DNA from: an uncultured Anaerolineales bacterium
GTDB taxonomy: Bacteria; Chloroflexota; Anaerolineae; Epilineales; JAANWY01
Direction of reading: 5' to 3'
NCBI GenBank assembly: GCA_964532665.1
Contig: CAZHMV010000007.1
Coordinates: 12,132 to 76,131 of the forward strand
Length of the DNA: 64,000 nt
Shown: positions 1 to 64,000 of the stretch, piece after piece
Position numbering within the stretch: the stretch's first letter is position 1
Layout: the number at the start of each line of letters is the position of its first letter
The notes under the pieces: generated by a model
The model's input: only the letters and a program-made list of their open reading frames with translations
Database searches by the model: none
Told to the model about the DNA's origin: nothing
Translations under genes and position numbers: made by a program

Positions 1-893
1 TCGTAGCGGCTCACACCGCCGGTTGTGCCGAACCACAGGATGCCATCGTTGTCCACGGCGATGTCAGACACCCGGTTGTCAATCAGCCCGGAGTTGGCCC
101 TGGTGATGCTTTCCCAGTTGGTTCCGTCAAAGACGGTGGCACCGCCTGGCCTGGCAGCGGATTCCGGTAGCAGGCCAAACCACACCTTCCCTCCTGGAGC
201 CATCGCAATAGACGTAACAAAGTTGGTTCCCAGTCCATCGTCGGTGGTATACGCGGTCCAACTATCACCGTCCAGGACACTGACCCCTCGGAAGGTGGCG
301 AACCACACGCGTCCATCGCTGCCGATCGCGATGTCCCGTATCTCGTTGTCCGCCAGCCCTTCGTTCGTCGTAGCCGTGTTGTAGATTGTCCAGCCGCTTC
401 CGTCGAAGAAGCTGGCGCCGGCCCCACTGTGGCCGGCCCACACATGGTCGTCGGCATCGATGGCGATAGACCGGACAAAATTGTCTGCGAGGCCATCCGC
501 CGTGGTGTAGGTTACCCAGACATCGTCCGCCTTGTCGGCCGTGCCCATGTCGTCGAGGACGCTGAGCCCGGCCACCGTGCCGATCCAGGCTTTGCCGGAG
601 CCGTCGATGGCCACCGTTGCCACGTTGTCGGCAGCCAACCCGTCGGCCGTGGTGTAGGTGATCCACTGGCTGCCATTAAAGACGCTGACGCCTCCTCCGG
701 CGGTAGCGAACCAGATGCTATCGGCCTTGGTTGCCAGGGCAACAACGATGTCCGATGCCAGTCCGGAGTTTCTGCTGTTATAGGTGAGCCAACTGCCGGC
801 CTGGGCCTGGGCGACTGTCTGGGGACTCCCTGCCAGCCCTACCGCTGCCAGTACCAGAAGGAGGCTGAGAAGAGCAATGATCGCGTTGCGCAT
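1..893 (-). CDS. Secreted two-component-regulator-propeller (Reg_prop / Y_Y_Y-like) repeat protein, 3' truncated by window edge
   Basis: Manual translation of minus strand from ATG at 893: MRNAIIALLSLLLVLAAVGLAGS signal peptide, then repeated ~45-aa units with 'W(F/I)(A/G)T..G(V/L)SV(F/L)DG..W..YTT.DGL..N.V..IA.D' typical of Reg_prop beta-propeller repeats. AGGAAGGGG SD upstream. Not in ORF track because it runs off the window edge. Confidence 0.7.
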   Translation of the reverse strand, partial: MRNAIIALLSLLLVLAAVGLAGSPQTVAQAQAGSWLTYNSRNSGLASDIVVALATKADSIWFATAGGGVSVFNGSQWITYTTADGLAADNVATVAIDGSGKAWIGTVAGLSVLDDMGTADKADDVWVTYTTADGLADNFVRSIAIDADDHVWAGHSGAGASFFDGSGWTIYNTATTNEGLADNEIRDIAIGSDGRVWFATFRGVSVLDGDSWTAYTTDDGLGTNFVTSIAMAPGGKVWFGLLPESAARPGGATVFDGTNWESITRANSGLIDNRVSDIAVDNDGILWFGTTGGVSRY

Positions 894-1039
894 CGGAATT
901 CCCCTTCCTACTGTGTTCTTCCCAGAGCCCCAGGCCGCCGTTGAGAATGCAGGCGATACCGCTGAGCCCTCACCCTGTTGGTCCGGGGTGAAGGCGAGCT
1001 GGCCGCGGGGACATCTGGATAAAGACTTGGTATGGTATC

Positions 1040-1078
1040 TTGCCGCTCGCGGGGCTCTTCGGAGTGTCAAGCCCCGCG
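1040..1078 (-). terminator. GC-rich stem-loop downstream of the 1099..2178 gene (GCTCGCGGGGCT...AGCCCCGCGAGC)
   Basis: 12-bp perfect inverted repeat with 13-nt loop directly after the stop codon. No clear U-run. Confidence 0.35.
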
Positions 1079-1098
1079 AGCATCGGTTTCAGTAGGCG

Positions 1099-2178
1099 TT
1101 ATTTGAAGGGCCAGAAGACGCCGAAGATGTCCCAGCCCTCGGTGACCAGATTGCGGTTGTCGCCCCATACGGCCAGATGCCGGCCCAGCTCGGGGTCGTA
1201 GGCTATGCCGGAGGACGCCTGATCCCCGGTGGTGGCGACGAAGGCAAAATTCTCGACCGACGGGTTTCCTCCAGGATCCAGCAACCGCCCCACCAGATCA
1301 ATGAAGGTCTCAGGCCCACCGCGATCGTCGCACCACACGATCAGATATTCTCCGCGCTCTTGATCGAAAGATAGCGACGGAGCGAATTGGTTGCTCGTGT
1401 TGTCGACCATCGAGTTGATCTCGGCCCCGATTCGATTGGGGGGTGCCACCCGCTGTCCGAACATGTTCTTGCTCTCAGGGTCCCGGTTATCAGACCAGAA
1501 GACCAGATAGTCACTGGTTCGCGAACTATAGGCCACTGCCGGGTCCATCTGGTCCGCCGGCGCTGTGGAGACCGAGAAGGAACCCCCCTTGGGTAGCCCA
1601 TTCTCACGCAGCAACTGGCCGAAGATGTCCTGGCCTGTTGCAATGGCGTTCCGGCTGTCCGTCCAGACGAGCAGATATTCCATTCGATCGGAATTGAACG
1701 CCAGGCGAGGTTGCCTCTGGCTGGCCGGCAAGGTCATGACGGGAAATTCCGGTCCCACTGAGGCACCGCTGTGTTCGATCAAGCGACCGAACAGGTCATG
1801 GCCTGTGAACCGCGCGTTGCGGTCATCGTCCCAGACCACCAGATACCGATCCTGCTGCGGGTCGTAGGCCACAGCCGGCCAGTCCTGGCGTCCGCGGGCG
1901 TTGGTGATGGTGAGGATTGGCGGATTCGCCTGCCCTTCCTTGGTCAGTCGCTGGGCGAAGATGTCCCCCCCATTGCTCCATACCATCAGGTACTCGTCCT
2001 CGGTGGAGTTGTAAGCTACCTGAGGATGGAATTGATTTCCTGGTGCGGCAACCACGGGGAACCCTTCGGGGGTTCCGTCATTCTGGGCGAGTGGCGCTGC
2101 GAAGACCACGCTCAAACCGCCGGCCAGGAGTACCACCAACACCAGACTTGCCAAAATCAGTGCCTTCTTATGCATCAT
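1099..2178 (-). CDS. Secreted repeat protein (approx 50-aa repeats 'AVAYD...YLVVWxDxR......DIFGQ(R/L)'), probable beta-propeller; function unknown
   Basis: 359-aa ORF with N-terminal TM/signal (LILASLVLVVLLAGGLSVVFA) and 6-7 internal repeats. No recognised catalytic motif. Confidence 0.6.
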   Translation of the reverse strand: MMHKKALILASLVLVVLLAGGLSVVFAAPLAQNDGTPEGFPVVAAPGNQFHPQVAYNSTEDEYLMVWSNGGDIFAQRLTKEGQANPPILTITNARGRQDWPAVAYDPQQDRYLVVWDDDRNARFTGHDLFGRLIEHSGASVGPEFPVMTLPASQRQPRLAFNSDRMEYLLVWTDSRNAIATGQDIFGQLLRENGLPKGGSFSVSTAPADQMDPAVAYSSRTSDYLVFWSDNRDPESKNMFGQRVAPPNRIGAEINSMVDNTSNQFAPSLSFDQERGEYLIVWCDDRGGPETFIDLVGRLLDPGGNPSVENFAFVATTGDQASSGIAYDPELGRHLAVWGDNRNLVTEGWDIFGVFWPFK

Positions 2179-2301
2179 CTGTCTCCTTGTCCCATTTTGT
2201 CACTTGAGGAGAAATTTATTAACCCAGAACACAACCTCTTTCGCACCTCCGTATGCGGTTTCATAACTCTTGCATTTCACCACCCCCTCGAGGGATGCAG
2301 T

Positions 2302-3258
2302 CTATGGGACGCAGGCATCAAAGCTCACGTCGTCCACAAAGATGTCATTGGCCTGCTGGGTCTGAAAATCAAGGTAGAGCAAGATGGTCTGGCCAGCGAA
2401 GGCCGCCAGATCCACCTCATGGGTCTCTGAAAACCAGCGGTCCCTGGAGCCGCGCACACCGATGGTGGCGATGCTCTGCAGCACCTGTTGGTCGGCATCC
2501 CGGAGCTCGATGTCCAGTGTGGTGGGGCCATCGTAGAACCGGCGCACATAGGCCTGATAGGATAGTGTGGCTCCGGTCGCCCCATCGGGGATTGCGAGCG
2601 CTTGATAGAGGCGATCTTCACTCAAGGCTTCGCCCCCGAACCACGCGGCCCGTCTCCCTGCCGGCGGGCTGCCTATCGGCAGGGTGCCGCTTACAAGCTC
2701 CCCGGCGTGCCTCCCCTCCTGTATCCAGGGAGGCGCTTCCCCTTCCGCCCCCAGCTCGAAGCTCCCGTTTTCAATCTTGCACCTCTCCACGATGGGTGTT
2801 GGTGTGATCTCAGGTGTTGGCGTAGCGGTCGCTGTCGCGGTCGGCGACCCCGTAGCAGTGGGCGTCGCGCTGACGCTCAGGGTTGCGCTCGGGAAGATTG
2901 TGGGAGTCGCTGTGGCAACGGGCGTCGTTGTGAACGTCGGCGTTGAAGTGGCCGTTGGCTGTGGGGCCGGCATGCCGCTGTTGAGGACGAGAGGGAGATA
3001 GGCCAAATTACCGTCCTCGGCCTGATCCAACGCAGTGGCAGGGCCTCCATCCCGGTCGCCAACTACGCCAAAGCGGATGATCCCGCCTCCCCTTACGTCG
3101 TTACCAGACTGTTCCGTCCAGAAGGGGATCGGGACTGCCGCGGTGGTTCCTTTGAGGGCGGCGCCGGCCCCTGTGAGCAGCATCAACTCCAGGAGAAAGC
3201 CCAGTCCCATCCACACTGTGGCCAGTTGTCTCACTTGCTTCTTCTCAATACTGCACAA
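2302..3258 (-). CDS. Secreted protein with Pro/Thr-rich linker and C-terminal beta-rich domain; hypothetical
   Basis: 318-aa ORF; signal-like MGLGFLLELMLLTGAGAA; long PTATSTPTFTTTPVATATPT linker. Start (TTG 3258 / GTG 3234 / ATG 3210) uncertain. Confidence 0.5.
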   Translation of the reverse strand: MCSIEKKQVRQLATVWMGLGFLLELMLLTGAGAALKGTTAAVPIPFWTEQSGNDVRGGGIIRFGVVGDRDGGPATALDQAEDGNLAYLPLVLNSGMPAPQPTATSTPTFTTTPVATATPTIFPSATLSVSATPTATGSPTATATATPTPEITPTPIVERCKIENGSFELGAEGEAPPWIQEGRHAGELVSGTLPIGSPPAGRRAAWFGGEALSEDRLYQALAIPDGATGATLSYQAYVRRFYDGPTTLDIELRDADQQVLQSIATIGVRGSRDRWFSETHEVDLAAFAGQTILLYLDFQTQQANDIFVDDVSFDACVP

Positions 3259-3652
3259 TCTCTGGCAACTGCCCGGCCTGTGCGACCCATCTCCGCACCT
3301 TGGTCAAAGTCGGCGGGCGGCGCGTCACCTTGTTGGTGATGTTCACCCTCATGATGTCAGCATACAGGTTCTCGGGGTAACTGCCGGCCAGCTTCTGTAT
3401 CGAATCAACCCCCGCACGCTCCAGGAGATCAACGTACACATCGCCAATGCCCTCGATCCGAAGCAAATCGGCACGTTTGATCAGCCTAAAGACGACGCTG
3501 GATTTCACATTGGCTTGAGCCGCTAACAAGTCCCTGCCTTCTGGAGTACCGGCCACAGCCAGCAGTTGGGTTGTCGTCGTCAGTCCCCGTTCCCTAAACT
3601 TCGTGGCCAGCTCCGGGCTGACGCCTTTCAACTTCGAAAGCGGTGCGGGCAT
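3245..3652 (-). CDS. DUF4332 (helix-hairpin-helix) domain protein
   Basis: 135 aa; 'LxxIxGIGxxYxxLLxxAGVDSIQKLAG' HhH-type motifs characteristic of DUF4332. Confidence 0.6.
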   Translation of the reverse strand: MPAPLSKLKGVSPELATKFRERGLTTTTQLLAVAGTPEGRDLLAAQANVKSSVVFRLIKRADLLRIEGIGDVYVDLLERAGVDSIQKLAGSYPENLYADIMRVNITNKVTRRPPTLTKVRRWVAQAGQLPEIVQY

Positions 3653-3774
3653 GAATCCCTATCCTTTCCAATCTCCGCATAGTACTATACCATACCATGC
3701 TCGGAGTTTAGTTAGAGATCGGAAAGAACATGGTTAAGTTTGGTTAGCGTTTCTCTCAGGATTGGGGGAGGGGG

Positions 3775-4599
3775 TCAGGCCCCGTTGCTGGAGAACAGGT
3801 AGCCAACCCCCCGCACATTGAGGATGTACCTGGGATCGGTGGGGTCAGGCTCCAGCTTCTTGCGCAGGCAGTGAACATAGTACTTGATCAGATTTCTGGC
3901 TTCCCATTCGTCCGCTTCGTACCCCTGGACTTCGCTTACAAGCTTGCGATACCCCTGAACCTCGCCGGCATGATTGACAAGGTGGGCCAGCAAGGCGAAT
4001 TCGGTTGGTGTGAGTCCGATCCACTGTCCATTCCGGCGAACCCGACGCCGGTGCTGGTCGATGATGATATCTCGTGGCTGCACGCTGCCATGACTGTGGG
4101 TACCATTTGCCCCATTGTGGGGGAGGGGCTTGACGTGATGGGCTGTGCTCGCCGGCTCCTCGTAGTCCAGGAGGTGCACGAGGTCTTTGAGTCTTGTGAG
4201 CAAGAGCTTCTCTCGTCTGATGCGCTGCGTCTTGGCGATGCCCTGTTTCACACAGCGCTTCAGGTCCTCATTTCGGAGTGGCTTGATCAGATAGTCGTGC
4301 GCTCCGTAACGCAGCGCTATGACCGCAGAAGCTACAGTGGGGTGGGCTGTCACGATGACGACGGATGTCTCGGGGCAGATTCTTCGGGCTTGCTTCATCA
4401 GCTCAATCCGTGCCAGACCCTCTCCCCCCAAATCCAAAAGGATCAGGTCGCAGGGGGTTCGTTTCAGGGCGCTGGAGGCATCGGTGCAGGCGTGAACGTT
4501 ATCGACGTGGTAGCTCTCTCTGCTTAGTACCTCGTGCAGTGCGGTGGCGATTTCACCATCGCCATCTACGACCAGGATACGACCTTTGTCCGATAACAT
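3775..4599 (-). CDS. OmpR-family response regulator (REC + winged-helix trans_reg_C)
   Basis: Receiver motifs (ILVVDGD..., DLILLDL, KPL) and C-terminal 'LTPTEFALLAHL...RNLIKYYVHCLRKKLE...RGVGYLF'. Start set at ATG 4599 preceded by GGGAGAGAAGG; ORF track extends to 4704. Confidence 0.8.
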   Translation of the reverse strand: MLSDKGRILVVDGDGEIATALHEVLSRESYHVDNVHACTDASSALKRTPCDLILLDLGGEGLARIELMKQARRICPETSVVIVTAHPTVASAVIALRYGAHDYLIKPLRNEDLKRCVKQGIAKTQRIRREKLLLTRLKDLVHLLDYEEPASTAHHVKPLPHNGANGTHSHGSVQPRDIIIDQHRRRVRRNGQWIGLTPTEFALLAHLVNHAGEVQGYRKLVSEVQGYEADEWEARNLIKYYVHCLRKKLEPDPTDPRYILNVRGVGYLFSSNGA

Positions 4600-4725
4600 C
4601 CTTCTCTCCCGAACAGCCATCATCATTACCTGGTGGTTTGATTTCCAGTGGAGATGAAATCTTACGCTCCTCGGGTTAGACATCATTGGCCGGCTGTGGT
4701 ACACTACACGCTACCGCTGACGGCA

Positions 4726-4816
4726 GAGGATTGACGAAGGACGAATGACGAACGATCAGGGACCGGCATCAATCGTTGGACATCGGCTGTTCGTCGTTCG
4801 TCCCTTCGTGAACTTC
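4726..4816. repeat. Heptamer-built palindrome (GACGAAG GACGAAT GACGAAC ... GTTCGTC GTTCGTC CCTTCGT), approx 22-nt arms, 36-nt spacer
   Basis: Read directly: gacgaaggacgaatgacgaacga at 4728-4750 and its reverse complement cgttcgtcgttcgtcccttcgt at 4790-4812. Confidence 0.7.
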
Positions 4817-7486
4817 GTTCTTGCCGTGCTTGTCTTCCTGGTCTGGGCGGACCCCCTGGCAGCCGGCCACATAGCGCAGCTTCCTGCATCTCCCATCTAC
4901 CTGCCCCTGGTGGCGCGAAATGCGGATGCCCGGAAGCTGCCTCCGCCGCCGGATCTGGATCGGTATGGGGGCTACCGTCGGCTGCAAGGTGCCCAGACCG
5001 GCTACTTTCACACCGAACAGATGGGCGGCCGCTGGTGGTTGATCGATCCGTTGGGGCACGCTTTCTTCTCTCTGGGCGTCAACAACGTTGACTTCCAGCC
5101 CGATCCCCCCTTCTCGGCCTACCACGACAGCGCAGTGCGCAAGTATGGCGACGAGGCACACTGGGCAGAGGGAGTGGTGGCGCGCCTGCGAGGCTGGGGC
5201 TTCAACTCCATCGCTGCCTGGAGCAGCCCCTTGACCTATCACCAGGGAATGGCCTACACCATGAACCTGGAGATCACACCGGCCGCCATCGCTGGCGGCG
5301 TGCCGGCAGTTAGCCAGAATTTCGCCGACGTGTTCGATTCGCGATTCCCGGCCGTTGTGAGCGAGACAGTGGAGGCCGCAATTCCCGAAGGCACCGCCAA
5401 TGATCCCTGGCTCCTGGGCTATTTCCTCGATAACGAGCTGTACTGGTATCAGGGCGCAGATTTCAACTGGGACCCTGACGAGGTAGGGCCGACGGTCGTA
5501 GACGATTTCATCGCCCAGGGCTCCCATCAGGCCGGCAAGCACGCCTGGGTGGAGGGCTTCCTCGTGCCGCGCTATGCCTCTGTGGAGGCGCTCAACCTTG
5601 CGTGGGGGACCGCCTTCACCAGTTGGCTGGGCGATGAACCGTCCAGCGTCATCCATGCCACCGCCATTCCCAACGCCAACGACGTGATCCGGGCCGACAA
5701 GCAAGAGTTTCTGACCATTGTCGCTGACCGGTACTTTGCCGTTACCACCCAGGCCGTGCGCGCCCGCGATCCGCACCATCTGATCCTGGGGACGCGGTTC
5801 AACCGGGCCGTGCCGGCCGCCGTCGTGTCGTCTGCCGGCGAGTATTGTGATGTCCTGAGCTTTAATCTCTACCACGACGGACGACGCTACAAGAGTTCCG
5901 ACATCTGGGGCTTCGAGCATTTCGATAGCTACTACAATCTGGCAGAGAAGCCGCTTCTCATCAGCGAGTTCTCCTACCGGGCGCAGGATAGCGGGCTCCC
6001 CAATGCCCGGGGAGCCGTCGCCGGCGTTGCGACCCAGGAGGAGCGCGCTCAGGGGTACCGGTTCTACCTCCAGGCGATGGCGGAGAAGCGCTACGTCGTG
6101 GGAACGCACTGGTACAAGCACGCCGATGAGCCGGTGGCCGGCCGCTTCGATGGTGAGGATAGCAACTATGGCCTGGTGACGGTGCATGACGACCCGTACG
6201 GGCCGCTGGTGGAGGGGATCGCCCGTACCAATGGCAACATCTACGACCACCTTCTGGGTCAGCCGGCCAGGTTGCCGGAGCCCCCTCTTCCCCGCTGGCC
6301 GAAGCACGACGTGGTGTACGACACGCCGGCCGTCCCACCGACCTTTGTCTGGCAGCCGGTCGGCGGGGCGATAGGTTACACCCTTCAGGTCTCGCCCGAT
6401 CCGCTCTTCCCGCCTGAGGTGACGCTCACTTTCCCCCAAATCCCTGACCCGGTGCAGACTCTGCCCGACCCTCTGTCAGCAGGAAGATGGTACTGGCGGG
6501 TGGCAACGGCCGCAGCTTCCGGGACAATGAGTGACTTCTCCGCCCCCCGGCCGCTCTCCGTTCTACCCGTCTTTTCGACTCGCCTGATCAACGGTTTTGA
6601 GACGCCCATCGAGGCCGCCGTCGGGTCGGAGGAGAACGGCTGGCGCGGTCGCTGGGTCGCTTCACCGCCGGCCTCGGTGAGCATGGCGCGCTCCAGCCTG
6701 TACGCTACCGAGGGTTCCTTTTCTGGCCAGGCGCGCTACAACGGAGCTACAGCCGGCGCGTACCCATTCCAATTCGCCTCCCTCCTCCGCATTCCCGACG
6801 GGATCAACCTGGTCCCCCACGACTGGTCTTCCCACGAATACGTGGCCTTTGATGTTTACAACCCGCAGACCAGTCCGATCAACGGGGAACTGGGTGTCGC
6901 CAACGACGGCTACTCGCCCGTGAAGCTGTACCCATTCCGTGTGGATGGGGCCACGGAGGGGCATTTGATCTTCCGGCTTCGGGATGCAGCGGCCGCAGGG
7001 GTGGACCTGGCGGACGTCCAGCATGTTTGGATCGCCATCTTTCGCCCGGATGCCGGCCAGACGCTCTACTACGACAACTTTCACCTGATCGACCTCCCCG
7101 ACGACAACGATGTCCCGCCAGTCATTTCCTTGCTGGCAACGGATGCTCGGGTGGGGGGTACGATCAATCTGGACTGGACGGCCTACGACGCTGCCGGCCC
7201 GGGGGACGTGGGGGGCTATCGGGTCTACGTGTCCACGCTGCCATTCGTCAGCGTGGCGGAGATGGAGCCGGTTGCCACACTGGAAGCGGTGATCAAGCGG
7301 TATCCGGTCCAGATGTTGCGACCGCCCCAGGGCGAGGAGCGGGCGATCCCGCTGCAAGACGGCGTCCGCTACTACTTTGCTGTGACAGCGGTGGACGGAG
7401 CGGGGAATGAGAACCCTCTCGTGGTGGCCGTGCCGGCGGTGCCGACGGAAGAACACGGATTGCTCGGATGGGCGGATTGGGAGTGA
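4745..7486 (+). CDS. Secreted multidomain protein: putative TIM-barrel glycoside hydrolase-like N-terminal region plus two fibronectin type III-like domains
   Basis: 913 aa; hydrophobic leader VNFVLAVLVFLVWADPLAAG; C-terminal FN3-like segments (RWYWRVATAA...; GYRVYVSTLP...YYFAVTAVDGAGNE). Annotated ATG 4745 lies inside the palindromic repeat; true start may be GTG 4808. Confidence 0.55.
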   Translation: MTNDQGPASIVGHRLFVVRPFVNFVLAVLVFLVWADPLAAGHIAQLPASPIYLPLVARNADARKLPPPPDLDRYGGYRRLQGAQTGYFHTEQMGGRWWLIDPLGHAFFSLGVNNVDFQPDPPFSAYHDSAVRKYGDEAHWAEGVVARLRGWGFNSIAAWSSPLTYHQGMAYTMNLEITPAAIAGGVPAVSQNFADVFDSRFPAVVSETVEAAIPEGTANDPWLLGYFLDNELYWYQGADFNWDPDEVGPTVVDDFIAQGSHQAGKHAWVEGFLVPRYASVEALNLAWGTAFTSWLGDEPSSVIHATAIPNANDVIRADKQEFLTIVADRYFAVTTQAVRARDPHHLILGTRFNRAVPAAVVSSAGEYCDVLSFNLYHDGRRYKSSDIWGFEHFDSYYNLAEKPLLISEFSYRAQDSGLPNARGAVAGVATQEERAQGYRFYLQAMAEKRYVVGTHWYKHADEPVAGRFDGEDSNYGLVTVHDDPYGPLVEGIARTNGNIYDHLLGQPARLPEPPLPRWPKHDVVYDTPAVPPTFVWQPVGGAIGYTLQVSPDPLFPPEVTLTFPQIPDPVQTLPDPLSAGRWYWRVATAAASGTMSDFSAPRPLSVLPVFSTRLINGFETPIEAAVGSEENGWRGRWVASPPASVSMARSSLYATEGSFSGQARYNGATAGAYPFQFASLLRIPDGINLVPHDWSSHEYVAFDVYNPQTSPINGELGVANDGYSPVKLYPFRVDGATEGHLIFRLRDAAAAGVDLADVQHVWIAIFRPDAGQTLYYDNFHLIDLPDDNDVPPVISLLATDARVGGTINLDWTAYDAAGPGDVGGYRVYVSTLPFVSVAEMEPVATLEAVIKRYPVQMLRPPQGEERAIPLQDGVRYYFAVTAVDGAGNENPLVVAVPAVPTEEHGLLGWADWE

Positions 7487-7535
7487 CGGAATCCGCCCAT
7501 CCGACTCATCCGCCCATCCGAGCAATCCGCGTTCT

Positions 7536-9170
7536 TCATTCGCCTGGCCCGATCGACCTCATGACCGCCGGCAGGTAAAGCTGCACGCCGGGCGTTGTCG
7601 TCGCCGTGGGGGACGGCGAGACGGTGGCGGCAGGCGTGGCAGTCGGTGATTGGCCGGTAGCGGTTGGTGTGGGTGTCGCCGGCCCTGGCGGGGGACCTAA
7701 CTGGAGCCGGCCCCATCCATACTCATTGTCGGGGCCGGGTTGGCCCAGGTCAAGTGCGCGTGCTTTCAGAAAGGCCACGATCTCTTCGGGGGTGAAGGAC
7801 GGGAAGGCAGACTTGACCAGGGCGGCTGCGCCGGCCACGTGCGCTGCTGCTACGCCGGACCCGCAGGCACCCTTACCCCCCTCATCGCACGGCACACCGT
7901 CGCTCAGCCAATAGGTCACGGTACTGACACCATCGGGTGCTACCAGGTCTGGCCTGATACGCCCGTCATTCGTCGGTCCGCGAGAACTGAAAGCTTCCAA
8001 CTCGTCATCGCTCCAGTGGGTTGCCCCCACGACCAGCGCACCCTGGGCATCGGCGGGGGTCATGATGCTGCTGGTGATGACTTTGTGCTCCAGCTCAAAG
8101 CCAGGGTCCCAGCCCAGAAACAGCTCCACACGCGTCGATCGCGTCTCCTCCGGCGGCCGCGTGACGGCCACGTTGTACGTGCCGTCGTCCTGGACCGTCG
8201 CATCGATTTGCTCAACAGGATAATGGAAAGCCCCCGGAATCTGGCTGGAAATCCAATCCGGAGGCTCCTCCTCGAACGATAATGCCAGGTTGTAGTTAAT
8301 CTCGGCATTCTGGTCCCAACGATCATCCCATGTCAGCCCCACCGAGATGAGCTGATCTGCGATGACATTCGGGATGTCGTTCCAGTTGTCGCCAGGGGCA
8401 AAATCCAGGCAGCCGCCGCCGGACCCCGAGGGGTCCAATGCCGGCGGGCAGCCGTCCAGGTCCTGCCACTCGCCTTCCCAGTGACGTAGAGCTGCGTCGC
8501 CGGCGCCATTCACCCAGAGGATCCCGCTTCCCCTGGCCTGGTCGATCTTGGCTGTCAGGGGTCCCCGACCGTCTCCGCTGCTGCCCACCAACCAATTGCG
8601 GCCGTAGAGAATCACATCTACCTGCTGTTCCATCAGCCAATCCACCGCCCCTGTGAACTGATCCACTTCGCTGGGCAACGTGTTCACCAGGTAGAACTGA
8701 GCTTCCGGAGCCAGATCGAAGACAATTTCCGCCATGATGGTGCCATGATCGTCGCCGGCCCCGAACCCGCCCACCGTGCGGAACGTGTGCGTGATCACGC
8801 TGGCAGGGAGCTCCCCCTGTTGGATTCGCTCGTCGTAGCCCCGGAAACCCGCGTCCAGCACGGCGATTTTGACCCCCTGGCCACGCAGGCTGGCCTGCTG
8901 CCAGGCATCGGCCCCCATCTGCGAGACTCCCTCGCTGATGATCGCCAGCGGGGCGGCGGATGAGCGGCCCGCCGGCAACAGGAACCACATCGAGGAGAAT
9001 GCCCCCAGGGTGATGAGCAGGGCCAGGGCGGCCAGGGTGCGGGCGAACGCAGGCCAGCCCCGTACTGCGCGACGAACGATGATGGGCGAAGGAGGAAGGA
9101 CAAACCGTTGATCTCCGCCCTTCCTTTCTCGTTCTTCCTCCTGCCTCACGGGTCCGCGTTTGACAGTCAT
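7536..9170 (-). CDS. Subtilisin-like serine protease (peptidase S8) with N-terminal membrane anchor and C-terminal Pro/Thr-rich tail
   Basis: Asp (VKIAVLDAGF), His (DHGTIMAEIV) and Ser (GSGVAAAHVAGAAALV) catalytic blocks in subtilase order. Start chosen at ATG 9170 (MTVKRG..., GGGGGT upstream) so as not to overlap the DoxX gene; ORF track extends to 9446. Confidence 0.75.
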   Translation of the reverse strand: MTVKRGPVRQEEERERKGGDQRFVLPPSPIIVRRAVRGWPAFARTLAALALLITLGAFSSMWFLLPAGRSSAAPLAIISEGVSQMGADAWQQASLRGQGVKIAVLDAGFRGYDERIQQGELPASVITHTFRTVGGFGAGDDHGTIMAEIVFDLAPEAQFYLVNTLPSEVDQFTGAVDWLMEQQVDVILYGRNWLVGSSGDGRGPLTAKIDQARGSGILWVNGAGDAALRHWEGEWQDLDGCPPALDPSGSGGGCLDFAPGDNWNDIPNVIADQLISVGLTWDDRWDQNAEINYNLALSFEEEPPDWISSQIPGAFHYPVEQIDATVQDDGTYNVAVTRPPEETRSTRVELFLGWDPGFELEHKVITSSIMTPADAQGALVVGATHWSDDELEAFSSRGPTNDGRIRPDLVAPDGVSTVTYWLSDGVPCDEGGKGACGSGVAAAHVAGAAALVKSAFPSFTPEEIVAFLKARALDLGQPGPDNEYGWGRLQLGPPPGPATPTPTATGQSPTATPAATVSPSPTATTTPGVQLYLPAVMRSIGPGE

Positions 9171-9196
9171 TCTCAATACCCCCATTGCCTGATTCT

Positions 9197-9745
9197 TCAT
9201 GTCAGCCAGATCAGCAGGCCGGCTACGCGGCTGCCGTTGGCGGCTGTGCCGGCCAGCCGGCGCGCCAATCGGGTATCTAATCCCCAACACCGACCACTTC
9301 GCGTGATCCCAAGAAGCAGATGGAGGCCGATCAGCGCCGCGTAAAACCAGGCCTTCTCGCCAGGCACGTTCAGCACGCTCAGCGTGATGTTCACGGACAT
9401 ACCGGTCCCGATGGCGGTGCCCAGTCGCGTAAAGGCCCCCAGGCAAAGCGACAGGCCGATGATGAGCTCCGTAAACAGAACCAGGTAGCCGAATAACGTG
9501 AAGTTCGGGATGATCACCTTCTCAAGAAGGGCCTGATATCCCGCAAAGGTGGGGTGTTGAACACCCTGGCTGATCCAGTGCCACAAGCCGGTGTCGGTTG
9601 TCTGACCAAAGTCCGGCGGAACTTTCCACGAGGCAGCATACAGCCAGTACAGGCCATAGACCGCTCGCAACAGCCCGAGACCAAGGCAGCCTATTCCCTG
9701 GCCGATGATCCTATCCCGATACCCTGCCACGCGCTCCGAGATCAT
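9197..9745 (-). CDS. DoxX family membrane protein
   Basis: 182 aa, four predicted TM helices with DoxX-like pattern (…GLLRAVYGLYWLYAASWK…, …FGYLVLFTELIIGLSLCLG…). Confidence 0.65.
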   Translation of the reverse strand: MISERVAGYRDRIIGQGIGCLGLGLLRAVYGLYWLYAASWKVPPDFGQTTDTGLWHWISQGVQHPTFAGYQALLEKVIIPNFTLFGYLVLFTELIIGLSLCLGAFTRLGTAIGTGMSVNITLSVLNVPGEKAWFYAALIGLHLLLGITRSGRCWGLDTRLARRLAGTAANGSRVAGLLIWLT

Positions 9746-9751
9746 ATTCGC

Positions 9752-10717
9752 TTACCAGAGAGGAATCCTGGGCCTGGGGTACCGCTCGGCCAGCATTTGA
9801 TCCACGCCCAGGCAGCGGCCCGCCCCGCTGAAAACCAGGGCCAGGAGCACGCCCAGAATGACCAGGTAGGTCCACGGCCATTCCTTACCCAGGCTGGCCA
9901 GGAAAAGGTTGGCAATAAAAAAGGCGGCCACCAGGGCGCTGGCGCGGGTAAATATGCCGATCAAAAGGAAGAGCCCCATCACGATGGGCTCCACGATCAA
10001 CTGCACGGTGGCGAAGATTTGCCAGTGGGGGATGACGATGCTTTCCAGAAAAGCACGGTAGATGCCAACGGGATTGCCGGTTGCCCAGCCCTCCACAAAA
10101 GATTGGAAGCCCGGGCCGTAGAGTCCCTTGTGCAGGTTCTCAAAAGCTGTCGTGATAAACACCACCCCCAGCAACATCCGCAGCATAGCGAGATAGCCGG
10201 CTTCAGTATATGTGTGCCAGCTTTTCCTCAGAAACTCTTCAACAGAAGGCGTGGCAGACGATGTTGCCTTCGCATCCGTCACCTGGTCGGCTTCTGCCAG
10301 ACGCTGGCTGAGTGACTTGCTGATGTTGGCGTAGATCGGGGGATAGCTAACCAGCAGGTCATCGAAATCGGGCCTGTACAGCACCCAGGCGTCCACGTCC
10401 GTGTCGGCACGGGCCCAGGCATACTGCCGGCCATTGTCCAGGAGCGCCATCTCGCCAAAATGCTCACCCGGGCCCAGGACACCCAGGGTCGCGCGTTCCA
10501 GACCGATGTCGGAGCCAAGGTGAACCTGGCCGGCCTCAATCAGGTACATCACGTCTCCCAGGCTCCCCTCGGCGAAGATGAGGTCGCCTTCTGAGAAATG
10601 GCGAGGATACAGCTTCTCCGCTACGACTTCAAGGGCATCCTCAGAAAGGCTTTTCAGCATAGCCATCTTCCCGAGTTGATCCCGCGCGGGGTGTTGCCTC
10701 CTCGCTTGCTCTTCCAT
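9752..10717 (-). CDS. Cyclic-nucleotide-binding (CAP effector) domain fused to a C-terminal DoxX-like 4-TM domain
   Basis: N-terminal 'FAEGSLGDVMYLIEAGQVHL...GPGEHFGEMALLDNGRQYAWARA' (cNMP-binding fold), then TM domain resembling the neighbouring DoxX protein (…IVIPHWQIFATVQLIVEPIVMGLFLLIGIFTRASALVAAFFI…). Confidence 0.65.
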   Translation of the reverse strand: MEEQARRQHPARDQLGKMAMLKSLSEDALEVVAEKLYPRHFSEGDLIFAEGSLGDVMYLIEAGQVHLGSDIGLERATLGVLGPGEHFGEMALLDNGRQYAWARADTDVDAWVLYRPDFDDLLVSYPPIYANISKSLSQRLAEADQVTDAKATSSATPSVEEFLRKSWHTYTEAGYLAMLRMLLGVVFITTAFENLHKGLYGPGFQSFVEGWATGNPVGIYRAFLESIVIPHWQIFATVQLIVEPIVMGLFLLIGIFTRASALVAAFFIANLFLASLGKEWPWTYLVILGVLLALVFSGAGRCLGVDQMLAERYPRPRIPLW

Positions 10718-10937
10718 ACATCACCTCCTGGCCGATCGCTGTGCTCAATTCCTCTTCGAGAAGGGGCGCATTCAAGGGCGCCTGAGAAGATCCTGCCGGA
10801 AGACACTCAGGCGACACTCGCTACCTTCCTTGCCCAGTAGTGTAGTAGCGAAGCGTCGTTTGCGCTGTAAGAAAGGTTCCCCACGTCAGGCAAAGTATGG
10901 CAACTACGTTCTCAGCCGGCCCTGGTTCAACCAGGAA

Positions 10938-10966
10938 TTGACCCGCGTATGGAAGTCCGGTATAAT
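10938..10966 (+). promoter_or_regulatory. Consensus-like sigma70 promoter TTGACC-N17-TATAAT upstream of the GT2 gene (about 200-nt leader)
   Basis: ttgacc(10938-10943) cgcgtatggaagtccgg tataat(10961-10966) in an AT-richer intergenic region. Confidence 0.6.
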
Positions 10967-11169
10967 TGCCGATCAGCGCGCCCGGCCAGTAGCCGCGCGC
11001 TTTGTCGTGGTACTCGGATGCAGTCAGAGTGGCCTCACATGCGGGCATGCACGCCGGCAACAGTCGCCCCGACGACGATCAGCCGGCGTGCCGGACCGGT
11101 GTATCCTGGATTGGAAATCAGCGTATTGCATGAACGGATGATGACACACCCCTGGAGCCGTAGCCGAAT

Positions 11170-12660
11170 ATGATTGTCGTTGTTGCACTCTACGTCCTCT
11201 GTCTCGTTGGCCTTGCGGTTTATGGTCTTCACACCCTGTGGTTGGCCCTGGTTTACCTTCGATCAGCAGCCCTGCTGCCCGGTAATCTGCCGGAATCCGC
11301 CGCTGCGACGTCCTGGCCCCGCGTTACGGTGCAGTTGCCTATCTTCAACGAGCGCTACACTGTGGAGCGTCTGTTGGATGCTGTGGCGGCGTTGGATTAT
11401 CCGCGTGACCGCTTGCAGATCCAGGTGCTGGACGACTCCACCGATTCCACGACCGCGATAGCCAGCCGGCTCGTCGCCCGGTACCAGACTCAGGGGCTGG
11501 ATATTGACCTGCTCCACCGCACCAACCGCACCGGATTCAAGGCCGGGGCGCTGGCCGAGGGCCTCCAGACTGCCACGGGCGAGTTGATCGCCGTGTTCGA
11601 CGCTGACTTTGTGCCCTGTTCCGACTGGCTATATCGCACGGTTTCTGCGTTCCATGACCCCCGACTGGGTTGTCTCCAAACTCGCTGGGAGCATCTGAAT
11701 CGTGACTACAGCATCCTGACCCGGGCTCAGGCGTTGGGTGTCGATGGTCATTTCGTGGTCGAGCAAACGGCTCGCGCACGTACCGGCCTGTTCCTCAATT
11801 TCAATGGCACCGCCGGCCTGTGGCGCCGGGCGTGCATTGACGATGCCGGCGGCTGGCAGGGTGATACCCTGACGGAGGATCTCGATCTGAGCTATCGTGC
11901 CCAACTGCGCGGCTGGCGGGTGGGCTACCGGCCGGACGTGGTGGTGCCAGCGGAGTTGCCAGCCCAACTGGATGCGTTTAAGCGCCAGCAGTTTCGTTGG
12001 GCCAAGGGCAGTCTGCAGACCGCCCGCAAGCTGGCGTCCAGCGTCTGGCAGGCTGACACCCCATGGCGCACACGGCTGGCCGGGCTCATGCACCTCACTG
12101 GCTATGTTGTCCATCCCCTGATGTTGCTGACGCTGTTACTGTCTCTGCCCATTGGCTATTGGGCCGGGCCGATGTTGCGCATTTTCCCCTGGTTCACTCT
12201 GGCAGCCGTCGGCCCGCCCTTGTTGTATAGCCTGGCTCGCACATCTCATACGCCGCATCTGCGTGATCGGCTGCGTGTCTTGCCGTTGTTGACCTTGCTG
12301 GGCTTTGGTATTTCGCTCAACAACAGTGTGGCGGCCGTGGAGGCATTGACTGGACGCGGCAGCGCCTTCCGGCGCACCCCCAAGTTCAACTTGCGCGACC
12401 AGCAGGGTAGTTGGGCAGACAGCGTCTATGCTTTGCCACGCAATCCGGTCGTCTGGGGGGAGTTGGTGCTGGCCGGCTATGCTCTGTTCACCACCTCGGT
12501 GCTCTGGTCCCGACACGGCTGGGCCGTCGTGCCGTGGATGTCGATCTACGCGGCGGGCTATCTTTTCGTGGCCGGCCTGAGCTTTGCGCAGAGCTGGCAG
12601 CGCCGGCGTGCCCTGGCGTGCCTGTCCAGGCCGGCGGATATCTCGAAAGCGGCAGGGTAA
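11170..12660 (+). CDS. Processive family-2 glycosyltransferase (CESA/CslA-like, D,D,D,QxxRW)
   Basis: 496 aa; 'QVLDDSTDST', 'VFDADFVP', 'TEDLDLSYRAQLRGWR', 'QQFRWAKG' (QxxRW) and multiple C-terminal TM helices, the beta-glycan synthase architecture. Confidence 0.8.
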   Translation: MIVVVALYVLCLVGLAVYGLHTLWLALVYLRSAALLPGNLPESAAATSWPRVTVQLPIFNERYTVERLLDAVAALDYPRDRLQIQVLDDSTDSTTAIASRLVARYQTQGLDIDLLHRTNRTGFKAGALAEGLQTATGELIAVFDADFVPCSDWLYRTVSAFHDPRLGCLQTRWEHLNRDYSILTRAQALGVDGHFVVEQTARARTGLFLNFNGTAGLWRRACIDDAGGWQGDTLTEDLDLSYRAQLRGWRVGYRPDVVVPAELPAQLDAFKRQQFRWAKGSLQTARKLASSVWQADTPWRTRLAGLMHLTGYVVHPLMLLTLLLSLPIGYWAGPMLRIFPWFTLAAVGPPLLYSLARTSHTPHLRDRLRVLPLLTLLGFGISLNNSVAAVEALTGRGSAFRRTPKFNLRDQQGSWADSVYALPRNPVVWGELVLAGYALFTTSVLWSRHGWAVVPWMSIYAAGYLFVAGLSFAQSWQRRRALACLSRPADISKAAG

Positions 12661-12703
12661 CTACAAGTGCATCGCCGCAGAGAAGGCGGCTAGCAAAGCC
12701 GCC

Positions 12704-14047
12704 CTACTTGCTCCCCTGAGTTCCCCCGAGTCCCCCCTTGATTCCCGGTTCCCGCCCGTACAGCCCAACAGCGACAACCAGCGCCCCGAACAGCGGCAGG
12801 TACTCGGTGCGGCGAATCCATTCGTACTCGCGGGGGTTGGCGGGGTCCAGGTAGAACAGGTAGGAGAGGTTGACCGCGGCCGCAAAGTAGAGCCAGCCGG
12901 CAGCGAACGTTAGCGCAGCCCGGCTCTGCCGAAGCGGGAGCAGGGGCAGCAGCGCGATGAGCCAGGTCAGGTACCAGGGAAACATGGCCGGCGTCAGCAG
13001 TAGATAGACGCTGAGCAGCAGCACCGCCCGGCCGATAACTGCCTGCTCCCCCGCTTCCGACCGCAGGAGCATTGCCAGACCAAGCATGAGGAGGGTGAGC
13101 AGAACGACCACCTTGGCTGCCTGCAAGGGATCGTTCACACGGGCATCCAGCGCGCGCACAAGCCAGAAAAACAAGCCGTCGTTCGTTTTCCACTGTGTGG
13201 CGTAGACGCGCAACGCCCCGAAGATGCCTGTCCCCTGTGCTCCTCTGCCAAGCCCCAGGCCGGCCCTCAGAAACGGCACAAAAGCCAGGCCAACCAGCCC
13301 ACCATACAGCAGCGTGCGCTTTACGCCCCACCACCGCACGAAAACCGGCAGCAGCAGGGCCGGCACGAATTTCGTCAACGTCGCCAGAGCCAGAGCAACA
13401 GCGCTGCGCGTGCGGTGGCCGGCGATGAGCCAGTAGATGGCCAGCATTCCCCACAGGGTCATCAGCGAATCCACGTGGGCGCTGTGGGCGAACTCGACGA
13501 CGATGAGGGGGTTCCAGGCGTAGATGAGCACCCGTTCTTCGGGGATGCGCAGCCGGCGCAGGAGCCGCACGAGGACGACAGCCGTGGCCAGATCGAACAG
13601 GGTGAAGGCGATTTGCATGGCCGTGGGGTTTTCCGGTGCCAGGCGGTAGATAGTGGCGAAAGTCAGCTCAGCCGCCGGCGGGTAGGGAGTGGCCATCCAT
13701 GCATGATCGACCCGTGCTCGAAGCGGCGTCGCCAGGCTGTCCAGGGCCGGCGCATCCACCCGGTGCGCGTAGGGATTGACGGCGTGGTTGATGAGCCGGC
13801 CATCCCACAGGTAGCGCCAGATGTCGGTGGAGAGCGTCGGCGTGGTGAACCACAGGGGGATGCGGAACAGAACCGCGAAGACGGCGATGGTGATGAGCCG
13901 TGAGGCGCTCGGTGAGGCGGGCCGGCGCAGAATTAGGGCTGTCGCCGCCAGGTAGCAGGCGAAGGCAATGAAGAAGAGTGCCAGGAAAGTGTGGCCCTGG
14001 CGGGTGAAGTGGGTCAGGCGAGTCATGCCGGCGAAGCAGGCCAGCAT
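12704..14047 (-). CDS. Integral-membrane GT-C glycosyltransferase (DUF2029 / GT87-like mannosyltransferase family), start uncertain
   Basis: Multi-TM protein with periplasmic loop 'DIWRYLWDGRLINHAVNPY' and PMT/GT87-like topology. ORF track extends to 14179 through a pyrimidine tract (no stops possible); ATG 14047 (MLACFAGMTRL) preferred. Confidence 0.5.
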   Translation of the reverse strand: MLACFAGMTRLTHFTRQGHTFLALFFIAFACYLAATALILRRPASPSASRLITIAVFAVLFRIPLWFTTPTLSTDIWRYLWDGRLINHAVNPYAHRVDAPALDSLATPLRARVDHAWMATPYPPAAELTFATIYRLAPENPTAMQIAFTLFDLATAVVLVRLLRRLRIPEERVLIYAWNPLIVVEFAHSAHVDSLMTLWGMLAIYWLIAGHRTRSAVALALATLTKFVPALLLPVFVRWWGVKRTLLYGGLVGLAFVPFLRAGLGLGRGAQGTGIFGALRVYATQWKTNDGLFFWLVRALDARVNDPLQAAKVVVLLTLLMLGLAMLLRSEAGEQAVIGRAVLLLSVYLLLTPAMFPWYLTWLIALLPLLPLRQSRAALTFAAGWLYFAAAVNLSYLFYLDPANPREYEWIRRTEYLPLFGALVVAVGLYGREPGIKGGLGGTQGSK

Positions 14048-14050
14048 GGC

Positions 14051-14157
14051 GAGGCCGAGGAGGAGGAAGGGGGAGGATGGAGAATGGAAAATGGAGGATG
14101 GAAGGGGGAAGGAGGAAAGGGGAAAAAGGGAAAAAGGGAAATGGGAGGCGGAATTCG
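14051..14157 (+). repeat. Approx 105-nt polypurine (G/A-only) tract containing GGGGAAAAAGGGAAAAAGGGAAATGGGAGGCGG
   Basis: Read directly; almost no C/T for over 100 nt. Shares the GGGAAAAAGGG / GGGAAAnGAGGCGG motif with tracts at 37866-37908 and 63941-63992. Confidence 0.8.
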
Positions 14158-14361
14158 TTGTGCCTGTTCCCATTTGCATTCCTGTGCAGCGCCGAAGTGT
14201 CAGTTCTCGGGATTCGACGCAGCGCCCGGTGTCGTGTGTGGCCCACGGGCCGCCATCTCTCGCAACGCCTCCATCACCCGGGCGGGGCCGGCGATTTCAG
14301 CGAAAGTTGCCATCGAATGACTCCTTTCCTTTCCCCATGAATGAATTCATGGTCTGATACC

Positions 14362-14425
14362 CCAAACACGTTAAAACGTGTTTCAACACGTTTCCGAATA
14401 GCAGACACCGAATTCATTCGGTGGG
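14362..14425 (-). terminator. Putative metG 3' stem-loops (CCGAAT...ATTCGG and AAACGTGTT/AACACGTTT alternating repeats followed by T-run on the coding strand)
   Basis: Inverted repeats immediately downstream of the metG stop; contains three alternating copies of AAACACGTT. Confidence 0.35.
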
Positions 14426-14428
14426 CTA

Positions 14429-16213
14429 CTACGCCGGCTGCACCTGCTCTTGGAGTCTTGCCAGTTCCTCATCGGCGACGGAGGGTTCGAGTTTTTTGAA
14501 CAGCGGTTTGGGCTTGCGCAGCGCCTGGCCGGGTGCCAGCTCGCTGGGCTTCCAGTGGTTGGCCGGCCTCTCACCGGCACGATACACCAGCGCGTCGTGG
14601 GTGACGCCATCTTCGTCAAAGGTCTCGATGGCCAGCTCGCCCAGCAGATCGTCATCATAGCCCAGGTAGGTGTGTAGCGCCTGGCAGGTGAAGGGGAGGA
14701 ACGGGTATAGCAACGTCTTCAGGTTGTCGATCACCCTCAGGGCGACGAATACGGCGGTAGCAGCGGCCTCACGATCTTCCTTGATCAGCCGCCACGGGGC
14801 GCGCTCGTCCAGCCAGCGGTTGCCGGCATGAGCCAGCGCAAAGGCTTCGATCAATGCCGTCTTGAACTTGGCCTGGTCCAGCAGTTGCCCGACGGTGTCA
14901 AATGCAGCCTCCACCTGGCTGAGCATGTTCCGGTCAGCTTCGGCGAGGTCGCCCGGGGCCGGCACCCGCCCGTCAAATCGGCTGTGGGCGAAGTTGAGGA
15001 TGCGATTGGCCAGGTTGCCCCAGGTGGCCACCAACTCATCGTTGTTGCGCCGCACGAACTCCGACCACGAGAAGTCGGCGTCCTTGCCCTCGGGAGCGGC
15101 GATGGTCAGGTAGTAGCGCAGCGGGTCCGGGTCGTAGCGCTCCAGGTAGTCGGGCAGCCAGATGGCCCAGTTGCGGCTGGTGGACATGGGCTGGCCTTCC
15201 AGCGTCAGGTGCTCGTTGGCCGCCACGTCGTAAGGCAGGTTGAGTTGCTGCGACGCATCGTCGGTGTACAGTCGCTCGGTGCCCAGGAGCATGGCCGGCC
15301 AGATCACGGAGTGGAACGGGATGTTGTCCTTGCCCACAAAATACGAGCCTTTGGCCGATGGATCGTACCACCAGGCCTTCCACGCATCTGGCTCACCGCG
15401 ATTCCGCGACCATTCGACAGAAGCTGATAAGTAGCCGATAACGGCCTCGAACCAGACGTAGAGCACTTTGTGTTCCCAGCCTTCAACCGGGACCGGGATG
15501 CCCCAGGTCAGGTCGCGGGTGATGGGCCGGCCTTGCAGCCCTTCGCGGATCATGCCCAGCGCCCAGTTGCGGACGTTGGGCCGCCAGTGGTCCTGCTTCT
15601 CGATCCAGGCTTTCAGGCGTTCGCTGAAGGCCGGCAGGTCCAGGAAGTAGTGCTCGGTCTCGCGGACCACGGGTGTGCTGCCATCATTCTTGCTGCGGGG
15701 GTCGATGAGTTCCAGCGCGTCCAGGAGCCGGCCACAGTTGTCGCACTGATCCCCCCGCGCCTCCCCGTAGCCGCAGTGGGGGCAGGTACCCTCGACATCG
15801 CGGTCGGGCAGGAAGCGGTTCTCGATTTCCGAGTACAGTTGCTGCTGGGTTTCACGATACAGGTAGCCGTGTTCCAGCAGCGCCAGAAAAATGTCCTGGG
15901 ACACGCGGTGATGGTTGCGGGTGTCGGTGTGCGTGAACAGGTCGAAGCTGATGCCCAGGCGCTGGAAGTTGTCCAGGAAGGTCTGATGCCACTGCTCGAA
16001 GAACTGCCTGGGGGGTACACCGGCCCGCGTCGCGCCAACGGTGATGGGTGTGCCGTGGGAGTCGCTGCCGGACACCATCAGGACTTTGTTGCCCCGCATG
16101 CGATGGTAGCGCGCGTAGATGTCCGGCGGCAGGTATGCGCCGGCAATGTGACCCACGTGCAGCGGCCCGTTGGCGTACGGCCAGGCAACAAAAATCCCGA
16201 TGTGTTCAGTCAT
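14429..16213 (-). CDS. metG: Methionyl-tRNA synthetase
   Basis: 594 aa; 'AWPYANGPLHVGHIAG' HIGH motif, Zn knuckle 'CPHCGYGEARGDQCDNCG', class I KMSKS-region equivalent, anticodon-binding domain. Confidence 0.9.
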   Translation of the reverse strand: MTEHIGIFVAWPYANGPLHVGHIAGAYLPPDIYARYHRMRGNKVLMVSGSDSHGTPITVGATRAGVPPRQFFEQWHQTFLDNFQRLGISFDLFTHTDTRNHHRVSQDIFLALLEHGYLYRETQQQLYSEIENRFLPDRDVEGTCPHCGYGEARGDQCDNCGRLLDALELIDPRSKNDGSTPVVRETEHYFLDLPAFSERLKAWIEKQDHWRPNVRNWALGMIREGLQGRPITRDLTWGIPVPVEGWEHKVLYVWFEAVIGYLSASVEWSRNRGEPDAWKAWWYDPSAKGSYFVGKDNIPFHSVIWPAMLLGTERLYTDDASQQLNLPYDVAANEHLTLEGQPMSTSRNWAIWLPDYLERYDPDPLRYYLTIAAPEGKDADFSWSEFVRRNNDELVATWGNLANRILNFAHSRFDGRVPAPGDLAEADRNMLSQVEAAFDTVGQLLDQAKFKTALIEAFALAHAGNRWLDERAPWRLIKEDREAAATAVFVALRVIDNLKTLLYPFLPFTCQALHTYLGYDDDLLGELAIETFDEDGVTHDALVYRAGERPANHWKPSELAPGQALRKPKPLFKKLEPSVADEELARLQEQVQPA

Positions 16214-17021
16214 TATAAGCTCCCCTTAGTGCATTCCATCGAACGGTGAGGACATCACGAAAATTGCGCCACGAATCTCTCAGCGGGTTAACCTTGGTTT
16301 CGTTGGAGTAGCGCCATTCCACCGGCACCTCTCGAATCCGATAACCCAGCCGTTGGGCCAGGTAGAGAATCTCGACGTCGAAGGCCGTGACCATGGCGCC
16401 AGCCACGGGCTTGCCGTCGTTGGTGTACAATCTCATGCGGCTGAACAGGTCTCGTGCCACGTCGCGCCGGAAAGCCTTGAACCCACATTGGGTATCCTGA
16501 ATCCCCCGGACCGTCAGCATCTGCACCAGGGTGTTGAACACGCGTCCCATGAGGTGGCGGTAGAACGGCTCGTCGTAGCGCTGCGCGCCGGCCCCCTCGC
16601 GCGATCCGATCACGACGTCGTAGCCCCGGTCGAACCAGGGCAGCAGTCGGTCGATCTCCTCGATGGGGGTGGACAGGTCGGCATCGCTGAAAAGGACGAT
16701 GTCGCCGTCGGCAGCGAGCATGCCGCGCCGCACGGTTGCCCCCTTCCCCTGGTGGGGACCCTCAATGACCTCGACGCGTCGATGCTGCTCGTCGTAGGCT
16801 CGCGCTACGTCCACGGTCCCATCGGTACTGCCGTCGTCAACCACGATTACCCGTGCCGGGTAGTCCTGTTGGTCAAGGTAGTTGAGAATCCGCTCCAACG
16901 TGGCCGGCAGCCGGCGGGCTTCGTTGTAAGCCGGGATGACGATGGTCAGGAACGGGCGATCCTCCTTCGTGCCGGCGCCGGGTCTGGTCAACGCCCGATC
17001 CTCGGTTACCGCTGAATTCAT
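16206..17021 (-). CDS. Family-2 glycosyltransferase, polyprenol/dolichol-phosphate mannose (or glucose) synthase-like (Dpm1/Ppm1-like)
   Basis: 271 aa; 'LTIVIPAYNEARRL', 'VIVVDDGSTDGT', 'DADLSTPIEEIDRLL', the typical GT2 Dpm1-type motifs. Overlaps the metG start by 8 nt. Confidence 0.75.
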   Translation of the reverse strand: MNSAVTEDRALTRPGAGTKEDRPFLTIVIPAYNEARRLPATLERILNYLDQQDYPARVIVVDDGSTDGTVDVARAYDEQHRRVEVIEGPHQGKGATVRRGMLAADGDIVLFSDADLSTPIEEIDRLLPWFDRGYDVVIGSREGAGAQRYDEPFYRHLMGRVFNTLVQMLTVRGIQDTQCGFKAFRRDVARDLFSRMRLYTNDGKPVAGAMVTAFDVEILYLAQRLGYRIREVPVEWRYSNETKVNPLRDSWRNFRDVLTVRWNALRGAYND

Positions 17022-17048
17022 GGGCGTAATGTTACCTCGAACGGTCTG

Positions 17049-18794
17049 TCAGGTCAACTGCAAAGTCACCGTTCCCTTGCTCCCGTCCACCTCAATGAGT
17101 TGACCGTCAACGATGCAATCCAGTACACCGGCCACGCCGACCACCGCCGGCAGCCCATACTCCCGCGCCACCACTGCGCCGTGCGACAGTTGGCCGCCAC
17201 GCTCCATCACCAACCCACTGACCTGCAAGAACAGCGGTGTCCAGGCCGGATCGGTGCTGCTGGTCACCAGGATACTCCCTGACGAGACACGCCGCCACGC
17301 ATCGCTCAAAGCTGTTGGCCCGCCGACCACCACTGCCGGCCCACGCACCCGTCCCGGGCTGGCTGCCAGGCCCGAGAAATGCTGCCCGGCTCTGGCGGTC
17401 GCAGGGCCTGTCTCGTCGAGTGGCGTCTCGCCCCGAAGAAATGCCGGATACGCTGTACCATGCAGGGCCTCGAACTGAGATCGCCGGCCCAGGATGAGAT
17501 TCCGGAGTTCCGGCACTTTCAGCCAGCCTCGAACAACTCCCGTGACCTCGTCCAGCGTCAGGAAGAAGATGTCATCGTCCTGCGCAATCACGCCCTCGGC
17601 GGCCAATGCCTGACCGATGCGCAGGAATGCTTGCCGCTTGGCGTGCATACTTTTCTGCCAGTAAAATCGCTGATCCTCACGCAAGACGGCGTAGCGCTGG
17701 GTGAACCACAGCAGCAGGCGAAAGATCCACCAGCGGATGGAGAAGCTGCCCAACCGCTGGCAAACCCGATGGACAGCAGAGAGCCGGCGTTGCTCCTGGG
17801 TCTGCTCTCGTGCCAGTGGTCCTTCTCCGCCAATGTCCAGCAGGCGTGTGACCGGTGCAAGAACCCCGGTCGGATCATCCGTGTATGCCGCGTGCCAGAG
17901 ATCGAGGCTCGGGGAGCGGTGGCCGTAGTGCGCCAGAAAGTCACGCAGTGCCCGTTGGAACCGCTGGCCGGCCTCTGTCGAACCGAGACCATCGAGGAAT
18001 GCACCGAAGCGTTCGGCCCGCAGGTGATCCAGTGATTCTGCATCCAATCCGGCGGCCCGCTGCGCCAGTCGCCACAACGCGATATCGGTTTCGGTTGACT
18101 TGTTGGGCAGGCCACTGATGAGCGCGGCACTGATCTCGCTGGCATCGCCGGCATCGACCCAGACCGACAACAGGCGTTGCAGCAGCTCATACAGCACATC
18201 GGCGTATGTGAGGCTCCAGCGGTGAAGCCGCAACAAGTCCAGGCTTGCGTCCATCAAGCGGTCGATCTGTTGCAGCAGTGCCGCCGGCCTGTCATCCGCC
18301 TCGATCTCTCGGAGACAGTCAGTAACCTGTCGGTCGAATCGGTGGGTGAATCGATCCCAGACCGCGTAGTTGAACGGATGCCACCCCGGCTCCGACATAA
18401 GGGTGCGGAGGACAGAGTAGAGAAACAGCATCGGATTTGGCGGCGGCACGGTGTGACGGAGCGAGACATCAGCATCGGGGAAATAGCGGCCGGCATCCCG
18501 AGGCACCAACGTGCGGGGGAAGACGCGGTACAACCGTTGGAAGACGCCTACGTTTGTGTAGATGTGACCGCGAAACAGCTTTGTGAGTGGGTATTCCTGT
18601 GGCAGTCGGTAGCCGATGAAGCTTAAAGGTTGGCGGAAGGCCGTGCATTCGACCAGCCGGCGCACGACCGACCATCCCAGGGGTGACACAACGTCCGGGA
18701 AACGCTCGTTAAAGAAGCCGGCGGTCCACAGGTAGTCGTCAGACGGTATGTGGGTCGTAAAGTATTCACCCTGATCGCGTGCGGATAATCGCAT
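17049..18794 (-). CDS. PEP-utilizing-enzyme mobile-domain protein (PEP synthase / rifampicin-phosphotransferase-like C-terminal swivel domain), N-terminal region uncharacterised
   Basis: C-terminal 'GSILVTSSTDPAWTPLFLQVSGLVMERGGQLSHGAVVAREYGLPAVVGV' matches the PEP-utilising phosphohistidine swivel domain. No ATP-grasp N-domain recognised. Confidence 0.6.
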   Translation of the reverse strand: MRLSARDQGEYFTTHIPSDDYLWTAGFFNERFPDVVSPLGWSVVRRLVECTAFRQPLSFIGYRLPQEYPLTKLFRGHIYTNVGVFQRLYRVFPRTLVPRDAGRYFPDADVSLRHTVPPPNPMLFLYSVLRTLMSEPGWHPFNYAVWDRFTHRFDRQVTDCLREIEADDRPAALLQQIDRLMDASLDLLRLHRWSLTYADVLYELLQRLLSVWVDAGDASEISAALISGLPNKSTETDIALWRLAQRAAGLDAESLDHLRAERFGAFLDGLGSTEAGQRFQRALRDFLAHYGHRSPSLDLWHAAYTDDPTGVLAPVTRLLDIGGEGPLAREQTQEQRRLSAVHRVCQRLGSFSIRWWIFRLLLWFTQRYAVLREDQRFYWQKSMHAKRQAFLRIGQALAAEGVIAQDDDIFFLTLDEVTGVVRGWLKVPELRNLILGRRSQFEALHGTAYPAFLRGETPLDETGPATARAGQHFSGLAASPGRVRGPAVVVGGPTALSDAWRRVSSGSILVTSSTDPAWTPLFLQVSGLVMERGGQLSHGAVVAREYGLPAVVGVAGVLDCIVDGQLIEVDGSKGTVTLQLT

Positions 18795-18857
18795 ACTCTA
18801 ATTATCCTACACCTGGGTCCGGCGAGCAACCTGGGCCGCTTTTACCTCAATACGTTC

Positions 18858-21335
18858 TCATATCTCACGCCCATTGGAGAAATCCGGCTGGCCCAACTGG
18901 TCAAAGGCCAGCGGGAAGTAATCCGAATGATCCAGTTGTGCGGCGATATCTTTCATGCGTTGCAAGTTCAGGTCAGCTTGTTGCGTGTCCTGCAGTTCCT
19001 GGGTGCGATAGATACCCTCACGCCATGCCAGGACCCGGAAGCGCTCCTCCAACAACGCCTGCCGATCCGCCTCGCTGTCGGCACCGCGATCGAGCCGGTC
19101 CAGCACCTCAAGTGCCTGATCATAGTAGTGCAACGCGGTTTCGCCTGCCAACGATTCGCGAGCCCTATGACCAGCTTGCTGCAAATACGTGAGTGCCTTG
19201 TCCCATACTCGTGCCGCCACATAGTGGTATGCCAGAGCTTCAACCACCTGGCCGGTCCCCTGACGGTAGCGATTCTCGATTGCCTCAGCGACCTGTCGAT
19301 GAATGACCTGCCGGCGCTGCGGGCTCAAGTCCTGGTAAATCGCCTGGCGAATCTTGTCGTGGGCAAACTCGAAGGTTCTTGATCCTGAGGAGTCGGCCTG
19401 GTGTTCGGTTACCGACCGACGAACGCCGCGTATCCCCTGCCAGGGAACGAGCCTGACCAGCCGGCGCTCCACCCAGATGTCGCTGCTGGCGTCTACCACG
19501 GCTCTATGTTCGGCGGCGGCATCCTGCAGCAATTCGGCATCGAATTGGGGACCGATCACCGCCGCCAGGGTCAGCAGGCGTCGCGCTGACGTGGGGAGCT
19601 GACTCACGCGCCGCATGATCAAGTCATGCAGATTCTCAGATGTGGGTGTGGCGAGCGTGGGCAGCGGGCCGGCAAGGGTCCATCGGTCTGCGTCAGAGGC
19701 CACCAGAATCCCCCGGTCGTACAGGAAGTTGACAAGCTCGACGATGGTCAGCGGCAGGCCGGCGCTTTCAAGATCCAGGAATCGCGCCAGGTTGCCAGCC
19801 TGCTCGTCACTTACGACTGCCGCTGCAACCTGCTGGATGTCGAGTGAGCTGAGCCGGTCCAGGGCCACACAATCGACCCACTGATGACGACTGAGCTGGC
19901 AGCGCAAAGGCAGCAGAGGATGCTCCGGGGCCAGTTCCCCAGGCTGAAACGCGGCAACAATCCAGATGGGGATACTGTTCAGCCGGCGAACCAGGTATTG
20001 CAGCAGATCAAGGCTGAAACGACTGGCCCAGTGCAGATCGTCCAGAAACAGGATGACCGAATTGACGGACTCGTCTGCACAATATGCCTGAGCCAGTTTT
20101 CTCAGGAACTGGGCAACAGCCTCGAAGAGCAGGTGATGGGCTCTGTTGTCTGAAAAGGGGGCCAGTTTGGGCAGATCTGGGCACGACGCGCGCAACTCGG
20201 GGACAAGCCGTGCCAGTTCGGCGAGCTCCTGGGACGACATGCCGGCCAATGCCTCTTGCACAGGACATGCTCGTTCTGTAATGGCCGCCCGCAGCGCGTC
20301 GGAAATGGGCTGAAAGCCGACCCTCGGGACTCGTTCGTAGCAGCGGCCGGATAGCACAAGTGTCGGTGACTCGGCGGCAATCTGTCGGATGAAGAGCTCA
20401 ATCAGGGAGGTCTTTCCAACACCGGCTTCACCTTCCACCAGGGTCAGACGGCCCCCTCCGTGTCGGGTCGCTTCCCAACTGCGGCGCAGACGCGCAGATG
20501 CTGCCTCCCGGCCAATGAAGGGAAAACGTGGGCCAGGCAGTGTGCTTTCTCCCTCCACAAACCTCGATGGCCATTTATCAGCCACAATAGCATGGTACAA
20601 AGCTGTGGTTTCCTCCAGCGGTTCCACACCCAGCTCGGTGTAGAGCAAGGCCCGGCAGTCTTCATACTGAGCCAGGGCGCGACTGCGCCGGCCCGAGAGG
20701 GCATACAGGCGAATCAGGTTGCGGTGTGCCTCTTCGAAGAGCGGGTCGATTTCCAGCAGCCGGCGACCGTACCGGATACCCTGGCGGTAGGCCCCGCTGG
20801 CAAGATAGTAATCCACCAACCTTCGTAGTGCCTGAATCGCCATCTCGCGGAGCCGTTCCTGTTCGTAGAGCAGCCAATGTTCAAAGTCTGGACTTCCCGT
20901 GATGAAGAAGCCGGCCATGAAATCACCCCGATACAGATCGCTGGCCTCGGCCAGGTGTTGGGGGGCGATCCCACCCTCGGCCAGTGTGCTCCGGCGTATG
21001 GCATCTTCGAAAGCCTTGACGTCGAGCCAGTAGTCGGTCTCGGGATTGAACTGCACATTCTGGTGGGTAGTCAAGATAGCTGGCGACCCCGTGTTGCTGT
21101 GGGGGAGCGTGGTTCGCAGATTGTATACTGCCTGCCGCAGATTGCGCCGCGCGGTGTCGTCGTCTCTATCCGGCCACAGAAGGCCGGCCAGGCGGTCGCG
21201 ACTTTGGTGGCTGACCTGATGAAGCAAGAGATAGGCCAGCAGCGCTCGCACCTTCTGCGATTCAAAGCCGCGGACCATCTGGTCGCCATGCCAGACCTCA
21301 AATCCGCCTAAGAGACGAATTTCTAACCTGCTCAA
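18858..21335 (-). CDS. SARP/AfsR-family regulator: OmpR-type wHTH + BTAD, NB-ARC/AAA P-loop NTPase, TPR repeats (STAND architecture); TTG start
   Basis: 825 aa; N-terminal 'LEIRLLGGFEVWHGDQ...VRALLAYLLLH' (SARP wHTH/BTAD), 'LTLVEGEAGVGKTSLIELF' Walker A, C-terminal TPR-like helices. TTG at 21335 preceded by GGAGAGGAG. Confidence 0.75.
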   Translation of the reverse strand: MSRLEIRLLGGFEVWHGDQMVRGFESQKVRALLAYLLLHQVSHQSRDRLAGLLWPDRDDDTARRNLRQAVYNLRTTLPHSNTGSPAILTTHQNVQFNPETDYWLDVKAFEDAIRRSTLAEGGIAPQHLAEASDLYRGDFMAGFFITGSPDFEHWLLYEQERLREMAIQALRRLVDYYLASGAYRQGIRYGRRLLEIDPLFEEAHRNLIRLYALSGRRSRALAQYEDCRALLYTELGVEPLEETTALYHAIVADKWPSRFVEGESTLPGPRFPFIGREAASARLRRSWEATRHGGGRLTLVEGEAGVGKTSLIELFIRQIAAESPTLVLSGRCYERVPRVGFQPISDALRAAITERACPVQEALAGMSSQELAELARLVPELRASCPDLPKLAPFSDNRAHHLLFEAVAQFLRKLAQAYCADESVNSVILFLDDLHWASRFSLDLLQYLVRRLNSIPIWIVAAFQPGELAPEHPLLPLRCQLSRHQWVDCVALDRLSSLDIQQVAAAVVSDEQAGNLARFLDLESAGLPLTIVELVNFLYDRGILVASDADRWTLAGPLPTLATPTSENLHDLIMRRVSQLPTSARRLLTLAAVIGPQFDAELLQDAAAEHRAVVDASSDIWVERRLVRLVPWQGIRGVRRSVTEHQADSSGSRTFEFAHDKIRQAIYQDLSPQRRQVIHRQVAEAIENRYRQGTGQVVEALAYHYVAARVWDKALTYLQQAGHRARESLAGETALHYYDQALEVLDRLDRGADSEADRQALLEERFRVLAWREGIYRTQELQDTQQADLNLQRMKDIAAQLDHSDYFPLAFDQLGQPDFSNGREI

Positions 21336-21415
21336 GGTGTTCTCCTCTCCCGATACTACACCCGGCGCAGCTTGTGAGCCAGCATCATCTGCACGTATGT
21401 GCCCTTATGCTTGCC

Positions 21416-21433
21416 CTACTACAATAATAGTAG
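21416..21433. promoter_or_regulatory. Perfect 6-6-6 inverted repeat CTACTA-CAATAA-TAGTAG in the regulator's upstream region (candidate operator)
   Basis: Read directly; about 80-100 nt upstream of the TTG start of the SARP regulator gene in an AT-rich segment. Confidence 0.35.
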
Positions 21434-21829
21434 CACAAACTTACAAATTGTGTTACGTGAACGGTTGCGTTTCCCGCGACTCTGCGCACCGAACAACACA
21501 ACGCCTTAATTATACATGAATACCAGGCTTTGCCGGTCTCCCTATATGAATTTCCGATAAAAGTGCGCTGAAAGAATGCACAGTAGAGCGTCACGCCGTT
21601 TCATTCCTGCTCCGCTTCTGGCTGGAGCCCAGGGAGATTGAAGATGGTATAGCCCCGATGCGCGGGTACATCTGGCATCTGCAGACCAGTAACGTGAATT
21701 TTTTCATACGATCCGTTGATCAAAAATGTACGCGCCCGGGCGTCACTGCATGTTGTATTAACGGCCATCACAAAACACAACATCTAGGGGACTAAATATG
21801 GCTTATCGTGCACCACCTGCCCGGCCTTC

Positions 21830-21858
21830 TTGTGCTAGCTTGATTTCCGTGCTATAAT
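21830..21858 (+). promoter_or_regulatory. Consensus-like sigma70 promoter TTGTGC-N17-TATAAT driving an approx 330-nt leader before the wHTH gene
   Basis: ttgtgc(21830-35) tagcttgatttccgtgc tataat(21853-58). Confidence 0.55.
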
Positions 21859-22187
21859 AGGAGCCGGATTTGCCGGGCTGTGCTGACCCGCATTCACCTG
21901 CCTTGCCTCAGATTTGCTTCAAGAACCGAGCGAGACCGGACCCGCCACCTGGATGGTATAGCGGGACTATCGATTCATCTCCATAAGCAGACATCATCAC
22001 TCGTGAACAAGGTGCATGAGAACCACCGAGGCCCACACTAGATAGCGGCGGGCTGGGAACTGAGGCTCCATCCAGCTCACACCATGCTCTACCCGAGACG
22101 GTAGTCTGTGCCCGATCCTCTGCGAACCGACGTGTGAGTGGATTTCTAAAAACACCTTGAACACCGACTTTATAGCAAGGACCTTGG

Positions 22188-22562
22188 ATGGCCGACCGGA
22201 AAAACTCCGCCGACCGCAGTAAGACTGAGAATGAGAACCGCCTGGAGTGTGCTGACCTCGTACTCGACCTGTCTACTCGCCACTTGACGAAAGGTGATGG
22301 CCGACCTCAGCGCCTGACGCCGAAAGAGTGCCGCTTGCTTGCCACTTTCATCCGCAATCGCGGACAGGTTCTGAGCCGCGAGTTCCTGATGCAGGAGGTA
22401 TGGGAGACAGAGTACTATGGAGATATGCGCACCCTGGAAGTGCACGTGAGCTGGCTGCGTGCCAAGATCGAGGACGACCGGTCCAATCCTCGCTATCTAC
22501 ATACCGTGCGCGGGGTAGGATACTGGTTCGAACCCAACCAACGGAGTGTAGGTGAGTCCTAG
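22188..22562 (+). CDS. Stand-alone OmpR/PhoB-type winged-helix DNA-binding protein (trans_reg_C only, no receiver)
   Basis: 124 aa; 'LTPKECRLLATFIRNRGQVLSREFLMQEVWE...TLEVHVSWLRAKIEDD...YLHTVRGVGYWF'. Confidence 0.75.
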   Translation: MADRKNSADRSKTENENRLECADLVLDLSTRHLTKGDGRPQRLTPKECRLLATFIRNRGQVLSREFLMQEVWETEYYGDMRTLEVHVSWLRAKIEDDRSNPRYLHTVRGVGYWFEPNQRSVGES

Positions 22563-22623
22563 GCTCAATACTTTTCAGATCGGCTCCCAGGCCCGGTCGC
22601 TGCGCGCGGTCTCTCGCCGGCTG

Positions 22624-22881
22624 CTACCCGAGCACCAGCGACAGCAACACCCATCGTGCCACTTCCAGTAGAACGATGGCGACCAGCGGGCTGAAATCGA
22701 TCATGCCGGTTGATGGCAGGTAGCGACGAATCGGCGCCAGAATCGGCTCCGTAATCTGATAAAGAATCTGCATCGCCGGATGATAGGGATTCGGGTTCAC
22801 CCAGGATACCAGCACGCGGGCCAGAATTGCTAAGTACAAGATCCTGAAGATAATGCTGATCAAGTTGGCAATGATTATCAT
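22624..22881 (-). CDS. yggT: YggT family membrane protein
   Basis: 85 aa, two TM helices, 'ILARVLVSWV.P...P....I...TEPIL.PIRR' YggT signature; in the conserved pgeF-yggS-proC-yggT cluster. Confidence 0.8.
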   Translation of the reverse strand: MIIIANLISIIFRILYLAILARVLVSWVNPNPYHPAMQILYQITEPILAPIRRYLPSTGMIDFSPLVAIVLLEVARWVLLSLVLG

Positions 22882-23840
22882 CTCAGCTCCAGTTCATCGG
22901 GATGTTCCTCGGCGTAGTGGTTGTCTGCCTCTGCTTCGCTAAGGTCGCCCAGATACTTCGATTTCTGGTAGGCCGCCCAGATGGCACGGGATACAACCGT
23001 GCGCAGCCCACCCTTCTCCAACTGATACAGGGCTTCGGCCGATGTGCCGCCCGGCGACGTCACCATGTTGCGAAGTTGTGCCGGATGCAGGTTGGATCGG
23101 CGCGCAAAGTTTACGGCTCCGCGCATGGTTTGCAGTACCAGACGCTCAGATAAATAACGCGAAAAGCCCAGGTGTACGCCGGCATCGATCAGTGCCTCCA
23201 TGAACAGGAAGACGTAGGCCGGCCCTGTCCCGCTCAGCGCCGTTGCCATGTCCAGGTAGCCCTCATCCTCGACGTACACTTCTTCGCCCAGCGCGCTCAG
23301 CAATCCACGCGCCTGGGCGTGCTGCTTCTCGGTTACAGCGGCCGTGTCGGTCCATACCGTGATGCCTTCCCCGATCTGAGCCGGCGTGTTCGGCATGGAA
23401 CGCACAATCGCTTGGTGGTCCAGCCCTTGCGCAATGGTTCTGATACGTGCGCCGGCCACGATGGACAGAATCAAGTTGTCTGCATCGACGGCGTCGCGGA
23501 TCTCTTTCAGGACGACCGACAATACCTGTGGTTTCACCGAAAGCACGATGACTTCCGCCGTCTCCACGGCCTGAACGTTGTCGGTTGTGACATGGATACC
23601 GTAGCGTTTGGCCAACTCCTGCACCCGCTCCTGGCGCGGGTCGCTGGCAATGATGTACTCAGGCGTCACCAATTCACGATTCAGGACGCCCTTAATCATC
23701 GCTTCACCCATGTTGCCGCTGCCAATAAAGGCCAGCTTCGTCTGTTGTAACAAGGTTCTCCTACTCCCGTCTCTTTCCAAAGATCGCTCGACCAATGCGT
23801 ACGAGCGTTGCTCCTTCCTCGACGGCGACCTCAAAGTCAT
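22878..23840 (-). CDS. proC: Pyrroline-5-carboxylate reductase
   Basis: 'LAFIGSGNMGEAMIKG' Rossmann motif, 'LSVKPQ', C-terminal ProC dimerisation domain. Real start probably TTG 23782 (GGAGTAGGAGAAcc upstream), which shortens the overlap with yggS. Confidence 0.85.
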   Translation of the reverse strand: MTLRSPSRKEQRSYALVERSLERDGSRRTLLQQTKLAFIGSGNMGEAMIKGVLNRELVTPEYIIASDPRQERVQELAKRYGIHVTTDNVQAVETAEVIVLSVKPQVLSVVLKEIRDAVDADNLILSIVAGARIRTIAQGLDHQAIVRSMPNTPAQIGEGITVWTDTAAVTEKQHAQARGLLSALGEEVYVEDEGYLDMATALSGTGPAYVFLFMEALIDAGVHLGFSRYLSERLVLQTMRGAVNFARRSNLHPAQLRNMVTSPGGTSAEALYQLEKGGLRTVVSRAIWAAYQKSKYLGDLSEAEADNHYAEEHPDELELR

Positions 23841-24480
23841 CCGTCATGCCCATGGACAAATGGCGCCAGTCAAGATCGGGGAACTCGTCGGCCAGCCGAC
23901 CCCGCAATCTCCGCAGCCGGCGAAAACAGGGCCGCACGACCTCCGGGTCCTCGGCGATTGGCGCCACAGTCATCAGCCCCCGAATCTCCACGTGCGGCAG
24001 TGGGGCAATCTGCCGCACAGCCGCGCCAACCGCCTGCGGGGCGAAGCCGTACTTCGAAGCTTCACCGGCCACGTTAACCTCGAGCAGTATGGGCATTACC
24101 TTACCGGCCTGGCCGGCTCGCCGGTCGATCTCTTCTGCAAGTCGCACGCTGTCCACTGAATGCACCAGATTGAACAGCGGGATCACGTGCCTGACTTTGT
24201 TCCGCTGCAAATGGCCGATCATGTGCCAGCGGATTGCGGATTTCTCCTTTGGAATCACCAGCGGAATCTTCTCGATTGCCTCCTGAACCCGGTTTTCGCC
24301 GAAATCCGTCAGGCCCAGTTCCCAGGCCATGCGCACCCGCCGGGCCGGCACCGTCTTGGTGACGGCGACGAGCGTCACCTCAGCCGGGTCGCGGCCAACC
24401 CGCCCGGCCGCCTCGGCTATTCTCGTGCGAACCCGTTCGATGTTTTCTCGTAACTCCTGCTCAGCCGCCTCGATGCCCAT
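23761..24480 (-). CDS. yggS: YggS-family pyridoxal-phosphate homeostasis protein (alanine-racemase N-domain fold)
   Basis: 239 aa; 'VTLVAVTKTV', 'GENRVQEA', 'HMIGHLQRNK', 'EIRGLMTVAP' YggS motifs. Confidence 0.85.
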   Translation of the reverse strand: MGIEAAEQELRENIERVRTRIAEAAGRVGRDPAEVTLVAVTKTVPARRVRMAWELGLTDFGENRVQEAIEKIPLVIPKEKSAIRWHMIGHLQRNKVRHVIPLFNLVHSVDSVRLAEEIDRRAGQAGKVMPILLEVNVAGEASKYGFAPQAVGAAVRQIAPLPHVEIRGLMTVAPIAEDPEVVRPCFRRLRRLRGRLADEFPDLDWRHLSMGMTDDFEVAVEEGATLVRIGRAIFGKRRE

Positions 24481-24492
24481 AGCTGCTCAATG

Positions 24493-25287
24493 TTACAAAA
24501 GTGACTGGTCACCGAGCCCGATCGCCACCCCAAACCGGCCGGTTTTCCCTCCCTCGGCTCGATGAGAGAAGAACTCGTCAACGCGACATGCTGTGCAGAT
24601 GGGGGCTACCTCGATGTGCTCGACACCCAGACTGCGCAACTGGCGCACATTCCCGCCCGGTAGATCAAAATGCACCGCTCCGTTCACCTTTGGCAACAGC
24701 GCCTCGGGGGTCTCAAACGCCGCGCCCACTGCCTGGGTGACGTCGCTGCCGACTTCGTAGCAGCATGGCCCAATGCCCGGACCGATTCCGACCCACAAGT
24801 CCCGTGGCCGGCTGCCGAAAGCTGACTGCATCGCCCGCACTGTGGCCGGCGCGACGCCGGCCAGCGTCCCGCGCCAGCCGGCATGGGCGATTCCCACGGC
24901 TGCGTGCACGGGATCGTAGAACAGCACCGGCATACAGTCGGCAAACCGCTGGAAGAGCATCAGCCCGTGCTCTTGTGTGATCAGCCCATCCGTCTGGGAA
25001 ATCACCTGGCCGGCCTGCCGGCGACCTACCACGCGAACGGTGCGTCCGTGGACCAGCCAGGCGGTGACAACGTCGTGGTCCGTGACCCCCAACGCGTGAT
25101 AGGCGCGATGATGATTCTCCTCCACGGCCGCCGGGTCATCACCGACGGTGTGGCCCAGATTGAGCTCGGCGAAGGGCGACTCACTTACCCCGCCCAGCCG
25201 GGTGAAGACCGCATGACGGATACCCGGGTGATTTTCAAGGCCGGCGAACCGGTAGAACGTCACTCCATCTCGTTCGTAGCGATACAC
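24493..25287 (-). CDS. pgeF: Peptidoglycan editing factor PgeF / YfiH-family (DUF152) protein
   Basis: 'FTRLGGVSESPFAELNLG', 'QEHGLMLFQRFADCMPVLFYD', 'AHAGWRGT' conserved YfiH blocks. Start set at GTG 25287 (GGAGGATTC upstream); ORF track extends to 25425. Confidence 0.75.
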   Translation of the reverse strand: MYRYERDGVTFYRFAGLENHPGIRHAVFTRLGGVSESPFAELNLGHTVGDDPAAVEENHHRAYHALGVTDHDVVTAWLVHGRTVRVVGRRQAGQVISQTDGLITQEHGLMLFQRFADCMPVLFYDPVHAAVGIAHAGWRGTLAGVAPATVRAMQSAFGSRPRDLWVGIGPGIGPCCYEVGSDVTQAVGAAFETPEALLPKVNGAVHFDLPGGNVRQLRSLGVEHIEVAPICTACRVDEFFSHRAEGGKTGRFGVAIGLGDQSLL

Positions 25288-25604
25288 GAATCCTCCAATG
25301 TTCCGCCAGAAGTCTACCACAAATGGAAAACATACGCAACAATGCCACTCAGTGTTTGAGGGCTGCGTATTACTCAGCCCACTCGGCCTGGATTTGACAA
25401 TCCAGGCCAAAGATGACAGAATCAACCCGAAGCTGGTCTGTTTGGCTGCCGGGTCGTTCGACTGATCTCGCGACGAGGTCTGGAGATCCGGCGGGAGCGG
25501 CCGAGTAGTTACGACACACTTTGGACTTTCCCAAGACCTGAATTAGACCTTCGTCGGGTATGTTAGTGGGTAACGACCGATGAAGGAGCCCACACAGAGG
25601 AGGC

Positions 25605-26483
25605 ATGATCTGTATGGAAGATTTGACCGAGCATTTTGTTGAGCTTGTGCGTCGTGCCGCCACCGATCTGCGTCCAGATGTCGAGAACGCCATCCGCGAG
25701 GCCAAGGAGCACGAAGATCCGAATACGCCGGCGACAGCCGTCCTGGACACCATTCTGGAGAATGTGGAGTTGGCGCGAAGGCAGAGCACCCCGATTTGCC
25801 AGGATACCGGCACGCCCATCTTCTACGTGCACTACCCGGCCGGCTGGTCTACCATCGCGTTGCGAGAGCAAATCCGCGATGCTGTTGCTACTGCGACGGC
25901 GAAGGCGTACCTGCGACCCAATGCGGTGGATAGCCTGACGGGACAGAACAGTGGCAACAACCTGGGCAACGATTTCCCGTCCATCCACTTTCAGGAGTGG
26001 GAAGAGGATTATCTGAAGGTCAATCTGCTGTTGAAGGGCGGGGGCTGCGAAAACGTCGGCGCCCAGTACAAGTTGCCCGATGCGAAGTTCAGTGCCGGCC
26101 GCGATCTGGAAGGTGTGCGCAAGGTCGTGTTGGATGCCGTCCAGAATGCTCAGGGCAAGGGATGTGCACCTGGCGTCCTGGGTATTGCTGTTGGCGGCGA
26201 TCGTGGTTCGGGATACGTTCGGAGCAAAGAGCAATTGTTCAGGCCGCTGGGTCAGCGTAATGAGAAGCCGGAGCTGGCAGAGCTGGAGAAGCGCATTTAC
26301 GAAGAGGCCAATCAGTTGGGCATTGGCCCCATGGGGCTCGGTGGCAAGACGACTGTTCTGGATGTTCAGTTGGACGTTCTGCATCGCTTGCCGGCCTGCT
26401 ACTACGTATCCGTTTCCTACATGTGCTGGGCCGACCGGCGCCGCACATTGACCTACCGCGACGGGGAGGTGCAAATTGATTGA
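25605..26483 (+). CDS. fumA: Fe-S hydro-lyase, class I fumarate hydratase / tartrate dehydratase alpha subunit
   Basis: 292 aa; 'ICQDTGTPIFYV' Cys-ligand block and overall FumA/TtdA N-domain similarity. Confidence 0.8.
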   Translation: MICMEDLTEHFVELVRRAATDLRPDVENAIREAKEHEDPNTPATAVLDTILENVELARRQSTPICQDTGTPIFYVHYPAGWSTIALREQIRDAVATATAKAYLRPNAVDSLTGQNSGNNLGNDFPSIHFQEWEEDYLKVNLLLKGGGCENVGAQYKLPDAKFSAGRDLEGVRKVVLDAVQNAQGKGCAPGVLGIAVGGDRGSGYVRSKEQLFRPLGQRNEKPELAELEKRIYEEANQLGIGPMGLGGKTTVLDVQLDVLHRLPACYYVSVSYMCWADRRRTLTYRDGEVQID

Positions 26484-27090
26484 CCTGACCATTCCCATCT
26501 CCGAAGAGGAAATCCGTTCACTGCACGTGGGGGACACGGTGAGCGTGTCTGGCATCATGCTCACTGCGCGGGACGCGGCTCACAAGTACATGATCGAAAA
26601 CTTCATCCGAACCGATCAGGTGCCGGCCTCGGAGCAGGAAATGTACGAAAAACTGAAGGCCGATTTGGATGGGGGAGTGATCTATCATTGCGGACCAATT
26701 GTCGCGAAGGACAATGGGGTCTGGCGCTTTGTGGCCGCCGGCCCGACCACCAGCATCCGCGAGGAAGTGTATCAGCCCGAGGTGATTGAGCACTTCAATC
26801 TGAGGGCCGTCATCGGTAAGGGGGGCATGGGACCGAATACTTTGAAGGCTTGCCAGGACTTTGGCGCAGTCTACCTGCAGGCAGTGGGCGGTGCCGCCTC
26901 ACTGATTGCCAATGCCGTCGTAGAAGTCCTTGACGTTTACAAGATGGAATTCGGTGTACCCGAGGCATTCTGGAGGATTCGCGTTGAGAACTTCCCGGCC
27001 GTCGTCACCATGGACAGCCACGGCCGGAGCCTGCACGATGACGTCCTGGCGAAATCGCGTGAGGTGTTTGAGCGACTGATTGCCGCGTAG
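26476..27090 (+). CDS. fumB: Fe-S hydro-lyase, class I fumarate hydratase / tartrate dehydratase beta subunit
   Basis: 204 aa, swivel beta-barrel domain (…GDTVSVSGIMLTARDAAHK…); overlaps the alpha subunit by 8 nt. Confidence 0.8.
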   Translation: MIDLTIPISEEEIRSLHVGDTVSVSGIMLTARDAAHKYMIENFIRTDQVPASEQEMYEKLKADLDGGVIYHCGPIVAKDNGVWRFVAAGPTTSIREEVYQPEVIEHFNLRAVIGKGGMGPNTLKACQDFGAVYLQAVGGAASLIANAVVEVLDVYKMEFGVPEAFWRIRVENFPAVVTMDSHGRSLHDDVLAKSREVFERLIAA

Positions 27091-27098
27091 CAGCCCGG

Positions 27099-27180
27099 GA
27101 CGTGAAACGTGAAACGTAAAACGTGAGAATTCCTACATGCATGGACTGGCCATCACGTTTTATGTTTCACGTTTCACGAG
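27099..27180. repeat. Family A heptamer palindrome: (AACGTGA)x4 - approx 28-nt spacer - (TCACGTT)x4
   Basis: gacgtgaaacgtgaaacgtaaaacgtgag ... catcacgttttatgtttcacgtttcacgag read directly. Same architecture at 40013-40076, 44030-44120, 53394-53470. Confidence 0.85.
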
Positions 27181-27216
27181 ATGGGTAGAGGTTGACCGGG
27201 AATCACGTTCACCGTG

Positions 27217-27882
27217 TCACGCTGGCTGAATGCATCTGGGCGAGTCGTTAGAGGGGGAGTTGACGTAACGCGATACAGCGTAGGCCTCCATCTCTGTTTC
27301 AGGATACGGCTTCAGCAGCGACAGAAGCTGATCTTGCTTCGAACCGTCAAGGGCCAGCCAGTCATCGATCACGTCGTGCGGCAGGATTACGGGCATCCGA
27401 TCGTGAATCGGTCTCAGTAACTGGTTGGGCGTTGTTGTGATGATGGTGCAACTCTTGAGCGGTTCGCCCCCGTCGGCCGGCTCCCACACATCCCACAGGC
27501 CGGCCAGGCCAAATGGCCGCCCCGATTTCAGTCGAACATACATTGGCACCTTCCTGTCGCCGATTTTCTGCCACTCGTAGAAGCCATCCGCCAGCACGAG
27601 ACAGCGGCGTTTCGCAAACGGGACCCGATAGCTGGGCTTCTCGGCGATCGTCTCGGCTCGTGCGTTGATCATGCTGTAGCGCGTGTCAGGCCCCTTAGCC
27701 CAGTGAGGCACCAGGCCCCATCGAAACTGCTCCAGCCGGCGTCCCCCGTTCTTGACCAGAGCCAGAACTTGTTGTGTGGGAGCGATGTTGTAGCGCGGCT
27801 CGTGTTCGACGGAGACGTCGGCTACACCGAATTCGGCAGCGATGTCTTCGATTGTTGCTGCGAGTGTAAACCGTCCGCACAT
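27217..27882 (-). CDS. SOS-response-associated peptidase (SRAP / YedK / HMCES family) abasic-site processing protein
   Basis: 221 aa starting 'MCGRF' (Cys2 nucleophile), 'YNIAPTQ', 'ETIAEKPSYR', 'GFYEW', 'PMPVIL'-type blocks. Confidence 0.85.
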   Translation of the reverse strand: MCGRFTLAATIEDIAAEFGVADVSVEHEPRYNIAPTQQVLALVKNGGRRLEQFRWGLVPHWAKGPDTRYSMINARAETIAEKPSYRVPFAKRRCLVLADGFYEWQKIGDRKVPMYVRLKSGRPFGLAGLWDVWEPADGGEPLKSCTIITTTPNQLLRPIHDRMPVILPHDVIDDWLALDGSKQDQLLSLLKPYPETEMEAYAVSRYVNSPSNDSPRCIQPA

Positions 27883-27904
27883 AGTGATCTCCTGACCTTT
27901 CTTG

Positions 27905-27976
27905 GTAGGGACGAGGCAGGCGGGGTGACGATTTCGTCTGGAATGGGGAGTTCCAACCCGCTTGCCTCGCCCCTAC
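27905..27976. promoter_or_regulatory. 20-bp imperfect inverted repeat (GTAGGGACGAGGCAGGCGGG ... CCCGCTTGCCTCGCCCCTAC) in the SRAP / fumC divergent intergenic region
   Basis: 18/20 complementary positions, 32-nt spacer. Followed by a weak promoter-like TTGCGC-N17-TAGGAT before fumC. Confidence 0.4.
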
Positions 27977-28068
27977 GGCCCGTTTGCGCGTGTCATCAGT
28001 ATATGCTAGGATGGTAGCGGTGTCAAGAACACAATCGACAAATCGTAGCCATGAAAGGAATGTAGGCG

Positions 28069-29472
28069 ATGGAAACACGAACTGAAAGAGACTCCCTGGG
28101 AGAGGTCGGCGTGCCGGCCCATGCCCTGTACGGCGCGCAGACACAGCGCGCGGTGGAGAATTTTCCCATCAGCGGCATTACCTTCCCGCGCGTGTTTATC
28201 CGCGCCCTGGGTTTGATCAAGTACGCGGCTGCTCGGGCCAATGAGGATCTGGGGCTGTTGGACGCGGAGGTGGCCGGCGCCATCCGGCAGGCTGCTCAGG
28301 AGGTCATCGACGGGCAGTTGGATGATCAGTTCCCTATCGACGTGTACCAGACCGGGTCGGGCACATCGACGAACATGAATGCCAACGAGGTGATCTCTAA
28401 CCGGGCAATCCAGATCCTGGGCGGAGAGGTGGGATCCAAGAAGCCAGTTCACCCCAACGACCACGTCAACAAGGGGCAGTCGTCCAACGACGTGATTCCC
28501 ACTGCCATCCACGTGTCTGCGTATCTGGGGGTGACGGAGGATCTGTTGCCGGCCCTGCGCCACCTGCGCGACATCTTGCTCCGACGGGCAGCAGAGTTCG
28601 ATGATGTGGTCAAGACGGGGCGGACCCACCTTATGGATGCCATGCCCATCCGACTCGGTCAGCAACTGTCGGGTCATGCGAGTCAGGTTGACCATGGTGT
28701 CCGCCGGATTGAGGCAACGCTGCCGCGCTTGGCGGAACTGGCCATTGGCGGCACGGCCGTTGGCACAGGCATTAACGCGCATCCGGAGTTCGGCGCTCGC
28801 GTGGCTGCCGCGTTGGTCGAGCTGACTGGATTGCCCTTCCGCGAGGCAGGCAACCACTTCGAGGCCCAGGCCGGCCAGGATGCTGCTGTCGAACTGAGCG
28901 GCCAACTCAAAACCGTCGCCGCCTCACTGATGAAGATTGCCAACGACTTCCGCTGGATGAACTCGGGTCCGCAGGCCGGCCTGGCCGAGATCACCTTGCC
29001 GGCCACTCAGCCAGGCTCGTCCATCATGCCGGGCAAGATCAACCCGGTCATCGCAGAGGCCGTGACGCTGGTCTGCGCCCAGGTCATCGGCAATGATGTG
29101 GCGATCACCATCGGCGGGCAGTCGGGTAATTTTGAACTCAACCTGATGCTGCCGCTCATCGCGCACAATCTGTTGCAGTCCATCACCGTCCTGGCCAACG
29201 CCAGCCGCGTGCTGGCCGACAAGGCGGTGGCCGGTTTCACGGTCAATCGTGAGCACATGGAGAACCTCGTCGAGAAGAATCCAATTCTGGTTACTGCTCT
29301 GGCTCCGCACATCGGCTACGATCTGGCAGCCCGGATCGCAAAGCAGGCCATGGCCGAGGGCCGGCGCGTCCGCGAAGTCGCGCGCAAGATGACCGACCTG
29401 ACGCCCGAGCAACTGGACGAGTACCTGGATGTTTATGCTATGACCCGGGGCGGCATTCCGGGTGAAGGTTAA
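28069..29472 (+). CDS. fumC: Class II fumarate hydratase (aspartase/fumarase superfamily)
   Basis: 467 aa; 'GSSIMPGKINPV' signature, 'SSNDVIPTAIH' closer to the fumarase than the aspartase consensus. Confidence 0.85.
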   Translation: METRTERDSLGEVGVPAHALYGAQTQRAVENFPISGITFPRVFIRALGLIKYAAARANEDLGLLDAEVAGAIRQAAQEVIDGQLDDQFPIDVYQTGSGTSTNMNANEVISNRAIQILGGEVGSKKPVHPNDHVNKGQSSNDVIPTAIHVSAYLGVTEDLLPALRHLRDILLRRAAEFDDVVKTGRTHLMDAMPIRLGQQLSGHASQVDHGVRRIEATLPRLAELAIGGTAVGTGINAHPEFGARVAAALVELTGLPFREAGNHFEAQAGQDAAVELSGQLKTVAASLMKIANDFRWMNSGPQAGLAEITLPATQPGSSIMPGKINPVIAEAVTLVCAQVIGNDVAITIGGQSGNFELNLMLPLIAHNLLQSITVLANASRVLADKAVAGFTVNREHMENLVEKNPILVTALAPHIGYDLAARIAKQAMAEGRRVREVARKMTDLTPEQLDEYLDVYAMTRGGIPGEG

Positions 29473-29476
29473 CTGC

Positions 29477-29578
29477 TCACCCTCCCGCAGGTTGCAACGA
29501 GCAGCGGTTTTGCCCCTCAAACAGGAACCGAGAGCAGCGATGCTTGGCCAGAGAGGGGCTAAACCTGCGGGAGGGTGA
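29477..29578. repeat. Family B element: 17-nt terminal inverted repeats TCACCCTCCCGCAGGTT / AACCTGCGGGAGGGTGA flanking a 68-nt unique core
   Basis: Read directly, 6 nt after the fumC stop. Related copies at 35490-35575 and 40120-40232 with unrelated cores. Confidence 0.8.
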
Positions 29579-29615
29579 ATGATTGCCTTTGTCATTAACA
29601 TAGTTGCTTATCTAA

Positions 29616-29644
29616 TTGACACTACCGGAACTTCTGTGTATAAT
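29616..29644 (+). promoter_or_regulatory. Consensus-matching sigma70 promoter TTGACA-N17-TATAAT for osmC-sodA
   Basis: ttgaca(29616-21) ctaccggaacttctgtg tataat(29639-44); AAAGGAG SD before osmC. Confidence 0.65.
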
Positions 29645-29700
29645 TGAGTTCGCTTTAGTGGTATTGGCGCCTCTGTTCATTAGAAAGGAGTTCCGTTGTA

Positions 29701-30141
29701 ATGGTGGAGATCAAGCGTAGTGGAGAAGGGAGATGGAATGGCGGTCTGCGTGGCGGGACCGGCCAGATCAGCAGCGCCAGTGGTGTTCTCAGCGACACGC
29801 CCTACAGCTTTGGCACGCGGTTTGAGGAGACTGCCGGCACGAACCCCGAAGAACTGATTGCGGCAGCCCACGCTGCTTGCTACAGCATGGCATTTGCAGC
29901 CACACTTGAGAGCAAAGGTTATCAGCCCCAGCAAATCCACACACGAGCCACCTGCTCGCTGACTCGTCAGGAAACGGGCGGCTTCAGGATCACGAAGATG
30001 CGCCTCGAAACGCGCGGGCGGTTAGAGGGCATTGACGAAACCACATTCAAACAGATCGCAGAAGAGGCCGAGGCCGGCTGTCCCGTATCGAACGCGCTGC
30101 GCGGCGGCCTGGAGATCGAGCTCGACGCCGCTCTGGCATAG
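29701..30141 (+). CDS. osmC: OsmC/Ohr family peroxiredoxin
   Basis: 146 aa; paired Cys blocks 'AAAHAACYSMAF' and 'EAGCPVSNAL' of OsmC. Confidence 0.85.
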   Translation: MVEIKRSGEGRWNGGLRGGTGQISSASGVLSDTPYSFGTRFEETAGTNPEELIAAAHAACYSMAFAATLESKGYQPQQIHTRATCSLTRQETGGFRITKMRLETRGRLEGIDETTFKQIAEEAEAGCPVSNALRGGLEIELDAALA

Positions 30142-30173
30142 CAGAGTGGACATAAGTGAAAGGAGATCACACA

Positions 30174-30785
30174 ATGGCTTATCAACTTCCCGACTTGCCG
30201 TATGCTTTTGATGCACTGGAACCGCATATTGACGCCCGGACGATGGAGATTCACCACGACCGGCACCATGCCGGCTATGTCGGAAAAGTGAACGCTGCGC
30301 TGGAGGGGCACCCAGCTCTGGCGGCTAAGAGTATCGAGAATGTTCTACGCGACATTAACAGTGTGCCAGAGAGTATTCGCACGGCGGTGCGGAACAACGG
30401 CGGTGGACATGCGAACCACTCATTGTTCTGGCAGGTCATGAGCCCCAGCGGTGGCGGACAGCCCAAGGGTGCCCTGGCGAATGCGATCAGTTCAGCCTTC
30501 GGCAGCTTCGACGCTTTTCGGGATGAGTTCACGAAGGCGGCGCTCGGACGCTTTGGCTCGGGTTGGGCCTGGCTCGTCGTCGGTGGTACCAATCTTTCTG
30601 TTATTTCCACGCCGAACCAGGATAGCCCTCTCATGGATGGGCAGACACCGATTCTCGGCATTGATGTGTGGGAGCACGCCTATTACCTGAAGTATCAGAA
30701 CAAGCGCGGCGAGTACGTCAACGCCTGGTGGAACGTCGTCAACTGGCCCGAAGTCGCCCGGCGCTTTGAAGCGGCGCGCGGCTAG
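30174..30785 (+). CDS. sodA: Fe/Mn superoxide dismutase
   Basis: '[32 protein letters not shown]', '[11 protein letters not shown]', 'DVWEHAYYL' metal ligands. ATG 30174 with AAAGGAG 7 nt upstream (track GTG 30156). Confidence 0.9.
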
Positions 30786-30813
30786 CCTGTCATTCGTGAC
30801 TGATACGCCGACG

Positions 30814-30852
30814 GAGCGGGAGGAGTCCCAGAGGGGCCCTCCCGCTTTCTCG
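30814..30852 (+). terminator. Rho-independent terminator after sodA (GCGGGAGG..CCTCCCGC TTTCT)
   Basis: 8-bp GC stem, 14-nt loop, T-rich tail. Confidence 0.55.
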
Positions 30853-30857
30853 TGGTG

Positions 30858-30886
30858 CCCCTTCTGATTGACACCCTTGTAGGCGC
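30858..30886 (+). promoter_or_regulatory. Consensus-matching sigma70 promoter TTGACA-N17-TATAAT upstream of the GAF-GGDEF gene
   Basis: ttgaca(30858-63) cccttgtaggcgcatga tataat(30881-86). Confidence 0.65.
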
Positions 30887-30935
30887 ATGATATAATCTGT
30901 TTGCCTAGATTATCGTCCCCGGACCTGCCCCGGCC

Positions 30936-33497
30936 TTGAGCTTTACCGAGTCAGACGTCATGCCTGATTCAGCATCACCTGTTGACAACCATTTGGAAAA
31001 GCGGACTCGCGAACTCGAAGCCCTCAACGCTGTCGCAATGGCTGTGGGCCATTCTTTGGAACTGGACACGGTTATTCGCGAGGCCGTCGATCAGGTGTTG
31101 GCTGTAACTGGCGCTGACGGCTGTGCGGTGTATCTGCGGGAACCCCGATCAGGCGACCTGGTTCTTGCGACCGTAAAAGGCGTCTCCGACGACTTCGCTC
31201 AACATCCGGACATCAACCGCATTCCAGCCGGTGTCGGCTGGTGGGGCCAGATGGCCCGTCACGGCCGGCTGATCATTCTGGAAGACATCGGCGCGCTACG
31301 TCGTCCATCCCGTGAGGCGGTGATCGAAGAAGGGCTGCAATCCGCTGCCTACGTACCGCTGAAATCCAGAGAGCGGTTGAGTGGTGCGATCGTGATCGCC
31401 AGCCGGCGCCCCCGTAAGTTCTGTACCGTGGATCTGGAATTCCTGGCGGCCATTGGCGAACAGATTGGCGTGGCCGTGGAGAACGCACGTCTATACACTG
31501 CGGAACGAATGCGCGTGCGCCAGTTGGCACTCATCAACGAGGTAGCCCGGCGCATTGCAGACACGCTGGACGTGGATGCTGTTCTGGAGCGCGTTGTCAC
31601 GTCTCTTCAGGCGGACTTCGGCTACCAGGACGTGGCGACGTTGTTGCTGGATGTAACCGGCGAGGTGTTGGAACTGAAGGCCGTTGCCGGCGTATTCTGT
31701 AACATGAGCCCTGGGGAATACCGCCAGCCGGTCTCTGAAGGCATCATCGGGCGCTGTGCGCGCACTGGCCAGGTCGCCCTGTCTAATGATGTCACTCAGG
31801 ACCCTGACTACTTTCACGCGGTGAGCGGAGAGCCCCGTGGTTCGGAGTTATCTGCGCCGATCAAGGCGGCCGGCCGCGTGATGGGTGTGCTCGACGTCCA
31901 GAGTGATCGTACCAATGCCTTTGATGAGAACGATGTGGTTGTGATCCAGACACTGGCTGACCAACTGGGGGTTGCTCTGCAGAATGCGCATCTCTTCCGC
32001 CAGCAGGAACAGCAACTGACAAAGCTCCATACGTTGGACGAGATCGCCCGGACCGTCAGCAGCAGCCTCGATCTGGATGAGGCCCTTGATCGGATCCTGG
32101 TCGAGTTGAAACGCGTGGTTACGTACGATAGCGCTGCGGTGTGGCTGGTGGATGGGGATCGTCTCCAGGCACTCGCGGCGCGCAAGCACGGCACCCCTGC
32201 ACCCGACATGGAAGTCACCCTGCCCGTCAACGACCCGTTGTTTCAGGAGGGGCAGCGAACTGGCCAACCTGTGGTTCTGGTGGACGCCAGGGCAGACCCA
32301 CGATTCAAGGGCGTTGGGGGTACCGGTGATGTGGGCGGCTGGGTGCTTGCTCCCCTGATTGTTCGGGATCGGGTCATCGGATGCCTGACAGTGGACAGCC
32401 GCGAGGTCGGAGCCTACGACGCAGAGGATGCTCAGACCATCATGACCTTTGCGCAACATGCTGCCATCGTCCTGGAAAACGCACAGTTGTATGCGCGGAC
32501 GAAGCACCAGTTGGAAGCTCTGGCAGCGATCCACGAAATCTCCATAGATTTGCTGGGTCGGCGCAGGATTGAGGATGTGTTGGAAGACATCGTTCGCCGG
32601 GCGTCTGATCTAATTGGTGCTTCTGGTGCCGGAATCTACCTGTACGATCCGGTGACAAAGCAGCTTACCCTCACCGTCGCAGTGGGGCTGGCTGAAGGTT
32701 TCGTGGGCCCAGTCCACCTGGCGCTAGGTGAGGGACTCGCCGGCCGCGTCGTCCAGACGGGCGAACCGATTTGGGTTGATGACTACGCCGCGTGGGAAGG
32801 CCGATCTGCTCAGTACGCTGACGTACCCTTTCGGGCCTCCATCTCAGTGCCCCTGAAGTATGAGGGGCGGGTTCTGGGGGCGCTGTCCATGTCTGAAGGC
32901 AAGTCGGGGCGTACATTTAGTGAAGCGGATGCATGGCTCCTGACTTTGCTTGCCGGGCAGGCGGCCGTGGCGCTGGAGAATGCGCGGCTGTACGAGGAGC
33001 TTGAGAGATTGGCGACCCATGATGGTCTAACCGGCTTGTACAATCATCGCCACTTTCATGAGTTGTTGGAACGGGAGGTTGAGCGTGCTCAGCGCTATGG
33101 CCATCGATTGGCGCTGCTGATCATCGATGTGGATGGTTTCAAGGGCTACAATGATCGACATGGGCATGTAGCCGGTGATGAGGCCTTGCAAGGTATTGCA
33201 CAGCTTCTGAGACAGGGATGTCGGCGAGGGGACCTCATCGCGCGTTATGGCGGTGAGGAGTTTGCGATTATTTTGCCGGAGACACCTACTGAGGAGGCGG
33301 CGCGAGTTGCCGAGCGCATCCGTCGGATTGTGGAAAACCGCACGCGGAACGTGCCCTTTCTCTCGCCGTTGACCGTGAGTATCGGTGTAGCAGGCTACCT
33401 GGATCGTACCAGCAGTGCAGCGGAACTCCTGATTGCCGCCGACGGTATGATGTATCGGGCCAAGGCTCGGGGCAAGAACCAGGTGGTGAGAACCTAA
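30936..33497 (+). CDS. Multi-GAF-domain diguanylate cyclase (GGDEF)
   Basis: 853 aa; four GAF-like segments, then 'GLYNHRHF...RYGGEEFAIIL' GGDEF active site with RxxD-like I-site context. Confidence 0.85.
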   Translation: MSFTESDVMPDSASPVDNHLEKRTRELEALNAVAMAVGHSLELDTVIREAVDQVLAVTGADGCAVYLREPRSGDLVLATVKGVSDDFAQHPDINRIPAGVGWWGQMARHGRLIILEDIGALRRPSREAVIEEGLQSAAYVPLKSRERLSGAIVIASRRPRKFCTVDLEFLAAIGEQIGVAVENARLYTAERMRVRQLALINEVARRIADTLDVDAVLERVVTSLQADFGYQDVATLLLDVTGEVLELKAVAGVFCNMSPGEYRQPVSEGIIGRCARTGQVALSNDVTQDPDYFHAVSGEPRGSELSAPIKAAGRVMGVLDVQSDRTNAFDENDVVVIQTLADQLGVALQNAHLFRQQEQQLTKLHTLDEIARTVSSSLDLDEALDRILVELKRVVTYDSAAVWLVDGDRLQALAARKHGTPAPDMEVTLPVNDPLFQEGQRTGQPVVLVDARADPRFKGVGGTGDVGGWVLAPLIVRDRVIGCLTVDSREVGAYDAEDAQTIMTFAQHAAIVLENAQLYARTKHQLEALAAIHEISIDLLGRRRIEDVLEDIVRRASDLIGASGAGIYLYDPVTKQLTLTVAVGLAEGFVGPVHLALGEGLAGRVVQTGEPIWVDDYAAWEGRSAQYADVPFRASISVPLKYEGRVLGALSMSEGKSGRTFSEADAWLLTLLAGQAAVALENARLYEELERLATHDGLTGLYNHRHFHELLEREVERAQRYGHRLALLIIDVDGFKGYNDRHGHVAGDEALQGIAQLLRQGCRRGDLIARYGGEEFAIILPETPTEEAARVAERIRRIVENRTRNVPFLSPLTVSIGVAGYLDRTSSAAELLIAADGMMYRAKARGKNQVVRT

Positions 33498-33524
33498 AGG
33501 TTTCTGAAACCTTTAGGTTCTACG

Positions 33525-35378
33525 CTAGCGGTACGGCGCTAGCTCCCACCACACACGGATACTGGCTTCGCCGGTGGCCTCGAAGTAGTCCACACGTACC
33601 TCGTGGGAGCCGGCCGTGAGTTCCACGTCTCCCCGGTGAGTCACCGGGCCGGTCTCGTACCACTCGTCAATGACCAGCCGGCCATCCACCCAGACCCGCG
33701 CCCCATCGTCGTGCTCGGCGAAGAAACGATACGTGGCTGTCTCAAAGCCACGGCGGTCCGTCCAGCGGACAGAGAAGTTGTCGGGTCCGATGTCATCGGG
33801 GCTGCCCTTCTCCCAGTCGAAGTCGATGTCCGCATCATCGCGCACGAAGGCCGGCGCACCTGACAGCGACCGGTTGTCGTAATAGGCGCCACGCCAGCCG
33901 GCGTATGCGTCCAGGTTCTCCCACCATACGCGCACTTCGGCCTTGCCGCCGGCCTCGTAGTATTCAATGCGAATCTCTCGACCCCCGCTGGAAAGATAGA
34001 TGTCCGCTGTGTAGTCCGTTTCGCCGGTCGAGGTATGCCACTCATCAATGATCAATTGGCCGCCTATCCACACCCGCACGCCATCGTCGGCCCGCGCGTG
34101 GAATCGGTACGTGCCGGCATCGAACGATGCAGTTCGAGTCCAGCGCGCTGAGAAGTTGTCCGGAGGAATCTGAGGGGCCGGGCTACTATCGGCCCAGGCG
34201 AAGTTGACATCGAGGTCATTTCGAACGACTGCGGGCGCACCCGAGAGGGACCGGTTGGCATAATATGCGCCCCGCCAGTTCGGGTATCGGCCCAGGTAGT
34301 GCCATTGAAACCGGATCGTTGCGTTCCCGCCGGCATCGAAATACTCCACGCGAATCTCCGTCGGCCCGTCGAGAACCCGCTGGAAGCCATAGGACGTCGT
34401 TGAGGTGACTTTCCACTCATCCAGCACCAATTGACCATCGATGAATACCCGAACGCCATCATCGACTTCGATATCGAATTGATACCCGCCGGACGGGAAG
34501 TCGAACTGGCGGGTCCAACGCACGGAGAAGGCGTCGGCCGGCACATCCGCCGCCGGTGTGCCCTGTCCCCAGTCGAAATCGATCACGCTATCGTCACGAA
34601 CCTGTACCGGGTCTCCTTCAACGTTGGGATTGTCATAATACTCACCGCGCCAGCCCTGGAACGCGGGTGTGGGCGTCGCGGTCGGTGGTGACGTTGGGGT
34701 AGGGCTGGGAGGCAGTGGCGAGGCGGTCTCCGTTGGGTTTACCAGATACAGTCGGGTAACTGCACGACGCCGGCCATCGGCACTCTGGGCAATGATGACG
34801 GCATCCATGCTGGTCAGGTTGGACGGCACCGTCAGCGTTGCCGCGAAGGTGCCGTCCCCGCCTGCCGTCCCCGCCCTGCTTGTGATCTCGGCCTGCTGGA
34901 TTGTCGAACCGATTCCGAGGTCAATCTCTTCTGCCGGCTGCCAGCCGGTTCCGTGAACCTCGACGGATGCCCCGGGCTCGGCCACCTCCTGTACGACGCG
35001 GATGGACGGGCCGGTGCTGAGCGTTGTCGGTGAGGGGGTCGTGGCAGGCTGCGAGGTGGCGCTTGGGAGCGGTGTGGCCGGCCGGGGGCCAACGCTGGCC
35101 GGCGTGCGTGTACGTCGGTAGGCTTCCACCATGGCGGTCAGCGTGGCCCCCGGCGGCGGTGTCGGGAGGATCACCGTCGCGGTGGCTCCTGTGATTGTCG
35201 GTGCTGGCGGGACGGTCGGCGTCTGCTGTGTTCTGACTATCTGGCAACCCGCACTCATCAGCACGAGCAGGACCAGGGTCAGGGCGCGTAGAATAGGGGC
35301 CAAGGGATGGAAGCGGCAGAACGGAGAATGGAGAAAAGTGGCGTGCATGATGCGGGCCTCCTCTGCGGCGCAAGACAC
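33525..35378 (-). CDS. Secreted protein with four tandem PA14 domains and PT-rich linker
   Basis: 617 aa; signal/TM, then four repeats of 'GWRG(E/A)YY(D/A)N..L.G.P...R.D..IDF.W..GSP......FSVRWT...F..G.Y.F....DDG.RV.IDG.L(V/I)(L/I)DEW'. Confidence 0.75.
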   Translation of the reverse strand: MSCAAEEARIMHATFLHSPFCRFHPLAPILRALTLVLLVLMSAGCQIVRTQQTPTVPPAPTITGATATVILPTPPPGATLTAMVEAYRRTRTPASVGPRPATPLPSATSQPATTPSPTTLSTGPSIRVVQEVAEPGASVEVHGTGWQPAEEIDLGIGSTIQQAEITSRAGTAGGDGTFAATLTVPSNLTSMDAVIIAQSADGRRRAVTRLYLVNPTETASPLPPSPTPTSPPTATPTPAFQGWRGEYYDNPNVEGDPVQVRDDSVIDFDWGQGTPAADVPADAFSVRWTRQFDFPSGGYQFDIEVDDGVRVFIDGQLVLDEWKVTSTTSYGFQRVLDGPTEIRVEYFDAGGNATIRFQWHYLGRYPNWRGAYYANRSLSGAPAVVRNDLDVNFAWADSSPAPQIPPDNFSARWTRTASFDAGTYRFHARADDGVRVWIGGQLIIDEWHTSTGETDYTADIYLSSGGREIRIEYYEAGGKAEVRVWWENLDAYAGWRGAYYDNRSLSGAPAFVRDDADIDFDWEKGSPDDIGPDNFSVRWTDRRGFETATYRFFAEHDDGARVWVDGRLVIDEWYETGPVTHRGDVELTAGSHEVRVDYFEATGEASIRVWWELAPYR

Positions 35379-35489
35379 TGCAATTCCTTTCTCCTCTTTC
35401 CAGCCTTTTTTCGCCGAGGGTGCAGCGCTTCCCAGCGTGTTCGGCGACTTCGACGGTTTCTGTTATCAGTACTTGGGAGAACTCAACGC

Positions 35490-35575
35490 TAACCCTCCCG
35501 TAGGTTATCGATTAGACGTCAAGATCGGCTTGGAGCGTATGTTGCATAACATAATCAAAACCTGCGGGAGGGTGG
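35490..35575. repeat. Family B element (TAACCCTCCCGTAGGTT ... AACCTGCGGGAGGGTGG) with 53-nt unique core
   Basis: Read directly in the AT-richer gap upstream of the PA14 gene. Confidence 0.7.
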
Positions 35576-35707
35576 TCAAAAGAAATTCCCAAGTATTGAT
35601 TATACCATATCATCTTGATGCCAACAAAGAAGCCGGCCATTCAGCCGGCTCATACTCCATGTCTTGCCCACGACGGGGGCAGGTTATGACGCTCTCAGCG
35701 GCGGCAA

Positions 35708-36037
35708 CTATTCTTTTATCATGGTGTACAGGATCTGGTTGCCGGCAAAGAACTCAACATCGGCCACGCCGTAGCCTTCATTGAGAAGATCTGCCAGCGC
35801 TTGAGCGCAGTCGGTTCTCAAGCTGACCGAAGATGCTCCGGTGCTGCTACTGATACGTTCAACAGAAAGGCCATCCTGAAGGCGTCCCAACGGGATACAC
35901 GTGAAGATCACCGCTTTTGTGCTTCCCGGGTCCTCCGTCGATTGAGCGTAGATGTTATTCCCATGTCCTGTGCTGCTCACGAGCAAAACCAACACCACAA
36001 GGAGAACGGCCAGAAAAAGCCCACCAATCCTCTTCAC
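35708..36037 (-). CDS. Small secreted hypothetical protein
   Basis: 109 aa, N-terminal signal peptide LFLAVLLVVLVLLVSS. No recognisable domain. Confidence 0.4.
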   Translation of the reverse strand: MKRIGGLFLAVLLVVLVLLVSSTGHGNNIYAQSTEDPGSTKAVIFTCIPLGRLQDGLSVERISSSTGASSVSLRTDCAQALADLLNEGYGVADVEFFAGNQILYTMIKE

Positions 36038-36108
36038 TTCGCAACTCCTTCCCCGATTCGTAACGTAGCCCGGTCCTCGCCAACTAGGATGTCGCCAGGA
36101 TCACGATC

Positions 36109-37290
36109 TTACGTGGCAGGAGGGGGAGTGGCTGCGAGCGCATGTTCGCCACGATTCAGGTGCCAGGTCAGGTATCGGCTGATGATGCGGTCGCCGAGGA
36201 TCCAGCACAGGTGCAGGATTCGCCGGTGGTGGAAGGGGCCGTACGCCAGCCTGGCGAGGCGGGTTTTTAACGTGAGGTCGCGGCCGAGGTGGCTCTTCAG
36301 AATGCGCTGCCGGTAGCCGGCAAAGCTGAAGTCGCCGTGGGTGAAGGCGTGCGCTATCTCCTGAGCAGCCAGGCCGCCGTACATCAGGGCGTGGGAGATT
36401 CCCTCGCCGAAGAGGGGGTCCACGCCGGCCGCGTCGCCAACCAGCAGCACGCCTGGCACGGCGAAGGTTGTCTTCCGATCGAACCAGCGTTCGGGGTGTC
36501 CCTTCAGTTCGTAATCTGCCAGGTCGCGCTGGCGCATCTGGAGAGCCTGGTGGAGGGCTCGTCGCAGATTGCCGCGCAGGTTCGGGTGGACTCGAGAGTC
36601 GAAGATGCCGCGATTCATATACGCCTGGCCGTCGATAAGGCTGGGAAAGTCCCACACATATCCCTGGACTCCCTCGGGCACACAGTCGAAGTCGAGAATG
36701 GCCGTGTGCTCGACGAACGCCGGCGTGGTCTGCGGATCTTCTGGCGTCAGGATTTCCATCAGGCGCGAGATGCGGTTGGGCGGCTGATTCAGACCCATTT
36801 TCTGTCGAACCGTGCTGTTAGCGCCGTCAGCCGCGACGACCGCGCGGGCGCTGAGCGTTCCCTGGCCGGTTTCGACCTCCACGGCCCCGTTGTGCCGGCG
36901 CACGTCGATCACCCGCACGCCGTCGCACACCTGGAGTCCCCGCTGCCGGGCCACTTCAGCCAGCGCTGCATCAAACTCATCGCGCCGCACCACGCGAAAC
37001 AGGTTAGGTGATCGAATCGTGAAGGCGCGGCCGGCGTACTGGAAGCGCGCCGCGTGGATGGGCACCGATGGCACATCGATGTACACGTCCAGGCTTGCCA
37101 GGTAGGCATCTGCCGGCCGGGTAATGCCGCCGCCACACAGCTTCTCCCTGGGGTACGTCTCGCGTTCCAGGATCAGCGTGCGCTCAGCTAGCCGGCGGTC
37201 GAGTCGCTCCAGGCTCAGGCCGGTGGACAGGCCGGCCGGCCCGCCACCGACGATGATGATGTCGTAGTCGTTCGGCAGGTGTCTTTTCAC
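36109..37290 (-). CDS. FAD-dependent geranylgeranyl reductase family oxidoreductase
   Basis: 'YDIIIVGGGPAGLSTG' dinucleotide-binding motif, 'EKLCGGGI', 'LVGDAAGVDPLFGEGI' typical of GGR / digeranylgeranylglycerophospholipid reductase-like enzymes. Confidence 0.75.
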   Translation of the reverse strand: MKRHLPNDYDIIIVGGGPAGLSTGLSLERLDRRLAERTLILERETYPREKLCGGGITRPADAYLASLDVYIDVPSVPIHAARFQYAGRAFTIRSPNLFRVVRRDEFDAALAEVARQRGLQVCDGVRVIDVRRHNGAVEVETGQGTLSARAVVAADGANSTVRQKMGLNQPPNRISRLMEILTPEDPQTTPAFVEHTAILDFDCVPEGVQGYVWDFPSLIDGQAYMNRGIFDSRVHPNLRGNLRRALHQALQMRQRDLADYELKGHPERWFDRKTTFAVPGVLLVGDAAGVDPLFGEGISHALMYGGLAAQEIAHAFTHGDFSFAGYRQRILKSHLGRDLTLKTRLARLAYGPFHHRRILHLCWILGDRIISRYLTWHLNRGEHALAATPPPAT

Positions 37291-37300
37291 TGTCCATTTC

Positions 37301-38653
37301 CTACAGGTTGGGAATGATGAACCACATCAGGCTGATGAGATCCAGCGCAACCAGGCCAGCAATGAGCAGGCCCAGCGCCGCCGGCTGGAGGACCCGAGGC
37401 ACCAGATTTCGGAACCCCAGCGCGGCAAACAGCGCCATGGGTACCAACGCCGGGAACAGGTAGCGTCCCTGGTGCTGTACAAAGGTGAGATTGTACCACA
37501 CGTAGGTGCCGAATGTCAGGATGATGCTCAAGGCTAGCAACCCCAGTGATGCCCATTGCCGGCTGCTGAGGCGGTCTGGATGCCGGATTGCTCGGGCCAG
37601 AAATAGCACGAAGCCGGCCACGCTCAGGGCAGTCAGAATTAGCAGGCCCGTGTATATGCGTTGGTCCATGAACACGCCCATCCAGCCGAAGACGCCCCAG
37701 AAGCTCTTGAATGTGAAATTCCAGGCCCGGTTCCAGTAGGCTGCCCAGCCCAGGCTCGCGATCCAATCCGCGGTGCGGGGCTGTCCGACCACCACTATGT
37801 CGTGACGTTGCCGTCCGAAGATGTCCAGGCCGCCGTACACCACCGCGTTGCGGACAAACCACCACGCAGACAGGGCGAGGGAAATGGAAAAAAGGAAAAA
37901 CAGGGAAACGAGGCGGGGTTTCGATTGGTCACCCCCCTCCAGCCACCAGTGCCCGACTTCGGCTGCCAGCAGGATCGCAGCCGATGGATAGACGGTGCCT
38001 TTGGTGAGCAGTCCTAGGCCGTACAGGATGCCGCCGCTGATCACAAATCTTCGGCGTGGAATACGGCCCTGCAGCCGCAGCAGGCTCACCAGCAGAATGC
38101 CGGCGATGATCAGTTCGGCCAGCGTGTCGTTGTTGATGCCGGCGCTGATGGCGATGTGCATCGGGATGAAGGCCACCAGAGTTGTCGTCGCCAGGGCCAG
38201 CAGTTCGTCGTTGCCAAAGATCACCTTCACCAACTGGTATGTGGTGTACAGCAGCACGGCGCCAGCGGCGACAGAGATCAGGCGCAGCGCGATGACCTGG
38301 GTGGCCGTGGGCAGGCCGGCGGTTGCCAGGAAGAGCGGCGTGGCCAACAGGTAGTACAGGGGCGGCTGCCAGGCCTCGTAGGCGATGCTGTCGATGGACA
38401 TCGACGGCGGGAACCTCGCGTGCTTGATTTCCTCCAGGTACCCGGCGGGGTAGTCGCCGGGTTCCAGGACGGGTAGCCGGCCCGTGTGGGCCAGATCGGC
38501 GATGTAGTTGTAGTGGGCCGGCTCATCGGGCACCTGCCATGCCGGCGTGTCAACCGCGTACGCGATTCCCAGGGCGATGTAGATGGCGATGATGAGTGTC
38601 AGCAGCGGGTGAGCAGTGCGTCTCATAGGTGGGGTGTCCTCACAGCACCTCAA
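37301..38653 (-). CDS. Family-39 glycosyltransferase (PMT/ArnT-like, polyprenol-phosphate-sugar dependent GT-C)
   Basis: 450 aa, approx 12 TM; first periplasmic loop 'WQVPDEPAHYNY' (DE..H motif of PMT/ArnT family). Confidence 0.7.
   Translation of the reverse strand: MRCCEDTPPMRRTAHPLLTLIIAIYIALGIAYAVDTPAWQVPDEPAHYNYIADLAHTGRLPVLEPGDYPAGYLEEIKHARFPPSMSIDSIAYEAWQPPLYYLLATPLFLATAGLPTATQVIALRLISVAAGAVLLYTTYQLVKVIFGNDELLALATTTLVAFIPMHIAISAGINNDTLAELIIAGILLVSLLRLQGRIPRRRFVISGGILYGLGLLTKGTVYPSAAILLAAEVGHWWLEGGDQSKPRLVSLFFLFSISLALSAWWFVRNAVVYGGLDIFGRQRHDIVVVGQPRTADWIASLGWAAYWNRAWNFTFKSFWGVFGWMGVFMDQRIYTGLLILTALSVAGFVLFLARAIRHPDRLSSRQWASLGLLALSIILTFGTYVWYNLTFVQHQGRYLFPALVPMALFAALGFRNLVPRVLQPAALGLLIAGLVALDLISLMWFIIPNL
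37866..37908 (+). repeat. Purine-rich tract GAGGGAAATGGAAAAAAGGAAAAACAGGGAAACGAGGCGG inside the GT39 gene (encodes SLFFLFSISLA on minus strand)
   Basis: Shares the GGGAAA..AAAAAGG..GGGAAAnGAGGCGG skeleton with 14120-14157. Confidence 0.55.
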
Positions 38654-39962
38654 ACCGCTCGCGAATAATCTCTTCCAGCGTCGGCCGGCCTATCACCTGT
38701 AGCTCGTAGCGCACGCGATGTGCCGGCTTGTCGATCTGGATGAGCCGGCCCAGATCGATGGGGGTGGCGATGAGCACCTGGTCGGCCGGCGCGGCGTGGA
38801 TGGTCTCTTCCAACTCTCGGATCTGCTGGTCGCTGTATCCCATGGCCGGTAGCACCGGCCCCGTTTCGGGGTATGTCTCGAATGTCTCTGCAATCGAGCC
38901 GACAGCGTACGGCCGCGGATTGACGATTTCGGCGGCTCCGTATCGCCGGGCAGCCACCACGCCGGCACCGTACTTCATCCCGCCGTGGGTCAGTGTCGGA
39001 CCATCTTCGACCACCAGCACCCGGGCTCCCCGAATCGACGCCGGGTCGTCAACTGAGATGGGAGATACGGCTTCGACCACGATAGCGCCCGGATTCACCT
39101 CCTGAATGTTGTGGCGGACGGTGTTGATGCCCTCGGGGGGGGCGGTGTCCATCTTGTTGATTACCACCACGTCGGCCAGGCGCAGCGTGGTCTCGCCGGG
39201 GTAGTATTGCACCTCGTGGCCGGCCCGGTGCGGATCGACCAGGGTGATGAGCAGATCGGGCTGGAAGAAGGGGAAGTCGTTGTTCCCGCCGTCCCACAAG
39301 ATGATGTCGGCCTCATCTTCGGCCTGGCGCAAGATTTTTTCGTAGTCCACGCCGGCATAGACTACTGTGCCATGGGCCAGATGAGGTTCGTATTCCTCAC
39401 GTTCCTCGATGGTGATGTCGTAGCGTGCCAGGTCGTCGTAGGTCTCGAAGCGTTGCACGGCCATGGCCGAGAGGTCGCCGTACGGCATGGGGTGGCGCAC
39501 CACCACGACGCGGTGGCCGAGATCGCGCAGGACGCCGGCCACGTGCCGGCTGGTCTGGCTCTTGCCGGCGCCGGTGCGGACAGCACACACGGCCACCACA
39601 GGTCGGCGGCTCTGCAGCATGGTGTGGTGTGGGCCGAGCAGTCGAAAATCGGCGCCGGCGGCCAGGACCCGGCTGGCTTCATGCATCACGTACAGGTGCG
39701 AGACGTCGCTGTAGGAAAAGACGACCTGGTCGATGCGTTCCCGCTGAATCAGGTCGGTCAGCTCAGACTCCGGCAGGATGGGGATGCCGTCCGGGTAGAG
39801 GTCGCCGGCCAGATCGGGGGGGTACTGCCGGCCGGCGATGTTCGGTATCTGAGTCGCCGTGAATGCGACGACCTGGTAATCCGGGTTGTCGCGGAAGTAG
39901 ACATTGAAGTTGTGGAAATCGCGCCCCGCTGCGCCCATGATGACGACTTTGTCACGTGCCAT
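38640..39962 (-). CDS. P-loop protein resembling cyclic 2,3-diphosphoglycerate synthetase (cPGS-like)
   Basis: 440-aa; 'AVRTGAGKSQTS' P-loop, overall length/organisation similar to archaeal CpgS. Identity by recollection only. ATG 39962 preceded by AAGGAA; overlaps the GT39 start by 14 nt. Confidence 0.45.
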   Translation of the reverse strand: MARDKVVIMGAAGRDFHNFNVYFRDNPDYQVVAFTATQIPNIAGRQYPPDLAGDLYPDGIPILPESELTDLIQRERIDQVVFSYSDVSHLYVMHEASRVLAAGADFRLLGPHHTMLQSRRPVVAVCAVRTGAGKSQTSRHVAGVLRDLGHRVVVVRHPMPYGDLSAMAVQRFETYDDLARYDITIEEREEYEPHLAHGTVVYAGVDYEKILRQAEDEADIILWDGGNNDFPFFQPDLLITLVDPHRAGHEVQYYPGETTLRLADVVVINKMDTAPPEGINTVRHNIQEVNPGAIVVEAVSPISVDDPASIRGARVLVVEDGPTLTHGGMKYGAGVVAARRYGAAEIVNPRPYAVGSIAETFETYPETGPVLPAMGYSDQQIRELEETIHAAPADQVLIATPIDLGRLIQIDKPAHRVRYELQVIGRPTLEEIIRERFEVL

Positions 39963-40012
39963 GAGTTCCTTGAACCCCTTTCGTCTCAACTAGCTCGTTC
40001 TTGACATCAGAC

Positions 40013-40076
40013 CGCGTAAAATGTGAAACGTGAAACGTGAGGATTCGACATCAAGTACAGTCATCACGTTTCACGC
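40013..40076. repeat. Family A heptamer palindrome (AATGTGA AACGTGA AACGTGA - spacer - TCACGTT TCACGCT)
   Basis: Read directly; lies next to a Family B element in the same 290-nt gap. Confidence 0.8.
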
Positions 40077-40119
40077 TCTGGCTGCTCCACTGAGTGGATT
40101 CAGCCAAGTGCCGTCGCTG

Positions 40120-40232
40120 CTACTCACCCTCCCGCAGGTTTGGAGCCTTTCTGGCTGAGGATCATTGCTTCAAGACCGTTTTTCGGATGCAAAGCCATTG
40201 TGCATGGTAACCTGCGGGAGGGTGCCTGAGTA
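40120..40232. repeat. Family B element with extended 22-25-nt TIRs (CTACTCACCCTCCCGCAGGTT ... AACCTGCGGGAGGGTGCCTGAGTAG) and 68-nt unique core
   Basis: Read directly. Confidence 0.8.
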
Positions 40233-40275
40233 GTAACGTACCATCTTCAGCTCTTGAGGGCTGTCTCTTGCAGTG

Positions 40276-41238
40276 CTAGGCGAATCGTGCCAGCAGGATG
40301 CCGAACTCGTATAGCAGAATCATAGGTCCCATGACCAGCAGCATGGTGAAAGGATCGGTGGTCGGTGTGAGGACGGCGGCCACGGCAGCGGCTACGACAA
40401 CGGCGTAGCGCCGGCTGCGGGCCAGGCGCTGAGGGCTGACGACACCCACCTTGGACAGGAAGAAGATGACCAGTGGCGTCTCGAAAATCAGGCCGGTGAT
40501 GATGAGAAAGCGGACCACAAAGGATACGTAGTAGTCGAGGCGCCACTGCTGGACGACAAGGTCCGACAGGAACCCCTGGAGGATTGGCAGGCCGAAGGGC
40601 AGGATCACGAAGTAGGCAAAGAGCAGGCCCAGTACGAACAGCACGCCCGCCAGCGGAGCCACGAAGTACAGCCAGCGCCGCTCCTTGCGTGTCAGGCCTG
40701 GTGTTACAAAAGCGACGAACTGATACACGATGATCGGCATGGCGAAGGCCAGGCCGCACATCAGAGCTACCTTGAAGTAGACGATGTACGTCTCGGTGGG
40801 GGTGAATGCCTGGAGTGGCGCGTCGCCTGGCAGCAGGGATCTGAATGCTTCGAGGACCTGCTTGGCGAAGACCAGGCTGAAGGCAGTGGTGACGGTCAGC
40901 GCAATGACGGATTTGATCAGGCGCTGGCGAAGTTCCTCCAGATGCTCGATGAGCGTCATCCGGACTTCGTCGTCCGGCTGCGGCTCGGGCTCCGGTTCGT
41001 GAGTCGGCGGCGGGGGAGGCGATGCTGGCGGTGCCGGGGGCTCCACGGCAGTGACAGATGTCACCAGGCCAGCATCGTCTATGATCGCCTGGACTTGCCG
41101 GCCCACGTCGATGTTGGGCTCCACGTTGGCCGCCGAAGCGAGGCGGTATGTGTCACCGTCGATGGTGACTGACTCACCCGGGGTGAGGTCTTCGACGGTG
41201 CCTGTCAGGATGGTACTGTCTGCGACTGAATCATGCAC
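40276..41238 (-). CDS. tatC: Sec-independent protein translocase TatC with approx 95-aa N-terminal extension (Pro-rich linker)
   Basis: Core 'MTLIEHLEELRQRLIKSVIALTV...' and 6 TM helices typical of TatC. GTG 41238 (GAGGAGAAG upstream) overlaps the tatA stop by 8 nt; alternative ATG 40959 lacks an SD. Confidence 0.8.
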   Translation of the reverse strand: MHDSVADSTILTGTVEDLTPGESVTIDGDTYRLASAANVEPNIDVGRQVQAIIDDAGLVTSVTAVEPPAPPASPPPPPTHEPEPEPQPDDEVRMTLIEHLEELRQRLIKSVIALTVTTAFSLVFAKQVLEAFRSLLPGDAPLQAFTPTETYIVYFKVALMCGLAFAMPIIVYQFVAFVTPGLTRKERRWLYFVAPLAGVLFVLGLLFAYFVILPFGLPILQGFLSDLVVQQWRLDYYVSFVVRFLIITGLIFETPLVIFFLSKVGVVSPQRLARSRRYAVVVAAAVAAVLTPTTDPFTMLLVMGPMILLYEFGILLARFA

Positions 41239-41467
41239 CGTCGTCAGCCGGCTTCTCCTCCTTTGCGGGTTGTGTCTCGCCGCGAGCGGCGCGTTCCGTT
41301 GCTTCTATCTCGCGCGAAAGCTCTTGCGTGATCTCGCTTGAGGCATCGCGGAACTCACGAATTGATTTGCCCAATGCCTGCCCGATCTCGGGCAGGCGGC
41401 CTGGCCCAAACACAATCAGAGCGATGATGAGGACCAGGATAACCTCCGCAGGACCCAGACCAAACAT
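41231..41467 (-). CDS. tatA: Twin-arginine translocase subunit TatA/E
   Basis: 78 aa; 'MFGLGPAEVILVLIIALIVFGPGRLPEIGQALGKSIREFR'. Confidence 0.9.
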   Translation of the reverse strand: MFGLGPAEVILVLIIALIVFGPGRLPEIGQALGKSIREFRDASSEITQELSREIEATERAARGETQPAKEEKPADDGA

Positions 41468-41489
41468 CCCCTACCCCTTTCCTTTTCGT

Positions 41490-41900
41490 CTACAACTCAT
41501 TGTGCCGGGATACGTAAGCTCCCAAGGCGCCGTTGACGAACCGGCGTGAACTATCACTTCCGAACGTCTTGGCCAGTTCAACGGCCTCGTTAATCACAAC
41601 CTTGATCGGAGCATCGCCTTCCCGCAACTCGAACAACGCCATTCTCAAAATGTTGCGGTCGATGGCCGCCATCTGTTCGACCGGCCATTCCGTAGCAATC
41701 TTCTCTATAATCTTGTCCAGCTCTGACTGAGTCTCGAGGGCACCTCGCACAATCCCGTGAGCGAAGGTGATACCATCTTCAGGTAACGCTGAGTAGTCTG
41801 CGAGTCGTTGCTCGAAGACGTTGGCCGGATTATGTTTTGCAACATCGACTTCGTACAGCACCTGGAGAGCCAGTTGCCGTGCAAGCCGTCGAACCTTCAT
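41490..41900 (-). CDS. nusB: Transcription antitermination factor NusB
   Basis: 136 aa; 'ARQLALQVLYEVD', 'DRNILRMALFEL', 'VVINEAVELAKTFG.......FVNGALG'. Confidence 0.9.
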   Translation of the reverse strand: MKVRRLARQLALQVLYEVDVAKHNPANVFEQRLADYSALPEDGITFAHGIVRGALETQSELDKIIEKIATEWPVEQMAAIDRNILRMALFELREGDAPIKVVINEAVELAKTFGSDSSRRFVNGALGAYVSRHNEL

Positions 41901-42256
41901 TCCGTTACCTCTCTGTCACCCGGTAGCATTACATCCTGGATGTAGACGTTGACCTCAGTGACAGACATCCCTACCATTTCGCTGATGGCCCGGCTGATTG
42001 CCGTCTGGACTTGCTGGCCAAGGGCGAGCATATTGGCATCGTGTTCGGCAATCACGTGCAACTCGACAGACACGGAATCGCCGTTGACCTCAATCTTCAC
42101 GCCTCCGTTGGTCGCACCTCTCTTGAACACGCGGTTGACACCGTCCATGATATGCGTGTCCAGGCGACCAACCCCCGGTGTCTTCAGTGCCGTGAGGCGG
42201 GCGATAGTGACCAATACCTCGGGTGCGATTGTTACCTTGCCCAACTGCTTGTCCAT
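41897..42256 (-). CDS. Asp23/Gls24 family envelope stress protein
   Basis: 119 aa; 'GKVTIAPEVLVTIARLTALKTPGV...VGMSVTEVNVYIQDV'. Confidence 0.8.
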   Translation of the reverse strand: MDKQLGKVTIAPEVLVTIARLTALKTPGVGRLDTHIMDGVNRVFKRGATNGGVKIEVNGDSVSVELHVIAEHDANMLALGQQVQTAISRAISEMVGMSVTEVNVYIQDVMLPGDREVTE

Positions 42257-42273
42257 GGGTCCCTCTCGATGTC

Positions 42274-43023
42274 TCAGATGACCATACCGCCGTCCACGCG
42301 TAGAACCTGGCCCGTGATAAAGCCTGCCTCATCGGAAGCCAGGAATGCCACAGCGTTGGCCACATCTTCAACGGTGCCCAGCCGGCCCAATGGCGTGAGT
42401 TGCACGGCCTGTTGAATCAGGTCCTCTGGCAGGTCAGCCGTCAGGTCGGTCGGGACGTAACCCGGCGCGATGGCGTTGGCGGTGATGTTCCGAGCACCCA
42501 TCTCCTTGGCCACACTCTTGGTAAAGCCGATGAGACCGGCCTTGGCAGCCGAGTAGTTGGCCTGCCCCGGGTTCCCGGCAACGCCGGCCACCGATGTGAT
42601 GTTGATAATCCGGCCGCTACGTTGTTTCATCATCGGGCGAATGGCCGCCTTGGTAACATTATATGCGCCTTTGAGGTTTGTGTCCAGTACCAGGTCCCAG
42701 TCGGCCTCTTTCATCAGGGCCAGCAAATTGTCCCGGGTTGTGCCCGCGTTGTTGACCAGGATGTCCAGTCGGCCAAACTCGTTCAGGGTGGCCTTGACCA
42801 GGCGTTTGGCATCGCCCGCGTCCCGCACGTCGCCCTGCATAGCGATGGCTTGCCCGCCGTTCGCTTTGATCCCTTCGACGACTTCATCAGCCGCTTCTCT
42901 GTTGGTGTTGTAGTTCACAACGACGCTGGCACCCTGGCCGGCCAGTTTCTCGGCAATGGCCCGCCCGATGCCGCGCGATGCACCTGTCACCAACGCTACT
43001 TTGCCCGTGAGGTCAATCATCAT
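42274..43023 (-). CDS. fabG: 3-oxoacyl-[acyl-carrier-protein] reductase
   Basis: 'GKVALVTGASRGIGRAIA', 'NNAG', 'S...Y...K' SDR triad, C-terminal 'GQVLRVDGGMVI'. Confidence 0.9.
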   Translation of the reverse strand: MMIDLTGKVALVTGASRGIGRAIAEKLAGQGASVVVNYNTNREAADEVVEGIKANGGQAIAMQGDVRDAGDAKRLVKATLNEFGRLDILVNNAGTTRDNLLALMKEADWDLVLDTNLKGAYNVTKAAIRPMMKQRSGRIINITSVAGVAGNPGQANYSAAKAGLIGFTKSVAKEMGARNITANAIAPGYVPTDLTADLPEDLIQQAVQLTPLGRLGTVEDVANAVAFLASDEAGFITGQVLRVDGGMVI

Positions 43024-43958
43024 CGTTCTCCTGCGAGTGACTTAAAATCGGCAACGCCGCTCGGATCGCTTACGTTGAGCCGCTTGACGCTTCGATCGAC
43101 GCGGCGGATGAGGCCGGCCAGCACATTACCCGAACCAATCTCCACAAAAGTGTCCGCGCCCTGTTCTATCATGTAACGCACTGAGTCAACCCAGCGCACC
43201 GGCCGCGTGAGTTGCTGGACCAGTTCTTCCTGGATGGCCGGCACGTCGTCGAGCGGTCGGGCACTGATATTGCTGACTACCGGGATTTTCGGTGTCTGGA
43301 TGGTCGTTGCTTTTACCGCCTCTGCGAACTCATTGACGATGGAAGTCATCAGCACGGAGTGCGCGGCGATGGAGACGGCCAGACGGATCACCCGTTTGGC
43401 GCCGGCCTTGCGGGCCAGGTCCATGGCCCGGTCAATGCCATCGAACGTCCCGGAGATCACAATCTGGCCGGGCGCGTTGTCGTTGGCTACCTGGACATCG
43501 CCGGCCTGCTGACAAATATCGGCGACCGTGTGTTCGTCGAGGCCCAGGATCGCTGCCATGCCGCCTGGACTGCGCTGGCCGGCCAGCTTCATGAGCCGCC
43601 CACGTTCCCGAACCAGCCGCAGGCCCTCGGCAAAGCGGAGAGCGCCGGCGGCAACCAGAGCGCTGTACTCGCCCATGCTGTGCCCGGCGACAAAGGCCGG
43701 CGTGGGCAGTTCCGTATGATGTTGCAGAGTGCGCAGCGCGGCGATGCTGGTGGTCAACAGGGCCGGCTGGGCATTCACGGTATCGTCCAGCGTTTCCTTT
43801 GGCCCGCGAAAACACAGGCGGGCAAGATCAATGCCGAGAATATCGTTCGCTTCCTGGAAGACGCTCCGGGCTTCAGGAAAGGCATCATACAGGTCTTGTC
43901 CCATGCCGACCTGCTGCGATCCCTGTCCTGGAAAGACAAACGCAAGTCTTGTGGTCAT
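43020..43958 (-). CDS. fabD: Malonyl CoA-acyl carrier protein transacylase
   Basis: 'FVFPGQGSQQVGMG', 'GHSMGEYSALVAAG'; start taken at MTTRLAFVFPGQ (track ORF extends to 44024 through the upstream repeat). Confidence 0.9.
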   Translation of the reverse strand: MTTRLAFVFPGQGSQQVGMGQDLYDAFPEARSVFQEANDILGIDLARLCFRGPKETLDDTVNAQPALLTTSIAALRTLQHHTELPTPAFVAGHSMGEYSALVAAGALRFAEGLRLVRERGRLMKLAGQRSPGGMAAILGLDEHTVADICQQAGDVQVANDNAPGQIVISGTFDGIDRAMDLARKAGAKRVIRLAVSIAAHSVLMTSIVNEFAEAVKATTIQTPKIPVVSNISARPLDDVPAIQEELVQQLTRPVRWVDSVRYMIEQGADTFVEIGSGNVLAGLIRRVDRSVKRLNVSDPSGVADFKSLAGER

Positions 43959-44029
43959 GGTGTGTTTGTCGGGCATCAAATGAAGAGTGGCCGCGTGACA
44001 GCCGCGGGCACGGAAACAGCGCAACTCTC

Positions 44030-44120
44030 ACGACGTACGACGTGAAACGTGAAACGTGAAACGTGGATACGACTCCAGGTGTTCATAGGCTATCACGTTT
44101 CACGCTTCACGTTTTACGCC
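44030..44120. repeat. Family A heptamer palindrome (ACGTGAA x3-4 - 30-nt spacer - TCACGTT x3-4)
   Basis: cgacgtgaaacgtgaaacgtgaaacgtgg ... tatcacgtttcacgcttcacgttttacgcc read directly between rpmF and fabD. Confidence 0.85.
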
Positions 44121-44191
44121 CTGGCTCGCGCTCAGGGGAAATGCCGGAATGATAGCGGCGGTGCTGTTGCGTCTGGGGATGGGTAGGCCGC

Positions 44192-44389
44192 CTACTCGCT
44201 TCCAGATTCCTCCTCAACTGCGACGACCTCAACGCCACGGTAGAAGCCACAATGCGGACAGACGTGATGTGGCAGCCGTGAGTTATGGCATTGTGGACAC
44301 TCTACGAGGTGAAGCCTCGAAAGTCTGTCATGTGTGCGGCGCTTGTTCCGCCTCGTACGGGACACACGCCGCTTGGGTAGGGGTGCCAT
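44192..44389 (-). CDS. rpmF: 50S ribosomal protein L32 (Zn-ribbon type with acidic C-terminal tail)
   Basis: 'MAPLPKRRVSRTRRNKRRTH...CPQCHNSRLPHHVCPHCGFY'. Confidence 0.85.
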   Translation of the reverse strand: MAPLPKRRVSRTRRNKRRTHDRLSRLHLVECPQCHNSRLPHHVCPHCGFYRGVEVVAVEEESGSE

Positions 44390-44434
44390 TTATTGGTTCG
44401 CCTCCTGATTTGATGTTCTTCGCTGGCAACTCGC

Positions 44435-44977
44435 TCATGTTTCAGTTAGCAGCAACTGCAATTTTGACCAGCGTGGGTCTATGGTATCGATCTCGCAGTC
44501 GCATTGGCCTTCGTTCAGGTTCTGGCCACACTGCGGGCACAGGCCGGCGCAGTCTGGCCGGCAAATGGGATGCATGGGTACGCCCAGCAGGGTGTCTTGC
44601 CGAATGACCTCGGAAAGATCCAGGATGTGCTGCCCGTTGATGAGGGTTGCAAGCTCCTCCCCGGCAATCCGAGGTAGTGCCGCCCCCGACTTAATGTCGA
44701 TACTGGGGCGGAAGTTTTCCTCCAACTCGATCTTCACGGGTGCTTCAAAAGCTTCAAGACAACGGTCACAAACGAGCTCCAGGGTGGTCTCCAGCGTGCC
44801 GGTCACCAGGATGCTGTCGGTGGTATGCATCAGGGTCACGGTGCCGTGGAGCGGGCTTCGTACCTTGACCTCATCACCATCCAGCAGGGTCTGTAGTTCA
44901 CTGGCCGGCTCATCGATATCGTAGCGTCTTGAACTACCCGTTGGTGCCCGAAGTAGTTGCGCGACGTTGAATTGCAT
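44435..44977 (-). CDS. yceD: YceD/DUF177 family protein (large-subunit rRNA accumulation)
   Basis: 180 aa; twin Cys pairs 'CDRCLE' ... 'CPQCGQNLNEGQCDC', conserved synteny with rpmF. Confidence 0.8.
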   Translation of the reverse strand: MQFNVAQLLRAPTGSSRRYDIDEPASELQTLLDGDEVKVRSPLHGTVTLMHTTDSILVTGTLETTLELVCDRCLEAFEAPVKIELEENFRPSIDIKSGAALPRIAGEELATLINGQHILDLSEVIRQDTLLGVPMHPICRPDCAGLCPQCGQNLNEGQCDCEIDTIDPRWSKLQLLLTET

Positions 44978-45103
44978 CGGTTGTTAAGCCTCTTTCGGAG
45001 CTGAGAGTCTCATCGAACTGTACCTCTCGACGGTGGGGTTATTGAGCCTCTGCTCCAGGAGGCCCAACCCGGCACATGATTATAGGCGAGATGGGTTGGG
45101 CTG

Positions 45104-45631
45104 TCAAGAAACCGATGTCTCGGCCGGGACCTCTGGCGTGTCTTCCCCCCCCTCGTCATCAGCGGACGCACTGTCCACCTGGCGTTGCTGCAGGAGTTCG
45201 ATGCCGTTGCGGACCGTCCCCTGAAAGCTTGTCAGTTGCTCTTCCAGTTCCTCCAGGACACGGAGTGCATAGGCGTCGGCTTCAGCGCGAATGCCGTCTG
45301 CCTCCTGGAAGGCATGTGCCAGGAGAGCCTGTTCGCGTTCTTCGGCCCGCTGCGCGATGCGATGCTCTGCCAGCAATTCCTCTGCCTGCTGCTCGGCCAG
45401 GGCTACGATGTTCTGTGCCCGTTCCTGAGCCTGGGCGATGACCCGGTCCCTGTCCTGTCGGATTTGCCTGGCCTCCTGAACCTCTTGCGGAACGGAGATA
45501 CGCAACTGGTTAATGAGTCGCAGAAACTGTTCCTCATCAACCAGCACCATCTTTGTGAAGGGGACCTGGATTCCGCGGTCGCGTAGGGATTCCAATTGGT
45601 CAATCAGGTAGTCGATGTCCATGATAATCAC
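45104..45631 (-). CDS. Coiled-coil protein (ATP-synthase-b-like / DivIVA-like heptads), function unknown
   Basis: 175 aa, long Ala/Glu/Gln/Arg-rich helix, acidic C-terminus. Confidence 0.45.
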   Translation of the reverse strand: MIIMDIDYLIDQLESLRDRGIQVPFTKMVLVDEEQFLRLINQLRISVPQEVQEARQIRQDRDRVIAQAQERAQNIVALAEQQAEELLAEHRIAQRAEEREQALLAHAFQEADGIRAEADAYALRVLEELEEQLTSFQGTVRNGIELLQQRQVDSASADDEGGEDTPEVPAETSVS

Positions 45632-45649
45632 CCCTTTCGGATCGCCGAT

Positions 45650-46171
45650 CTAGCCTTGAACTCGGGCGGTCTCTGCTGCCAGCGCTTGCGCTTTTGCCTG
45701 CAGGGCGATGGCAACGGCCGGCGGTACCAGTGGCGAGACGTCCCCGCCGAGTAGAGCGACCTCTTTCACAAGGCTTGAGCTAAGGAATGCGTGCTCCGGG
45801 CTTGCCATCAGGCAGACAGTTTCAATGTCAGGCGTCAATTGTCGATTCATGTGGGCCATCTTGAACTCGTTCTCGAAATCTGATACGACGCGTAGCCCAC
45901 GGATGAGAACTCTTGCGCCTTGCAAACGTGCGTATGTGACCGTCAAACCACTATATGCATCTACGCGCACGTTGTTGAGATGTGAGACGGCGGCCGCTAC
46001 CATGTTCATGCGTTCTGCGGTTGAAAATAGTGGATTCTTGATGGGATGATCATGATCAAAAACGGCCATGATGACTTCGTCGAAAAGAGCGGCGGCCCGT
46101 TCGGCAATGTCTATGTGGCCGTTGGTGATCGGGTCGAAGGTTGCCGGAAAGACTGCGGTTATCATCTTCAT
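45650..46171 (-). CDS. coaD: Phosphopantetheine adenylyltransferase
   Basis: 'AVFPATFDPITNGHIDIAERAA', 'GLRVVSDFENEFKMAHMN' (PPAT motifs). Confidence 0.9.
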   Translation of the reverse strand: MKMITAVFPATFDPITNGHIDIAERAAALFDEVIMAVFDHDHPIKNPLFSTAERMNMVAAAVSHLNNVRVDAYSGLTVTYARLQGARVLIRGLRVVSDFENEFKMAHMNRQLTPDIETVCLMASPEHAFLSSSLVKEVALLGGDVSPLVPPAVAIALQAKAQALAAETARVQG

Positions 46172-46186
46172 TCGCTTGTTTCAGTT

Positions 46187-48838
46187 TCAGCTTAAGTCGC
46201 CTTCACCATGCCAGAACTCGTTAACGCGTTCGACCAGTAAGGCGTTTTCCGATGCAGACAGGTCGGGGTCGCGCCGAAAGATCTCCATGGCCTCTGCCCG
46301 GGCCGTCTCCAGGATGTGGACATCGCTGAGTTTGGCTGCTTTCAAATCCGGCAGGCCACTCTGGCGTGTGCCGAAGAACTCGCCAGGGCCGCGCAGTTTG
46401 AGGTCTTCTTCGGCCAGGCGGAAACCGTCCTGGGTGCTCTCCACAACGTCGAGCCGGGCCTGGGCACTCCGCGAGGGTGAGTCGGCCAGCAGCAGGCAGT
46501 AGGATTGGTGCTCACCCCGGCCGACGCGGCCCCGGAACTGGTGAAGTTGGGCCAGCCCAAACCGGTCCGCTCCCTCAATGACCATCACCGTGGCATTGGG
46601 GACGTCGATGCCGACCTCGACGACGGATGTGGATACCAGGATGTCCAGCTCGCCGGCCCGGAACTGTGCCATGACCGCTTCTTTTTCCGCATTTTTCAGC
46701 CGGCCGTGCATCAGGCCCAGCCTCAGGTTCGGGAAGACTTCTTTTTGCAGTCGCTCGTATTCCTCGGTGGCGGCCTTGGCCGCGATCTTGTCCGATGCCT
46801 CGATGAGTGGGCAGATGATGAAAGCTTGCCGGCCCTTTTCGATTTGTGACCGGACGAACTGGTACGCTCGCTCGCGCTCCCGGGGGAGCACCTTGCGTGT
46901 GCGGATGGTTTGCCGGCCTGGTGGCAGCTCGTCAATCACCGAGATGTCCAGGTCGCCGTACACCGTCAGCGCCAGCGTGCGGGGGATTGGCGTGGCGGTC
47001 ATGACCAGCACGTGCGGGGCATAACCCCTCGATACGCCGGCGCCTGCTCGGGACAGGCCCTTCTGCCGCAACGCAGCCCGCTGGCCAACTCCGAATCGAT
47101 GCTGCTCGTCGATGACGACGAAGGCCAGGTCCTTGAATTCCACACCCTCCTGGATCAGAGCGTGGGTCCCGATGACAATGTCAACCTCGCCGGACGCAAT
47201 TTCGTCATAGATGGCGTCCTTTTCCGATTTCGTCAGGCTACCTGTCAGTAGCCGGACTGTGAATCGGGAGTTGCGAATTGCGAATTGCGAAGGGCGTTTG
47301 TCAGTCGTCGTTTGTTGTTCGTCGGCGAGGGAAGCGAGCAGGTTCGTCACATTGCGATAGTGCTGCTCGGCCAGAATCTCCGTGGGTGCCATCATCGCTG
47401 CCTGAGCGCGGTTGGCTACGGTCATGAGCATGGCGACGACGGCCACGACCGTTTTGCCGGATCCGACGTCACCTTGCAGGAGCCGGCTCATGGGGCGCTT
47501 GCGTGTCAGGTCCCGCAGGATGTCGTTCAACACGCGGCCCTGGGCTCGGGTCAGCTTGAACGGAAGCGTCTCCAGAATGGATTGCAGCATGTCGCGCGGG
47601 ATGTCCATCGGCCGGCCGGTTTCTTGCTGCCAGATACGCCGCTGCCGGAGCACGCCAAGCTGGATGAGCAAGAATTCGTCGAAGCTGAGCCGGCGTCGTG
47701 CCTCCTTTAAGGTGTCCCAGTTGTCAGGGAAGTGGATCTGGTACATCGCTTCGTCGATGGGAAGCAGGTTTTCTCGCTGTCGGACGTGCTCGGGGAGGTA
47801 CTCCTGGAGGGCGCCGGCCCATCCATCGACAACGCGGCTCATGAGGCGGCGCATCCAGCGCGCGCTGATGCCTTTGGTCAACGGGTATACGGGCACCAGC
47901 CGGGCGGTGTGTACCAGCTTCTGTTCCAGCGGCTCCCATTCGGGTGCCTGGAAGGTCAGCCGGCCCAGGTACTTCTCGACTCGCCCGCTCAGGACGATCT
48001 TGCGGCCGGGCCGCAGTTGCCGGACAAGGTACGGTTGATTGAACCAGGTGGCCTCGATGGTCCCGGTTGCGTCGGAGAAAATCGCGGTGGTGATGCTCTG
48101 TCCGCTCCGCGTGCGGCGGTTGTTGCATTCCCAGACGGTGCCGACAATCGTCACTTCCTCGCCATATTCGAGTTGGTTTATGGTCTTGAGTGCGCTGAAG
48201 TCGTCGTAGCGCCGGGGGAAGAGGTATAACAGGTCTTCCACGGTTCGCACGCCCAGCCGGCCCAGTCGCCGACGATAGGTGTCGCTGATTCCTTGCAGGT
48301 TTTCCACAGGCGTGTTGAGGTCCAGATCGGCTCGCGGTTGCCGGCGCCGCCCGCGCGGGGTGCTCCGTGCTCTGTCCTGAGCTTGTTGCAGAGCTTGCTG
48401 AGGATCAGTCTGATCGACCTGCTCTTGAACCTGCGCGGGCGGAGGAGGTGTCGGCTGCTGCGGTTGGGCGCGTGGTGGCCCCGTCCTCCTCGCCTGACGA
48501 TCTCTGGCTTTTGCATCTGTCTGGCGCGGAGCGCCGTCTGAAGAGTCCGAACTCTCCTCAGCAATCTGCAACTGCAGTACGCTGAGGTTGTGCAGTTGTT
48601 TCAAAGCTTCTCGCACGGTCGATTCGCGGCTCTCAATGTCCTTGTGCTCGTAGCCGCGCAGCAGCTCGCTGATGATGCGCACCTGACGTTGGGCGCGATC
48701 GTCGTCGATAGTCTCCAGGGCTTCCTGTTCCCAGCGGGCCACGAAGCGCCTGAGCCCACCGATCACGGCTCGATCTCGAAACCCCGTGTCTCGCTCCAGG
48801 TCCAGGACCTTGTTGAGTTTTTCTAATGCCGGCAACAT
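46187..48838 (-). CDS. recG: ATP-dependent DNA helicase RecG (long N-terminal extension)
   Basis: 883 aa; wedge domain, 'LLQGDVGSGKTVVA' Walker A, 'VIDEQHRFGV' DEQH box, 'TATPIPRTL', C-terminal TRG motif region. Contains an in-frame heptamer-repeat insertion (see repeat 47263-47330). Confidence 0.9.
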   Translation of the reverse strand: MLPALEKLNKVLDLERDTGFRDRAVIGGLRRFVARWEQEALETIDDDRAQRQVRIISELLRGYEHKDIESRESTVREALKQLHNLSVLQLQIAEESSDSSDGAPRQTDAKARDRQARRTGPPRAQPQQPTPPPPAQVQEQVDQTDPQQALQQAQDRARSTPRGRRRQPRADLDLNTPVENLQGISDTYRRRLGRLGVRTVEDLLYLFPRRYDDFSALKTINQLEYGEEVTIVGTVWECNNRRTRSGQSITTAIFSDATGTIEATWFNQPYLVRQLRPGRKIVLSGRVEKYLGRLTFQAPEWEPLEQKLVHTARLVPVYPLTKGISARWMRRLMSRVVDGWAGALQEYLPEHVRQRENLLPIDEAMYQIHFPDNWDTLKEARRRLSFDEFLLIQLGVLRQRRIWQQETGRPMDIPRDMLQSILETLPFKLTRAQGRVLNDILRDLTRKRPMSRLLQGDVGSGKTVVAVVAMLMTVANRAQAAMMAPTEILAEQHYRNVTNLLASLADEQQTTTDKRPSQFAIRNSRFTVRLLTGSLTKSEKDAIYDEIASGEVDIVIGTHALIQEGVEFKDLAFVVIDEQHRFGVGQRAALRQKGLSRAGAGVSRGYAPHVLVMTATPIPRTLALTVYGDLDISVIDELPPGRQTIRTRKVLPRERERAYQFVRSQIEKGRQAFIICPLIEASDKIAAKAATEEYERLQKEVFPNLRLGLMHGRLKNAEKEAVMAQFRAGELDILVSTSVVEVGIDVPNATVMVIEGADRFGLAQLHQFRGRVGRGEHQSYCLLLADSPSRSAQARLDVVESTQDGFRLAEEDLKLRGPGEFFGTRQSGLPDLKAAKLSDVHILETARAEAMEIFRRDPDLSASENALLVERVNEFWHGEGDLS
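47263..47330. repeat. Tandem heptamers TTGCGAA x3 followed by TCGTCGTTTGTTGTTCGTCG, lying in frame inside recG
   Basis: gttgcgaattgcgaattgcgaagggcgtttgtcagtcgtcgtttgttgttcgtcgg read directly; encodes ...DEQQTTTDKRPSQFAIRNSRF... between helicase motifs I and II, where E. coli RecG has a shorter loop (from memory). Confidence 0.5.
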
Positions 48839-48863
48839 GCCGATCCCCTCATGGTGTTACACG

Positions 48864-49709
48864 TTATTGGTCTGTGCCCACAACGCACGCAATTCCAACG
48901 GCGCCCGGGCCGGCGTGGGTGCCGACTACCGGGCCGGCTTCCGTGATGAGAATGCGTTCGATGGGATGTAGTGCTCCCAGCCGCTCCCGGACCTGAGCGG
49001 CCAACTCAGGTGCGGCGGCGTGAATGACGGCCACTTCTTCCAGCGGTAGCCGGTCGCCGGCGATCTGGATCAGTCGGTCTACCGCCCGGCGCATGGTACG
49101 GGCATTTTCCAGCGGCACAAGCTCGCTGTTCTGGAAGGCGACCAGCGGTTTCACGCGCAATAGGGCCCCCATCATGGCGGCCGCCCGCCCGATGCGCCCG
49201 CCCCGGCGCGCGTATTCCAGGGTATCGAGCACGGCCCACAGCCGCAATCTTGGTATCGTCCGCTCGATGAGGTCAAGGATCTCTTCCAAAGCGCGGCCGG
49301 CCCGGGCTGCTCTCGCGGCCAGAATGGTCAACCACCCCTCCGCCATGGCAATCTGCGTCGAGTCTACCACAGTGATCTCGGCGTTGTCGATCACGGCAGC
49401 AGCCGCGCGTGCCGCGTCCAGGGTTCCGCTGACGGTGTCCGGGATGTGGATCGAGATGATCTGATCAGTCTCCCGGGCCAGTCGCCGGTAGACCATCTCA
49501 AAATCGCCCACGGGCGGCTGCGACGTGGTGGGAAGTTCGTCGCTTCCCACCAGTCGGCGATAGAACTCGGCGTCGGACACGTCAACCTTGTCCCGATATG
49601 TCTTCCCGCCGATGACGACAACCGCCGGCACCACCTCGATCTCCAGCTCTCGGCAGATGTCGGGCGGAATGTCGGATATGCTGTCTGTGACGATGCGAAC
49701 CTGGCTCAT
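48864..49709 (-). CDS. DegV family fatty-acid-binding protein
   Basis: 'VRIVTDSISDIP', 'GTHAGPGAVGIA' DegV hallmarks. Confidence 0.85.
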   Translation of the reverse strand: MSQVRIVTDSISDIPPDICRELEIEVVPAVVVIGGKTYRDKVDVSDAEFYRRLVGSDELPTTSQPPVGDFEMVYRRLARETDQIISIHIPDTVSGTLDAARAAAAVIDNAEITVVDSTQIAMAEGWLTILAARAARAGRALEEILDLIERTIPRLRLWAVLDTLEYARRGGRIGRAAAMMGALLRVKPLVAFQNSELVPLENARTMRRAVDRLIQIAGDRLPLEEVAVIHAAAPELAAQVRERLGALHPIERILITEAGPVVGTHAGPGAVGIACVVGTDQ

Positions 49710-49715
49710 GGTCGG

Positions 49716-49792
49716 TGAACAGTGATCAGTGATCAGTGACCAGTGATCAGTAACCAGTAATCAGGATCTGGTCACTGATCACTGGTCACTCG
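49716..49792. repeat. Family C heptamer palindrome: (CAGTGAT/CAGTGAC/CAGTAAC)x6 then (TCACTGA/TCACTGG/TCACTCG)x3, filling the whole yloV-degV gap
   Basis: gaacagtgatcagtgatcagtgaccagtgatcagtaaccagtaatcaggatctggtcactgatcactggtcactcgg read directly. Confidence 0.85.
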
Positions 49793-51501
49793 GCTGATAG
49801 AATGTAATGGTAGTACGGCTGGCCGCCGGAGACAACTTCCACCTCCTGCGCGGGATAGGCCGCTTGAACTCGCTCGCCCAACGTTTCGGCTTGCTCGCGG
49901 GCGATGTCTTCGCCGTAGAAGATGGTAATGATTTCGTACTGGTCGGCGTCCATCTGCTCCAGCATTTCCATGACCATGTCGTCCACATTGTTGTTGGCTG
50001 TCACCAGTTGACCGTTGAGCAGGCCGATGACTTCGCCCTCTTGAACTTCCAACCCACCGATTTGTACCGAACGAACAGCGCGCGTGATTTCGCCGGTCTG
50101 TATGTCGCGTATGGCGCGGGTCATGGCTTCGGTGTTCTCGTCCAGGCCGGCCTGGTAGTTGAGGGCCAGCAGCGCCGCAATTCCCTGGGGTACTGTGTGG
50201 GTGGGAACAACGCGCACCTGACGATCGGCGAGTTCAACTGCCTGTTCAGCCACCATGAGCACGTTCTTGTTGTTGGGCAGCAGGATGACCTGGTCGCTGT
50301 CTACCGAGCTGATGGCTTCCAGCAGTTCCTGGGTGCTCGGATTCATGGTCTGGCCGCCACGGATGATCGCGCTGGCGCCCATACTCTTGAAGACATCTTC
50401 TAAACCGGGGCCAGGTACAACTGCGATGACCGCGATGCCACTCAGTTCTTCGACGGCGACGGTTTCGGGTGCCGGTCTTGCTTGTGGGCCTTCCTCGGCT
50501 TCCTCTGCCAGATCGAGCCCGATGAAGTGTTCGTGTTGCTCCTGCATGTTGTCGATCTTGATCTTGTGAAGCGTTCCGTGCTCGGTGGCGTAGTCCAGTA
50601 CCTGGCCGGGGCGGAAGGTGTGGATGTGAACGCGAATCAGATACTCGTCGCCGACGATGAGGGCGGAGTCGCCCATTTGCAGCAGGTTTTGCTTAATTTG
50701 GTCGTAGTCAAGCTGCTGTCCCTGGAGCACGAATTCGGTGCAGTAGCCGTACTCCATCTCGGTAGCGCCGGCCCGAGGAAGGGCGGCTGTCGGAACGGGT
50801 TCGGTGGGCATAGTGATCTCCAATGGTTCCCCGCGCATGTACCGCAGGGCGCCCTCGAGGATGATCTGGAGCCCCAGGCCACCCGCATCGACGACGCCGG
50901 CTTCGTGCAGTATCTTCAACAAGCTGGGGGTTTTCTCGACGGCCTTATCGGCCGCTTCAACGACATGTTCTAGCATGAGCAGGAGATCATCCGTTTTGCG
51001 GACGGTGGCTTCCGCTTCATCTGCCACTTCCCGGATGACGGTGAGGATGGTGCCCTCGACGGCGTTGGTGACAGCTTTATAGGCTGTGTTGCTGCCTTCT
51101 CGGAGCGCCCTGGTGAATCCGTCAACGTTGAAGGCCTCCGTGTCTGCCAGCGCCCGGCCAAAGCCACGCAGAATCTGAGACAGGATCACCCCCGAATTGC
51201 CACGCGCGCCCATGAGCGCGCCCTGGGAGATACCGCGTGCAATCTCGCCGGCGTGGTGCGACGGGTTCGCGGCAATCTCGGCCATGGCTGCCTCCATGGT
51301 CAGGAGCATGTTGGTTCCGGTGTCCCCATCGGGCACCGGGAAGACGTTGAGGGCATTGACGCGGGCAGCGTTCTTCTCCAGCCATGCGGTGCCGGCAGCG
51401 ATCAGTCGTTTCAGTTCTTGACCGTCACATGTGTGCCGGCTGATGCCTGGTCTGGTCGATGTCTGCCTGTCGGCCGTCCGCCGGTCAACTGCCTCCGCCA
51501 T
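49786..51501 (-). CDS. yloV: DAK2-domain fusion protein YloV (dihydroxyacetone-kinase-like)
   Basis: 571 aa; 'DGDTGTNMLLTM', DAK2 helical bundle then DegV-like C-terminal domain. Confidence 0.85.
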   Translation of the reverse strand: MAEAVDRRTADRQTSTRPGISRHTCDGQELKRLIAAGTAWLEKNAARVNALNVFPVPDGDTGTNMLLTMEAAMAEIAANPSHHAGEIARGISQGALMGARGNSGVILSQILRGFGRALADTEAFNVDGFTRALREGSNTAYKAVTNAVEGTILTVIREVADEAEATVRKTDDLLLMLEHVVEAADKAVEKTPSLLKILHEAGVVDAGGLGLQIILEGALRYMRGEPLEITMPTEPVPTAALPRAGATEMEYGYCTEFVLQGQQLDYDQIKQNLLQMGDSALIVGDEYLIRVHIHTFRPGQVLDYATEHGTLHKIKIDNMQEQHEHFIGLDLAEEAEEGPQARPAPETVAVEELSGIAVIAVVPGPGLEDVFKSMGASAIIRGGQTMNPSTQELLEAISSVDSDQVILLPNNKNVLMVAEQAVELADRQVRVVPTHTVPQGIAALLALNYQAGLDENTEAMTRAIRDIQTGEITRAVRSVQIGGLEVQEGEVIGLLNGQLVTANNNVDDMVMEMLEQMDADQYEIITIFYGEDIAREQAETLGERVQAAYPAQEVEVVSGGQPYYHYILSAE

Positions 51502-51542
51502 GCTGCGCTCCGTTCATTGTTTAACATCTCTTTCAGCTCGCA

Positions 51543-51893
51543 CTAACTCACCCGCAATCCCTGAACATGGACATTGACGCTCGCGACGGGGATGCCCAGG
51601 GCATGTTCGACAGCGTATTTTACATTGTGCATGATGTTTTGGGCAACTTCGGAAATGCGGGTGCCGTATTCCAGAACGACATACAGGTCGATAACAATCT
51701 CGTCATTGACCAGCCGGGCCTGGACACCGCGCCGGTAGTTCTCGCGCCCCAGGATTTCGGCCAGGCCATGGCGCAGGCTCGGCGACGACATGCCGACGAC
51801 GCCATAACAGGTCAGCACGGCCTGGCTGGCCAGGGCCGCGACGGCCGCCGGCGAGATTTCGATTTTACCCAGTTGGGTGTGTTCACCTGGCAT
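51543..51893 (-). CDS. yloU: Asp23/Gls24 family protein (YloU-like)
   Basis: 116 aa; 'GKIEISPAAVAALASQAVLTCYGVVGM...IDLYVVLEYGTRISEVAQNI'. Confidence 0.8.
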   Translation of the reverse strand: MPGEHTQLGKIEISPAAVAALASQAVLTCYGVVGMSSPSLRHGLAEILGRENYRRGVQARLVNDEIVIDLYVVLEYGTRISEVAQNIMHNVKYAVEHALGIPVASVNVHVQGLRVS

Positions 51894-51972
51894 GTTTTTC
51901 CCTCTCGCGCAGGTTTGTCAAAACGACGCGCCTGTGGTAATATTATCCCCCGTGTAAAGGGGGTGAAATTGT

Positions 51973-52176
51973 ATGGCTAAATGCGAAGTTTGTGGTAAGG
52001 GCCCACAGTTTGGGCACAACGTCAGCCACTCCATGCGGCACACCAAGCGGCAGTTCAAGCCGAACATTCAAAAGAAGACCGTCTATGTTGAAGGTCAGAA
52101 GCGCCGCATTCATATCTGCATGAAGTGTTTGAAGAATCTGGACTATCGGATTGCAACGGGTGATGTGCGGCTCTGA
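51973..52176 (+). CDS. rpmB: 50S ribosomal protein L28 (Zn-ribbon variant)
   Basis: 67 aa 'MAKCEVCGKGPQFGHNVSHSMRHTKRQFKPNIQK...CMKCLKN'; divergent from yloU-yloV as in Bacillus-type rpmB synteny. Confidence 0.75.
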   Translation: MAKCEVCGKGPQFGHNVSHSMRHTKRQFKPNIQKKTVYVEGQKRRIHICMKCLKNLDYRIATGDVRL

Positions 52177-52196
52177 GAGCAGCACATCTCCGTTTT

Positions 52197-53339
52197 CTAC
52201 TCCTTCCCAATCGTCTGTCCTACAAGCCCCTCGTCCACCCGGGTACGCAACTGCCCACAGCCGGCCTGCACATCAATTCCGCGTCGAACGCGCAGCGTGG
52301 TCGGGATGCCGTGCTGTTCCAGAATGTCCTGAAACGCCACACAGCGGTCGTAGGATGACGGACGCATGTCGGAGCCGGGCGTCGGGTTGAGCGGGATCAG
52401 GTTGACGTGACATAACATGCCCTGGATCAGGCCGGCCAGCGCAGCGGCGTGCTCTGGAAAGTCATTCACGCCGTCGATCATTACGTACTCGAAGGTGATG
52501 CGCCGACCGGTGTGTGCCAGATACTCGCGGCAGGCATCCAGCACCTCGCCCAGCGGGTGTTGCACGTTGATAGGCACCAGTTGGTTGCGCAGTTCGTCGT
52601 TGGGGGCGTGCAGCGAGACTGCCAGTCGCACCTGGAGGCCAGCCCGCGCCAGCTTGCGGATACCCGGCACCAGACCGACGGTTGAGATTGTCATCCGCCG
52701 CGCTCCCAGGTTGAACCCATCGGCGTCGTTCAGCGTTTGGACGGCTTGCCAGGTGGCTGGCCAGTTCGCCAGGGGTTCGCCCATCCCCATGAACACCAGG
52801 TTGGTAAGCCGCTTACCCTGCCCGCGCAACTCCCGTGCCAGGTAGACCGCCTGCTCAATGATTTCGCCGGCTGTCATCTGGCGCATCAGACCCATCTGCC
52901 CAGTTGCGCAGAAGATACAGCCCATAGCACAGCCGACCTGGGTGGAAATGCAGGCGGTGTGGCGTCCCCGGTTGCGACCATTGGTCTCATCCAGCGGCTC
53001 GCCGGCGGTTTCACTGCGGTAGTCGGGGTCGCCGGGTTGGTAGTGCATCAGGACAGCCTCGACGCGCTCGCCGTCCGCCAGTTGGAACAGGGTCTTGCGG
53101 GCCGGCGTCGTCTGCGAATGCATCTCGGCGACCGGCGCGACGGTGTGGATGGCCGCAACCTCCTCCAGTCGCTCCCGCAGTCCTGTGGGCAGGTTTGTCA
53201 TCTCGTCGAAGCCGGCCGCCAGGTGGTGGTACAGCCAGTCCCAAATCTGGTCAGCCCGGTAGCGTGGCTCACCGAGTTCTCGAACGAAATCTTCAAGCTC
53301 TGCATGGGTGAGATCGAAGAGATGGGCTTTGGTAGGCAT
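52197..53339 (-). CDS. rlmN: 23S rRNA (adenine2503-C2)-methyltransferase, radical SAM
   Basis: 'CISTQVGCAMGCIFCATG' CxxxCxxC, 'GEPLAN', C-terminal Cys. Start set at MPTKAHLFDL...; the track's 5' extension to 53453 is encoded by the Family A repeat. Confidence 0.9.
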   Translation of the reverse strand: MPTKAHLFDLTHAELEDFVRELGEPRYRADQIWDWLYHHLAAGFDEMTNLPTGLRERLEEVAAIHTVAPVAEMHSQTTPARKTLFQLADGERVEAVLMHYQPGDPDYRSETAGEPLDETNGRNRGRHTACISTQVGCAMGCIFCATGQMGLMRQMTAGEIIEQAVYLARELRGQGKRLTNLVFMGMGEPLANWPATWQAVQTLNDADGFNLGARRMTISTVGLVPGIRKLARAGLQVRLAVSLHAPNDELRNQLVPINVQHPLGEVLDACREYLAHTGRRITFEYVMIDGVNDFPEHAAALAGLIQGMLCHVNLIPLNPTPGSDMRPSSYDRCVAFQDILEQHGIPTTLRVRRGIDVQAGCGQLRTRVDEGLVGQTIGKE

Positions 53340-53393
53340 CGATTCTGTCGGGTCGGGAGTTGATCTTCGCCGGACGCGAAGCGACTTCGGCAG

Positions 53394-53470
53394 GCGTGAA
53401 ACGTAAAACGTGAAACGTGAGGATGGGTCAATGAAGAAACTATCACGTTTCACGCTTCACGTTTCACGCC
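53394..53470. repeat. Family A heptamer palindrome (GCGTGAA ACGTAAA ACGTGAA ACGTGAG - spacer - TCACGTT TCACGCT TCACGTT TCACGCC)
   Basis: Read directly between the Zn-peptidase gene and rlmN. Confidence 0.85.
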
Positions 53471-53499
53471 GTTGGGCCGGCGCATCCAACGTTGCCGGC

Positions 53500-54192
53500 C
53501 TAGCTTCGCCGGCGCCCGCCGGAAAGCAGCAGTACCAGATACAGCAGTTGCATGACGGCCTGAGCCAGTGCAGCCACGTAGGTCAGCGCTGCGGCCCGGA
53601 GAACGCTTTTCGCTCCTTTCAGATCGTGCTGACTCAACAGGTTGGTTTGCCTGAGCATGGTCAGAGCCCGGCTGCTGGCGTTGAGCTCCACCGGAAGTGT
53701 CACCAGCGTGAATAGCACGGCTGCCGAGAATAGGGCAACGCCCAGCCAGGCCAGACCGCTCAGCCTGAAAACCAGGCCGCCGAAGGCCAGCCAGATACCC
53801 AGGGTCGAGCCCAGGTTCGCAGCCGGCACCAGGGTCGAGCGGAATCGCATCATGGCATATCCTTGCTTATCCTGAACCGCGTGACCCACCTCGTGGGCCA
53901 CGATGGCCATGGACGCGATTGAACGCCCATTCGCTACGTCCGGGCTCAGCCGCAGAACCTTGCCCTTGGGGTCATAGTGATCTGACAGATTCCCCGGCAC
54001 CCCTTCGATGTCAATGCCGTACAGGCCATTCGCGTTGAGAAGTTCCTGGGCTGCCTGGTAGCCGCTGATCCCGCGTTCATTCGGGACCCGTGAGTACTTC
54101 TGATATGCAGTACGGACCTGCCACTGGGCATATATGGCCAACAGAAGGGCCGGCATGGTTAATATGAGATATAGTGGGTCAAACCAAAACAT
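53500..54192 (-). CDS. Membrane-associated zinc metallopeptidase (YugP / Zn_peptidase_2 family)
   Basis: 230 aa; 'IVAHEVGHAVQD' HExxH, flanking TM helices. Confidence 0.75.
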   Translation of the reverse strand: MFWFDPLYLILTMPALLLAIYAQWQVRTAYQKYSRVPNERGISGYQAAQELLNANGLYGIDIEGVPGNLSDHYDPKGKVLRLSPDVANGRSIASMAIVAHEVGHAVQDKQGYAMMRFRSTLVPAANLGSTLGIWLAFGGLVFRLSGLAWLGVALFSAAVLFTLVTLPVELNASSRALTMLRQTNLLSQHDLKGAKSVLRAAALTYVAALAQAVMQLLYLVLLLSGGRRRS

Positions 54193-54284
54193 GTCATTCC
54201 TCCACTTTCTTCCTTACGCAATCGGATACAATCTTACCATAGATGCAGGCTAACAGCAAGTGTTTTGTCAATTGGTGTGTCTTC

Positions 54285-55076
54285 CTATCGCCAGGCTGCC
54301 AGGAGTTGCTCCAGATTGTCGAAGACCACGTCTGGTTGGACTTCGGCGTGGGGCAGGTCGTCCCGAGACGTCGCGCCTGTGAGGATCAGGATGGTCCGCA
54401 GGCCGGTCCTGGCCCCGCCCACAATGTCTGTCTCCAGCCGGTCGCCCAGCATCGCGGTCTCACCTGCAGCGGTGTTCAGCTTCTCCAGGGCCATGGCGAA
54501 GACACCTGACTGTGGCTTACCGATGATCTGAGGTGCTGTGTCCGTTGCCGCCTCGATAGCGGCCAGAATGGAGCCGGTACCGGGTTCCAGACCTCGTTCG
54601 GTGGGCAACGTGCGATCAGGATTGGTGCCGATGAAGGTAGCGCCGGCCCGGATGGCCTGCGTGGCGGTACTGAGCTTCTGGTACGTGATGTCTGTATCCA
54701 GGCCGGTCACCACGTACTCGGGAGATGTGTCGGTCAGCACGAAACCCTGTTCGCGCAGCGCCTCCGCCAGTCCCCCCATGCCGATCATGTATACCGGCGT
54801 TCCCGGCTCGGACTCACCGGCCAGGTACAACGCCGTGGCTACCGCCGACGTCATGATCCGCTCAGGTGGCACCTCAATGCCCATGCGGGCGAGTTTCTCG
54901 GCGTACTGCGCCACTGTCAGCGTTGAGTTGTTTGTAAGTAATACGTATGGCACATTGTCGCGTTGCAAAGCCTGCAAGAAAGCCCGCGCCCCCGGCAGAC
55001 GCGCCTCCCCTCGATACAGCACCCCGTCCATGTCGATGATGAATGCCTTGACTTTCTCTCTCAGGTCAGCGTTCAT
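54285..55076 (-). CDS. HAD-IIA family sugar-phosphatase (NagD-like)
   Basis: 'FIIDMDGVLY' motif I, 'LLTNNS' motif II, 'MLGDRLETDIVGG' motif IV. Confidence 0.8.
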   Translation of the reverse strand: MNADLREKVKAFIIDMDGVLYRGEARLPGARAFLQALQRDNVPYVLLTNNSTLTVAQYAEKLARMGIEVPPERIMTSAVATALYLAGESEPGTPVYMIGMGGLAEALREQGFVLTDTSPEYVVTGLDTDITYQKLSTATQAIRAGATFIGTNPDRTLPTERGLEPGTGSILAAIEAATDTAPQIIGKPQSGVFAMALEKLNTAAGETAMLGDRLETDIVGGARTGLRTILILTGATSRDDLPHAEVQPDVVFDNLEQLLAAWR

Positions 55077-56898
55077 GTAGTCGTCCTCGCCTGGCCGGTC
55101 GCATATCCTTCACGTCCAGCCGCAGCCACTCCTGGTCGTTCCACACTTCGATCTTTGGCGTATAGACCATGTCGATGCGCTCCGGCATGTTGTTGGCCCA
55201 GTGGGCCTGGCGAAATGCCATGGCATCCCAGATGATACGGTCCTGTTGCAGCTTGAGCCGCAGATGGTTCTCTTCTTCGCCCACAGTTGAATAGCCGCGC
55301 AGGGCGACGTCCCGAGCCAGGAACAGGGGGGCCGGATTCCCCACGCCGAATGGCTCCAGGTGGGTGAGGGTGCGGAAGGTCTTGGGGGTGAGTTTCGCAA
55401 GCGGCCACTCGGCATCGACGGTCAGAGCCGGCACCAGTTCCACGCCGGCCAGTTCCCGCGCCGCGATTTCGCGTAGTCGGGCGCGCAGCACCTCCAGCTT
55501 TTCGGTGGCCACGGTCAGGCCGGCTGCGGCTGCGTGCCCCCCATACTTCGTGAGCAGGTCTGCCACTTCGTCCAGCGCCTTGACAATGTTGAACTCGGGG
55601 ATGCTGCGCGCTGAGCCGTGGCTCGTCTCTTCGCCAATTTCAAGAACAAGCGACGGTCGATAAAACTGCTCGGTCAGCCGGCTGGCTACCAGGCCGACGA
55701 CACCGGGTGCGAAATCCTCGCCGCCGACCATCAGGAAAAACGCATCCTCCTGGCCTTCGATTTGCGCCAGGGCCTGTTCCAGGACGGCTTCGGTCAGCGC
55801 CTGGCGCTCGCGGTTTCGGGCGTCCAGTTTTTCCGCCAGTTGCCGGGCCTCGTCGGGGTCCTGGGTAACCAGCAACCGGTAGGCCAGCATTGCGTGGTCC
55901 AGCCGGCCGGCCGCGTTGATGCGCGGTCCCAGCACAAAACCGATGGTCTCAGAGCCGACCTGGCCGGGCTTCACGCCGGCCACTTCCATCAGCGCTCGTA
56001 CCCCGATCCGTTCTGCGCGGTTGAGGACCGCCAGACCGCGACGGACCAATGCCCGGTTTTCGCCGAGCAGCGGGGCCAGGTCTGCCACGACGCCGAGCGC
56101 AACGAGGTCCAGCAACTGTTCTTCGGTAATATCCGAAGGTGTGCTCCCCTGCTCCCCCACCCCTTTGATGGGTACGCGCCTTTCCACACGCAACAGAGCC
56201 TGAGCCAGCTTGAAGGCCAGACCGACGCCGGGCAGGTCTTTGAAGGGATAGCGGCACCCCGGTTGTTTCGGATTGATGAGGGCCAGAGCCGGCGGCAGAT
56301 CCTGTGGGGGCTCATGGTGGTCGGTGATGATCAGGTCCAGCCCCAACTGCCGGCCATGGAGCACCTCCTCGACCGCTCGGACACCACAGTCAACGGTGAT
56401 CACCACGCGGATGCCCCGGCCGGCCAGCTCATCCAACGCGCCCGTGTTCAGGCCGTAGCCCTCGCGGATCCGATGGGGAATGTACGGCTCTGCGTCGGCA
56501 CCTAACGCCCGCAGAACCTGAATCAGCAAGGCCGTGGAGGTCACGCCGTCCACGTCAAAGTCTCCGTAGACCGCAATGCGTTCGCCGTGGCGGATGGCCT
56601 GCCGAATCCGCGTTACGGCGGTGTTCATGCCCTGCAATTGGAAGGGATTATCACTATCGGGGGAGCCTTCGAGAAAGGCCTGGATGTCGGGTGGCTCGAC
56701 AAGTCCTCGGTTGAAGAGAAGTTGCACCACCAGCGGGTCCAGGCGGGGTCCTGAGGCCCCTCCTGAGGCCTGATCCGGCCCAGGCCTCGACGAAGGACCT
56801 GTCGAAGAGTCCGCAAACCGTTCCACGTGGTCCGCTGGTGCCGGCGGCGCGACTTCCCAGCGATAGCGACTTGTTTCTGTGCGTGTCTCGTGACTCAT
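55066..56898 (-). CDS. recJ: Single-stranded-DNA-specific exonuclease RecJ
   Basis: 610 aa; 'IAVYGDFDVDGVTSTALL', 'ITDHHEP' DHH motifs, DHHA1 'GGHAAAAG'. Confidence 0.9.
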   Translation of the reverse strand: MSHETRTETSRYRWEVAPPAPADHVERFADSSTGPSSRPGPDQASGGASGPRLDPLVVQLLFNRGLVEPPDIQAFLEGSPDSDNPFQLQGMNTAVTRIRQAIRHGERIAVYGDFDVDGVTSTALLIQVLRALGADAEPYIPHRIREGYGLNTGALDELAGRGIRVVITVDCGVRAVEEVLHGRQLGLDLIITDHHEPPQDLPPALALINPKQPGCRYPFKDLPGVGLAFKLAQALLRVERRVPIKGVGEQGSTPSDITEEQLLDLVALGVVADLAPLLGENRALVRRGLAVLNRAERIGVRALMEVAGVKPGQVGSETIGFVLGPRINAAGRLDHAMLAYRLLVTQDPDEARQLAEKLDARNRERQALTEAVLEQALAQIEGQEDAFFLMVGGEDFAPGVVGLVASRLTEQFYRPSLVLEIGEETSHGSARSIPEFNIVKALDEVADLLTKYGGHAAAAGLTVATEKLEVLRARLREIAARELAGVELVPALTVDAEWPLAKLTPKTFRTLTHLEPFGVGNPAPLFLARDVALRGYSTVGEEENHLRLKLQQDRIIWDAMAFRQAHWANNMPERIDMVYTPKIEVWNDQEWLRLDVKDMRPARRGRLHER

Positions 56899-56981
56899 GC
56901 CGGATATTATAGGTCAAGCTGGCCGGTCTGGCAATTTCGGCCTCCTTGCAAGGCTACATAATATGTGCTACAATACTGGCT

Positions 56982-57926
56982 ATGGGGATTCGGGTTGTTT
57001 TCATGGGGACGCCGGCCTTCTCGGTTCCGTCGCTGATGCGGCTTATCGAGGACGAGGCGTTCGACGTGGTAGCGGTTTTCACGCAGCCGGATCGGCCGGC
57101 CGGTCGTGGGCGTGCGCCAACACTGTCACCGGTGAAGCAGGTGGCGCTGGGACATGACATAACTATGTTTCAGCCCCAGCGTCTGCGCGACAACCAGGAG
57201 ATGCTCCATGTGTTGCGTGATCTTGCACCGGAGGTCATCGTGGTGGCTGCCTATGGCCTGATTCTGCCGGCTGCCGTGCTGGAGGTTCCGCCTCACGGTT
57301 GCATCAACGTTCACGCGTCGCTGCTGCCCAAATACCGGGGTGCGGCGCCGGTCGCGGCGGCGATTCTCAATGGGGATGAGGAGACCGGGGTCACCATCAT
57401 GCTGATGGACGAAAAGATGGACCATGGGCCGATCCTGGCCTGGCGATCCACGCCCATTGAGCCTGATGATACCCGGGGGATGCTCACCGAGCGCCTGGCT
57501 GATCTGGGCGCTGACCTCCTGGGTGAGACGCTGCCGCAGTGGGTGGCCGGCGACATCGAAGCCCGGCCCCAGGATCACGCCGCTGCCACCTACACGCATA
57601 TCCTGAAGAAAGAAGACGGCGCGATCGACTGGACCCAGCCGGCGATTCGCATTGCTCGCATGACCCGGGCCTACGACCCGTGGCCCGGCGCATACACCTA
57701 TCTCAATCGCCGGGTGTTTAAGTTGCTGAAGGCCCAGGCCATCGATCTTGTGGCGGTCGATGTTCGGCCGGGCCAGGTGGTCGAGACCGACCAGGGCCTG
57801 GCAGTGGCTGCCGGTGATGGTGCTGTACTTCTGGAGAGAGTCCAGTTGGCCGGCAAGCGAGCAATGGACATCGAGTCCTTTGCCCGTGGCCGGCGCGACT
57901 TTATCGGTTCCGTACTCGGGACCTGA
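56982..57926 (+). CDS. fmt: Methionyl-tRNA formyltransferase
   Basis: 'MGIRVVFMGTPAFSVP', 'INVHASLLPKYRGAAPV' (formyltransferase SLLP motif), C-terminal Fmt domain. Confidence 0.9.
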   Translation: MGIRVVFMGTPAFSVPSLMRLIEDEAFDVVAVFTQPDRPAGRGRAPTLSPVKQVALGHDITMFQPQRLRDNQEMLHVLRDLAPEVIVVAAYGLILPAAVLEVPPHGCINVHASLLPKYRGAAPVAAAILNGDEETGVTIMLMDEKMDHGPILAWRSTPIEPDDTRGMLTERLADLGADLLGETLPQWVAGDIEARPQDHAAATYTHILKKEDGAIDWTQPAIRIARMTRAYDPWPGAYTYLNRRVFKLLKAQAIDLVAVDVRPGQVVETDQGLAVAAGDGAVLLERVQLAGKRAMDIESFARGRRDFIGSVLGT

Positions 57927-58117
57927 TTTCAAACTTAGATGGCGCTTCACGCTTCCAGGCATCGAAACAGATGCCAGCGCCGCCCGTTTGAACAAGGGGT
58001 ACGAGGGTGCGGGAGAACGGGAGAGAGACCTGACAAACGAGAATCTTTTCTCCCCTGCTCCCATGCACGTTCGCACTCCTGCTCAGACGGAGCCCTGCCC
58101 CGGCGAAAGGGAAGACG

Positions 58118-59194
58118 ATGGACAACATATCGGAGCCGCCCCAGCGCTCAGGCGGTATTGACTTCGATCAAAGTGACGTCCGTGCTGAGGACCTCGTCGG
58201 ACGTGACAAGTTCGAATTCAACCTGCCCGAGATACCGCGTAAGGGTTGCTATGCCCAGTTATCCAAGAACATTAAGTTCGTTGTTTCTCTTGGCGTGCTG
58301 CTGCTCTTGATCTACGCTGTTTTCCAGCAGTTGAACCGGCCGAGTGTGTCGGAGCAGACGCCGACGCCGACGGCTGTGGAAACGGCGACGCCAACTGGAA
58401 CGCCAGAACCTTTAACAACGCCAACAGTAGAGGCCCAGGGGCCGTTGCCGGGGACACAGACACCGGAGCCCCCGTTCGGGCGAGCTACGTCGGTGGTCCG
58501 GCCAGAGACTCGGACGCCCGTGGTGGTTACGGCTACCTTGACGCCTGTCGTAGCCGCCTCGCCCACGACGCGACGTGTTGTCGCCACGGTCACGCCTGGA
58601 ACCATTGGGCCGTCTACGCCGGTCGTGCGGCCGCCGACGCCAACGCCACGACGGACCCCGACACCGGTGCCCACCACAGCGGTTCCGAGCCCGCGTCCGC
58701 TGCCGACGGTGACGCCGCGGCCACCAACGCCGACGCCGAATCCGTGCCTGTCGGCGGCTGTCCGTCTTGGGCCTGTTGCCAGGCTTGTGACGGAAGGGGA
58801 TACATTCACCGCCAGCGTGCTCATCTCTTGTGCGGTGAACCTGGCTGGCTACCAGATTGAATTGCGCTTTGATCCGGCTGTCGTGGTCGTCCGGGGTGTG
58901 GATAACGGCGGGTTCCTGGGCAGTGCCGGCGGGTCGGTGTTCGCCCCGGATCCAGCGATGGATAACAGTGCTGGCATAGCAACCATCAGTGCGATTGTGC
59001 TGCGGCCTGGACCGTATCCGAGTGGCTCGGGCACTCTGGCTTCCTTCAGTTTGAAGGCTGTTGGTCCGGGATCTACAGATCTGGACGTGGGTGTGAGCCT
59101 GTCGGACGTAAACGGAGAGTCGATACCGGTCAGTGTCACCGATGGCGCTGTCGTCGTCCAGCCGCAGGCCACGGCTGTGCCGAGTGAGCCGTAG
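58118..59194 (+). CDS. Membrane-anchored protein with long Pro/Thr-rich linker and C-terminal cohesin-like domain
   Basis: 358 aa; TM 'FVVSLGVLLLLIYAVF'; TPTPT linker; 'GDTFTASVLISCAVNLAGYQIELRFDPAVVVV' cohesin-type beta sandwich. Confidence 0.6.
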   Translation: MDNISEPPQRSGGIDFDQSDVRAEDLVGRDKFEFNLPEIPRKGCYAQLSKNIKFVVSLGVLLLLIYAVFQQLNRPSVSEQTPTPTAVETATPTGTPEPLTTPTVEAQGPLPGTQTPEPPFGRATSVVRPETRTPVVVTATLTPVVAASPTTRRVVATVTPGTIGPSTPVVRPPTPTPRRTPTPVPTTAVPSPRPLPTVTPRPPTPTPNPCLSAAVRLGPVARLVTEGDTFTASVLISCAVNLAGYQIELRFDPAVVVVRGVDNGGFLGSAGGSVFAPDPAMDNSAGIATISAIVLRPGPYPSGSGTLASFSLKAVGPGSTDLDVGVSLSDVNGESIPVSVTDGAVVVQPQATAVPSEP

Positions 59195-59239
59195 TCGATC
59201 TGACTGTAGATTGCCCATGGCCGACTGCGAGTCTCAGAT

Positions 59240-59262
59240 GGGGATCTGACGATCCCTTTTGA
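59240..59262 (+). terminator. Rho-independent terminator GGGGATC-tgac-GATCCC-TTTT
   Basis: Read directly after the cohesin-like gene. Confidence 0.5.
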
Positions 59263-59315
59263 ACGAGTTTTGGGGTCTACTGAGTTTGCCGGCGGTCGGC
59301 GATTGGGTGTTGGAG

Positions 59316-60005
59316 ATGTGTATGTACTTGTTGAATCTTGGATTGGTACCGTACGACGAAGGTTTGAAGCTGCAACATCGACTGGTTGCGGCACGGAAAG
59401 CCGGCCAACTGGATGACATCCTGATCCTGCTGGAACACCCACCGGTCATCACGCTGGGCCGGCAGGCGGATGAGACAAACATCATCGCCGCTCCCGAGTT
59501 CCTCGACCAACTGGGCGTTCAGGTTCGGCGGGTCGAGCGGGGCGGCGATGTCACCTACCACGGCCCTGGACAACTCATGGGCTACCCGATCCTGAACCTG
59601 CGCAATCATCGCAAAGATGTTGGTTGGTACATTCGCTCGTTGCAGAAAGCCCTGGTCGGTGCGCTGGCGGACTTCGGGATCGAGGCGGAAGCGCGCACTG
59701 GTCGCGACACCGGCGTGTGGGTGGGCAATGACAAAATTGTTGCCATCGGCGCTCGCATCGAGGAGTGGGTATCTTTCCACGGCTTCGCATTGTACGTCGA
59801 TCCCATCATGTCCCACTTCGACCTCATCGTGCCGTGTGGGCTGCGTGACCGGGGCGTCATCGGAATGCGGCAGGTCGTTGGCGAATCCGTCGATATGGAG
59901 GCTGTCCGACGGGCTGTTGCGAAGCATTTCGCGATTGTGTTCGATGTTGACCTGGACGATGTGACTCTAGCCGGACTTGAGTTCCCAGAACCTGCGTCAG
60001 CCTGA
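59316..60005 (+). CDS. lipB: Lipoyl(octanoyl) transferase
   Basis: 'LLEHPPVITLGR', 'RGGDVTYHGPGQL', 'KIVAIGARI' LipB blocks. Confidence 0.9.
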   Translation: MCMYLLNLGLVPYDEGLKLQHRLVAARKAGQLDDILILLEHPPVITLGRQADETNIIAAPEFLDQLGVQVRRVERGGDVTYHGPGQLMGYPILNLRNHRKDVGWYIRSLQKALVGALADFGIEAEARTGRDTGVWVGNDKIVAIGARIEEWVSFHGFALYVDPIMSHFDLIVPCGLRDRGVIGMRQVVGESVDMEAVRRAVAKHFAIVFDVDLDDVTLAGLEFPEPASA

Positions 60006-60023
60006 CGCCTGGCGACTGCATCT

Positions 60024-60674
60024 GTGGCTAACATCATGTCAAACGAAACTCCATTCGTTTTTCGTAAGGTCGTTGTCGGTCCCTGGCCGATGAATACCTT
60101 CGTTTTGATTGACCCATCCGGGGGGAGCAGTATCGTCGTCGATCCCGGCGCCGATGCCAACGCCATCCTGGCGGCCACGTCTGGCCTGCCTGTCTACAAG
60201 ATTCTGTTGACCCATGCCCATCCCGATCACATTGGCGCATTGTCAGCCGTGGCGGGAGCGACGGGAGCGCCTGTGGCGGCCCATGCGGACAGCGCCGGCC
60301 TGCTCGCGGTCCCGCCGGATGATGAACTCCACGACGGCGATGTGGTGCGCCTGGGCGTACGCGAGATTCGCGTGATCGAAACCCCGGGCCACGCGCCTGG
60401 TCACCTGAGTTTCCTGATCGGAAGCGACCTGATTGGTGGCGATGTGCTGTTCCCTGGCGGCCCAGGCCACACCGACACGCCCCAGGACTTCCAGCAGATT
60501 CTCGAGACGATCACGCAGAAGTTGTTTGCCTTGCCGGGTGAGACAGTTGTCCATCCAGGTCACGGCGAGTCTGTGACGATCGGTCAGGCGAAGGCGGAGT
60601 ACGAGAAGTTCGCGGAGCGGCAGATGCCGGCGGATCTCTGCGGCGACGTGACGTGGGAACCCAGTGAACAGTGA
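60024..60674 (+). CDS. MBL-fold metallo-hydrolase (glyoxalase-II-like)
   Basis: 'LTHAHPDHIGA' HxHxDH, 'ETPGHAPGH'. Confidence 0.85.
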   Translation: MANIMSNETPFVFRKVVVGPWPMNTFVLIDPSGGSSIVVDPGADANAILAATSGLPVYKILLTHAHPDHIGALSAVAGATGAPVAAHADSAGLLAVPPDDELHDGDVVRLGVREIRVIETPGHAPGHLSFLIGSDLIGGDVLFPGGPGHTDTPQDFQQILETITQKLFALPGETVVHPGHGESVTIGQAKAEYEKFAERQMPADLCGDVTWEPSEQ

Positions 60675-60748
60675 ACAGTGAACAGTGATCAGTAAACAGT
60701 GAACAGTTGACTGATGACTGATCACTGTTCACTGATCACTTTGGTATC
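60661..60748. repeat. Family C heptamer palindrome (CAGTGAA x3, CAGTGAT, CAGTAAA, CAGTGAA, CAGTTGA | CTGATGA CTGATCA CTGTTCA CTGATCA), near-loopless cruciform; first units encode the C-terminal ...SEQ* of the MBL gene
   Basis: Read directly; ends 9 nt before the DUF123 gene start. Confidence 0.85.
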
Positions 60749-60756
60749 TGGATTGC

Positions 60757-61218
60757 ATGGACATTACCCTGTCGGATATTGAGCGTGGAGCGCCGGGCAC
60801 TTATGTCCTTGTGATGTTCCTGGACTCGCCGACGCGCATTGTCGTTGGTGCGCTTGGCCCGCTTGAATTCGACGCCGGCTATTATCTGTACGTCGGGAGT
60901 GCGCTGAACGGCCTGGCGGGCCGGCTGCGTCGCCATTGTCGGGTTGACAGCAAGAAACTCCGCTGGCACATCGACTACCTGCGTGCGCGCGCCACGCTGG
61001 TTGAGGTCTGGTGGACAGTTTCTGCCGAACGCCTGGAGTGTGAGTGGGCTGTGGCCGTGCGTGGGTTGCCCGGTGTGACTGAGCCGGTGGCCGGCTTCGG
61101 GGCCTCGGACTGCCGCTGCTCCAGCCACCTGTTTCACCTCGTAGCCAAACCCTCTTTCGATGACTTCGCCGCTCTCCAGGCCAACCGTGACATCGCTTCC
61201 ACAAGTCGCGGTTCCTGA
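60757..61218 (+). CDS. GIY-YIG nuclease superfamily protein (DUF123)
   Basis: 153 aa; 'GTYVLVMFL', 'GYYLYVGSALNGLAGRLRRH', 'RWHIDYL' of DUF123/Uri-superfamily endonucleases. Confidence 0.7.
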   Translation: MDITLSDIERGAPGTYVLVMFLDSPTRIVVGALGPLEFDAGYYLYVGSALNGLAGRLRRHCRVDSKKLRWHIDYLRARATLVEVWWTVSAERLECEWAVAVRGLPGVTEPVAGFGASDCRCSSHLFHLVAKPSFDDFAALQANRDIASTSRGS

Positions 61219-61372
61219 GAACTCATACTCCCACCAACGCTTCATTCCAATCCTGCCTCCTCCGCCCTTTGGCCTTTAATATTCAACACTTTTGTGCTAG
61301 AATAGTCCCCATGACTATACAAGCTCAGCTTCAGACGTTGCTTGACAGGTTCATCTGGATGGGACGCTAGCC

Positions 61373-61636
61373 ATGGAGCACAGGTCTGCACCTTCCAACC
61401 GTCGGCAGCGTTTTCTGCGCAGATTCGCTGTTGGGCTCACAATCTATGCGGTGCTAATCGCCGGCTACATTTTCGTACTGCGGCTATTTAGAGAGCCGTT
61501 GCTGGGGCTGTACAACACCCGCATAGTCGTGTACGCATTGGTTGCCCTGGTTCTCATTGTAGCACAGGCGCTTGTACTTGAATCTATCACCATGTTCCTC
61601 GCCGAGCATCTGGGTATCGTGACGCACGAGGAATGA
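61373..61636 (+). CDS. Small two-TM membrane protein, hypothetical
   Basis: 87 aa; coupled (ATGA overlap) to the TauE gene. Confidence 0.45.
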   Translation: MEHRSAPSNRRQRFLRRFAVGLTIYAVLIAGYIFVLRLFREPLLGLYNTRIVVYALVALVLIVAQALVLESITMFLAEHLGIVTHEE

Positions 61637-62532
61637 TGGGCATGGGCTTTCCCATCTCAGGTATTACAGTTAACCCCGTGTATCTGGTCGGCGTTGGCTT
61701 TTTAGTCGGCATCCTGGCCGGGTTTTTCGGCGTAGGTGGCGGCTTTCTGACCGGGCCGATGCTGCTGATTCTCGGTATGCCAGGCCACATGGTCCCGGGC
61801 ACAGACCTGGCGTACATGACGGGCAAATCGATGGTTGCGGCCCGACGACACCGCGCGCTGGGTCACGTTGACGTAAAATTGGGTGCTATCATGGTGACCG
61901 GTACTGTCATCGGCGTCGAGTTGGGGGCCCAGCTTATCGAGGCTCTGAAGCGTGTTGGCAGCGTAGAGGTAACACTTGGTTTAACATACATCATCACGTT
62001 GCTAAGCGTCTCGGGCTTCGTGGCATGGGAAAGTTTCCGAGCGATGCAGATGACAGGCACCGAGGCCATTGATGTGGCAGATGCCGTTAGCTTTCGAGGT
62101 TTCACAAAGCGCGTACAGAGCATTAATCTTCCACCGATGATCTCGCTGCCAGGCTCCGGCGTCGAATCGATCTCCTTTTGGGCGGTTTTCGGTGTGGGCA
62201 TAGTGACCGGGTTCCTGGCCGGCTTCCTGGGCGTGGGCGGCGGTTTCATTCGTATGCCGGCATTGGTGTACATCGTCGGCGTGCCGACCCACATCGCTGT
62301 TGGGACGGACCTCTTCGAGATTATCATCTCGTCCGCTTATGGGGCGTTGAGCCACGGGGTGAAGGGGAATGTAGATATCCTGGTAGCGTTGGTGATGCAC
62401 ACAGGCGCAGTGGTCGGTGCGCAGATCGGCGCAGTCTCTACGCAGTACGTCGGTGGTCCCAGGATTCGGCTGGCCTTCTCGGTGTTACCGCTAATCGGCG
62501 TGGCGTTGGTCATCATGAGACTCTTCGCGTGA
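61633..62532 (+). CDS. TauE/SafE family sulfite/anion exporter (DUF81)
   Basis: 299 aa; duplicated 4-TM halves each with 'GFFGVGGGF' motif. Confidence 0.8.
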   Translation: MMGMGFPISGITVNPVYLVGVGFLVGILAGFFGVGGGFLTGPMLLILGMPGHMVPGTDLAYMTGKSMVAARRHRALGHVDVKLGAIMVTGTVIGVELGAQLIEALKRVGSVEVTLGLTYIITLLSVSGFVAWESFRAMQMTGTEAIDVADAVSFRGFTKRVQSINLPPMISLPGSGVESISFWAVFGVGIVTGFLAGFLGVGGGFIRMPALVYIVGVPTHIAVGTDLFEIIISSAYGALSHGVKGNVDILVALVMHTGAVVGAQIGAVSTQYVGGPRIRLAFSVLPLIGVALVIMRLFA

Positions 62533-62551
62533 GTTCAATGATCGTCGTAAG

Positions 62552-63397
62552 GTGATTCAGATGCACATACTTGTGGCTACTGACGGCCTGGAACATGCTC
62601 GAGCGGCTGTGCGATTTGCCAGCCAGCTCGCGGCTCAGGCCGGTGCCAGGGTAACTGTACTCGGTGTGGCCGAGCAGGTGGACCGAGATGGTGTGGCCCG
62701 TCGGGCTATCGCGGATGCAGGCCGGCTGCTAGGCGAGCGCGGGATTCAATACACAACCAAACTGCGTCATGGCTACCCGGCCGAGCAGGTTTTGCAGGAA
62801 ACCGAACAGGGTGAATATGACCTGATCGTCATTGGTGCCCGAGGGCGCTCTCGCCTGACGCGCTTTTTGCTGGGTTCGGTGTCATTCCGCATCCTTCAGC
62901 ATGCAGTCATCCCCGTTCTGATTGTGCGTCAGACACGACCACGTATCAGGAAGATCCTGGTTGCCACGGGTGGACACCCGGAGAGCGAAGGAACGATGCG
63001 CTATGGTGCACAACTGGCCGGCGCGCTGGGTGCTATGGAAACACTGTTGCACGTCACGAATCCGGTCCCCCGGATGTACACCGGATTGGAGGAGATGGAC
63101 GAAACACTGCGCGAGTTGATGCAGTCGGATACTCGGGAAGGCCGGTCGTTGCGTGACGGAGCCCGGATCATGGAGGACGAGGAGGTAGAGGGCCGCATCG
63201 AATTGCGCCACGGAGTGGTGGAAGAGGAGATCATCCACGAAGCGGCTCAAGGTGACTACGATCTCATCGTCCTGGGCTCGTCCCTGTCGGCTCGTGCGAT
63301 CGACTGGCTGGCATTGGGAAACATTACCCGTCGCATCATCGACCGAACGCCGCGCCCCATTCTGGTCGTGCCTGGCCGGAAGCAGCAGAAGGGGTAG
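62552..63397 (+). CDS. Tandem universal stress protein (UspA x2)
   Basis: 281 aa; two 'ILVATDG...G.S...G.V.......PVLVV' Usp modules. Confidence 0.8.
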   Translation: MIQMHILVATDGLEHARAAVRFASQLAAQAGARVTVLGVAEQVDRDGVARRAIADAGRLLGERGIQYTTKLRHGYPAEQVLQETEQGEYDLIVIGARGRSRLTRFLLGSVSFRILQHAVIPVLIVRQTRPRIRKILVATGGHPESEGTMRYGAQLAGALGAMETLLHVTNPVPRMYTGLEEMDETLRELMQSDTREGRSLRDGARIMEDEEVEGRIELRHGVVEEEIIHEAAQGDYDLIVLGSSLSARAIDWLALGNITRRIIDRTPRPILVVPGRKQQKG

Positions 63398-63405
63398 TGT
63401 AATCA

Positions 63406-64000
63406 TGCTCATTATACACGGTACAGTTGTCACCTTTGGGAGTGACTGGCGGATCATCGAAGACGGCGCTCTCCACATCGACGCGGATCGCATCACCGAC
63501 GTCGGCACGACAACCGAGTTGACGGTTCGATATCCCGATGCCGAGATGCTCGACGCTGCCGGCAAGCTGGTGATGCCCGGCAATATCTGCGCCCACACGC
63601 ACTTCTACGGCACGTTCGCCCGCGGTCTGACCATTCCAGGTCCCCCGATGAAAAATTTCCCCGAGATTTTGGCCCGGCTGTGGTGGCCCCTGGACCGCAG
63701 CCTGGACGAAGAGGCGATTCGCTACAGCGCCCTGGTCCCTCTGGCCGACGCGATCCGCCATGGCACCACGACACTGATTGACCACCACGCCAGCAACTGC
63801 GCCATCGACGGCTCCCTGGACATCATCGCCGAAGCGGTGGGGCAGGCCGGCCTGCGAGCGTGCCTGTGCTACGAGGTGACAGACCGGGATGGGCCGGAGG
63901 TGGCGGAGGCGGGGATACGGGAGAATGAGCGGTTTATTCGGAGGGAAAAAGGGAAAAAGGGGAGAAGGGGAGAAGGGAAAAAGGAACTTCTGGCCGGCAC
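63406..64000 (+). CDS. Amidohydrolase-family (SsnA/chlorohydrolase-like) protein, 3' truncated by window edge, with Lys/Gly-rich insertion encoded by a polypurine tract
   Basis: 'MLIIHGTVVTFG', 'GKLVMPGNICAHTHFY' metal-binding HxH. Not in ORF track because it runs off the window. Confidence 0.65.
63941..63992 (+). repeat. Polypurine tract GGAGGGAAAAAGGGAAAAAGGGGAGAAGGGGAGAAGGGAAAAAGGAAC lying in frame in the amidohydrolase gene (encodes EKGKKGRRGEGKKE)
   Basis: Read directly; shares GGGAAAAAGGGAAAAAGGG with 14120-14145. Confidence 0.7.

Follow-up and report, generated by a model that had tools for sequence, protein, structure and literature searches.

Heptanucleotide direct repeats named STRR are said to have been found in cyanobacteria by Mazel et al. 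in 1990. Repeats of TAACTGA occur in Beggiatoaceae, Cyanobacteria, and Bacteroidetes, and for the 170 TAACTGA repeat sets of the Beggiatoa genome a single inverted case was reported (MacGregor 2015, PMC4679880). Xanthomonas genomes each contain approximately 180 mainly intergenic GGGAATC sites, conserved in position between related species and variable in length, and 70-75 inverted pairs per genome, always convergent with the G-richer arm 5' on either strand (Rehm et al. 2015, PMC4692102). In Geobacter metallireducens, classes 1-3 of the 'global regulator binding sites' are built from tandem units of 7-9 nt, such as MTYCTGA, repeated 3-5 times; the sites are multicopy and mostly form opposite-strand pairs at variable distance, and some of them have insertion sequences at fixed distances (Aklujkar et al. 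2009, PMC2700814). Heptamers are also bound by proteins: the ParB of P. aeruginosa and several other ParBs occupy hundreds of half-sites GTTCCAC/GTTTCAC in ChIP-seq (reviewed in PMC7022226), and Omega of pSM19035 binds 7-10 contiguous 7-bp repeats, WATCACW, with one dimer per repeat and at least four contiguous repeats required (PMC9499535).

Anatomy of the palindromes

The initial annotation of the window, a stretch of 64,000 nt on a metagenome contig of an uncultured Anaerolineales bacterium, described four palindromes sharing one architecture. Direct reading of the sequence, an excess of probe matches, and repeat scans all bore this out, and gave the structure (ACGTGAA)3-4, a centre of 22-28 nt, and (TTCACGT)2-4 for the four intergenic copies. 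Two elements of a sister family were present as well; no strand is assigned to any of the six.

27100..27179, no strand: copy 1 of the ACGTGAA family, 4 units, 26-nt centre, 4 units
40015..40076, no strand: copy 2, about 4 left units, 23-nt centre, 2 right units
44040..44119, no strand: copy 3, 4 units, 28-nt centre, 4 units
49715..49790, no strand: sister family CAGTGA(A/T/C), same architecture, from the inverted-repeat scan and Tandem Repeats Finder
53393..53470, no strand: copy 4, 4 units, 22-nt centre, 4 units
60662..60740, no strand: sister family CAGTGAA, second copy, centre almost nil

When the window was searched with a two-unit 13-base probe (ACGTGAAACGTGA), allowing up to two mismatches, there were 21 matches compared to 1.11 expected and a shuffle maximum of 4, and all 21 fell within the four copy clusters. 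Both arms had a period of 7 by Tandem Repeats Finder, and the inverted-repeat scan gave arms of 25-31 nt with 84-96% complementarity. The unit ACGTGAA is GTGAAAC read in another register. The end motifs previously noted for the centres were confirmed: all four start with GAGAAT, GAGGAT, or GGATAC and finish with (C/T)ATCACG. Among copies of one genome the centres are unrelated and the arms nearly identical. The proposed equality of unit number in the two arms did not hold throughout, as copy 2, with some 4 left-arm versus 2 right-arm units, is asymmetric and partly decayed. Copies 2, 3, and 4 share an identical G.T mismatch at one and the same unit; the right arm of copy 1 contains one degenerate unit, TTTTATG; and the pairing of copy 3 reaches out to 44029-44123. 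The contig carries a fifth copy just outside the window.

Gene calls agreed with the earlier placement of all four copies between genes. Copy 1 is flanked by a fumarase C-terminal gene (+) and an SRAP peptidase gene (−), whose ends converge on it. Copy 2 separates two − strand genes, tatC and one encoding 440 aa, with another repeat about 50 nt away at 40125-40224. Copy 3, in − strand context, follows an rpmF-like ORF and precedes fabD by 64 nt, and copy 4 occupies the − strand spacer between a Zn-peptidase gene and rlmN. For rlmN, the longest ORF (52197-53453) reaches into copy 4 and the called gene start is 53339, in agreement with the view that this N-terminal extension is spurious. The sister copy at 49715..49790 occupies the entire FakA-DegV spacer, from the FakA stop codon to 5 nt before the DegV start, and this spacer is 76 nt long here versus 12-23 nt in three relatives lacking the element. 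In the copy at 60662..60740 the first units contain the stop codon of the upstream gene, and 17 nt separate the element from the start codon of the next gene.

The same design recurs with other units (GACGATG, TTGCGTA, GGAGATT, GGGGATT, GGACGGA, CAGTGAN, and more). Among 273 strong hairpins of related loci, 106 had arms of period 7, 11 of period 8, and 6 of period 9, so that heptamer periodicity extends well beyond the four copies. In this wider class two tandem heptamer arrays, inverted relative to each other, flank an unconstrained centre, and in many Chloroflexota genomes it is the dominant kind of long hairpin.

Distribution, polarity, and turnover

Further copies proved numerous: a scan of public genome collections found the ACGTGAA element in at least 118 DNA stretches, mostly from Chloroflexota MAGs, with others spread over about nine further groups. 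Chloroflexota and their phages commonly carry it, and its copies are dispersed over Mb-scale chromosomes rather than clustered. By gene calls made with a crude longest-ORF rule, none of the 93 elements with resolvable context was inside a called ORF; 63 were co-directional with their neighbours, 16 convergent, and 14 divergent, which by our expectation is roughly random intergenic placement. The elements are often nested in or beside other repeats.

Arrays of at least three units were paired with an inverted partner in 166 cases and alone in 8. Variant units were exactly mirrored in the opposite arm 61 times, compared to 12.5 +/- 3.2 in shuffles. The order (ACGTGAA)n...(TTCACGT)n occurred 137 times and the reverse order not once in 962 kb of loci, most of whose elements had been selected by the search pattern itself; in unselected viral scans the same order was seen 5 times versus 0 for the ACGTGAA family and 4 versus 0 for the sister family.

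Presence or absence in related genomes, raised in the initial annotation as an indication of mobility, was seen at four orthologous spacers across three syntenic relatives (L120, L121, and L122). At the site of copy 2 there was no element in L120 or L121 and a separate element in L122; at that of copy 3, L120 had an orthologous element that has kept about 90% identity in its arms and diverged in its centre; and at that of copy 4, there was an element in L120 and none in L122. Elements have thus been gained and lost between syntenic relatives.

Predicted RNA hairpins and phage copies

The predicted RNA folds were very stable for copy 1 (−50.2 kcal/mol, z = −8.0, on the + strand and −43.1 on the − strand), copy 3 (−49.5 kcal/mol, z = −6.1), and copy 4 (−53.3 kcal/mol, z = −10.6, the − strand forming a run of 28 unbroken pairs), and weak for copy 2 (z = −1.7). 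The sister copies gave −46.2 kcal/mol (z = −6.8) at 49715..49790 and −49.9 kcal/mol (z = −7.9) at 60662..60740, so that all elements of the window but copy 2 form predicted hairpins of −46 to −53 kcal/mol. No element between 39500 and 54000 scored as an intrinsic terminator, and a trailing U-run was absent. As most copies occupy short co-directional spacers, they would be transcribed, forming stable RNA hairpins of 20-28 bp.

The ACGTGAA element was also found in phage contigs. In one (L126) the major head gene is bracketed by two elements, and in another (L125) one element lies about 52 nt past the major head gene. In a third (L131) two sister-family elements bracket an internal virion protein gene, each stopping just short of a ribosome-binding site (GGAGG or AGGAG). 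Phages appear to exploit these elements around virion genes.

Discussion

We propose, tentatively and at somewhat less than even probability, that these sites are a dispersed, non-coding, REP-like palindromic simple-sequence repeat that persists through 7-nt slippage and hairpin templating and forms a very stable intercistronic hairpin in transcripts. Slipped-strand mispairing, an origin suggested earlier that fits the data, would alter the arrays in 7-nt steps; when single stranded, the DNA would fold back, and a change in one arm would be copied to the other or erased. Such correction would keep the arms complementary and mirror-ordered and leave the centre free to drift. New copies would appear and old ones disappear in intergenic DNA without target duplication or a linked gene. 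Copies within genes would not be tolerated, partly because each unit contains TGA, three units closing all three frames on both strands. The RNA hairpins would most likely act as REPs do, as exonuclease barriers or as processing sites by which adjacent cistrons are balanced against each other. Passive slippage gives no explanation for the absolute polarity, which counts against this proposal, nor for a single unit across classes and phyla and orthologous arms that stay ACGTGAA without co-varying. The constancy of the unit across phyla and at orthologous sites looks like the result of a sequence-specific constraint or a trans-acting factor.

It is unlikely, in our judgement, that the elements are non-autonomous mobile DNA (REPIN- or MITE-like) moved in trans, for example by a single-strand HUH/Y1 transposase recognising the hairpin, in which case phages would help to transport them between lineages. 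This would account for the presence and absence of elements at orthologous sites, where a distant relative can have one that closer relatives lack, for their occurrence in several phyla and in phage contigs, for the frequent nesting, and for the strict polarity, which is expected from descent from a master copy. The identical mismatch of copies 2, 3, and 4 points the same way, as do inner-end motifs common to the copies of one genome (GAGGAT...ATCACG here, GAGATC...GATCTC in Caldilineae), which an independent local origin would explain less well than descent from master copies. Flanking direct repeats of 3-9 nt occurred only at chance level; this lack of target duplications is compatible with IS200/IS605-type chemistry. 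Copy-and-paste should, however, bring the centre along, and near-identical arms enclose unrelated centres within one genome. The outer ends also argue against mobility, as they fade stepwise into partial units without a sharp boundary and no conserved target sequence was found at them. Neither the GTAG/CGTC tag of REPs nor a RAYT gene was seen, consistent with the earlier opinion that these are not generic REPs. The anticipated partner gene, RAYT/IS200-like or other, did not emerge: no transposase-like family recurs within 8 kb of the 118 loci listed or in 81 kb of the source contig, and no neighbour gene recurs among the loci listed, the largest cluster being ABC transporters at 7 of 118.

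Selection could instead act on the transcript. We doubt that the elements are selected intercistronic hairpins (3'-end stabilisers, RNase III sites, or partial terminators tuning operon neighbours) in which the heptamer build would be merely the cheapest route to a long stem. The predicted stabilities, the many short co-directional spacers, the retention of intact arms at orthologous sites, and the phage copies, which two independent contigs have at the major head gene and a third has around an internal virion protein gene, there ending just before ribosome-binding sites, speak for such selection. In co-directional contexts, however, sense-strand G.U mismatches were not in excess over A.C (52 versus 47), indicating that RNA pairing is not detectably under selection. 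Structure-only selection would also let the arm sequence drift, yet the unit is conserved. The missing U-run and the near-random orientation of flanking genes argue in the same direction, and in three of the four orthologous spacers relatives without the element have no replacement, the only exception being a different terminator-like hairpin in the Zn-peptidase-rlmN spacer of L122. A third possibility, to which we give little credence, is that the arms are arrays of protein sites on double-stranded DNA, in line with the protein-recognised iterated site of the initial annotation. Each arm would be coated by the chromosomal ParB, or by a ParB-like or ribbon-helix-helix protein that, like Omega, reads one 7-bp unit per dimer, making the elements dispersed landing pads for nucleoid organisation, or operators. 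The unit, read as GTTTCAC, is a half-parS heptamer (full parS is TGTTNCACGTGAAACA) and is retained across phyla in which parS is likewise conserved; the arm order that would form a full parS at the centre was never observed; and TGTTTCAC/GTGAAACA motifs are densely clustered on a Nostoc plasmid, three tandem GTTTCAC units among them. Against this, many unrelated heptamers share the architecture, so one protein cannot explain the class, and a protein that binds duplex DNA needs neither the near-obligate inverted partner nor mirror-ordered variant units. The unit GTGAAAC varies at positions 3, 5, and 6 and is invariant at position 4, which is free in parS, a pattern that does not look like ParB recognition. 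The scatter over whole chromosomes, the lack of any full parS in the window, and the lack of a linked ParB or RHH gene among the loci listed are further points against it.

Comparison with described repeats

The initial annotation did not recognise these palindromes as a described family. This stands for the unit ACGTGAA, as neither of two 15-base two-unit strings was found in the roughly 8 million papers searched, and fails for the kind (PMC4692102, PMC2700814): the ACGTGAA elements are an undescribed sequence family within a repeat type already reported from Xanthomonas and Geobacter. The GGGAATC inverted pairs of Xanthomonas likewise have tandem 7-nt units in two close arrays on opposite strands with one polarity; they differ in lineage and in an unrelated, G-tract-based unit for which G-quadruplex folding was proposed, and many Xanthomonas arrays are single, whereas here arrays of at least three units are almost always paired. 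The G. metallireducens sites share the paired opposite-strand arrays of short tandem repeats in many copies but have other units and mixed periods, and were interpreted as putative regulator-binding sites. The STRR and TAACTGA repeats have 7-nt units and are intergenic, often a few bases before start codons, across distant phyla; they form direct arrays, in contrast to the inverted pairs here. Units of the sister family (CAGTGAA, CAGTGAT, CTGGTCA) are, in some register, one base off STRR2/STRR3 and TAACTGA. GTTTCAC exactly matches the half-parS heptamer that some ParBs bind, and the Omega arrays are also contiguous 7-bp repeats with a TCAC core, one dimer binding each unit; unlike these sites, the arms here are split by a non-repeat centre, with no full parS and no linked partition genes found. 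REPs and REPINs with their RAYTs differ in tag and partner gene, and here the arms are 7-nt simple repeats around unrelated centres. As dispersed, high-copy, intergenic imperfect palindromes that form stable operon hairpins in transcripts and are nested or clustered with other repeats, they are nonetheless the best analogy for how the ACGTGAA elements may work.

Heptamer palindromes of the source contig

The initial annotation had described four palindromes built from tandem heptamers, and direct reading of the sequence showed the described architecture, (ACGTGAA)n, a centre and (TTCACGT)n, at all four places. A fifth copy lies on the remainder of the contig, giving 5 copies in 81 kb, and a sister family with the unit CAGTGA(A/T/C) has the same design.

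Heptamer palindromes of the source contig, in window numbering
27100-27179: copy 1, at the fumarase/SRAP gene ends; ACGTGAA ACGTGAA ACGTAAA ACGTGA, 26-nt centre, TCACGTT TTATGTT TCACGTT TCACG
40015-40076: copy 2, in the tatC spacer; four left units, only two right units
44040-44119: copy 3, in the rpmF-fabD spacer
53393-53470: copy 4, in the Zn-peptidase-rlmN spacer
about 71111-71167: fifth ACGTGAA copy, on the remainder of the contig (19479-19535 of the fetched contig stretch L127)
49715-49790: CAGTGAN copy
60662-60740: CAGTGAN copy
about 67410-67489: third CAGTGAN copy, outside the window on the same contig

All four window copies are intergenic, as had been claimed, and their centres start with GAGAAT, GAGGAT or GGATAC and finish with (C/T)ATCACG, again as described; apart from these 4-6 nt at either end the four centres are unrelated. 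The longest rlmN reading frame enters copy 4 and the called gene start lies 114 nt further in, which bears out the proposed spurious N-terminal extension. The claim of equal unit numbers in both arms did not always hold, copy 2 being lopsided. With a 13-base two-unit probe, allowing up to 2 mismatches, we obtained 21 matches in the window, every one within the four clusters, against a mean of 1.11 and a maximum of 4 in dinucleotide-shuffled controls. In every copy Tandem Repeats Finder assigned period 7 to each of the two arms (arm period-7 self-match 0.83-1.00), and an inverted-repeat scan gave arm lengths of 25-31 nt with 84-96% complementarity. On the strand that folds better, copies 1, 3 and 4 reached −50 to −53 kcal/mol (z from −6 to −10.6), and copy 2 gave a weak RNA fold (z = −1.7). 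Strong hairpins of the source contig, with arms of at least 14 nt, were mostly heptamer-built. Across the whole window there were no matches to the Rfam 15 covariance models at the gathering score.

In 5 of the 5 ACGTGAA copies of the contig the asymmetric centre GA(G/A)GAT... lies on the + strand regardless of the direction of the flanking genes, and GC skew is positive across most of the stretch that holds them. The centres may be oriented with replication and not with transcription, though five copies are too few for significance. The contig also carries repeats of other kinds, one of which lies 50 nt from copy 2 and makes a repeat mosaic within one spacer.

Other repeats of the source contig
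7443-7542: nested palindrome of CGGAT-containing units of about 8-9 nt (GAAGAACACGGATTGCTCGGATGGGCGGAT, 30-nt centre, complement), a 15-nt inner hairpin within the outer one; second copy at L127 14800-14866, outside the window
29477-29578, 35492-35573 and 40125-40224 (the last 50 nt from copy 2): inverted repeat (C)ACCCTCCCG(C/T)AGGTT...AACCTGCGGGAGGGT(G), arms 52-68 nt apart
14058-14146 and 63942-63984: unpaired purine-rich tandem arrays of period 7-8 (GGAGAAT, AAGGGGA; AGGGAAAA five times)

Distribution and genomic context

When a species-representative genome collection was scanned for a 15-40 nt gap flanked on both sides by two inner units, at least 118 DNA stretches matched. Among the matches listed, the majority were Chloroflexota MAGs (Anaerolineae, Caldilineae, Litorilinea, Ardenticatenaceae, Chloroflexia, Dehalococcoidia and Limnocylindrales); the best relatives of the RecG encoded in the window are annotated as Anaerolineae. 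Long contigs and closed chromosomes with a Verrucomicrobiota or Planctomycetota label held some of the matches listed, and others, mostly on contigs of 3.5-290 kb, were labelled Acidobacteriota, Gemmatimonadota, Rhodothermia, Desulfobacterota, Calditrichota, Bacteroidota and a Rhodanobacteraceae bin. Mis-binning could be the source of a few of the short-contig matches, but not of those on closed chromosomes. There were several per MAG among the matches listed, and on Mb-scale records, closed chromosomes included, they lay millions of bases apart. Closed carriers include JADJXK010000002.1 (Candidatus Leptofilum), OY969916.1 and OY969416.1, and MAGs of Litorilinea aerophila have the element as well.

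Element properties were measured on 116 elements from the matched loci. Context could be resolved for 93 elements among the matches listed, and not one of these lay inside a called ORF; their flanking genes were co-directional in 63, convergent in 16 and divergent in 14, roughly the proportions expected from random intergenic placement. No gene family recurred beside the elements in the 118 loci listed, the largest cluster, ABC transporters, being found at 7 of them, with epimerases, short-chain dehydrogenases and tRNA synthetases next in size.

Pairing, polarity and turnover of the arms

Nearly every array of at least three units had its inverted partner no more than 80 nt away (166 paired versus 8 lone among the matches listed). 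The order (ACGTGAA)n...(TTCACGT)n was found in 137 elements of the loci, most of them selected by the search pattern itself, and the opposite order in none; the unselected scans of the viral collection gave the same polarity, 5 versus 0 for ACGTGAA and 4 versus 0 for CAGTGAN. The elements end as (G/A)CGTGAA...TTCACG(C/T), their outer ends grading into partial units. Variant units, including GCGTGAA, ACGTGAT, ACGTGAG and ACGTAAA, recurred as exact mirrors in the other arm 61 times in the matches listed, compared with 12.5 ± 3.2 in shuffles, and we concluded that the arms are co-derived or corrected against each other. Arm mismatches comprised 181 transitions versus 51 transversions, again in the matches listed.

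Turnover was followed at four orthologous spacers in three syntenic relatives (L120, L121 and L122) whose RecG proteins are 80%, 74% and 68% identical to that of the window. At the Zn-peptidase-rlmN spacer the source contig and L120 (80%) both have an element and L122 (68%) has none; at rpmF-fabD the source contig and L120 have one and the other two lack it; between tatC and the next gene the source contig and L122 have one and the two closer relatives none; and the FakA-DegV spacer has a CAGTGAN element in the source contig only, where it measures 76 nt versus 12-23 nt in the relatives. These patterns demonstrated gain and loss on the scale of genus-level divergence. Shared elements had arms about 90% identical, with a centre and wider spacer that could barely be aligned, and the rpmF-fabD and Zn-peptidase-rlmN elements differed between the source contig and L120 in unit numbers and centres. 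Once acquired, the arms stay ACGTGAA units, without the drift expected of a purely structural stem. An intergenic spacer of the relative L121 (5719-5764) reads 14 G followed directly by more than 30 C, possibly an assembly artefact.

Other heptamer families and nested palindromes

Palindromes of the same design with other units, GACGATG, TTGCGTA, GGAGATT, GGGGATT, GGACGGA, AGTGAAA and AAGTCCA among them, were present in the same loci (for example at L054 3275-3340, L023 7606-7688, L037 852-897, L081 5660-5749 and L116 5348-5413). About 0.92 Mb contained 273 distinct strong hairpins, of which 106 had arms of period 7, 11 of period 8 and 6 of period 9, with other arm periods essentially lacking. 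The 5' arm was the G-richer one in 17 of 20 elements of these other families (12 of 15 unit families), a polarity that agrees with the 'always convergent' order of Xanthomonas GGGAATC pairs (PMC4692102) and that none of the mechanisms considered explains. As the same architecture recurs in many unit families, one sequence-specific protein cannot account for the class; the 7-nt step and the polarity belong to the process rather than to the unit. Three-frame stop codons were rejected as a general rationale, being true of ACGTGAA and CAGTGAN while GACGATG and GGGGATT units contain no stop.

In several unrelated Chloroflexota MAGs a heptamer hairpin lies centrally in a larger palindrome (GGCTCTTTGGGATTTCGTGGGGTTTG, hairpin, (C)TTGTCAACCCCNNGAATTCCCAAAGAGCC), which suggests that elements may nest at the hairpin tips of larger palindromes.

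Larger palindromes around a heptamer hairpin or other insert
L003 3430-3560: heptamer hairpin at centre
L026 60-190: heptamer hairpin at centre
L041 900-1030: heptamer hairpin at centre
L091 1240-1360: heptamer hairpin at centre
L109 1400-1490: heptamer hairpin at centre
L118 around 4073, − strand: different central insert

At Caldilineae loci (L027 3440-3600, L046 2550-2710, L033, L083 and L102) one flank of the element carries a conserved GCGTTAGTCGGTCGGCC motif, and about 170 nt surrounding the element are conserved between two MAGs; the hairpin there is therefore a component of a larger repeat or non-coding feature. Two further loci, L002 and L093, have about 170 conserved nt in common around their element.

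Phages and plasmids

Elements were found on viral contigs, four with ACGTGAA and two with CAGTGAN units, so phages are a possible vehicle for spread between hosts. One contig (L126, 1087-2192) comes from a real phage: it carries genes for portal, major head and major tail proteins, and two elements with related centres stand on both sides of its major head gene; in a second (L125, 4858-5954) an element lies about 52 nt past the major head gene. The flank of the head gene is where phages put stabilising or terminating hairpins. Assuming about 50 spacers per phage, the chance of such placement in 2 of the 4 contigs is about 0.01. Two CAGTGAN elements flank an internal virion protein gene on L131 (4949-5663; the viral contig L132 is also listed), and on L131 each ends directly before a GGAGG or AGGAG ribosome-binding site. 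An annotated phage collection gave no matches to the element.

In an annotated plasmid collection we found single arrays only, in Klebsiella and Nostoc plasmids, with neighbouring genes that had no Pfam match. Within a 1.6-kb gap that bears no annotation, the Klebsiella sp. plasmid p2 (CP037443.1; L129 3495-3740) has a single array of (GAAACGT)x4 adjoining AAAACCCAAAGTCAAAACC repeats and two hairpin-like blocks, as do three similar plasmids of about 104-112 kb. In the Nostoc edaphicum plasmid pNe_5 (NZ_CP054697.1; L130 2370-2800) a block of about 180 nt occurs twice, dense in TGTTTCA(C/T) and TGAAACA motifs and holding three tandem GTTTCAC units and TGTTTCATGAAACA palindromes, beside genes without a Pfam match; the block looks like an unannotated centromere or iteron region.

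Interpretation and rival explanations

Our leading reading, tentative and held at somewhat less than even confidence, is that the elements are REP-like palindromic simple-sequence repeats that combine slippage, hairpin templating and a transcribed hairpin. The unit arrays would change in 7-nt slippage steps; the single-stranded element would fold, one arm templating the other, giving mirrored variants, intact arms and free centres; and intergenic copies would come and go without the marks of a DDE transposon. Exclusion from genes would result partly from the TGA in each unit, since three units close all frames on both strands, and transcribed elements would form 20-28 bp hairpins that most likely serve as exonuclease barriers or processing sites. 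Passive slippage leaves unexplained the absolute polarity, the constancy of the unit across phyla and the genome-specific inner-end motifs; these three features speak for a trans-acting factor, or for copies descended from master elements. The initial annotation was sound in what it observed and only partly supported in its interpretation, which had offered a protein-recognised iterated site or a slipped-strand product in preference to a generic REP hairpin: slippage enters the leading reading and protein recognition becomes one of its rivals.

The leading reading and its rivals are not mutually exclusive and may overlap. Mobilisation in trans we consider unlikely; no RAYT (Y1 transposase) gene, which in REP systems is itself flanked by repeats, was present among the called genes of 81 kb of contig or among the recurrent families of the 118 loci listed. 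That the element is primarily selected as RNA is a reading we doubt rather strongly. The head-gene placement in phages, unlikely by chance, is the best evidence for an effect of the transcribed hairpin, and selection on RNA pairing was not detectable, since G·U-compatible arm mismatches on the sense strand split 52 versus 47, with no preference, over 63 co-directional elements whose crude longest-ORF gene calls add noise to the test. We therefore regard the pattern in the window, where 5 of 6 arm mismatches were G·U-compatible on the sense strand, as a small-sample effect and rejected RNA-level selection on that ground.

An equally doubtful rival holds that the elements would be arrays of protein sites, with ParB as the candidate reader. 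In another register ACGTGAA reads GTGAAAC/GTTTCAC, identical to half of the chromosomal parS centromere (TGTTNCAC|GTGAAACA), and the GTTTCAC heptamer is occupied at hundreds of places by ParB of P. aeruginosa and several other species, half-site binding being reported for only some ParBs (PMC7022226). The absence from the data of the arm order that would form a full parS, the constancy of the unit across phyla that have parS in common, and a Nostoc plasmid with a dense TGTTTCAC/GTGAAACA cluster including three tandem GTTTCAC units are in its favour. However, the architecture is generic across unrelated heptamers, paired and mirrored arms are needless for a duplex-binding protein, and GTGAAAC varies at positions 3, 5 and 6 while the parS-free position is invariant, although C, G and T are fixed by unit phasing in one tabulation and a second is less constrained. 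We rejected a ParB recognition pattern because the variable positions are unlike those of parS. The full parS, the 16-bp palindrome TGTTNCACGTGAAACA, had no match in the window with up to 3 mismatches, and GTTTCACGTGAAAC was not found in any of 122 loci, where half-sites were everted only. Omega of pSM19035, in the literature searched the only protein that experiments have shown to read contiguous 7-bp repeats, binds WATCACW with one dimer per repeat and requires at least 4 contiguous repeats (PMC9499535). An Omega-type operator was rejected as well: the arms are mostly contiguous with the right period, but their consensus is (T/A)TCACG(T/C), not WATCACW, and no partition or RHH gene was linked in the loci listed.

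We give only slight credence to a further reading, in which heptamer-array palindromes, instead of arising by passive slippage, would be traces left by a polar process that enzymes drive on DNA ends or hairpins and that is common to Chloroflexota, Xanthomonas, Geobacter and cyanobacteria, for example templated 7-nt repeat addition at the two 3' ends of a break, or fold-back synthesis where hairpin tips have been cleaved. If true, it would explain the polarity common to the unit families (G-richer arm 5' on both strands), the unrelated centres and the elements inside the centres of other palindromes, and its ACGTGAA product would also be a ParB half-site array that might have a secondary role in nucleoid organisation.

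Function is not established by these data, which sharpen the question to why heptamers and what they do. The coincidence of the ACGTGAA unit with half of parS, and a strict polarity common to unrelated unit families and the Xanthomonas repeats, make that question more testable, as does the placement at phage major head genes, which suggests an effect on expression that can be measured. The elements create false N-terminal extensions, as in rlmN here, and set the places of stop codons, so gene callers will be affected when run on Chloroflexota MAGs; the elements are also likely break points in short-read assemblies.

Comparison with known systems

REPs are 20-40 nt imperfect palindromes with a GTAG or CGTC tag at one end (PMC3733652); unlike these, the ACGTGAA elements have no GTAG/CGTC tag at their ends. 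A classical transposon or MITE was rejected because direct repeats of 3-9 nt flanked 110 elements only at chance level, there was no conserved flanking target or recurrent neighbour gene in the matches listed, and the four window copies have no internal sequence in common beyond the 4-6 nt at either end of the centre. Intrinsic terminators were also rejected, as no element at 39500-54000 was among the terminator-like sites, the centres are 22-28 nt long and no T run follows the elements.

Heptanucleotide repeats are reported to be the most abundant longer simple-repeat class in most surveyed prokaryotic genomes (Mrazek et al. 2007, as cited in PMC4679880 and PMC4692102). Xanthomonas has about 180 GGGAATC heptamer arrays per genome, conserved in position between species, variable in length and of unknown function (Rehm et al., PMC4692102). 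The ACGTGAA elements share their tandem 7-nt arms, convergent-only order and conserved position with varying length; having no G run, the ACGTGAA unit lacks the G-quadruplex-capable G-tracts of the GGGAATC family. In Geobacter metallireducens, sites of 3-5 tandem 7-9 nt repeats, mostly in opposite-strand pairs at variable distance, were named putative regulator sites without a test (Aklujkar et al., PMC2700814), and TAACTGA direct repeats are common to Beggiatoaceae, Cyanobacteria and Bacteroidetes (MacGregor, PMC4679880). The CAGTGAN family is, in some register, one base from TAACTGA and from STRR2/STRR3. Cyanobacterial STRR heptamers were described earlier still, and Elhai et al. in 2008 reportedly found small dispersed Nostoc repeats associated with heptamer arrays. 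As inverted heptamer pairs have already been reported, the kind is known. A full-text search of roughly 8 million papers found neither 15-base two-unit string, and as far as we have checked the family with the ACGTGAA unit is new, as are its abundance in Chloroflexota and the properties measured here.

Follow-up and report, generated by a model that had tools for sequence, protein, structure and literature searches.

Repeats beside fumC and tatC in an Anaerolineales contig as probable old copies of a MITE family with IS66/ISBst12-type ends

Three inverted-repeat copies in the window

The window, that is, the whole stretch of 64,000 nucleotides of an uncultured Anaerolineales bacterium analyzed here, carries three copies of a short repeat in which a pair of inverted 16-mers, CACCCTCCCGCAGGTT and AACCTGCGGGAGGGTG, is nearly identical from copy to copy. 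A search of the window for the 16-mer with up to three mismatches returned eight matches versus 1.05 expected, a figure reached in none of 100 shuffles, and the arms of the three copies make up six of the eight. The original prediction, made from the sequence alone, had reported three such copies and had placed them all in intergenic DNA, and both points were borne out. Copies 1 and 3 are found directly 3' of fumC and tatC, respectively. The features, with the strand given in the orientation of the family model, are listed below.

29469..29586, minus: probable MITE copy 1, 118 nt; inner arms 29478-29493 and 29562-29577
35463..35608, minus (weak orientation call): probable MITE copy 2, variant subfamily, 146 nt; inner arms 35491-35506 and 35559-35574
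40108..40115, no strand: left half of the decayed 8-bp target-site duplication of copy 3, GTGCCGTC
40116..40237, plus: probable MITE copy 3, the most complete, 122 nt; inner arms 40125-40140 and 40209-40224
40238..40245, no strand: right half of the decayed 8-bp target-site duplication of copy 3, GTACCATC

The boundaries first proposed were too narrow. Family members extend beyond these limits by 11 to 16 nt on either side and end in GTAAC...GTTAC, and the conserved 16-mers lie subterminally within the inverted repeat instead of forming its true ends. Since the termini reach this far, the fumC stop codon, which had been located 6 nt away from copy 1, actually lies inside its end: the intact outer terminus TTAACTGCTCA (29469-29479) includes the TAA at 29470-29472. 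This end is without the usual 4-to-5-nt bulge, and the right outer terminus of the same copy (29578-29586) is decayed or lost. Copy 3 has an outer stem CTACTCA/TGAGTAG with a 4-nt bulge, TGCC, and its strand is clear (CM score of 69.9 bits on the plus versus 38.7 on the minus strand), while the calls for copy 1 (56.3 bits minus versus 52.4 plus) and above all copy 2 (37.4 versus 33.9 bits) are closer. In copy 2, the outer termini are decayed, the arm at 35491-35506 has two mismatches, and the whole sits inside a 146-nt unit with an additional outer inverted repeat, ATCAGTACTTGGGA / TCCCAAGTATTGAT. This unit is 91% identical to a segment of another metagenome-assembled genome (MAG) (L095, 562-707) with unrelated flanks; a metagenome scan for the composite, in a collection that evidently lacks the contig of the window itself, returned one unrelated AT-rich contig only.

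The cores had been described as completely unrelated, which is true of copy 2 but not of the other two. Once oriented, with copy 3 taken as its reverse complement, copies 1 and 3 are 71% identical across the whole 101 nt, and their cores agree at 39 of 68 positions without gaps (z = 5.3; none of 2,000 shuffles was as good). Both also align to cores from other MAGs (L064 and L038). The 52-nt core of copy 2, on the other hand, is unrelated to the other cores and is common to one other MAG only. The GCCCCTC/GAGGGGC stem noted inside the core of copy 1 is present. Cores that align when more copies are collected had been named as the mark of an ordinary decayed MITE, and after orientation this is what we found: oriented family copies share an alignable core as well as the extended termini GTAACTGCTCA ... 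TGAGCAGTTAC.

A family of short elements in Anaerolineae

A paired-12-mer genome scan detected the arms at more than 95 loci in at least 26 Chloroflexota MAGs, mostly Anaerolineae, and the arm-to-arm length was constant at 91 to 97 nt (both among the matches listed). The full unit of about 120 to 124 nt reads GTAACTGCTCA-CCCTCCCGCAGGTT-core-AACCTGCGGGAGGG-TAGGC-TGAGCAGTTAC, so that the inverted repeat of about 25 to 30 nt per end is made of an outer stem (GTAACTGCTCA/TGAGCAGTTAC) and an inner stem (CCCTCCCGCAGGTT/AACCTGCGGGAGGG). Family units are non-coding and measure 100 to 130 nt (118, 146 and 122 nt for the window copies), and the consensus of 53 copies has GTAAC at both termini. The 5-nt insert GCCTA/TAGGC is found at one end of the unit only, and the element therefore has polarity. 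Copies are dispersed, with flanks that are unrelated among loci and neighbors that include housekeeping genes (fumC, tatC, lexA-like, NUDIX). Core-less mini versions keep the outer termini. In the MAGs that carry the family there are also other short elements that have these termini and are flanked by perfect 8-bp duplications but lack the CCCTCCCGCAGG stem. Several MAGs contain stand-alone short hairpins with the inner stem of the family, and one has 1.5-kb tandem arrays of a terminus-less variant. Fresh copies were seen in, e.g., Thermoflexales JTS-AC224 (JBGSMF01), Anaerolineae H23_313 (DAOTYG01) and CSMAG_2273 (JAUWHR01). Viral sequences, when scanned, yielded only a sphingomonad-type palindrome and a terminus-less element, one of each. 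AACCTGCGG may resemble the 3' end of 16S rRNA, which we take to be a coincidence. In the literature library searched, MITEs were mentioned together neither with Anaerolineae nor with ISBst12, and searches made with the terminal 11-mers found unrelated primers and barcodes only.

Target-site duplications, one of the checks proposed in the original prediction, were found in many family members. Fourteen of 19 full-length copies have perfect 8/8 direct repeats right outside GTAAC...GTTAC, and two more of the 19 have 7/8. Over the larger set, a perfect 8-mer duplication was found in 26 of 113 copies, compared to a mean of about 0.8 and a maximum of 4 when flanks of different elements were paired as a control. 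Measured from the inner arms, the offsets of the duplications cluster at 11/16 nt. As the 8-bp repeats differ at every site, their interpretation as a conserved target motif is unlikely. In the window, the two halves flanking copy 3 agree at six of eight positions, at the same offsets as the perfect duplications of family members, and no duplication could be detected at the flanks of copies 1 and 2. Close relatives provided empty sites for two of the insertions. Model R1 had no match downstream of fumC in L115 to L117 (FumC 90 to 91% identical), at the site of copy 1, nor downstream of tatC in L121 to L123 (TatC 85 to 86% identical), at the site of copy 3. Looking for empty sites by flank comparison among the family loci returned other repeats only.

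The IS66 family is described as having 20-to-30-bp inverted repeats starting with GTAA and 8-bp direct repeats (PMC11946415), and the elements found here show both features. ISDge4, of the ISBst12 group of IS66, ends in the inverted repeats GTGACTACTCAGCA and GTAACTGCTCAGCA and has a direct repeat of 8 bp (PMC12898284); the MITE end GTAACTGCTCAGCC (GTAACT[A/G]CTCAGCC) matches them at 13 of 14 positions, the comparison covering only the 14 nt quoted in that publication. Besides the matching outer ends and the 8-bp direct repeats at insertion sites, slightly unequal ends are common to both. However, ISDge4 comes from another phylum (Deinococcus geothermalis) and is an autonomous element of 1,469 bp with one transposase of 448 to 449 amino acids, whereas the MITE is non-coding, about 122 nt long, and carries an additional GC-rich stem, CCCTCCCGCAGGTT, in subterminal position, which has not been described for ISDge4.

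A cognate transposase gene with the family termini was found neither in the window nor in about 750 kb of family loci. Lone half-sites that could betray an autonomous element sharing the inner arms were few in these loci and corresponded to decayed copies or chance matches, and a search of the loci for units of up to 4 kb bounded by GTAA...TTAC and a perfect duplication returned only elements of 130 nt or less. When the 687 locus open reading frames (ORFs) of at least 250 amino acids were clustered all against all, none formed a transposase-like family of many highly identical copies, and the elements in the family loci had no protein family recurring near them.

Interpretation and alternative readings

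We consider it very probable (roughly 0.88) that the three repeats are old copies of a MITE family widespread in Anaerolineae, with IS66/ISBst12-type ends. A MITE family with diverged cores had been one of the two options of the original prediction, and the 8-bp duplications, the type of termini and the empty sites in close relatives all support it. Mobility would be provided in trans by an IS66-family DDE transposase (ISBst12 group) recognizing the outer 14 nt or so of the elements, and an autonomous IS66/ISBst12-type partner would be expected to carry GTAACTRCTCAGC termini. If only the ends are required in cis, the core would be free to differ between subfamilies or to be deleted, which would produce the pattern of conserved ends and variable center. 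The window copies are probably immobile, and any effect of the hairpin on neighboring transcripts would be a by-product. Other bacterial MITEs (Correia/NEMIS, ERIC/IRU, MITEAba12, MITEPsy1) are likewise small, non-coding, intergenic and multi-copy, with terminal inverted repeats, target-site duplications, long hairpin folds and subfamilies that have common ends and different interiors. The family described here differs from them in its Anaerolineae host, its IS66/ISBst12-type ends and its 8-bp duplication.

The other option was a structured module, attC-like or ncRNA-like, in which only the closing stem is under selection. As a non-coding or cis-regulatory RNA with the core as its variable region, it appears very improbable. 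In its favor, the hairpins are predicted to be very stable (-33 to -60 kcal/mol, with z scores of -3.7 to -6.1 for the window copies), and the elements have polarity. The terminal stem, for which covariation had been suggested as a check, does show compensatory changes in its outer part, but such paired changes in the inverted repeat are expected for transposon subfamilies anyway, and RNAalifold gave the long stem only, without conserved pairing or covariation in the core. Moreover, at gene 3' ends the elements lie 21 times in sense and 26 times in antisense, i.e., without strand bias, and copies occur in divergent, convergent and co-directional gene arrangements alike, all four possibilities being represented. 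Rfam gave no matches over the whole window at gathering score and, at E values up to 5, two unrelated weak matches only between 29300 and 40400, none of them relevant at either gathering or permissive thresholds. Insertion is shown by the presence/absence pattern together with the duplications, and these transposition footprints are at odds with the module in either form. A known intrinsic terminator motif can be set aside as well, because none of the window copies has a T-run after the stem on either strand. That the elements are attC-like sites, recombined as a folded single strand by an integron-type tyrosine recombinase, can practically be dismissed. Integron attC sites have RYYYAAC/GTTRRRY core sites, share one orientation in cassette arrays near an integrase, and generate no duplication. 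The likeness (outer stem, asymmetric 5-nt bulge, inner stem and variable center) is superficial: the termini are GTAAC/GTTAC instead, copies are single, in both orientations and next to housekeeping genes, no integrase or cassette array is present, and 8-bp duplications flank the elements, which is incompatible with site-specific recombination.

Similar extragenic repeats are known from Proteobacteria, where REPINs and BIMEs, two inverted REP units forming a hairpin, are spread on single-stranded DNA by a domesticated Y1 transposase (RAYT). The conserved inverted arms, less conserved spacer, length of about 100 nt and intergenic location would fit such an origin, as would the stand-alone hairpins with the same stem, and the tandem arrays of one MAG recall the occasional clusters of BIMEs. 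Yet Y1 transposases leave no target-site duplication, and because 8-bp duplications were found, perfect in many copies and accompanied by GTAA termini that indicate a DDE transposase, this reading was dropped as very unlikely. In addition, a single arm is not itself palindromic, no recurrent protein family lies near the elements, and, where copies are closely spaced, the ORFs between them encode ordinary proteins (PNPOx, LexA, NUDIX, LysM and TPR) and include no Y1 transposase gene.

Closer to the MITE interpretation is the idea that these are indeed MITEs whose GC-rich inner stem was co-opted by the host as an mRNA 3' stabilizer, a read-through barrier or a protein-binding site, which we regard as unlikely. 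In its favor, the window copies retain perfect or near-perfect inner arms while their duplications and outer termini are decayed, copies 1 and 3 directly follow fumC and tatC, and several MAGs keep short hairpins with this stem. Two bystander copies (L098, 341-404, and L100, 3653-3713) have compensatory changes in their arms. However, the contrast between intact arms and decayed ends is biased, because both the original prediction and our scan selected copies by their intact arms; among bystander copies found without this criterion, mismatched arms are frequent. Orientation and context look random, and the missing T-run applies here too. Still somewhat less probable is that the 14-to-16-bp GC-rich subterminal stem is more than a part of the transposon end and forms a module that the host or a second factor maintains, for instance as a hairpin recognized by a protein or an RNase. 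If true, this would explain the survival of arms in copies with decayed outer ends and duplications, as well as the persistence of core-less mini-hairpins and of the 1.5-kb terminus-less arrays.

Significance for Anaerolineae genomes

As a MITE family, this one is ordinary and opens no new biological question. Its practical value lies in annotation, where this abundant Anaerolineae repeat can be recorded as a MITE of the IS66/ISBst12 type instead of a candidate RNA or recombination site. Contigs of MAGs often break at repeats, and the element explains why many Anaerolineae MAG contigs end within it. It also marks recent transposition in those lineages where the duplications are perfect and ancient insertions elsewhere, including the window. 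With the ends conserved and the center free, the family provides a clean example of why MITEs show this pattern.

Anatomy of the three copies and their surroundings

The original prediction of three intergenic elements with nearly identical inverted ends was borne out at all three positions, where the 16-mer CACCCTCCCGCAGGTT and its complement form the inner arms around a core; in the family as a whole, the GTAAC...GTTAC outer termini lie farther out. Allowing up to three mismatches, the window contains eight matches to this 16-mer (1.05 expected), a number reached by none of the shuffled sequences.

The three window copies and their inner arms
Copy 1, about 29469-29586, minus: arms 29478-29493 and 29562-29577, arm-to-arm gap 68 nt; one outer terminus kept (TTAACTGCTCA), bulge absent
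Copy 2, inside a 146-nt unit at 35463-35608, weakly minus: arms 35491-35506 (two mismatches) and 35559-35574, gap 52 nt; termini decayed, unit with an additional outer inverted repeat
Copy 3, 40116-40237, plus: arms 40125-40140 and 40209-40224, gap 68 nt; most complete, with outer stem CTACTCA/TGAGTAG, bulge TGCC and perfect inner arms

The octamers flanking copy 3, GTGCCGTC and GTACCATC, are identical at 6 of 8 positions. In the flanks of copy 1, neither a second terminus nor a duplication could be recognized, and its remaining terminus supplies the stop codon of fumC (TAA, 29470-29472). Three loci from other genomes with FumC proteins 91%, 90% and 85% identical (L115 to L117) end this gene with TGA or TAG (4400-4404 in L115 and L116) and contain no match within 3 kb of fumC to R1, the covariance model of the family described below. 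The genes downstream also differ, OsmC following directly in the window where the relatives carry an aldehyde dehydrogenase and a small ORF, suggesting a rearrangement next to the insertion of copy 1 that could have removed its missing terminus. Likewise, the spacers after tatC in three relatives with TatC 85 to 86% identical (L121 to L123) measure 10 to 106 nt and have no R1 match. Homologues of FumC and TatC assign the window to the Anaerolineae.

Other repeats were observed in the window. Long hairpins with (CGTGAAA)n arms facing (TTTCACG)n and 22- to 33-nt loops (27099-27178, 40003-40085, 44029-44123 and 53383-53472) may constitute another repeat family; one of them, adjoining copy 3, does not occur in the spacers of the TatC relatives. 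A second heptamer inverted-repeat family, of (CAGTGAT/CAGTGAA)n type with 35- to 38-nt arms, is found at 49706-49782 and 60648-60740, and purine-only tracts (GGAGG and GGGAAAAA repeats) at 14058-14145, 37866-37910 and 63932-63992. A solitary CCGAGTAGTTAC at 25501-25512, one mismatch from the outer terminus and with no partner nearby, may be a relic end or a chance match.

A repeat family, mainly in Anaerolineae, with alignable cores

To collect further copies, one genome per species was scanned with the pattern CCCTCCCGCAGG-N50-80-CCTGCGGGAGGG, giving at least 109 loci. Among those listed, ten match the pattern by coincidence, being paired palindromes (CCCCTCCCGCAGGCGGGAGGGG ... CCCCTCCCGCCTGCGGGAGGGG) from sphingomonads or Maricaulis, and the rest came from 26 metagenome-assembled genomes (MAGs) of Chloroflexota, nearly all Anaerolineae. 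We rejected L019, L041, L043, L047, L060, L061, L067, L076, L087, L107 and the viral L118 as a different, REP-like family. Arm-to-arm spacing among the listed loci is tightly constrained, mostly 91 to 97 nt. Many copies have conserved but asymmetric flanks, with GTAACTGCTCA directly before the arm on one side and CTGCTCAGCCTA on the other, and 53 copies oriented by this asymmetry gave the consensus GTAACTGCTCA-CCCTCCCGCAGGTT-core-AACCTGCGGGAGGG-TAGGC-TGAGCAGTTAC, from whose alignment R1 was built.

Once oriented, the cores of these 53 copies could be aligned (e.g., TTTGGGCGCAAT...AATCGC.C.TC). The window cores had been described as completely unrelated, which does not hold for copies 1 and 3: copy 1 is 71% identical to the reverse complement of copy 3 over 101 nt, and their cores agree at 39 of 68 ungapped positions (0 of 2,000 shuffles as good; global alignment score 5.3 standard deviations above shuffles), a likeness hidden because the comparison had been made on one strand only. 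R1 orients them in agreement (copy 3, 69.9 bits plus versus 38.7 minus; copy 1, 56.3 minus versus 52.4 plus) and leaves copy 2 weakly minus (37.4 versus 33.9). Among the copies collected, the one most similar to copies 1 and 3, L064, has a duplication matching at 7 of 8 positions. The description does stand for the 52-nt core of copy 2, unlike those of copies 1 and 3 and every other collected core except one. The 146-nt unit around it is 91% identical to L095 562-707, which comes from a different Anaerolineae MAG and has unrelated flanks; a metagenome scan with this composite returned nothing relevant.

Many MAG contigs start or stop within a copy (L006, L027, L035, L037, L044, L051, L075 and L110), indicating that the repeat breaks short-read assemblies. 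An element with inner arms and without GTAAC termini was seen in a 19-kb contig from a viral collection (L119 4568-4662). In the MAG JALUTT01, units with inner arms and conserved core, also without GTAAC termini, form head-to-tail arrays (L008 2225-2772, L094 4543-5482 and L109 6368-7952; period 109 to 114 nt, up to about 14 units), one of them, in L008, spanned by a 352-amino-acid ORF. An unrelated repeat of about 155 nt, 93 to 98% identical, occurs at five loci of this MAG (L025 about 5134-5290, L057, L094, L031 and L056).

Transposition footprints and the probable recognition end

Perfect 8-bp direct repeats lie directly outside GTAAC...GTTAC in 14 of 19 full-length copies, with 7/8 matches in two more, and vary by site (e.g., CCAAGGAG, CATTACAG, GATTTGTC and TACAATTG). 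A search that presupposed nothing about the ends recovered perfect 8-mer duplications in 26 of 113 copies; when flanks were paired between different elements, the number averaged about 0.8 and never exceeded 4. Most of the duplications start 11 or 16 nt beyond the inner arms, which is precisely where the GTAAC termini lie. Such footprints are characteristic of DDE-type transposition. IS66 family elements are characterized by ends starting with GTAA, inverted repeats of 20 to 30 bp and 8-bp direct repeats (PMC11946415). One of them, ISDge4 of Deinococcus geothermalis (ISBst12 group; 1,469 bp, one transposase of about 449 amino acids, 8 copies), has ends GTGACTACTCAGCA and GTAACTGCTCAGCA and generates 8-bp direct repeats (PMC12898284; PMC8369957). 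The end of our family, GTAACTGCTCAGCC, matches a published ISDge4 end at 13 of 14 positions, and the duplication length is common to both. Neither the window nor some 750 kb of collected loci yielded a transposase with such ends, so the assignment to IS66/ISBst12 is one of end sequence and duplication length. In the literature library searched, no paper connects MITEs with Anaerolineae or with ISBst12.

The same MAGs hold elements of 89 to 124 nt with the outer termini GTAACTRCTCAG and perfect 8-bp duplications that lack the CCCTCCCGCAGG stem.

Elements sharing the GTAACTRCTCAG termini, with unrelated interiors
L013 789-908
L013 1085-1185
L035 2213-2301
L098 1888-2011

Miniature forms that have lost nearly the whole core keep the termini as well (e.g., L014 5419-5498). 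Together, these indicate that the outer 14 nt or so are the shared recognition sequence and that the core is dispensable.

Fold and alternative readings of the stem

In the consensus fold, a single long stem is formed by five outer pairs followed by a 3'-side bulge and 15 inner pairs. An attC-like or noncoding RNA module with a selected closing stem had been proposed as the alternative to a diverged MITE. Paired changes appear in the outer pairs (e.g., CTGCTCA/TGAGCAG, CTACTCA/TGAGTAG and CTGTTCA/TGAATAG). The core contains no conserved pairing. Individually, the window copies fold very stably on both strands (z from -3.7 to -6.1), with small core hairpins that differ among them. Rfam gave no match over the whole window at gathering score, and across 29300-40400 at E values up to 5 only two weak, unrelated hits; none of the window copies has a T-run after its stem. 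With genes called crudely as the longest nonoverlapping ORFs, the neighbors of oriented copies are co-directional in 26 cases, divergent in 9 and convergent in 8, and at gene 3' ends 21 copies are sense versus 26 antisense. These results lend no support to the RNA-level or attC-like proposal.

There is a small residual possibility that something at the host level keeps the GC-rich inner stem in place, as the arms are intact in otherwise decayed copies and mini-hairpins and the tandem arrays of one MAG also occur. However, this pattern is confounded by how copies were selected: the scan required exact arms, so their invariance among matches is built in and uninformative on selection. The MITE reading is upheld by the 8-bp duplications, the IS66-type ends and the alignable cores: the three window copies are decayed members of a MITE family, putatively of IS66/ISBst12 type judging by end sequence and duplication length. 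The stem that first drew attention lies subterminally and is peculiar to one MITE family, whereas several such families have one putative transposase recognition end in common.

Follow-up and report, generated by a model that had tools for sequence, protein, structure and literature searches.

Tandem-heptamer palindromes at the stop codons of upstream genes in an Anaerolineales genome and on metagenomic contigs

Why do two short gaps between genes in the window, by which we mean the whole stretch of 64,000 nucleotides analysed, carry palindromes built from a seven-nucleotide unit, and what might these do so close to a stop codon?

Two CAGTGAx palindromes and their embedded stop codons

Direct reading confirmed what a sequence-only reading had proposed, namely that E1 in the fakA (yloV)/degV gap (49713..49795, minus strand) and E2 in the gap between an MBL-fold hydrolase gene and a DUF123 gene (60660..60748, plus strand) are CAGTGAx heptamer palindromes, in which an array of CAGT(G/A)AN is followed by an inverted array. 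The flanking products also agree with that reading: FakA/YloV (Dak2 and FakA domains) and its downstream neighbour DegV for E1, the MBL-fold hydrolase and the DUF123 protein for E2. Both elements are chromosomal and placed among core housekeeping genes, each takes up the entire gap behind an ORF, and they share neither unit order nor loop. The window has 8 copies of CAGTGAHCAGTGAH and none of 100 dinucleotide-preserving shuffles has any, TRF detects both arms of each element, and RNA folds of both strands of E1 and E2 reach -49 to -52 kcal/mol, compared to -24 to -29 kcal/mol for shuffled sequences (z = -6.3 to -7.3), with hairpin stems of 18-23 bp. A search of Rfam gave no match for the elements. 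An assembly artefact was ruled out because two independent JGI assemblies (3300038380 and 3300023507) carry the same E1 and E2 sequences. Three short-read contigs end precisely at such elements.

On the plus strand, E1 reads GGTGAA, CAGTGAT, CAGTGAT, CAGTGAC, CAGTGAT, CAGTAAC and CAGTAAT, and then CAG-GATC-TGGTCAC, TGATCAC, TGGTCAC and TCGG. Since fakA and degV both lie on the minus strand, E1 is read on that strand as part of an operon transcript, and it is presumably transcribed because it lies inside the fakA-degV-recG operon without room for a promoter. In the minimum free energy (MFE) fold of the sense strand, a 5' arm of 23 nt (GAGTGAC, CAGTGAT, CAGTGAC, CAG; 49768..49790, minus strand) is paired across a loop (AUCCUGAUUA; 49758..49767, minus strand) with the 3' arm (CTGGTTACTGATCACTGGTCACT; 49735..49757, minus strand), including G.U pairs. 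E1 had been described as almost entirely paired, whereas beside this 23-bp stem and its 10-nt loop some 25 nt towards degV (3.5 units) have no partner. These mostly unpaired extra units (GATCACTGATCACTGTTCACCGACC; 49710..49734, minus strand) form a leader that adjoins the degV start codon ATG (49707..49709, minus strand); the DegV N-terminus MSQVRIV is kept in orthologues.

E2 is composed of the direct units CAGTGAA (three times), CAGTGAT, CAGTAAA, CAGTGAA and CAGTTGA and the inverted units CTGATGA, CTGATCA, CTGTTCA and CTGATCA. In the predicted fold its 5' arm (60670..60700, plus strand) belongs to a main stem of 5 + 18 + 4 bp with small bulges; the 3' arm (TGACTGA, TGACTGA, TCACTGT, TCACTGA, TCACT) occupies 60710..60740 on the plus strand. 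A short leader, TTGGTATCTGGATTGC (60741..60756, plus strand), precedes the DUF123 ATG (60757), and its (A/G)TCTGG...(A)TYGC part is still discernible in the orthologues L007, L011 and L012. The distance of 9 nt to DUF123 given earlier holds only when the degenerate CTTTGGT is taken for a unit; the last clean unit, however, ends at 60740, 16 nt from the ATG. Before both degV and DUF123 a Shine-Dalgarno (SD) core is absent, although SD sequences are in use in the window (28/60 genes vs 9.8% of control codons).

The MBL stop codon TGA (60672..60674, plus strand) is part of the second unit of E2, and the preceding residues S-E-Q are unit-encoded. An embedded stop had been pointed out for E2 alone and had been regarded as an unusual place for neutral DNA. 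The fakA stop codon TGA (49786..49788, minus strand), however, lies within the first unit GAGTGAC of E1 and within the stem, so that both elements hold the stop of the upstream gene. The placement is also less puzzling than it had appeared: each unit contains TGA and 7 = 1 mod 3, and three tandem units therefore stop all three frames. Any ORF that enters an array must thus end within 21 nt, and an element can overlap an ORF end by supplying the stop and a few junk residues, as in SEQ*.

As had been proposed, the CAGTGAx elements represent a second heptamer-palindrome family, the construction of which is shared with ACGTGAA elements. Of the latter, element A (27097..27178, no strand assigned; 25-nt loop) separates the convergent fumarase-beta and SRAP genes, whereas B (40016..40078), C (44038..44119) and D (53395..53469), all on the minus strand, are found between tatC and the next minus-strand gene, about 70 nt upstream of the likely fabD start, and between a Zn-peptidase gene and rlmN, respectively. 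The right arms of C and D are nearly identical over 30 nt while their loops differ, and by our gene calls C apparently lies in a divergent region. All six heptamer elements of the window are palindromic.

Metagenomic copies and turnover at orthologous junctions

Palindromic CAGTGAx elements were found on at least 120 metagenomic contigs, of which 80 were analysed, with gene calls that are crude ORF heuristics. In these 80 further copies placement at gene boundaries is the rule, and it is therefore no coincidence of two cases. Copies lie on contigs of 35-70% GC, range from 40 to 143 nt (median 76 nt) and form 16-58 pairs. Any base may occupy position 7 of the unit (T 43%, A 24%, G 18%, C 15%); units CAGTTAT and CAGTAAT are mixed into many copies and CAGTCAA occurs in L011 and L067. 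With respect to gene context, 37 copies are co-directional, 25 convergent (25/62, or 40%) and none divergent; four "divergent" copies from a second gene caller are mis-calls as judged by GC3. In 54/99 cases the upstream stop falls at the stop position that a unit carries (+3, +10, +17 or +24), and most others lie within 10 nt; overall, upstream stops are inside the first units or no more than about 6 nt away from them. Among 131 gene ends, 105 have the stop within the stem or less than 16 nt away and 69 have it inside the stem (5 nt inside in E1, 15 nt in E2). Within the gap, the spacer that is not element has a median of only 10.5 nt, compared to 76 nt in control gaps, and in 33/42 cases the downstream start follows within 20 nt of the other element edge. 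An SD sequence was seen for 8/33 close downstream genes, vs 20% in a noisy control. In the 39 co-directional copies folded, sense and antisense RNA are equally stable (18 vs 21), so that selection on RNA pairing as such is not supported; also, arm lengths show no consistent asymmetry across copies.

The CAGTGAN heptamer recurs across phyla, where plain arrays occur in many; about 20 cyanobacterial matches of three CAGTGAN units were all plain, without an inverted partner. Of 63 plain arrays, 21 precede a start by 3-60 nt and share the orientation of the start-proximal arm.

Comparison of homologue C-termini and junction DNA confirmed the suggestion that the SEQ* tail of the MBL protein is element-derived. 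Homologues end in GDVTW(E), followed by a variable unit-derived tail (SEQ, GEQ, SGQ, GDQ, SDQCPVSSK, SVISKQ) or by none, and in L007/L008, L011 and L012 the junction DNA has 4-7 units on the left and 1-4 on the right. In L009/L010, the junction is element-free and the genes are 4 nt apart. E2 is thus present, with differing unit numbers, in four related species of about 80% protein identity and absent from a fifth. The fakA-degV junction is tight in L133 (TGAAATG) and 6-20 nt long in L134 and L135; in L132 it holds an unrelated 140-nt palindrome, and in L257 a palindrome of CAGTGAG/CAGTGAA units, where an exact TAACTGA precedes the ATG. At its native end, GAG-TGA-A, fakA already matches one unit. 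Among related species, unit number and sequence shift fast while heptamer periodicity and arm complementarity are kept. The earlier contention that such elements are not neutral junk is not established, as orthologous junctions quickly gain, lose or remodel the element and the strand asymmetry expected for selection on RNA pairing is lacking.

A possible mode of action and its rivals

E1 and E2 belong to a class of repeat palindromes that is widespread and apparently undescribed; its members are placed on the upstream gene's stop codon. With confidence that falls somewhat short of even, we infer that they are repeat-derived, REP-like palindromes that are co-transcribed and would act on terminating ribosomes or on the mRNA 3' end. 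Arrays would grow and shrink by replication slippage, and the arms may be kept alike at the DNA level by intrastrand template switching in the quasi-palindrome; such homogenisation would explain the absence of a sense-strand bias. Elements would survive only at ORF ends, where they are tolerated or seeded. The mRNA would carry a long hairpin with the stop codon in its 5' foot, and by analogy with E. coli REPs located less than 16 nt from a stop, this hairpin would most likely act on terminating ribosomes and the 3' end of the upstream cistron, where pausing, mRNA cleavage or an exonuclease barrier could shift the balance of expression between the two cistrons. The start-proximal arm would provide the downstream gene with a (TNACTGA)n leader lacking an SD sequence, as for the TAACTGA repeats of Beggiatoaceae, an idea that is not general because some copies precede a normal SD (the phage contig L258 and the 8/33 genes above). 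Against the REP-like reading as a whole, gain, loss and replacement at orthologous junctions are the pattern expected of dispensable DNA, the 40% of copies that are convergent have no downstream cistron, sense and antisense folds are equally stable, neither arm is consistently the longer, and sister-family element C lies in a region called divergent.

In a rather unlikely alternative, slippage-expanded heptamers with a template-switched inverted arm are functionless by-products, selection filters their location only (ORF ends, short gaps, never promoters) and the hairpin has no role. Rapid remodelling, the absence of sense-strand pairing bias and of arm asymmetry, and plain CAGTGAN arrays in many phyla are in agreement with it, the all-frame stop property by itself accounts for the overlap with ORF ends, and an array could be seeded by GAGTGAA, the native end of fakA. 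However, 76-90 nt with a 20-bp stem in the once-tight junction of a FakA/FakB-type linked pair should be costly, and E2 was kept through the divergence of four species. Spacers of only about 10 nt against 76 nt in controls, the complete avoidance of divergent regions, the recurrence of one heptamer across phyla and the palindromic form of 6/6 heptamer elements in the window also argue against mere by-products. Translational coupling, in which the (TNACTGA)n arm is an SD-independent leader for ribosome or regulator binding, masked by the stop-proximal arm until a terminating ribosome melts the stem, so that the downstream gene is translated only with the upstream one, would fit the stop inside the stem, the close downstream starts, the SD-less degV and DUF123 in a genome that uses SD, and the ancestral fakA-degV junction TGAAATG, itself a coupling junction. 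Its orientation agrees with that of the repeats in PMC4679880, with the exact TAACTGA of L257 and with the 21/63 plain arrays. We nevertheless consider it improbable, in view of the 25/62 convergent copies, the normal SD after some copies, the lack of a known binding protein and the absence of sense-strand pairing bias.

That the elements are intrinsic (bidirectional) terminators, or 3'-end stabilisers without a U-tract, is suggested by very stable stems that are always at gene 3' ends, 40% convergent and never divergent. This seems quite improbable as no T-run follows either arm of E1 or E2 and a terminator consensus scan called neither; the stems far exceed typical terminator length, and a terminating ribosome would disrupt them because the stop codon lies within. 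Moreover, E1 is intra-operonic, and efficient termination there would silence degV and recG, since there is no room for a promoter of their own. A mobile element targeting stop-codon contexts, either a MITE or a REP moved by a RAYT/IS200-type transposase, would account for dispersed copies, for the near-identical right arms of sister elements C and D with their different loops and for different palindromes at the same junction in different lineages, and the hairpin with its recurrent GTGA/TCAC tetranucleotide recalls IS200/IS605 and REP ends (PMC3333891). We regard this as very improbable: a transposase or Y1 domain is absent from the approximately 58 window proteins, GTAG/CTAC is absent, comparison of filled and empty orthologous sites shows no target-site duplication, and E1 and E2 differ in unit order and loop. 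On the phage contig L258, two elements flank an ORF of phage structural type rather than a transposase gene, and viral contigs seldom carry the palindromic form (3 in 2.9 million). Hardly any weight is left for a DNA-level element concerned with topology or replication, either the cruciform assumed earlier or an array bound by a nucleoid protein, gyrase or similar. Pairing symmetry without transcription-strand bias, perfectly loopless copies such as L160 and the GATC every 7 bp created by units with x = T are consistent with it, but GATC is not required because position 7 is free, and nothing links a DNA-structural role to stop codons or to absence from divergent regions.

Relation to known repeat families

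Like STRRs and other heptanucleotide simple sequence repeats (SSRs), the present elements are tandem 7-bp units, mostly intergenic, with many copies per genome. Cyanobacterial STRR heptanucleotide repeats were reportedly described by Mazel et al. in 1990, and STRRs are described as direct tandem arrays. We take STRR3 (CAACAGT) to be a rotation of CAGTCAA, the unit in L011 and L067, and STRR2 (TTGGTCA) is presumably one base from the CTGGTCA of E1. DNA uptake sequences (Neisseria DUS, Haemophilus USS) are over-represented oligomers that form inverted pairs and hairpins at gene ends, and they resemble our elements in the short oligomer, the inverted pairs downstream of genes and the hairpin. In contrast to those species-specific single 9-12-mers, our elements are tandem heptamer arrays, with one heptamer spread over many phyla.

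The TAACTGA direct repeats known from marine Beggiatoaceae and from some Cyanobacteria and Bacteroidetes (MacGregor, 2015; PMC4679880) are intergenic and precede, by a few nt and in forward orientation, start codons without a canonical RBS; in some cases they overlap the upstream ORF's end, and their distribution among phyla is patchy. All these features are shared by our elements. The unit is one base apart, the reverse complement being (CAGTTAT)n vs CAGTGAT here, and the sense-strand units next to degV and DUF123 read TCACTGA/TGACTGA, single-base variants listed in PMC4679880. However, TAACTGA repeats are almost purely direct (1 inverted set/170), present in 2-6 copies, predicted to be unstructured and start-codon-anchored, whereas here direct and inverted arrays form a hairpin of 17-58 bp that is stop-anchored and convergent in 40% of cases. 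An SSR survey, as cited in PMC4679880, finds heptanucleotide SSRs generally in excess in prokaryotes.

Like REP/BIME elements (PMC3333891), ours are dispersed palindromes outside genes that share a transcript with their neighbours, lie at gene 3' ends or between cistrons and vary in number at one locus between strains. When a REP lies less than 16 nt from a stop codon, ribosomes stall and translation is reduced (Liang, Rudd & Deutscher, 2015, as reported in PMC12306157); closeness to the stop codon is the parameter known to influence translation of the upstream gene. A REP is an imperfect palindrome of 30-40 nt with a conserved 5' GTAG and is linked to a RAYT, whereas our elements are tandem heptamers of 40-143 nt without GTAG, and no RAYT was seen alongside them. 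While only 11-50% of E. coli REPs lie within 15 nt of a stop, about 80% of the present elements do so, and more than half supply the stop codon themselves.

Anatomy of two heptamer palindromes and the genes they adjoin

Reading of the sequence delimited two palindromes of CAGT(G/A)AN heptamers, E1 (49713-49795) in the gap between fakA (yloV; Dak2 and FakA domains) and degV on the minus strand, and E2 (60660-60748) on the plus strand between the genes for an MBL-fold hydrolase and a DUF123 protein. In both cases, a direct array of units is followed, after a short centre, by inverted units. In the window, 8 copies of the double unit CAGTGAHCAGTGAH were counted, as opposed to 0 in 100 dinucleotide-preserving shuffles, and Tandem Repeats Finder reported both arms of each element. 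Fold energies of -49 to -52 kcal/mol were obtained for E1 and E2 on either strand, corresponding to z-scores of -6.3 to -7.3 when compared to shuffles. For the sense (minus) strand of E1, an uninterrupted stem of 23 bp with a 10-nt loop is predicted, with about 25 nt of extra units remaining single-stranded ahead of the degV ATG, and for E2 a predicted stem of 5 + 18 + 4 bp carries a small apex. GTGA/TCAC is the recurrent tetranucleotide of both elements, and the distance to the downstream ATG amounts to 7 nt for E1 and 16 nt for E2.

The window sequence is a portion of the JGI metagenome contig Ga0434945_000106 (116,930 bp), and publicly available protein names assign the organism to Chloroflexota/Anaerolineae. 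E1 and E2 are base-for-base identical in a second, independent JGI assembly (sample 3300023507), which rules out the assembly artefact that the sequence-only reading had allowed for, although the palindrome does interrupt short-read contigs, two of which begin within the E1 loop. Shuffles, Tandem Repeats Finder, fold z-scores and the second assembly thus agree that the palindromes of that reading are genuine. Three Logan short-read contigs (L003 and L004, each at 1-52, and L257 at 1-76) begin exactly at the palindrome loop or the first unit. Assemblers break at these palindromes, so that the elements fragment short-read assemblies and will be under-represented in short-read MAGs.

The other genes of the window belong to the core housekeeping set (metG, fumarase, sodA, tatAC, nusB, fabG, fabD, recG, rpmB, rlmN, recJ, fmt). 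A stop codon embedded in an element had been described for the MBL gene, and indeed the end of this ORF, S-E-Q-TGA, falls within units 1-2 of E2; what had been missed is that the first E1 unit, GAGTGAC, supplies the fakA stop (49788-49786) with its TGA. Since the unit contains TGA and seven is 1 modulo 3, a stop is present in every frame across three consecutive units, and any ORF entering the array therefore terminates within 21 nt. A GGAG/GAGG/AGGA core is absent from the leaders of degV and DUF123; this SD core is present in 28 of the 60 window genes, compared to a background of 9.8% at internal control codons.

The suggestion that a sister family with the unit ACGTGAA is built alike was borne out, as Tandem Repeats Finder reports four palindromic ACGTGAA arrays, A (27097-27178), B (40016-40078), C (44038-44119) and D (53395-53469). 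C and D have an almost identical right arm of 30 nt, CTATCACGTTTCACGCTTCACGTTT[T/C]ACGCC, and unrelated loops, and the inner boundary ACGTGAGGAT is common to B and D; on sequence grounds, such shared arms and boundaries hint at copying between loci. Between the tatC stop and element B (about 40105-40250) lies a long inverted repeat with arms of about 24 bp, CTACTCA.CCCTCCCGCAGGTT and AACCTGCGGGAGGGTG.CTGAGTAG, and a spacer of about 75 nt; it gave no Rfam match and could represent either a structured RNA or a further palindromic element. Purine-rich, degenerate arrays of 7-8-mers occur at 14058-14146 (GGAGAAT/GGAAGGG/AAAAGGGA, in the 5' end region of the minus-strand ORF 12704-14179) and at 63942-63984 (five copies of AGGGAAAA). 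At 7490-7530, an array of (ATCCGCCC/ATCCGACC)n fills the 50-nt gap between the convergent ORFs 4745-7486 (+) and 7536-9446 (-), and is a further repeat taking up a whole gene-end gap.

Distribution and placement of CAGTGAx arrays

Species-representative genomes were scanned for three consecutive CAGTGAN units, and the loci among the matches listed span many phyla. Plain tandem arrays make up the majority of these listed matches and all of the cyanobacterial ones named among them. Direct-plus-inverted forms were found, again among the matches listed, in Chloroflexota (L058, L067, L072), Acidobacteriota (L055, L057, L064), Kiritimatiellae (L024), Rhodothermales (L080) and others. A stop codon marks the 5' edge (read in the CAGTGA sense) of 36 of 63 plain arrays, and in 21 of the 63 the array reads (NTCACTG)n on the sense strand and is followed by a start codon after 3-60 nt. 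On a Chloroflexi MAG contig (L045, about 2550-2720, minus strand), a CAGTGAG array is directly continued by a long array of GCGTGAT/GCGTAAT units; two distinct NNGTGAN heptamer families adjoin there and the inverted partner is absent.

A scan of metagenomes for the palindromic pattern yielded at least 120 contigs, from which 80 copies on contigs of 35-70% GC were analysed. These copies have a length of 40-143 nt (median 76 nt) with 16-58 pairs, and their 755 units gave a profile, partly constrained by the search pattern, of C87 A94 G98 T95 (G74/A16) A92 N, with T (43%), A (24%), G (18%) or C (15%) at position 7. Among 2.9 million viral contigs, the palindromic pattern matched 3 times. On the IMG/VR phage contig L258 (also L259), CAGTGAx palindromes at 4949-5003 and 5519-5665, the second with about 16 direct and 5 inverted units, flank an ORF for an Ala/Gly-rich protein of 165 aa, and the upstream ORF ends in ...AVNSEQ*, a unit-encoded tail as in the MBL gene. 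Both L258 elements are followed by a normal SD. A REPtron-like layout was considered for this contig and discarded, as the bracketed gene is not a transposase.

Gene contexts of the 80 metagenome copies were assigned by ORF heuristics. The first heuristic gave 25 convergent, 37 co-directional and 0 divergent cases (n = 62), and with a second gene caller, of the greedy kind, the counts were 36, 18 and 4, respectively, compared to 159, 64 and 46 among the remaining gaps of these contigs (divergent class, p = 0.07); all 4 of its divergent cases turned out to be mis-calls as judged by GC3. Upstream stops cluster at the outer element edge, with 54 of 99 at +3, +10, +17 or +24, the positions of the unit's own stop (TGA, or TAA in CAGTAAx units), and most of the remaining ones lie within 10 nt before the edge. 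With respect to the predicted stem, the stop lies inside for 69 gene ends, 0-15 nt before for 36 and farther away for 26. The non-element spacer in occupied gaps has a median of 10.5 nt, compared to a median of 76 nt for control gaps, and 33 of 42 downstream starts are located at most 20 nt from the other element edge. The claim of placement at gene boundaries therefore generalises and can be sharpened: the element is anchored on a stop codon, fills the gap and never occurs between divergent genes. The rule applies to contigs that differ widely in GC and come from many environments, and several phyla include genomes with palindromic copies.

Orthologous junctions and turnover

GDVTW(E) is common to the ends of all MBL homologues with 70-84% identity; some of them stop there, and others continue with a short variable tail (SEQ, GEQ, SGQ, GDQ, GQQ, SDQCPVSSK or SVISKQ). 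These tails vary because CAGTGAx-type palindromes of varying units occupy the MBL-DUF123 junction. Such palindromes, with differing unit variants and 4-7 units left and 1-4 units right, were found at this junction in the relatives L007/L008, L011 and L012; the stem has decayed in L012, and the centre CAGAATCTCAYTACTG is common to L007 and L011. At 80% identity, L009/L010 have a MBL-DUF123 spacing of 4 nt and lack the element. The comparison of C-termini that had been proposed thus establishes that the embedded stop and the SEQ* tail are element-derived, and it follows that the elements append artefactual C-terminal residues to annotated proteins. The DUF123/GIY-YIG nuclease was rejected as a partner of the element, as its gene is also present at the element-free L009/L010 junction.

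For the fakA-degV junction, a tight arrangement (GAG-TGA-A-ATG) was encountered in L133 and a repeat-free gap of 6-20 nt in L134 and L135. In L257, this junction carries a palindrome of CAGTGAG/CAGTGAA whose loop differs, and the heptamer right before the ATG is exactly TAACTGA. One unit is already present in the native fakA end, GAGTGAA, consistent with a seeding of the array by slippage. The DegV tree has a star-like topology. The elements are dispensable and undergo fast turnover, whether by repeated gain or by repeated loss. Heptamer periodicity and arm complementarity are kept despite this turnover.

In L256 (1-174; DegV 83% identical), no fakA precedes degV, and the 174 nt ahead of it are non-coding with a TTGACA-like box, so that the fakA-degV linkage is not fixed in the group. 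The junction of L132 is occupied by an unrelated palindromic insert of 140 nt with 20-bp arms (1070-1190), AAACCTTGCGAAGGTTC and GAACCTTCGCAAGGTTT, which include the core TTGCGAA; a perfect (TTGCGAA)x3 is located within the recG coding sequence (window 47271-47291; also L001, 4414-4444).

Interpretation and comparison with known repeats

As REP-like palindromes built from repeats, the elements are anchored on stop codons, and their anatomy, placement and turnover are established. Their arrays probably originated by slippage plus template switching, the hairpin may act at the terminating ribosome or at the mRNA 3' end, and the heptamer array may provide the following cistron with a leader. Should terminating ribosomes be the target of the hairpin, it would amount to a common level of operon control that has gone unannotated in Chloroflexota, Acidobacteriota and other groups. 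A serious rival explanation is that the elements are a functionless, tolerated by-product, and a hairpin lacking such action would provide a clean natural case of slippage and template switching building palindromes where they are tolerated. A small sample in the window had hinted at selection at the RNA level (G.U versus A.C). However, among 39 co-directional copies the sense RNA was the more stable one in 18 and the antisense RNA in 21, so a G.U-type bias pointing to selected RNA pairing is absent, and the symmetry of the arms behaves like a property of the DNA. No consistent excess in length was seen for the arm next to the stop or for the one next to the start, and no SD depletion was discernible after the elements, with an SD core for 8 of 33 close downstream genes versus 20% in a noisy control. 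We consider it improbable that the elements form a cross-phylum, stop-anchored regulatory module, a ribosome-operated hairpin switch with a heptamer kept by a universal partner and tuned by slippage. In such a switch, termination inside the 5' arm would decide between read-through with translation of the next cistron and cleavage with decay, the partner would be the ribosome/16S 3' end (GUGAUC can pair with GAUCAC) or a conserved protein that binds RNA or DNA, and slippage in unit number would do the tuning.

E1 and E2 were compared with several established classes of elements. An intrinsic terminator would consist of a GC-rich stem and a U/T-tract, and a consensus scan of 44000-62000 called neither element, no T-run following the arms of either one. 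Rfam 15 curated covariance models gave 0 matches at the gathering score in the whole window. A SECIS element, UGA followed by a hairpin, was rejected on logic, as an in-frame UGA recurs every 21 nt and conserved proteins end before the element. Integron attC sites (R''/L''-L'/R', GTTRRRY core, arrays of unrelated cassettes beside an integrase) do not fit, as E1 and E2 contain no GTTRRRY/RYYYAAC cores; the genes on either side are housekeeping genes whose synteny is kept in relatives, and no integrase is encoded in the window. MITEs are characterized by terminal inverted repeats, target-site duplication and identical copies. Comparison of filled and empty junctions revealed no target-site duplication, and E1 and E2 have no unit order or loop in common.

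By class, the elements fall under heptanucleotide SSR and extragenic palindrome. Among longer microsatellites, those with heptanucleotide units show the strongest over-representation in many bacterial genomes. The cyanobacterial STRR units are tandem heptanucleotides (CCCCAGT, TTGGTCA or CAACAGT); the periodicity is the same, and the units would be one-base or rotational relatives only. To our knowledge, role proposals for heptanucleotide repeats have so far rested on direct repeats near start codons, and the combination of a direct array with its inverted copy shows an architecture distinct from direct repeats. Within the searchable literature, no paper carries these tandem sequences in a relevant context, and heptanucleotide repeats in Chloroflexi gave no match. 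A Nostoc preprint describes heptamer repeats of other kinds that lie close to start codons and have regulatory effects, and it offers no mechanism (10.1101/2022.06.06.494920).

REPs are imperfect palindromes of 30-40 nt with a conserved GTAG 5' of the hairpin foot and a RAYT (Y1 transposase) as partner, whose gene is typically flanked by REPs (PMC3333891). Ribosome stalling and lowered translation are reported for REPs at a distance of less than 16 nt from a stop codon (Liang et al., 2015, as summarised in PMC12306157). In common with REP/BIME, the elements are dispersed, extragenic and palindromic and reside at 3' ends or between cistrons, and the operon context suggests that E1 and E2 are likewise transcribed. 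Unlike REPs, they are 40-143 nt long (median 76) and made of tandem heptamers, and GTAG/CTAC is lacking at the feet of E1 and E2. Pfam scans of the about 58 window proteins detected no transposase, RAYT or integrase, and the gene bracketed on L258 is no transposase either.

The nearest published relative is the intergenic heptamer repeat TAACTGA of Beggiatoaceae, some Cyanobacteria and Bacteroidetes, which occurs in forward orientation just upstream of RBS-less start codons, sometimes overlaps the end of the upstream ORF, is almost never inverted (1 of 170 sets) and is predicted to be unstructured as RNA (PMC4679880). Its reverse complement (CAGTTAT)n is one base from CAGTGAT; no exact TAACTGA tandem occurs, the one-base variants TCACTGA, TGACTGA and TTACTGA occurring here together with a single exact unit in L257. 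CAGTGAx elements resemble these repeats in their forward orientation near a start codon, in E1 and E2 without an SD core, and differ from them in combining direct with inverted arrays, which form predicted stems of 18-23 bp in E1 and E2.
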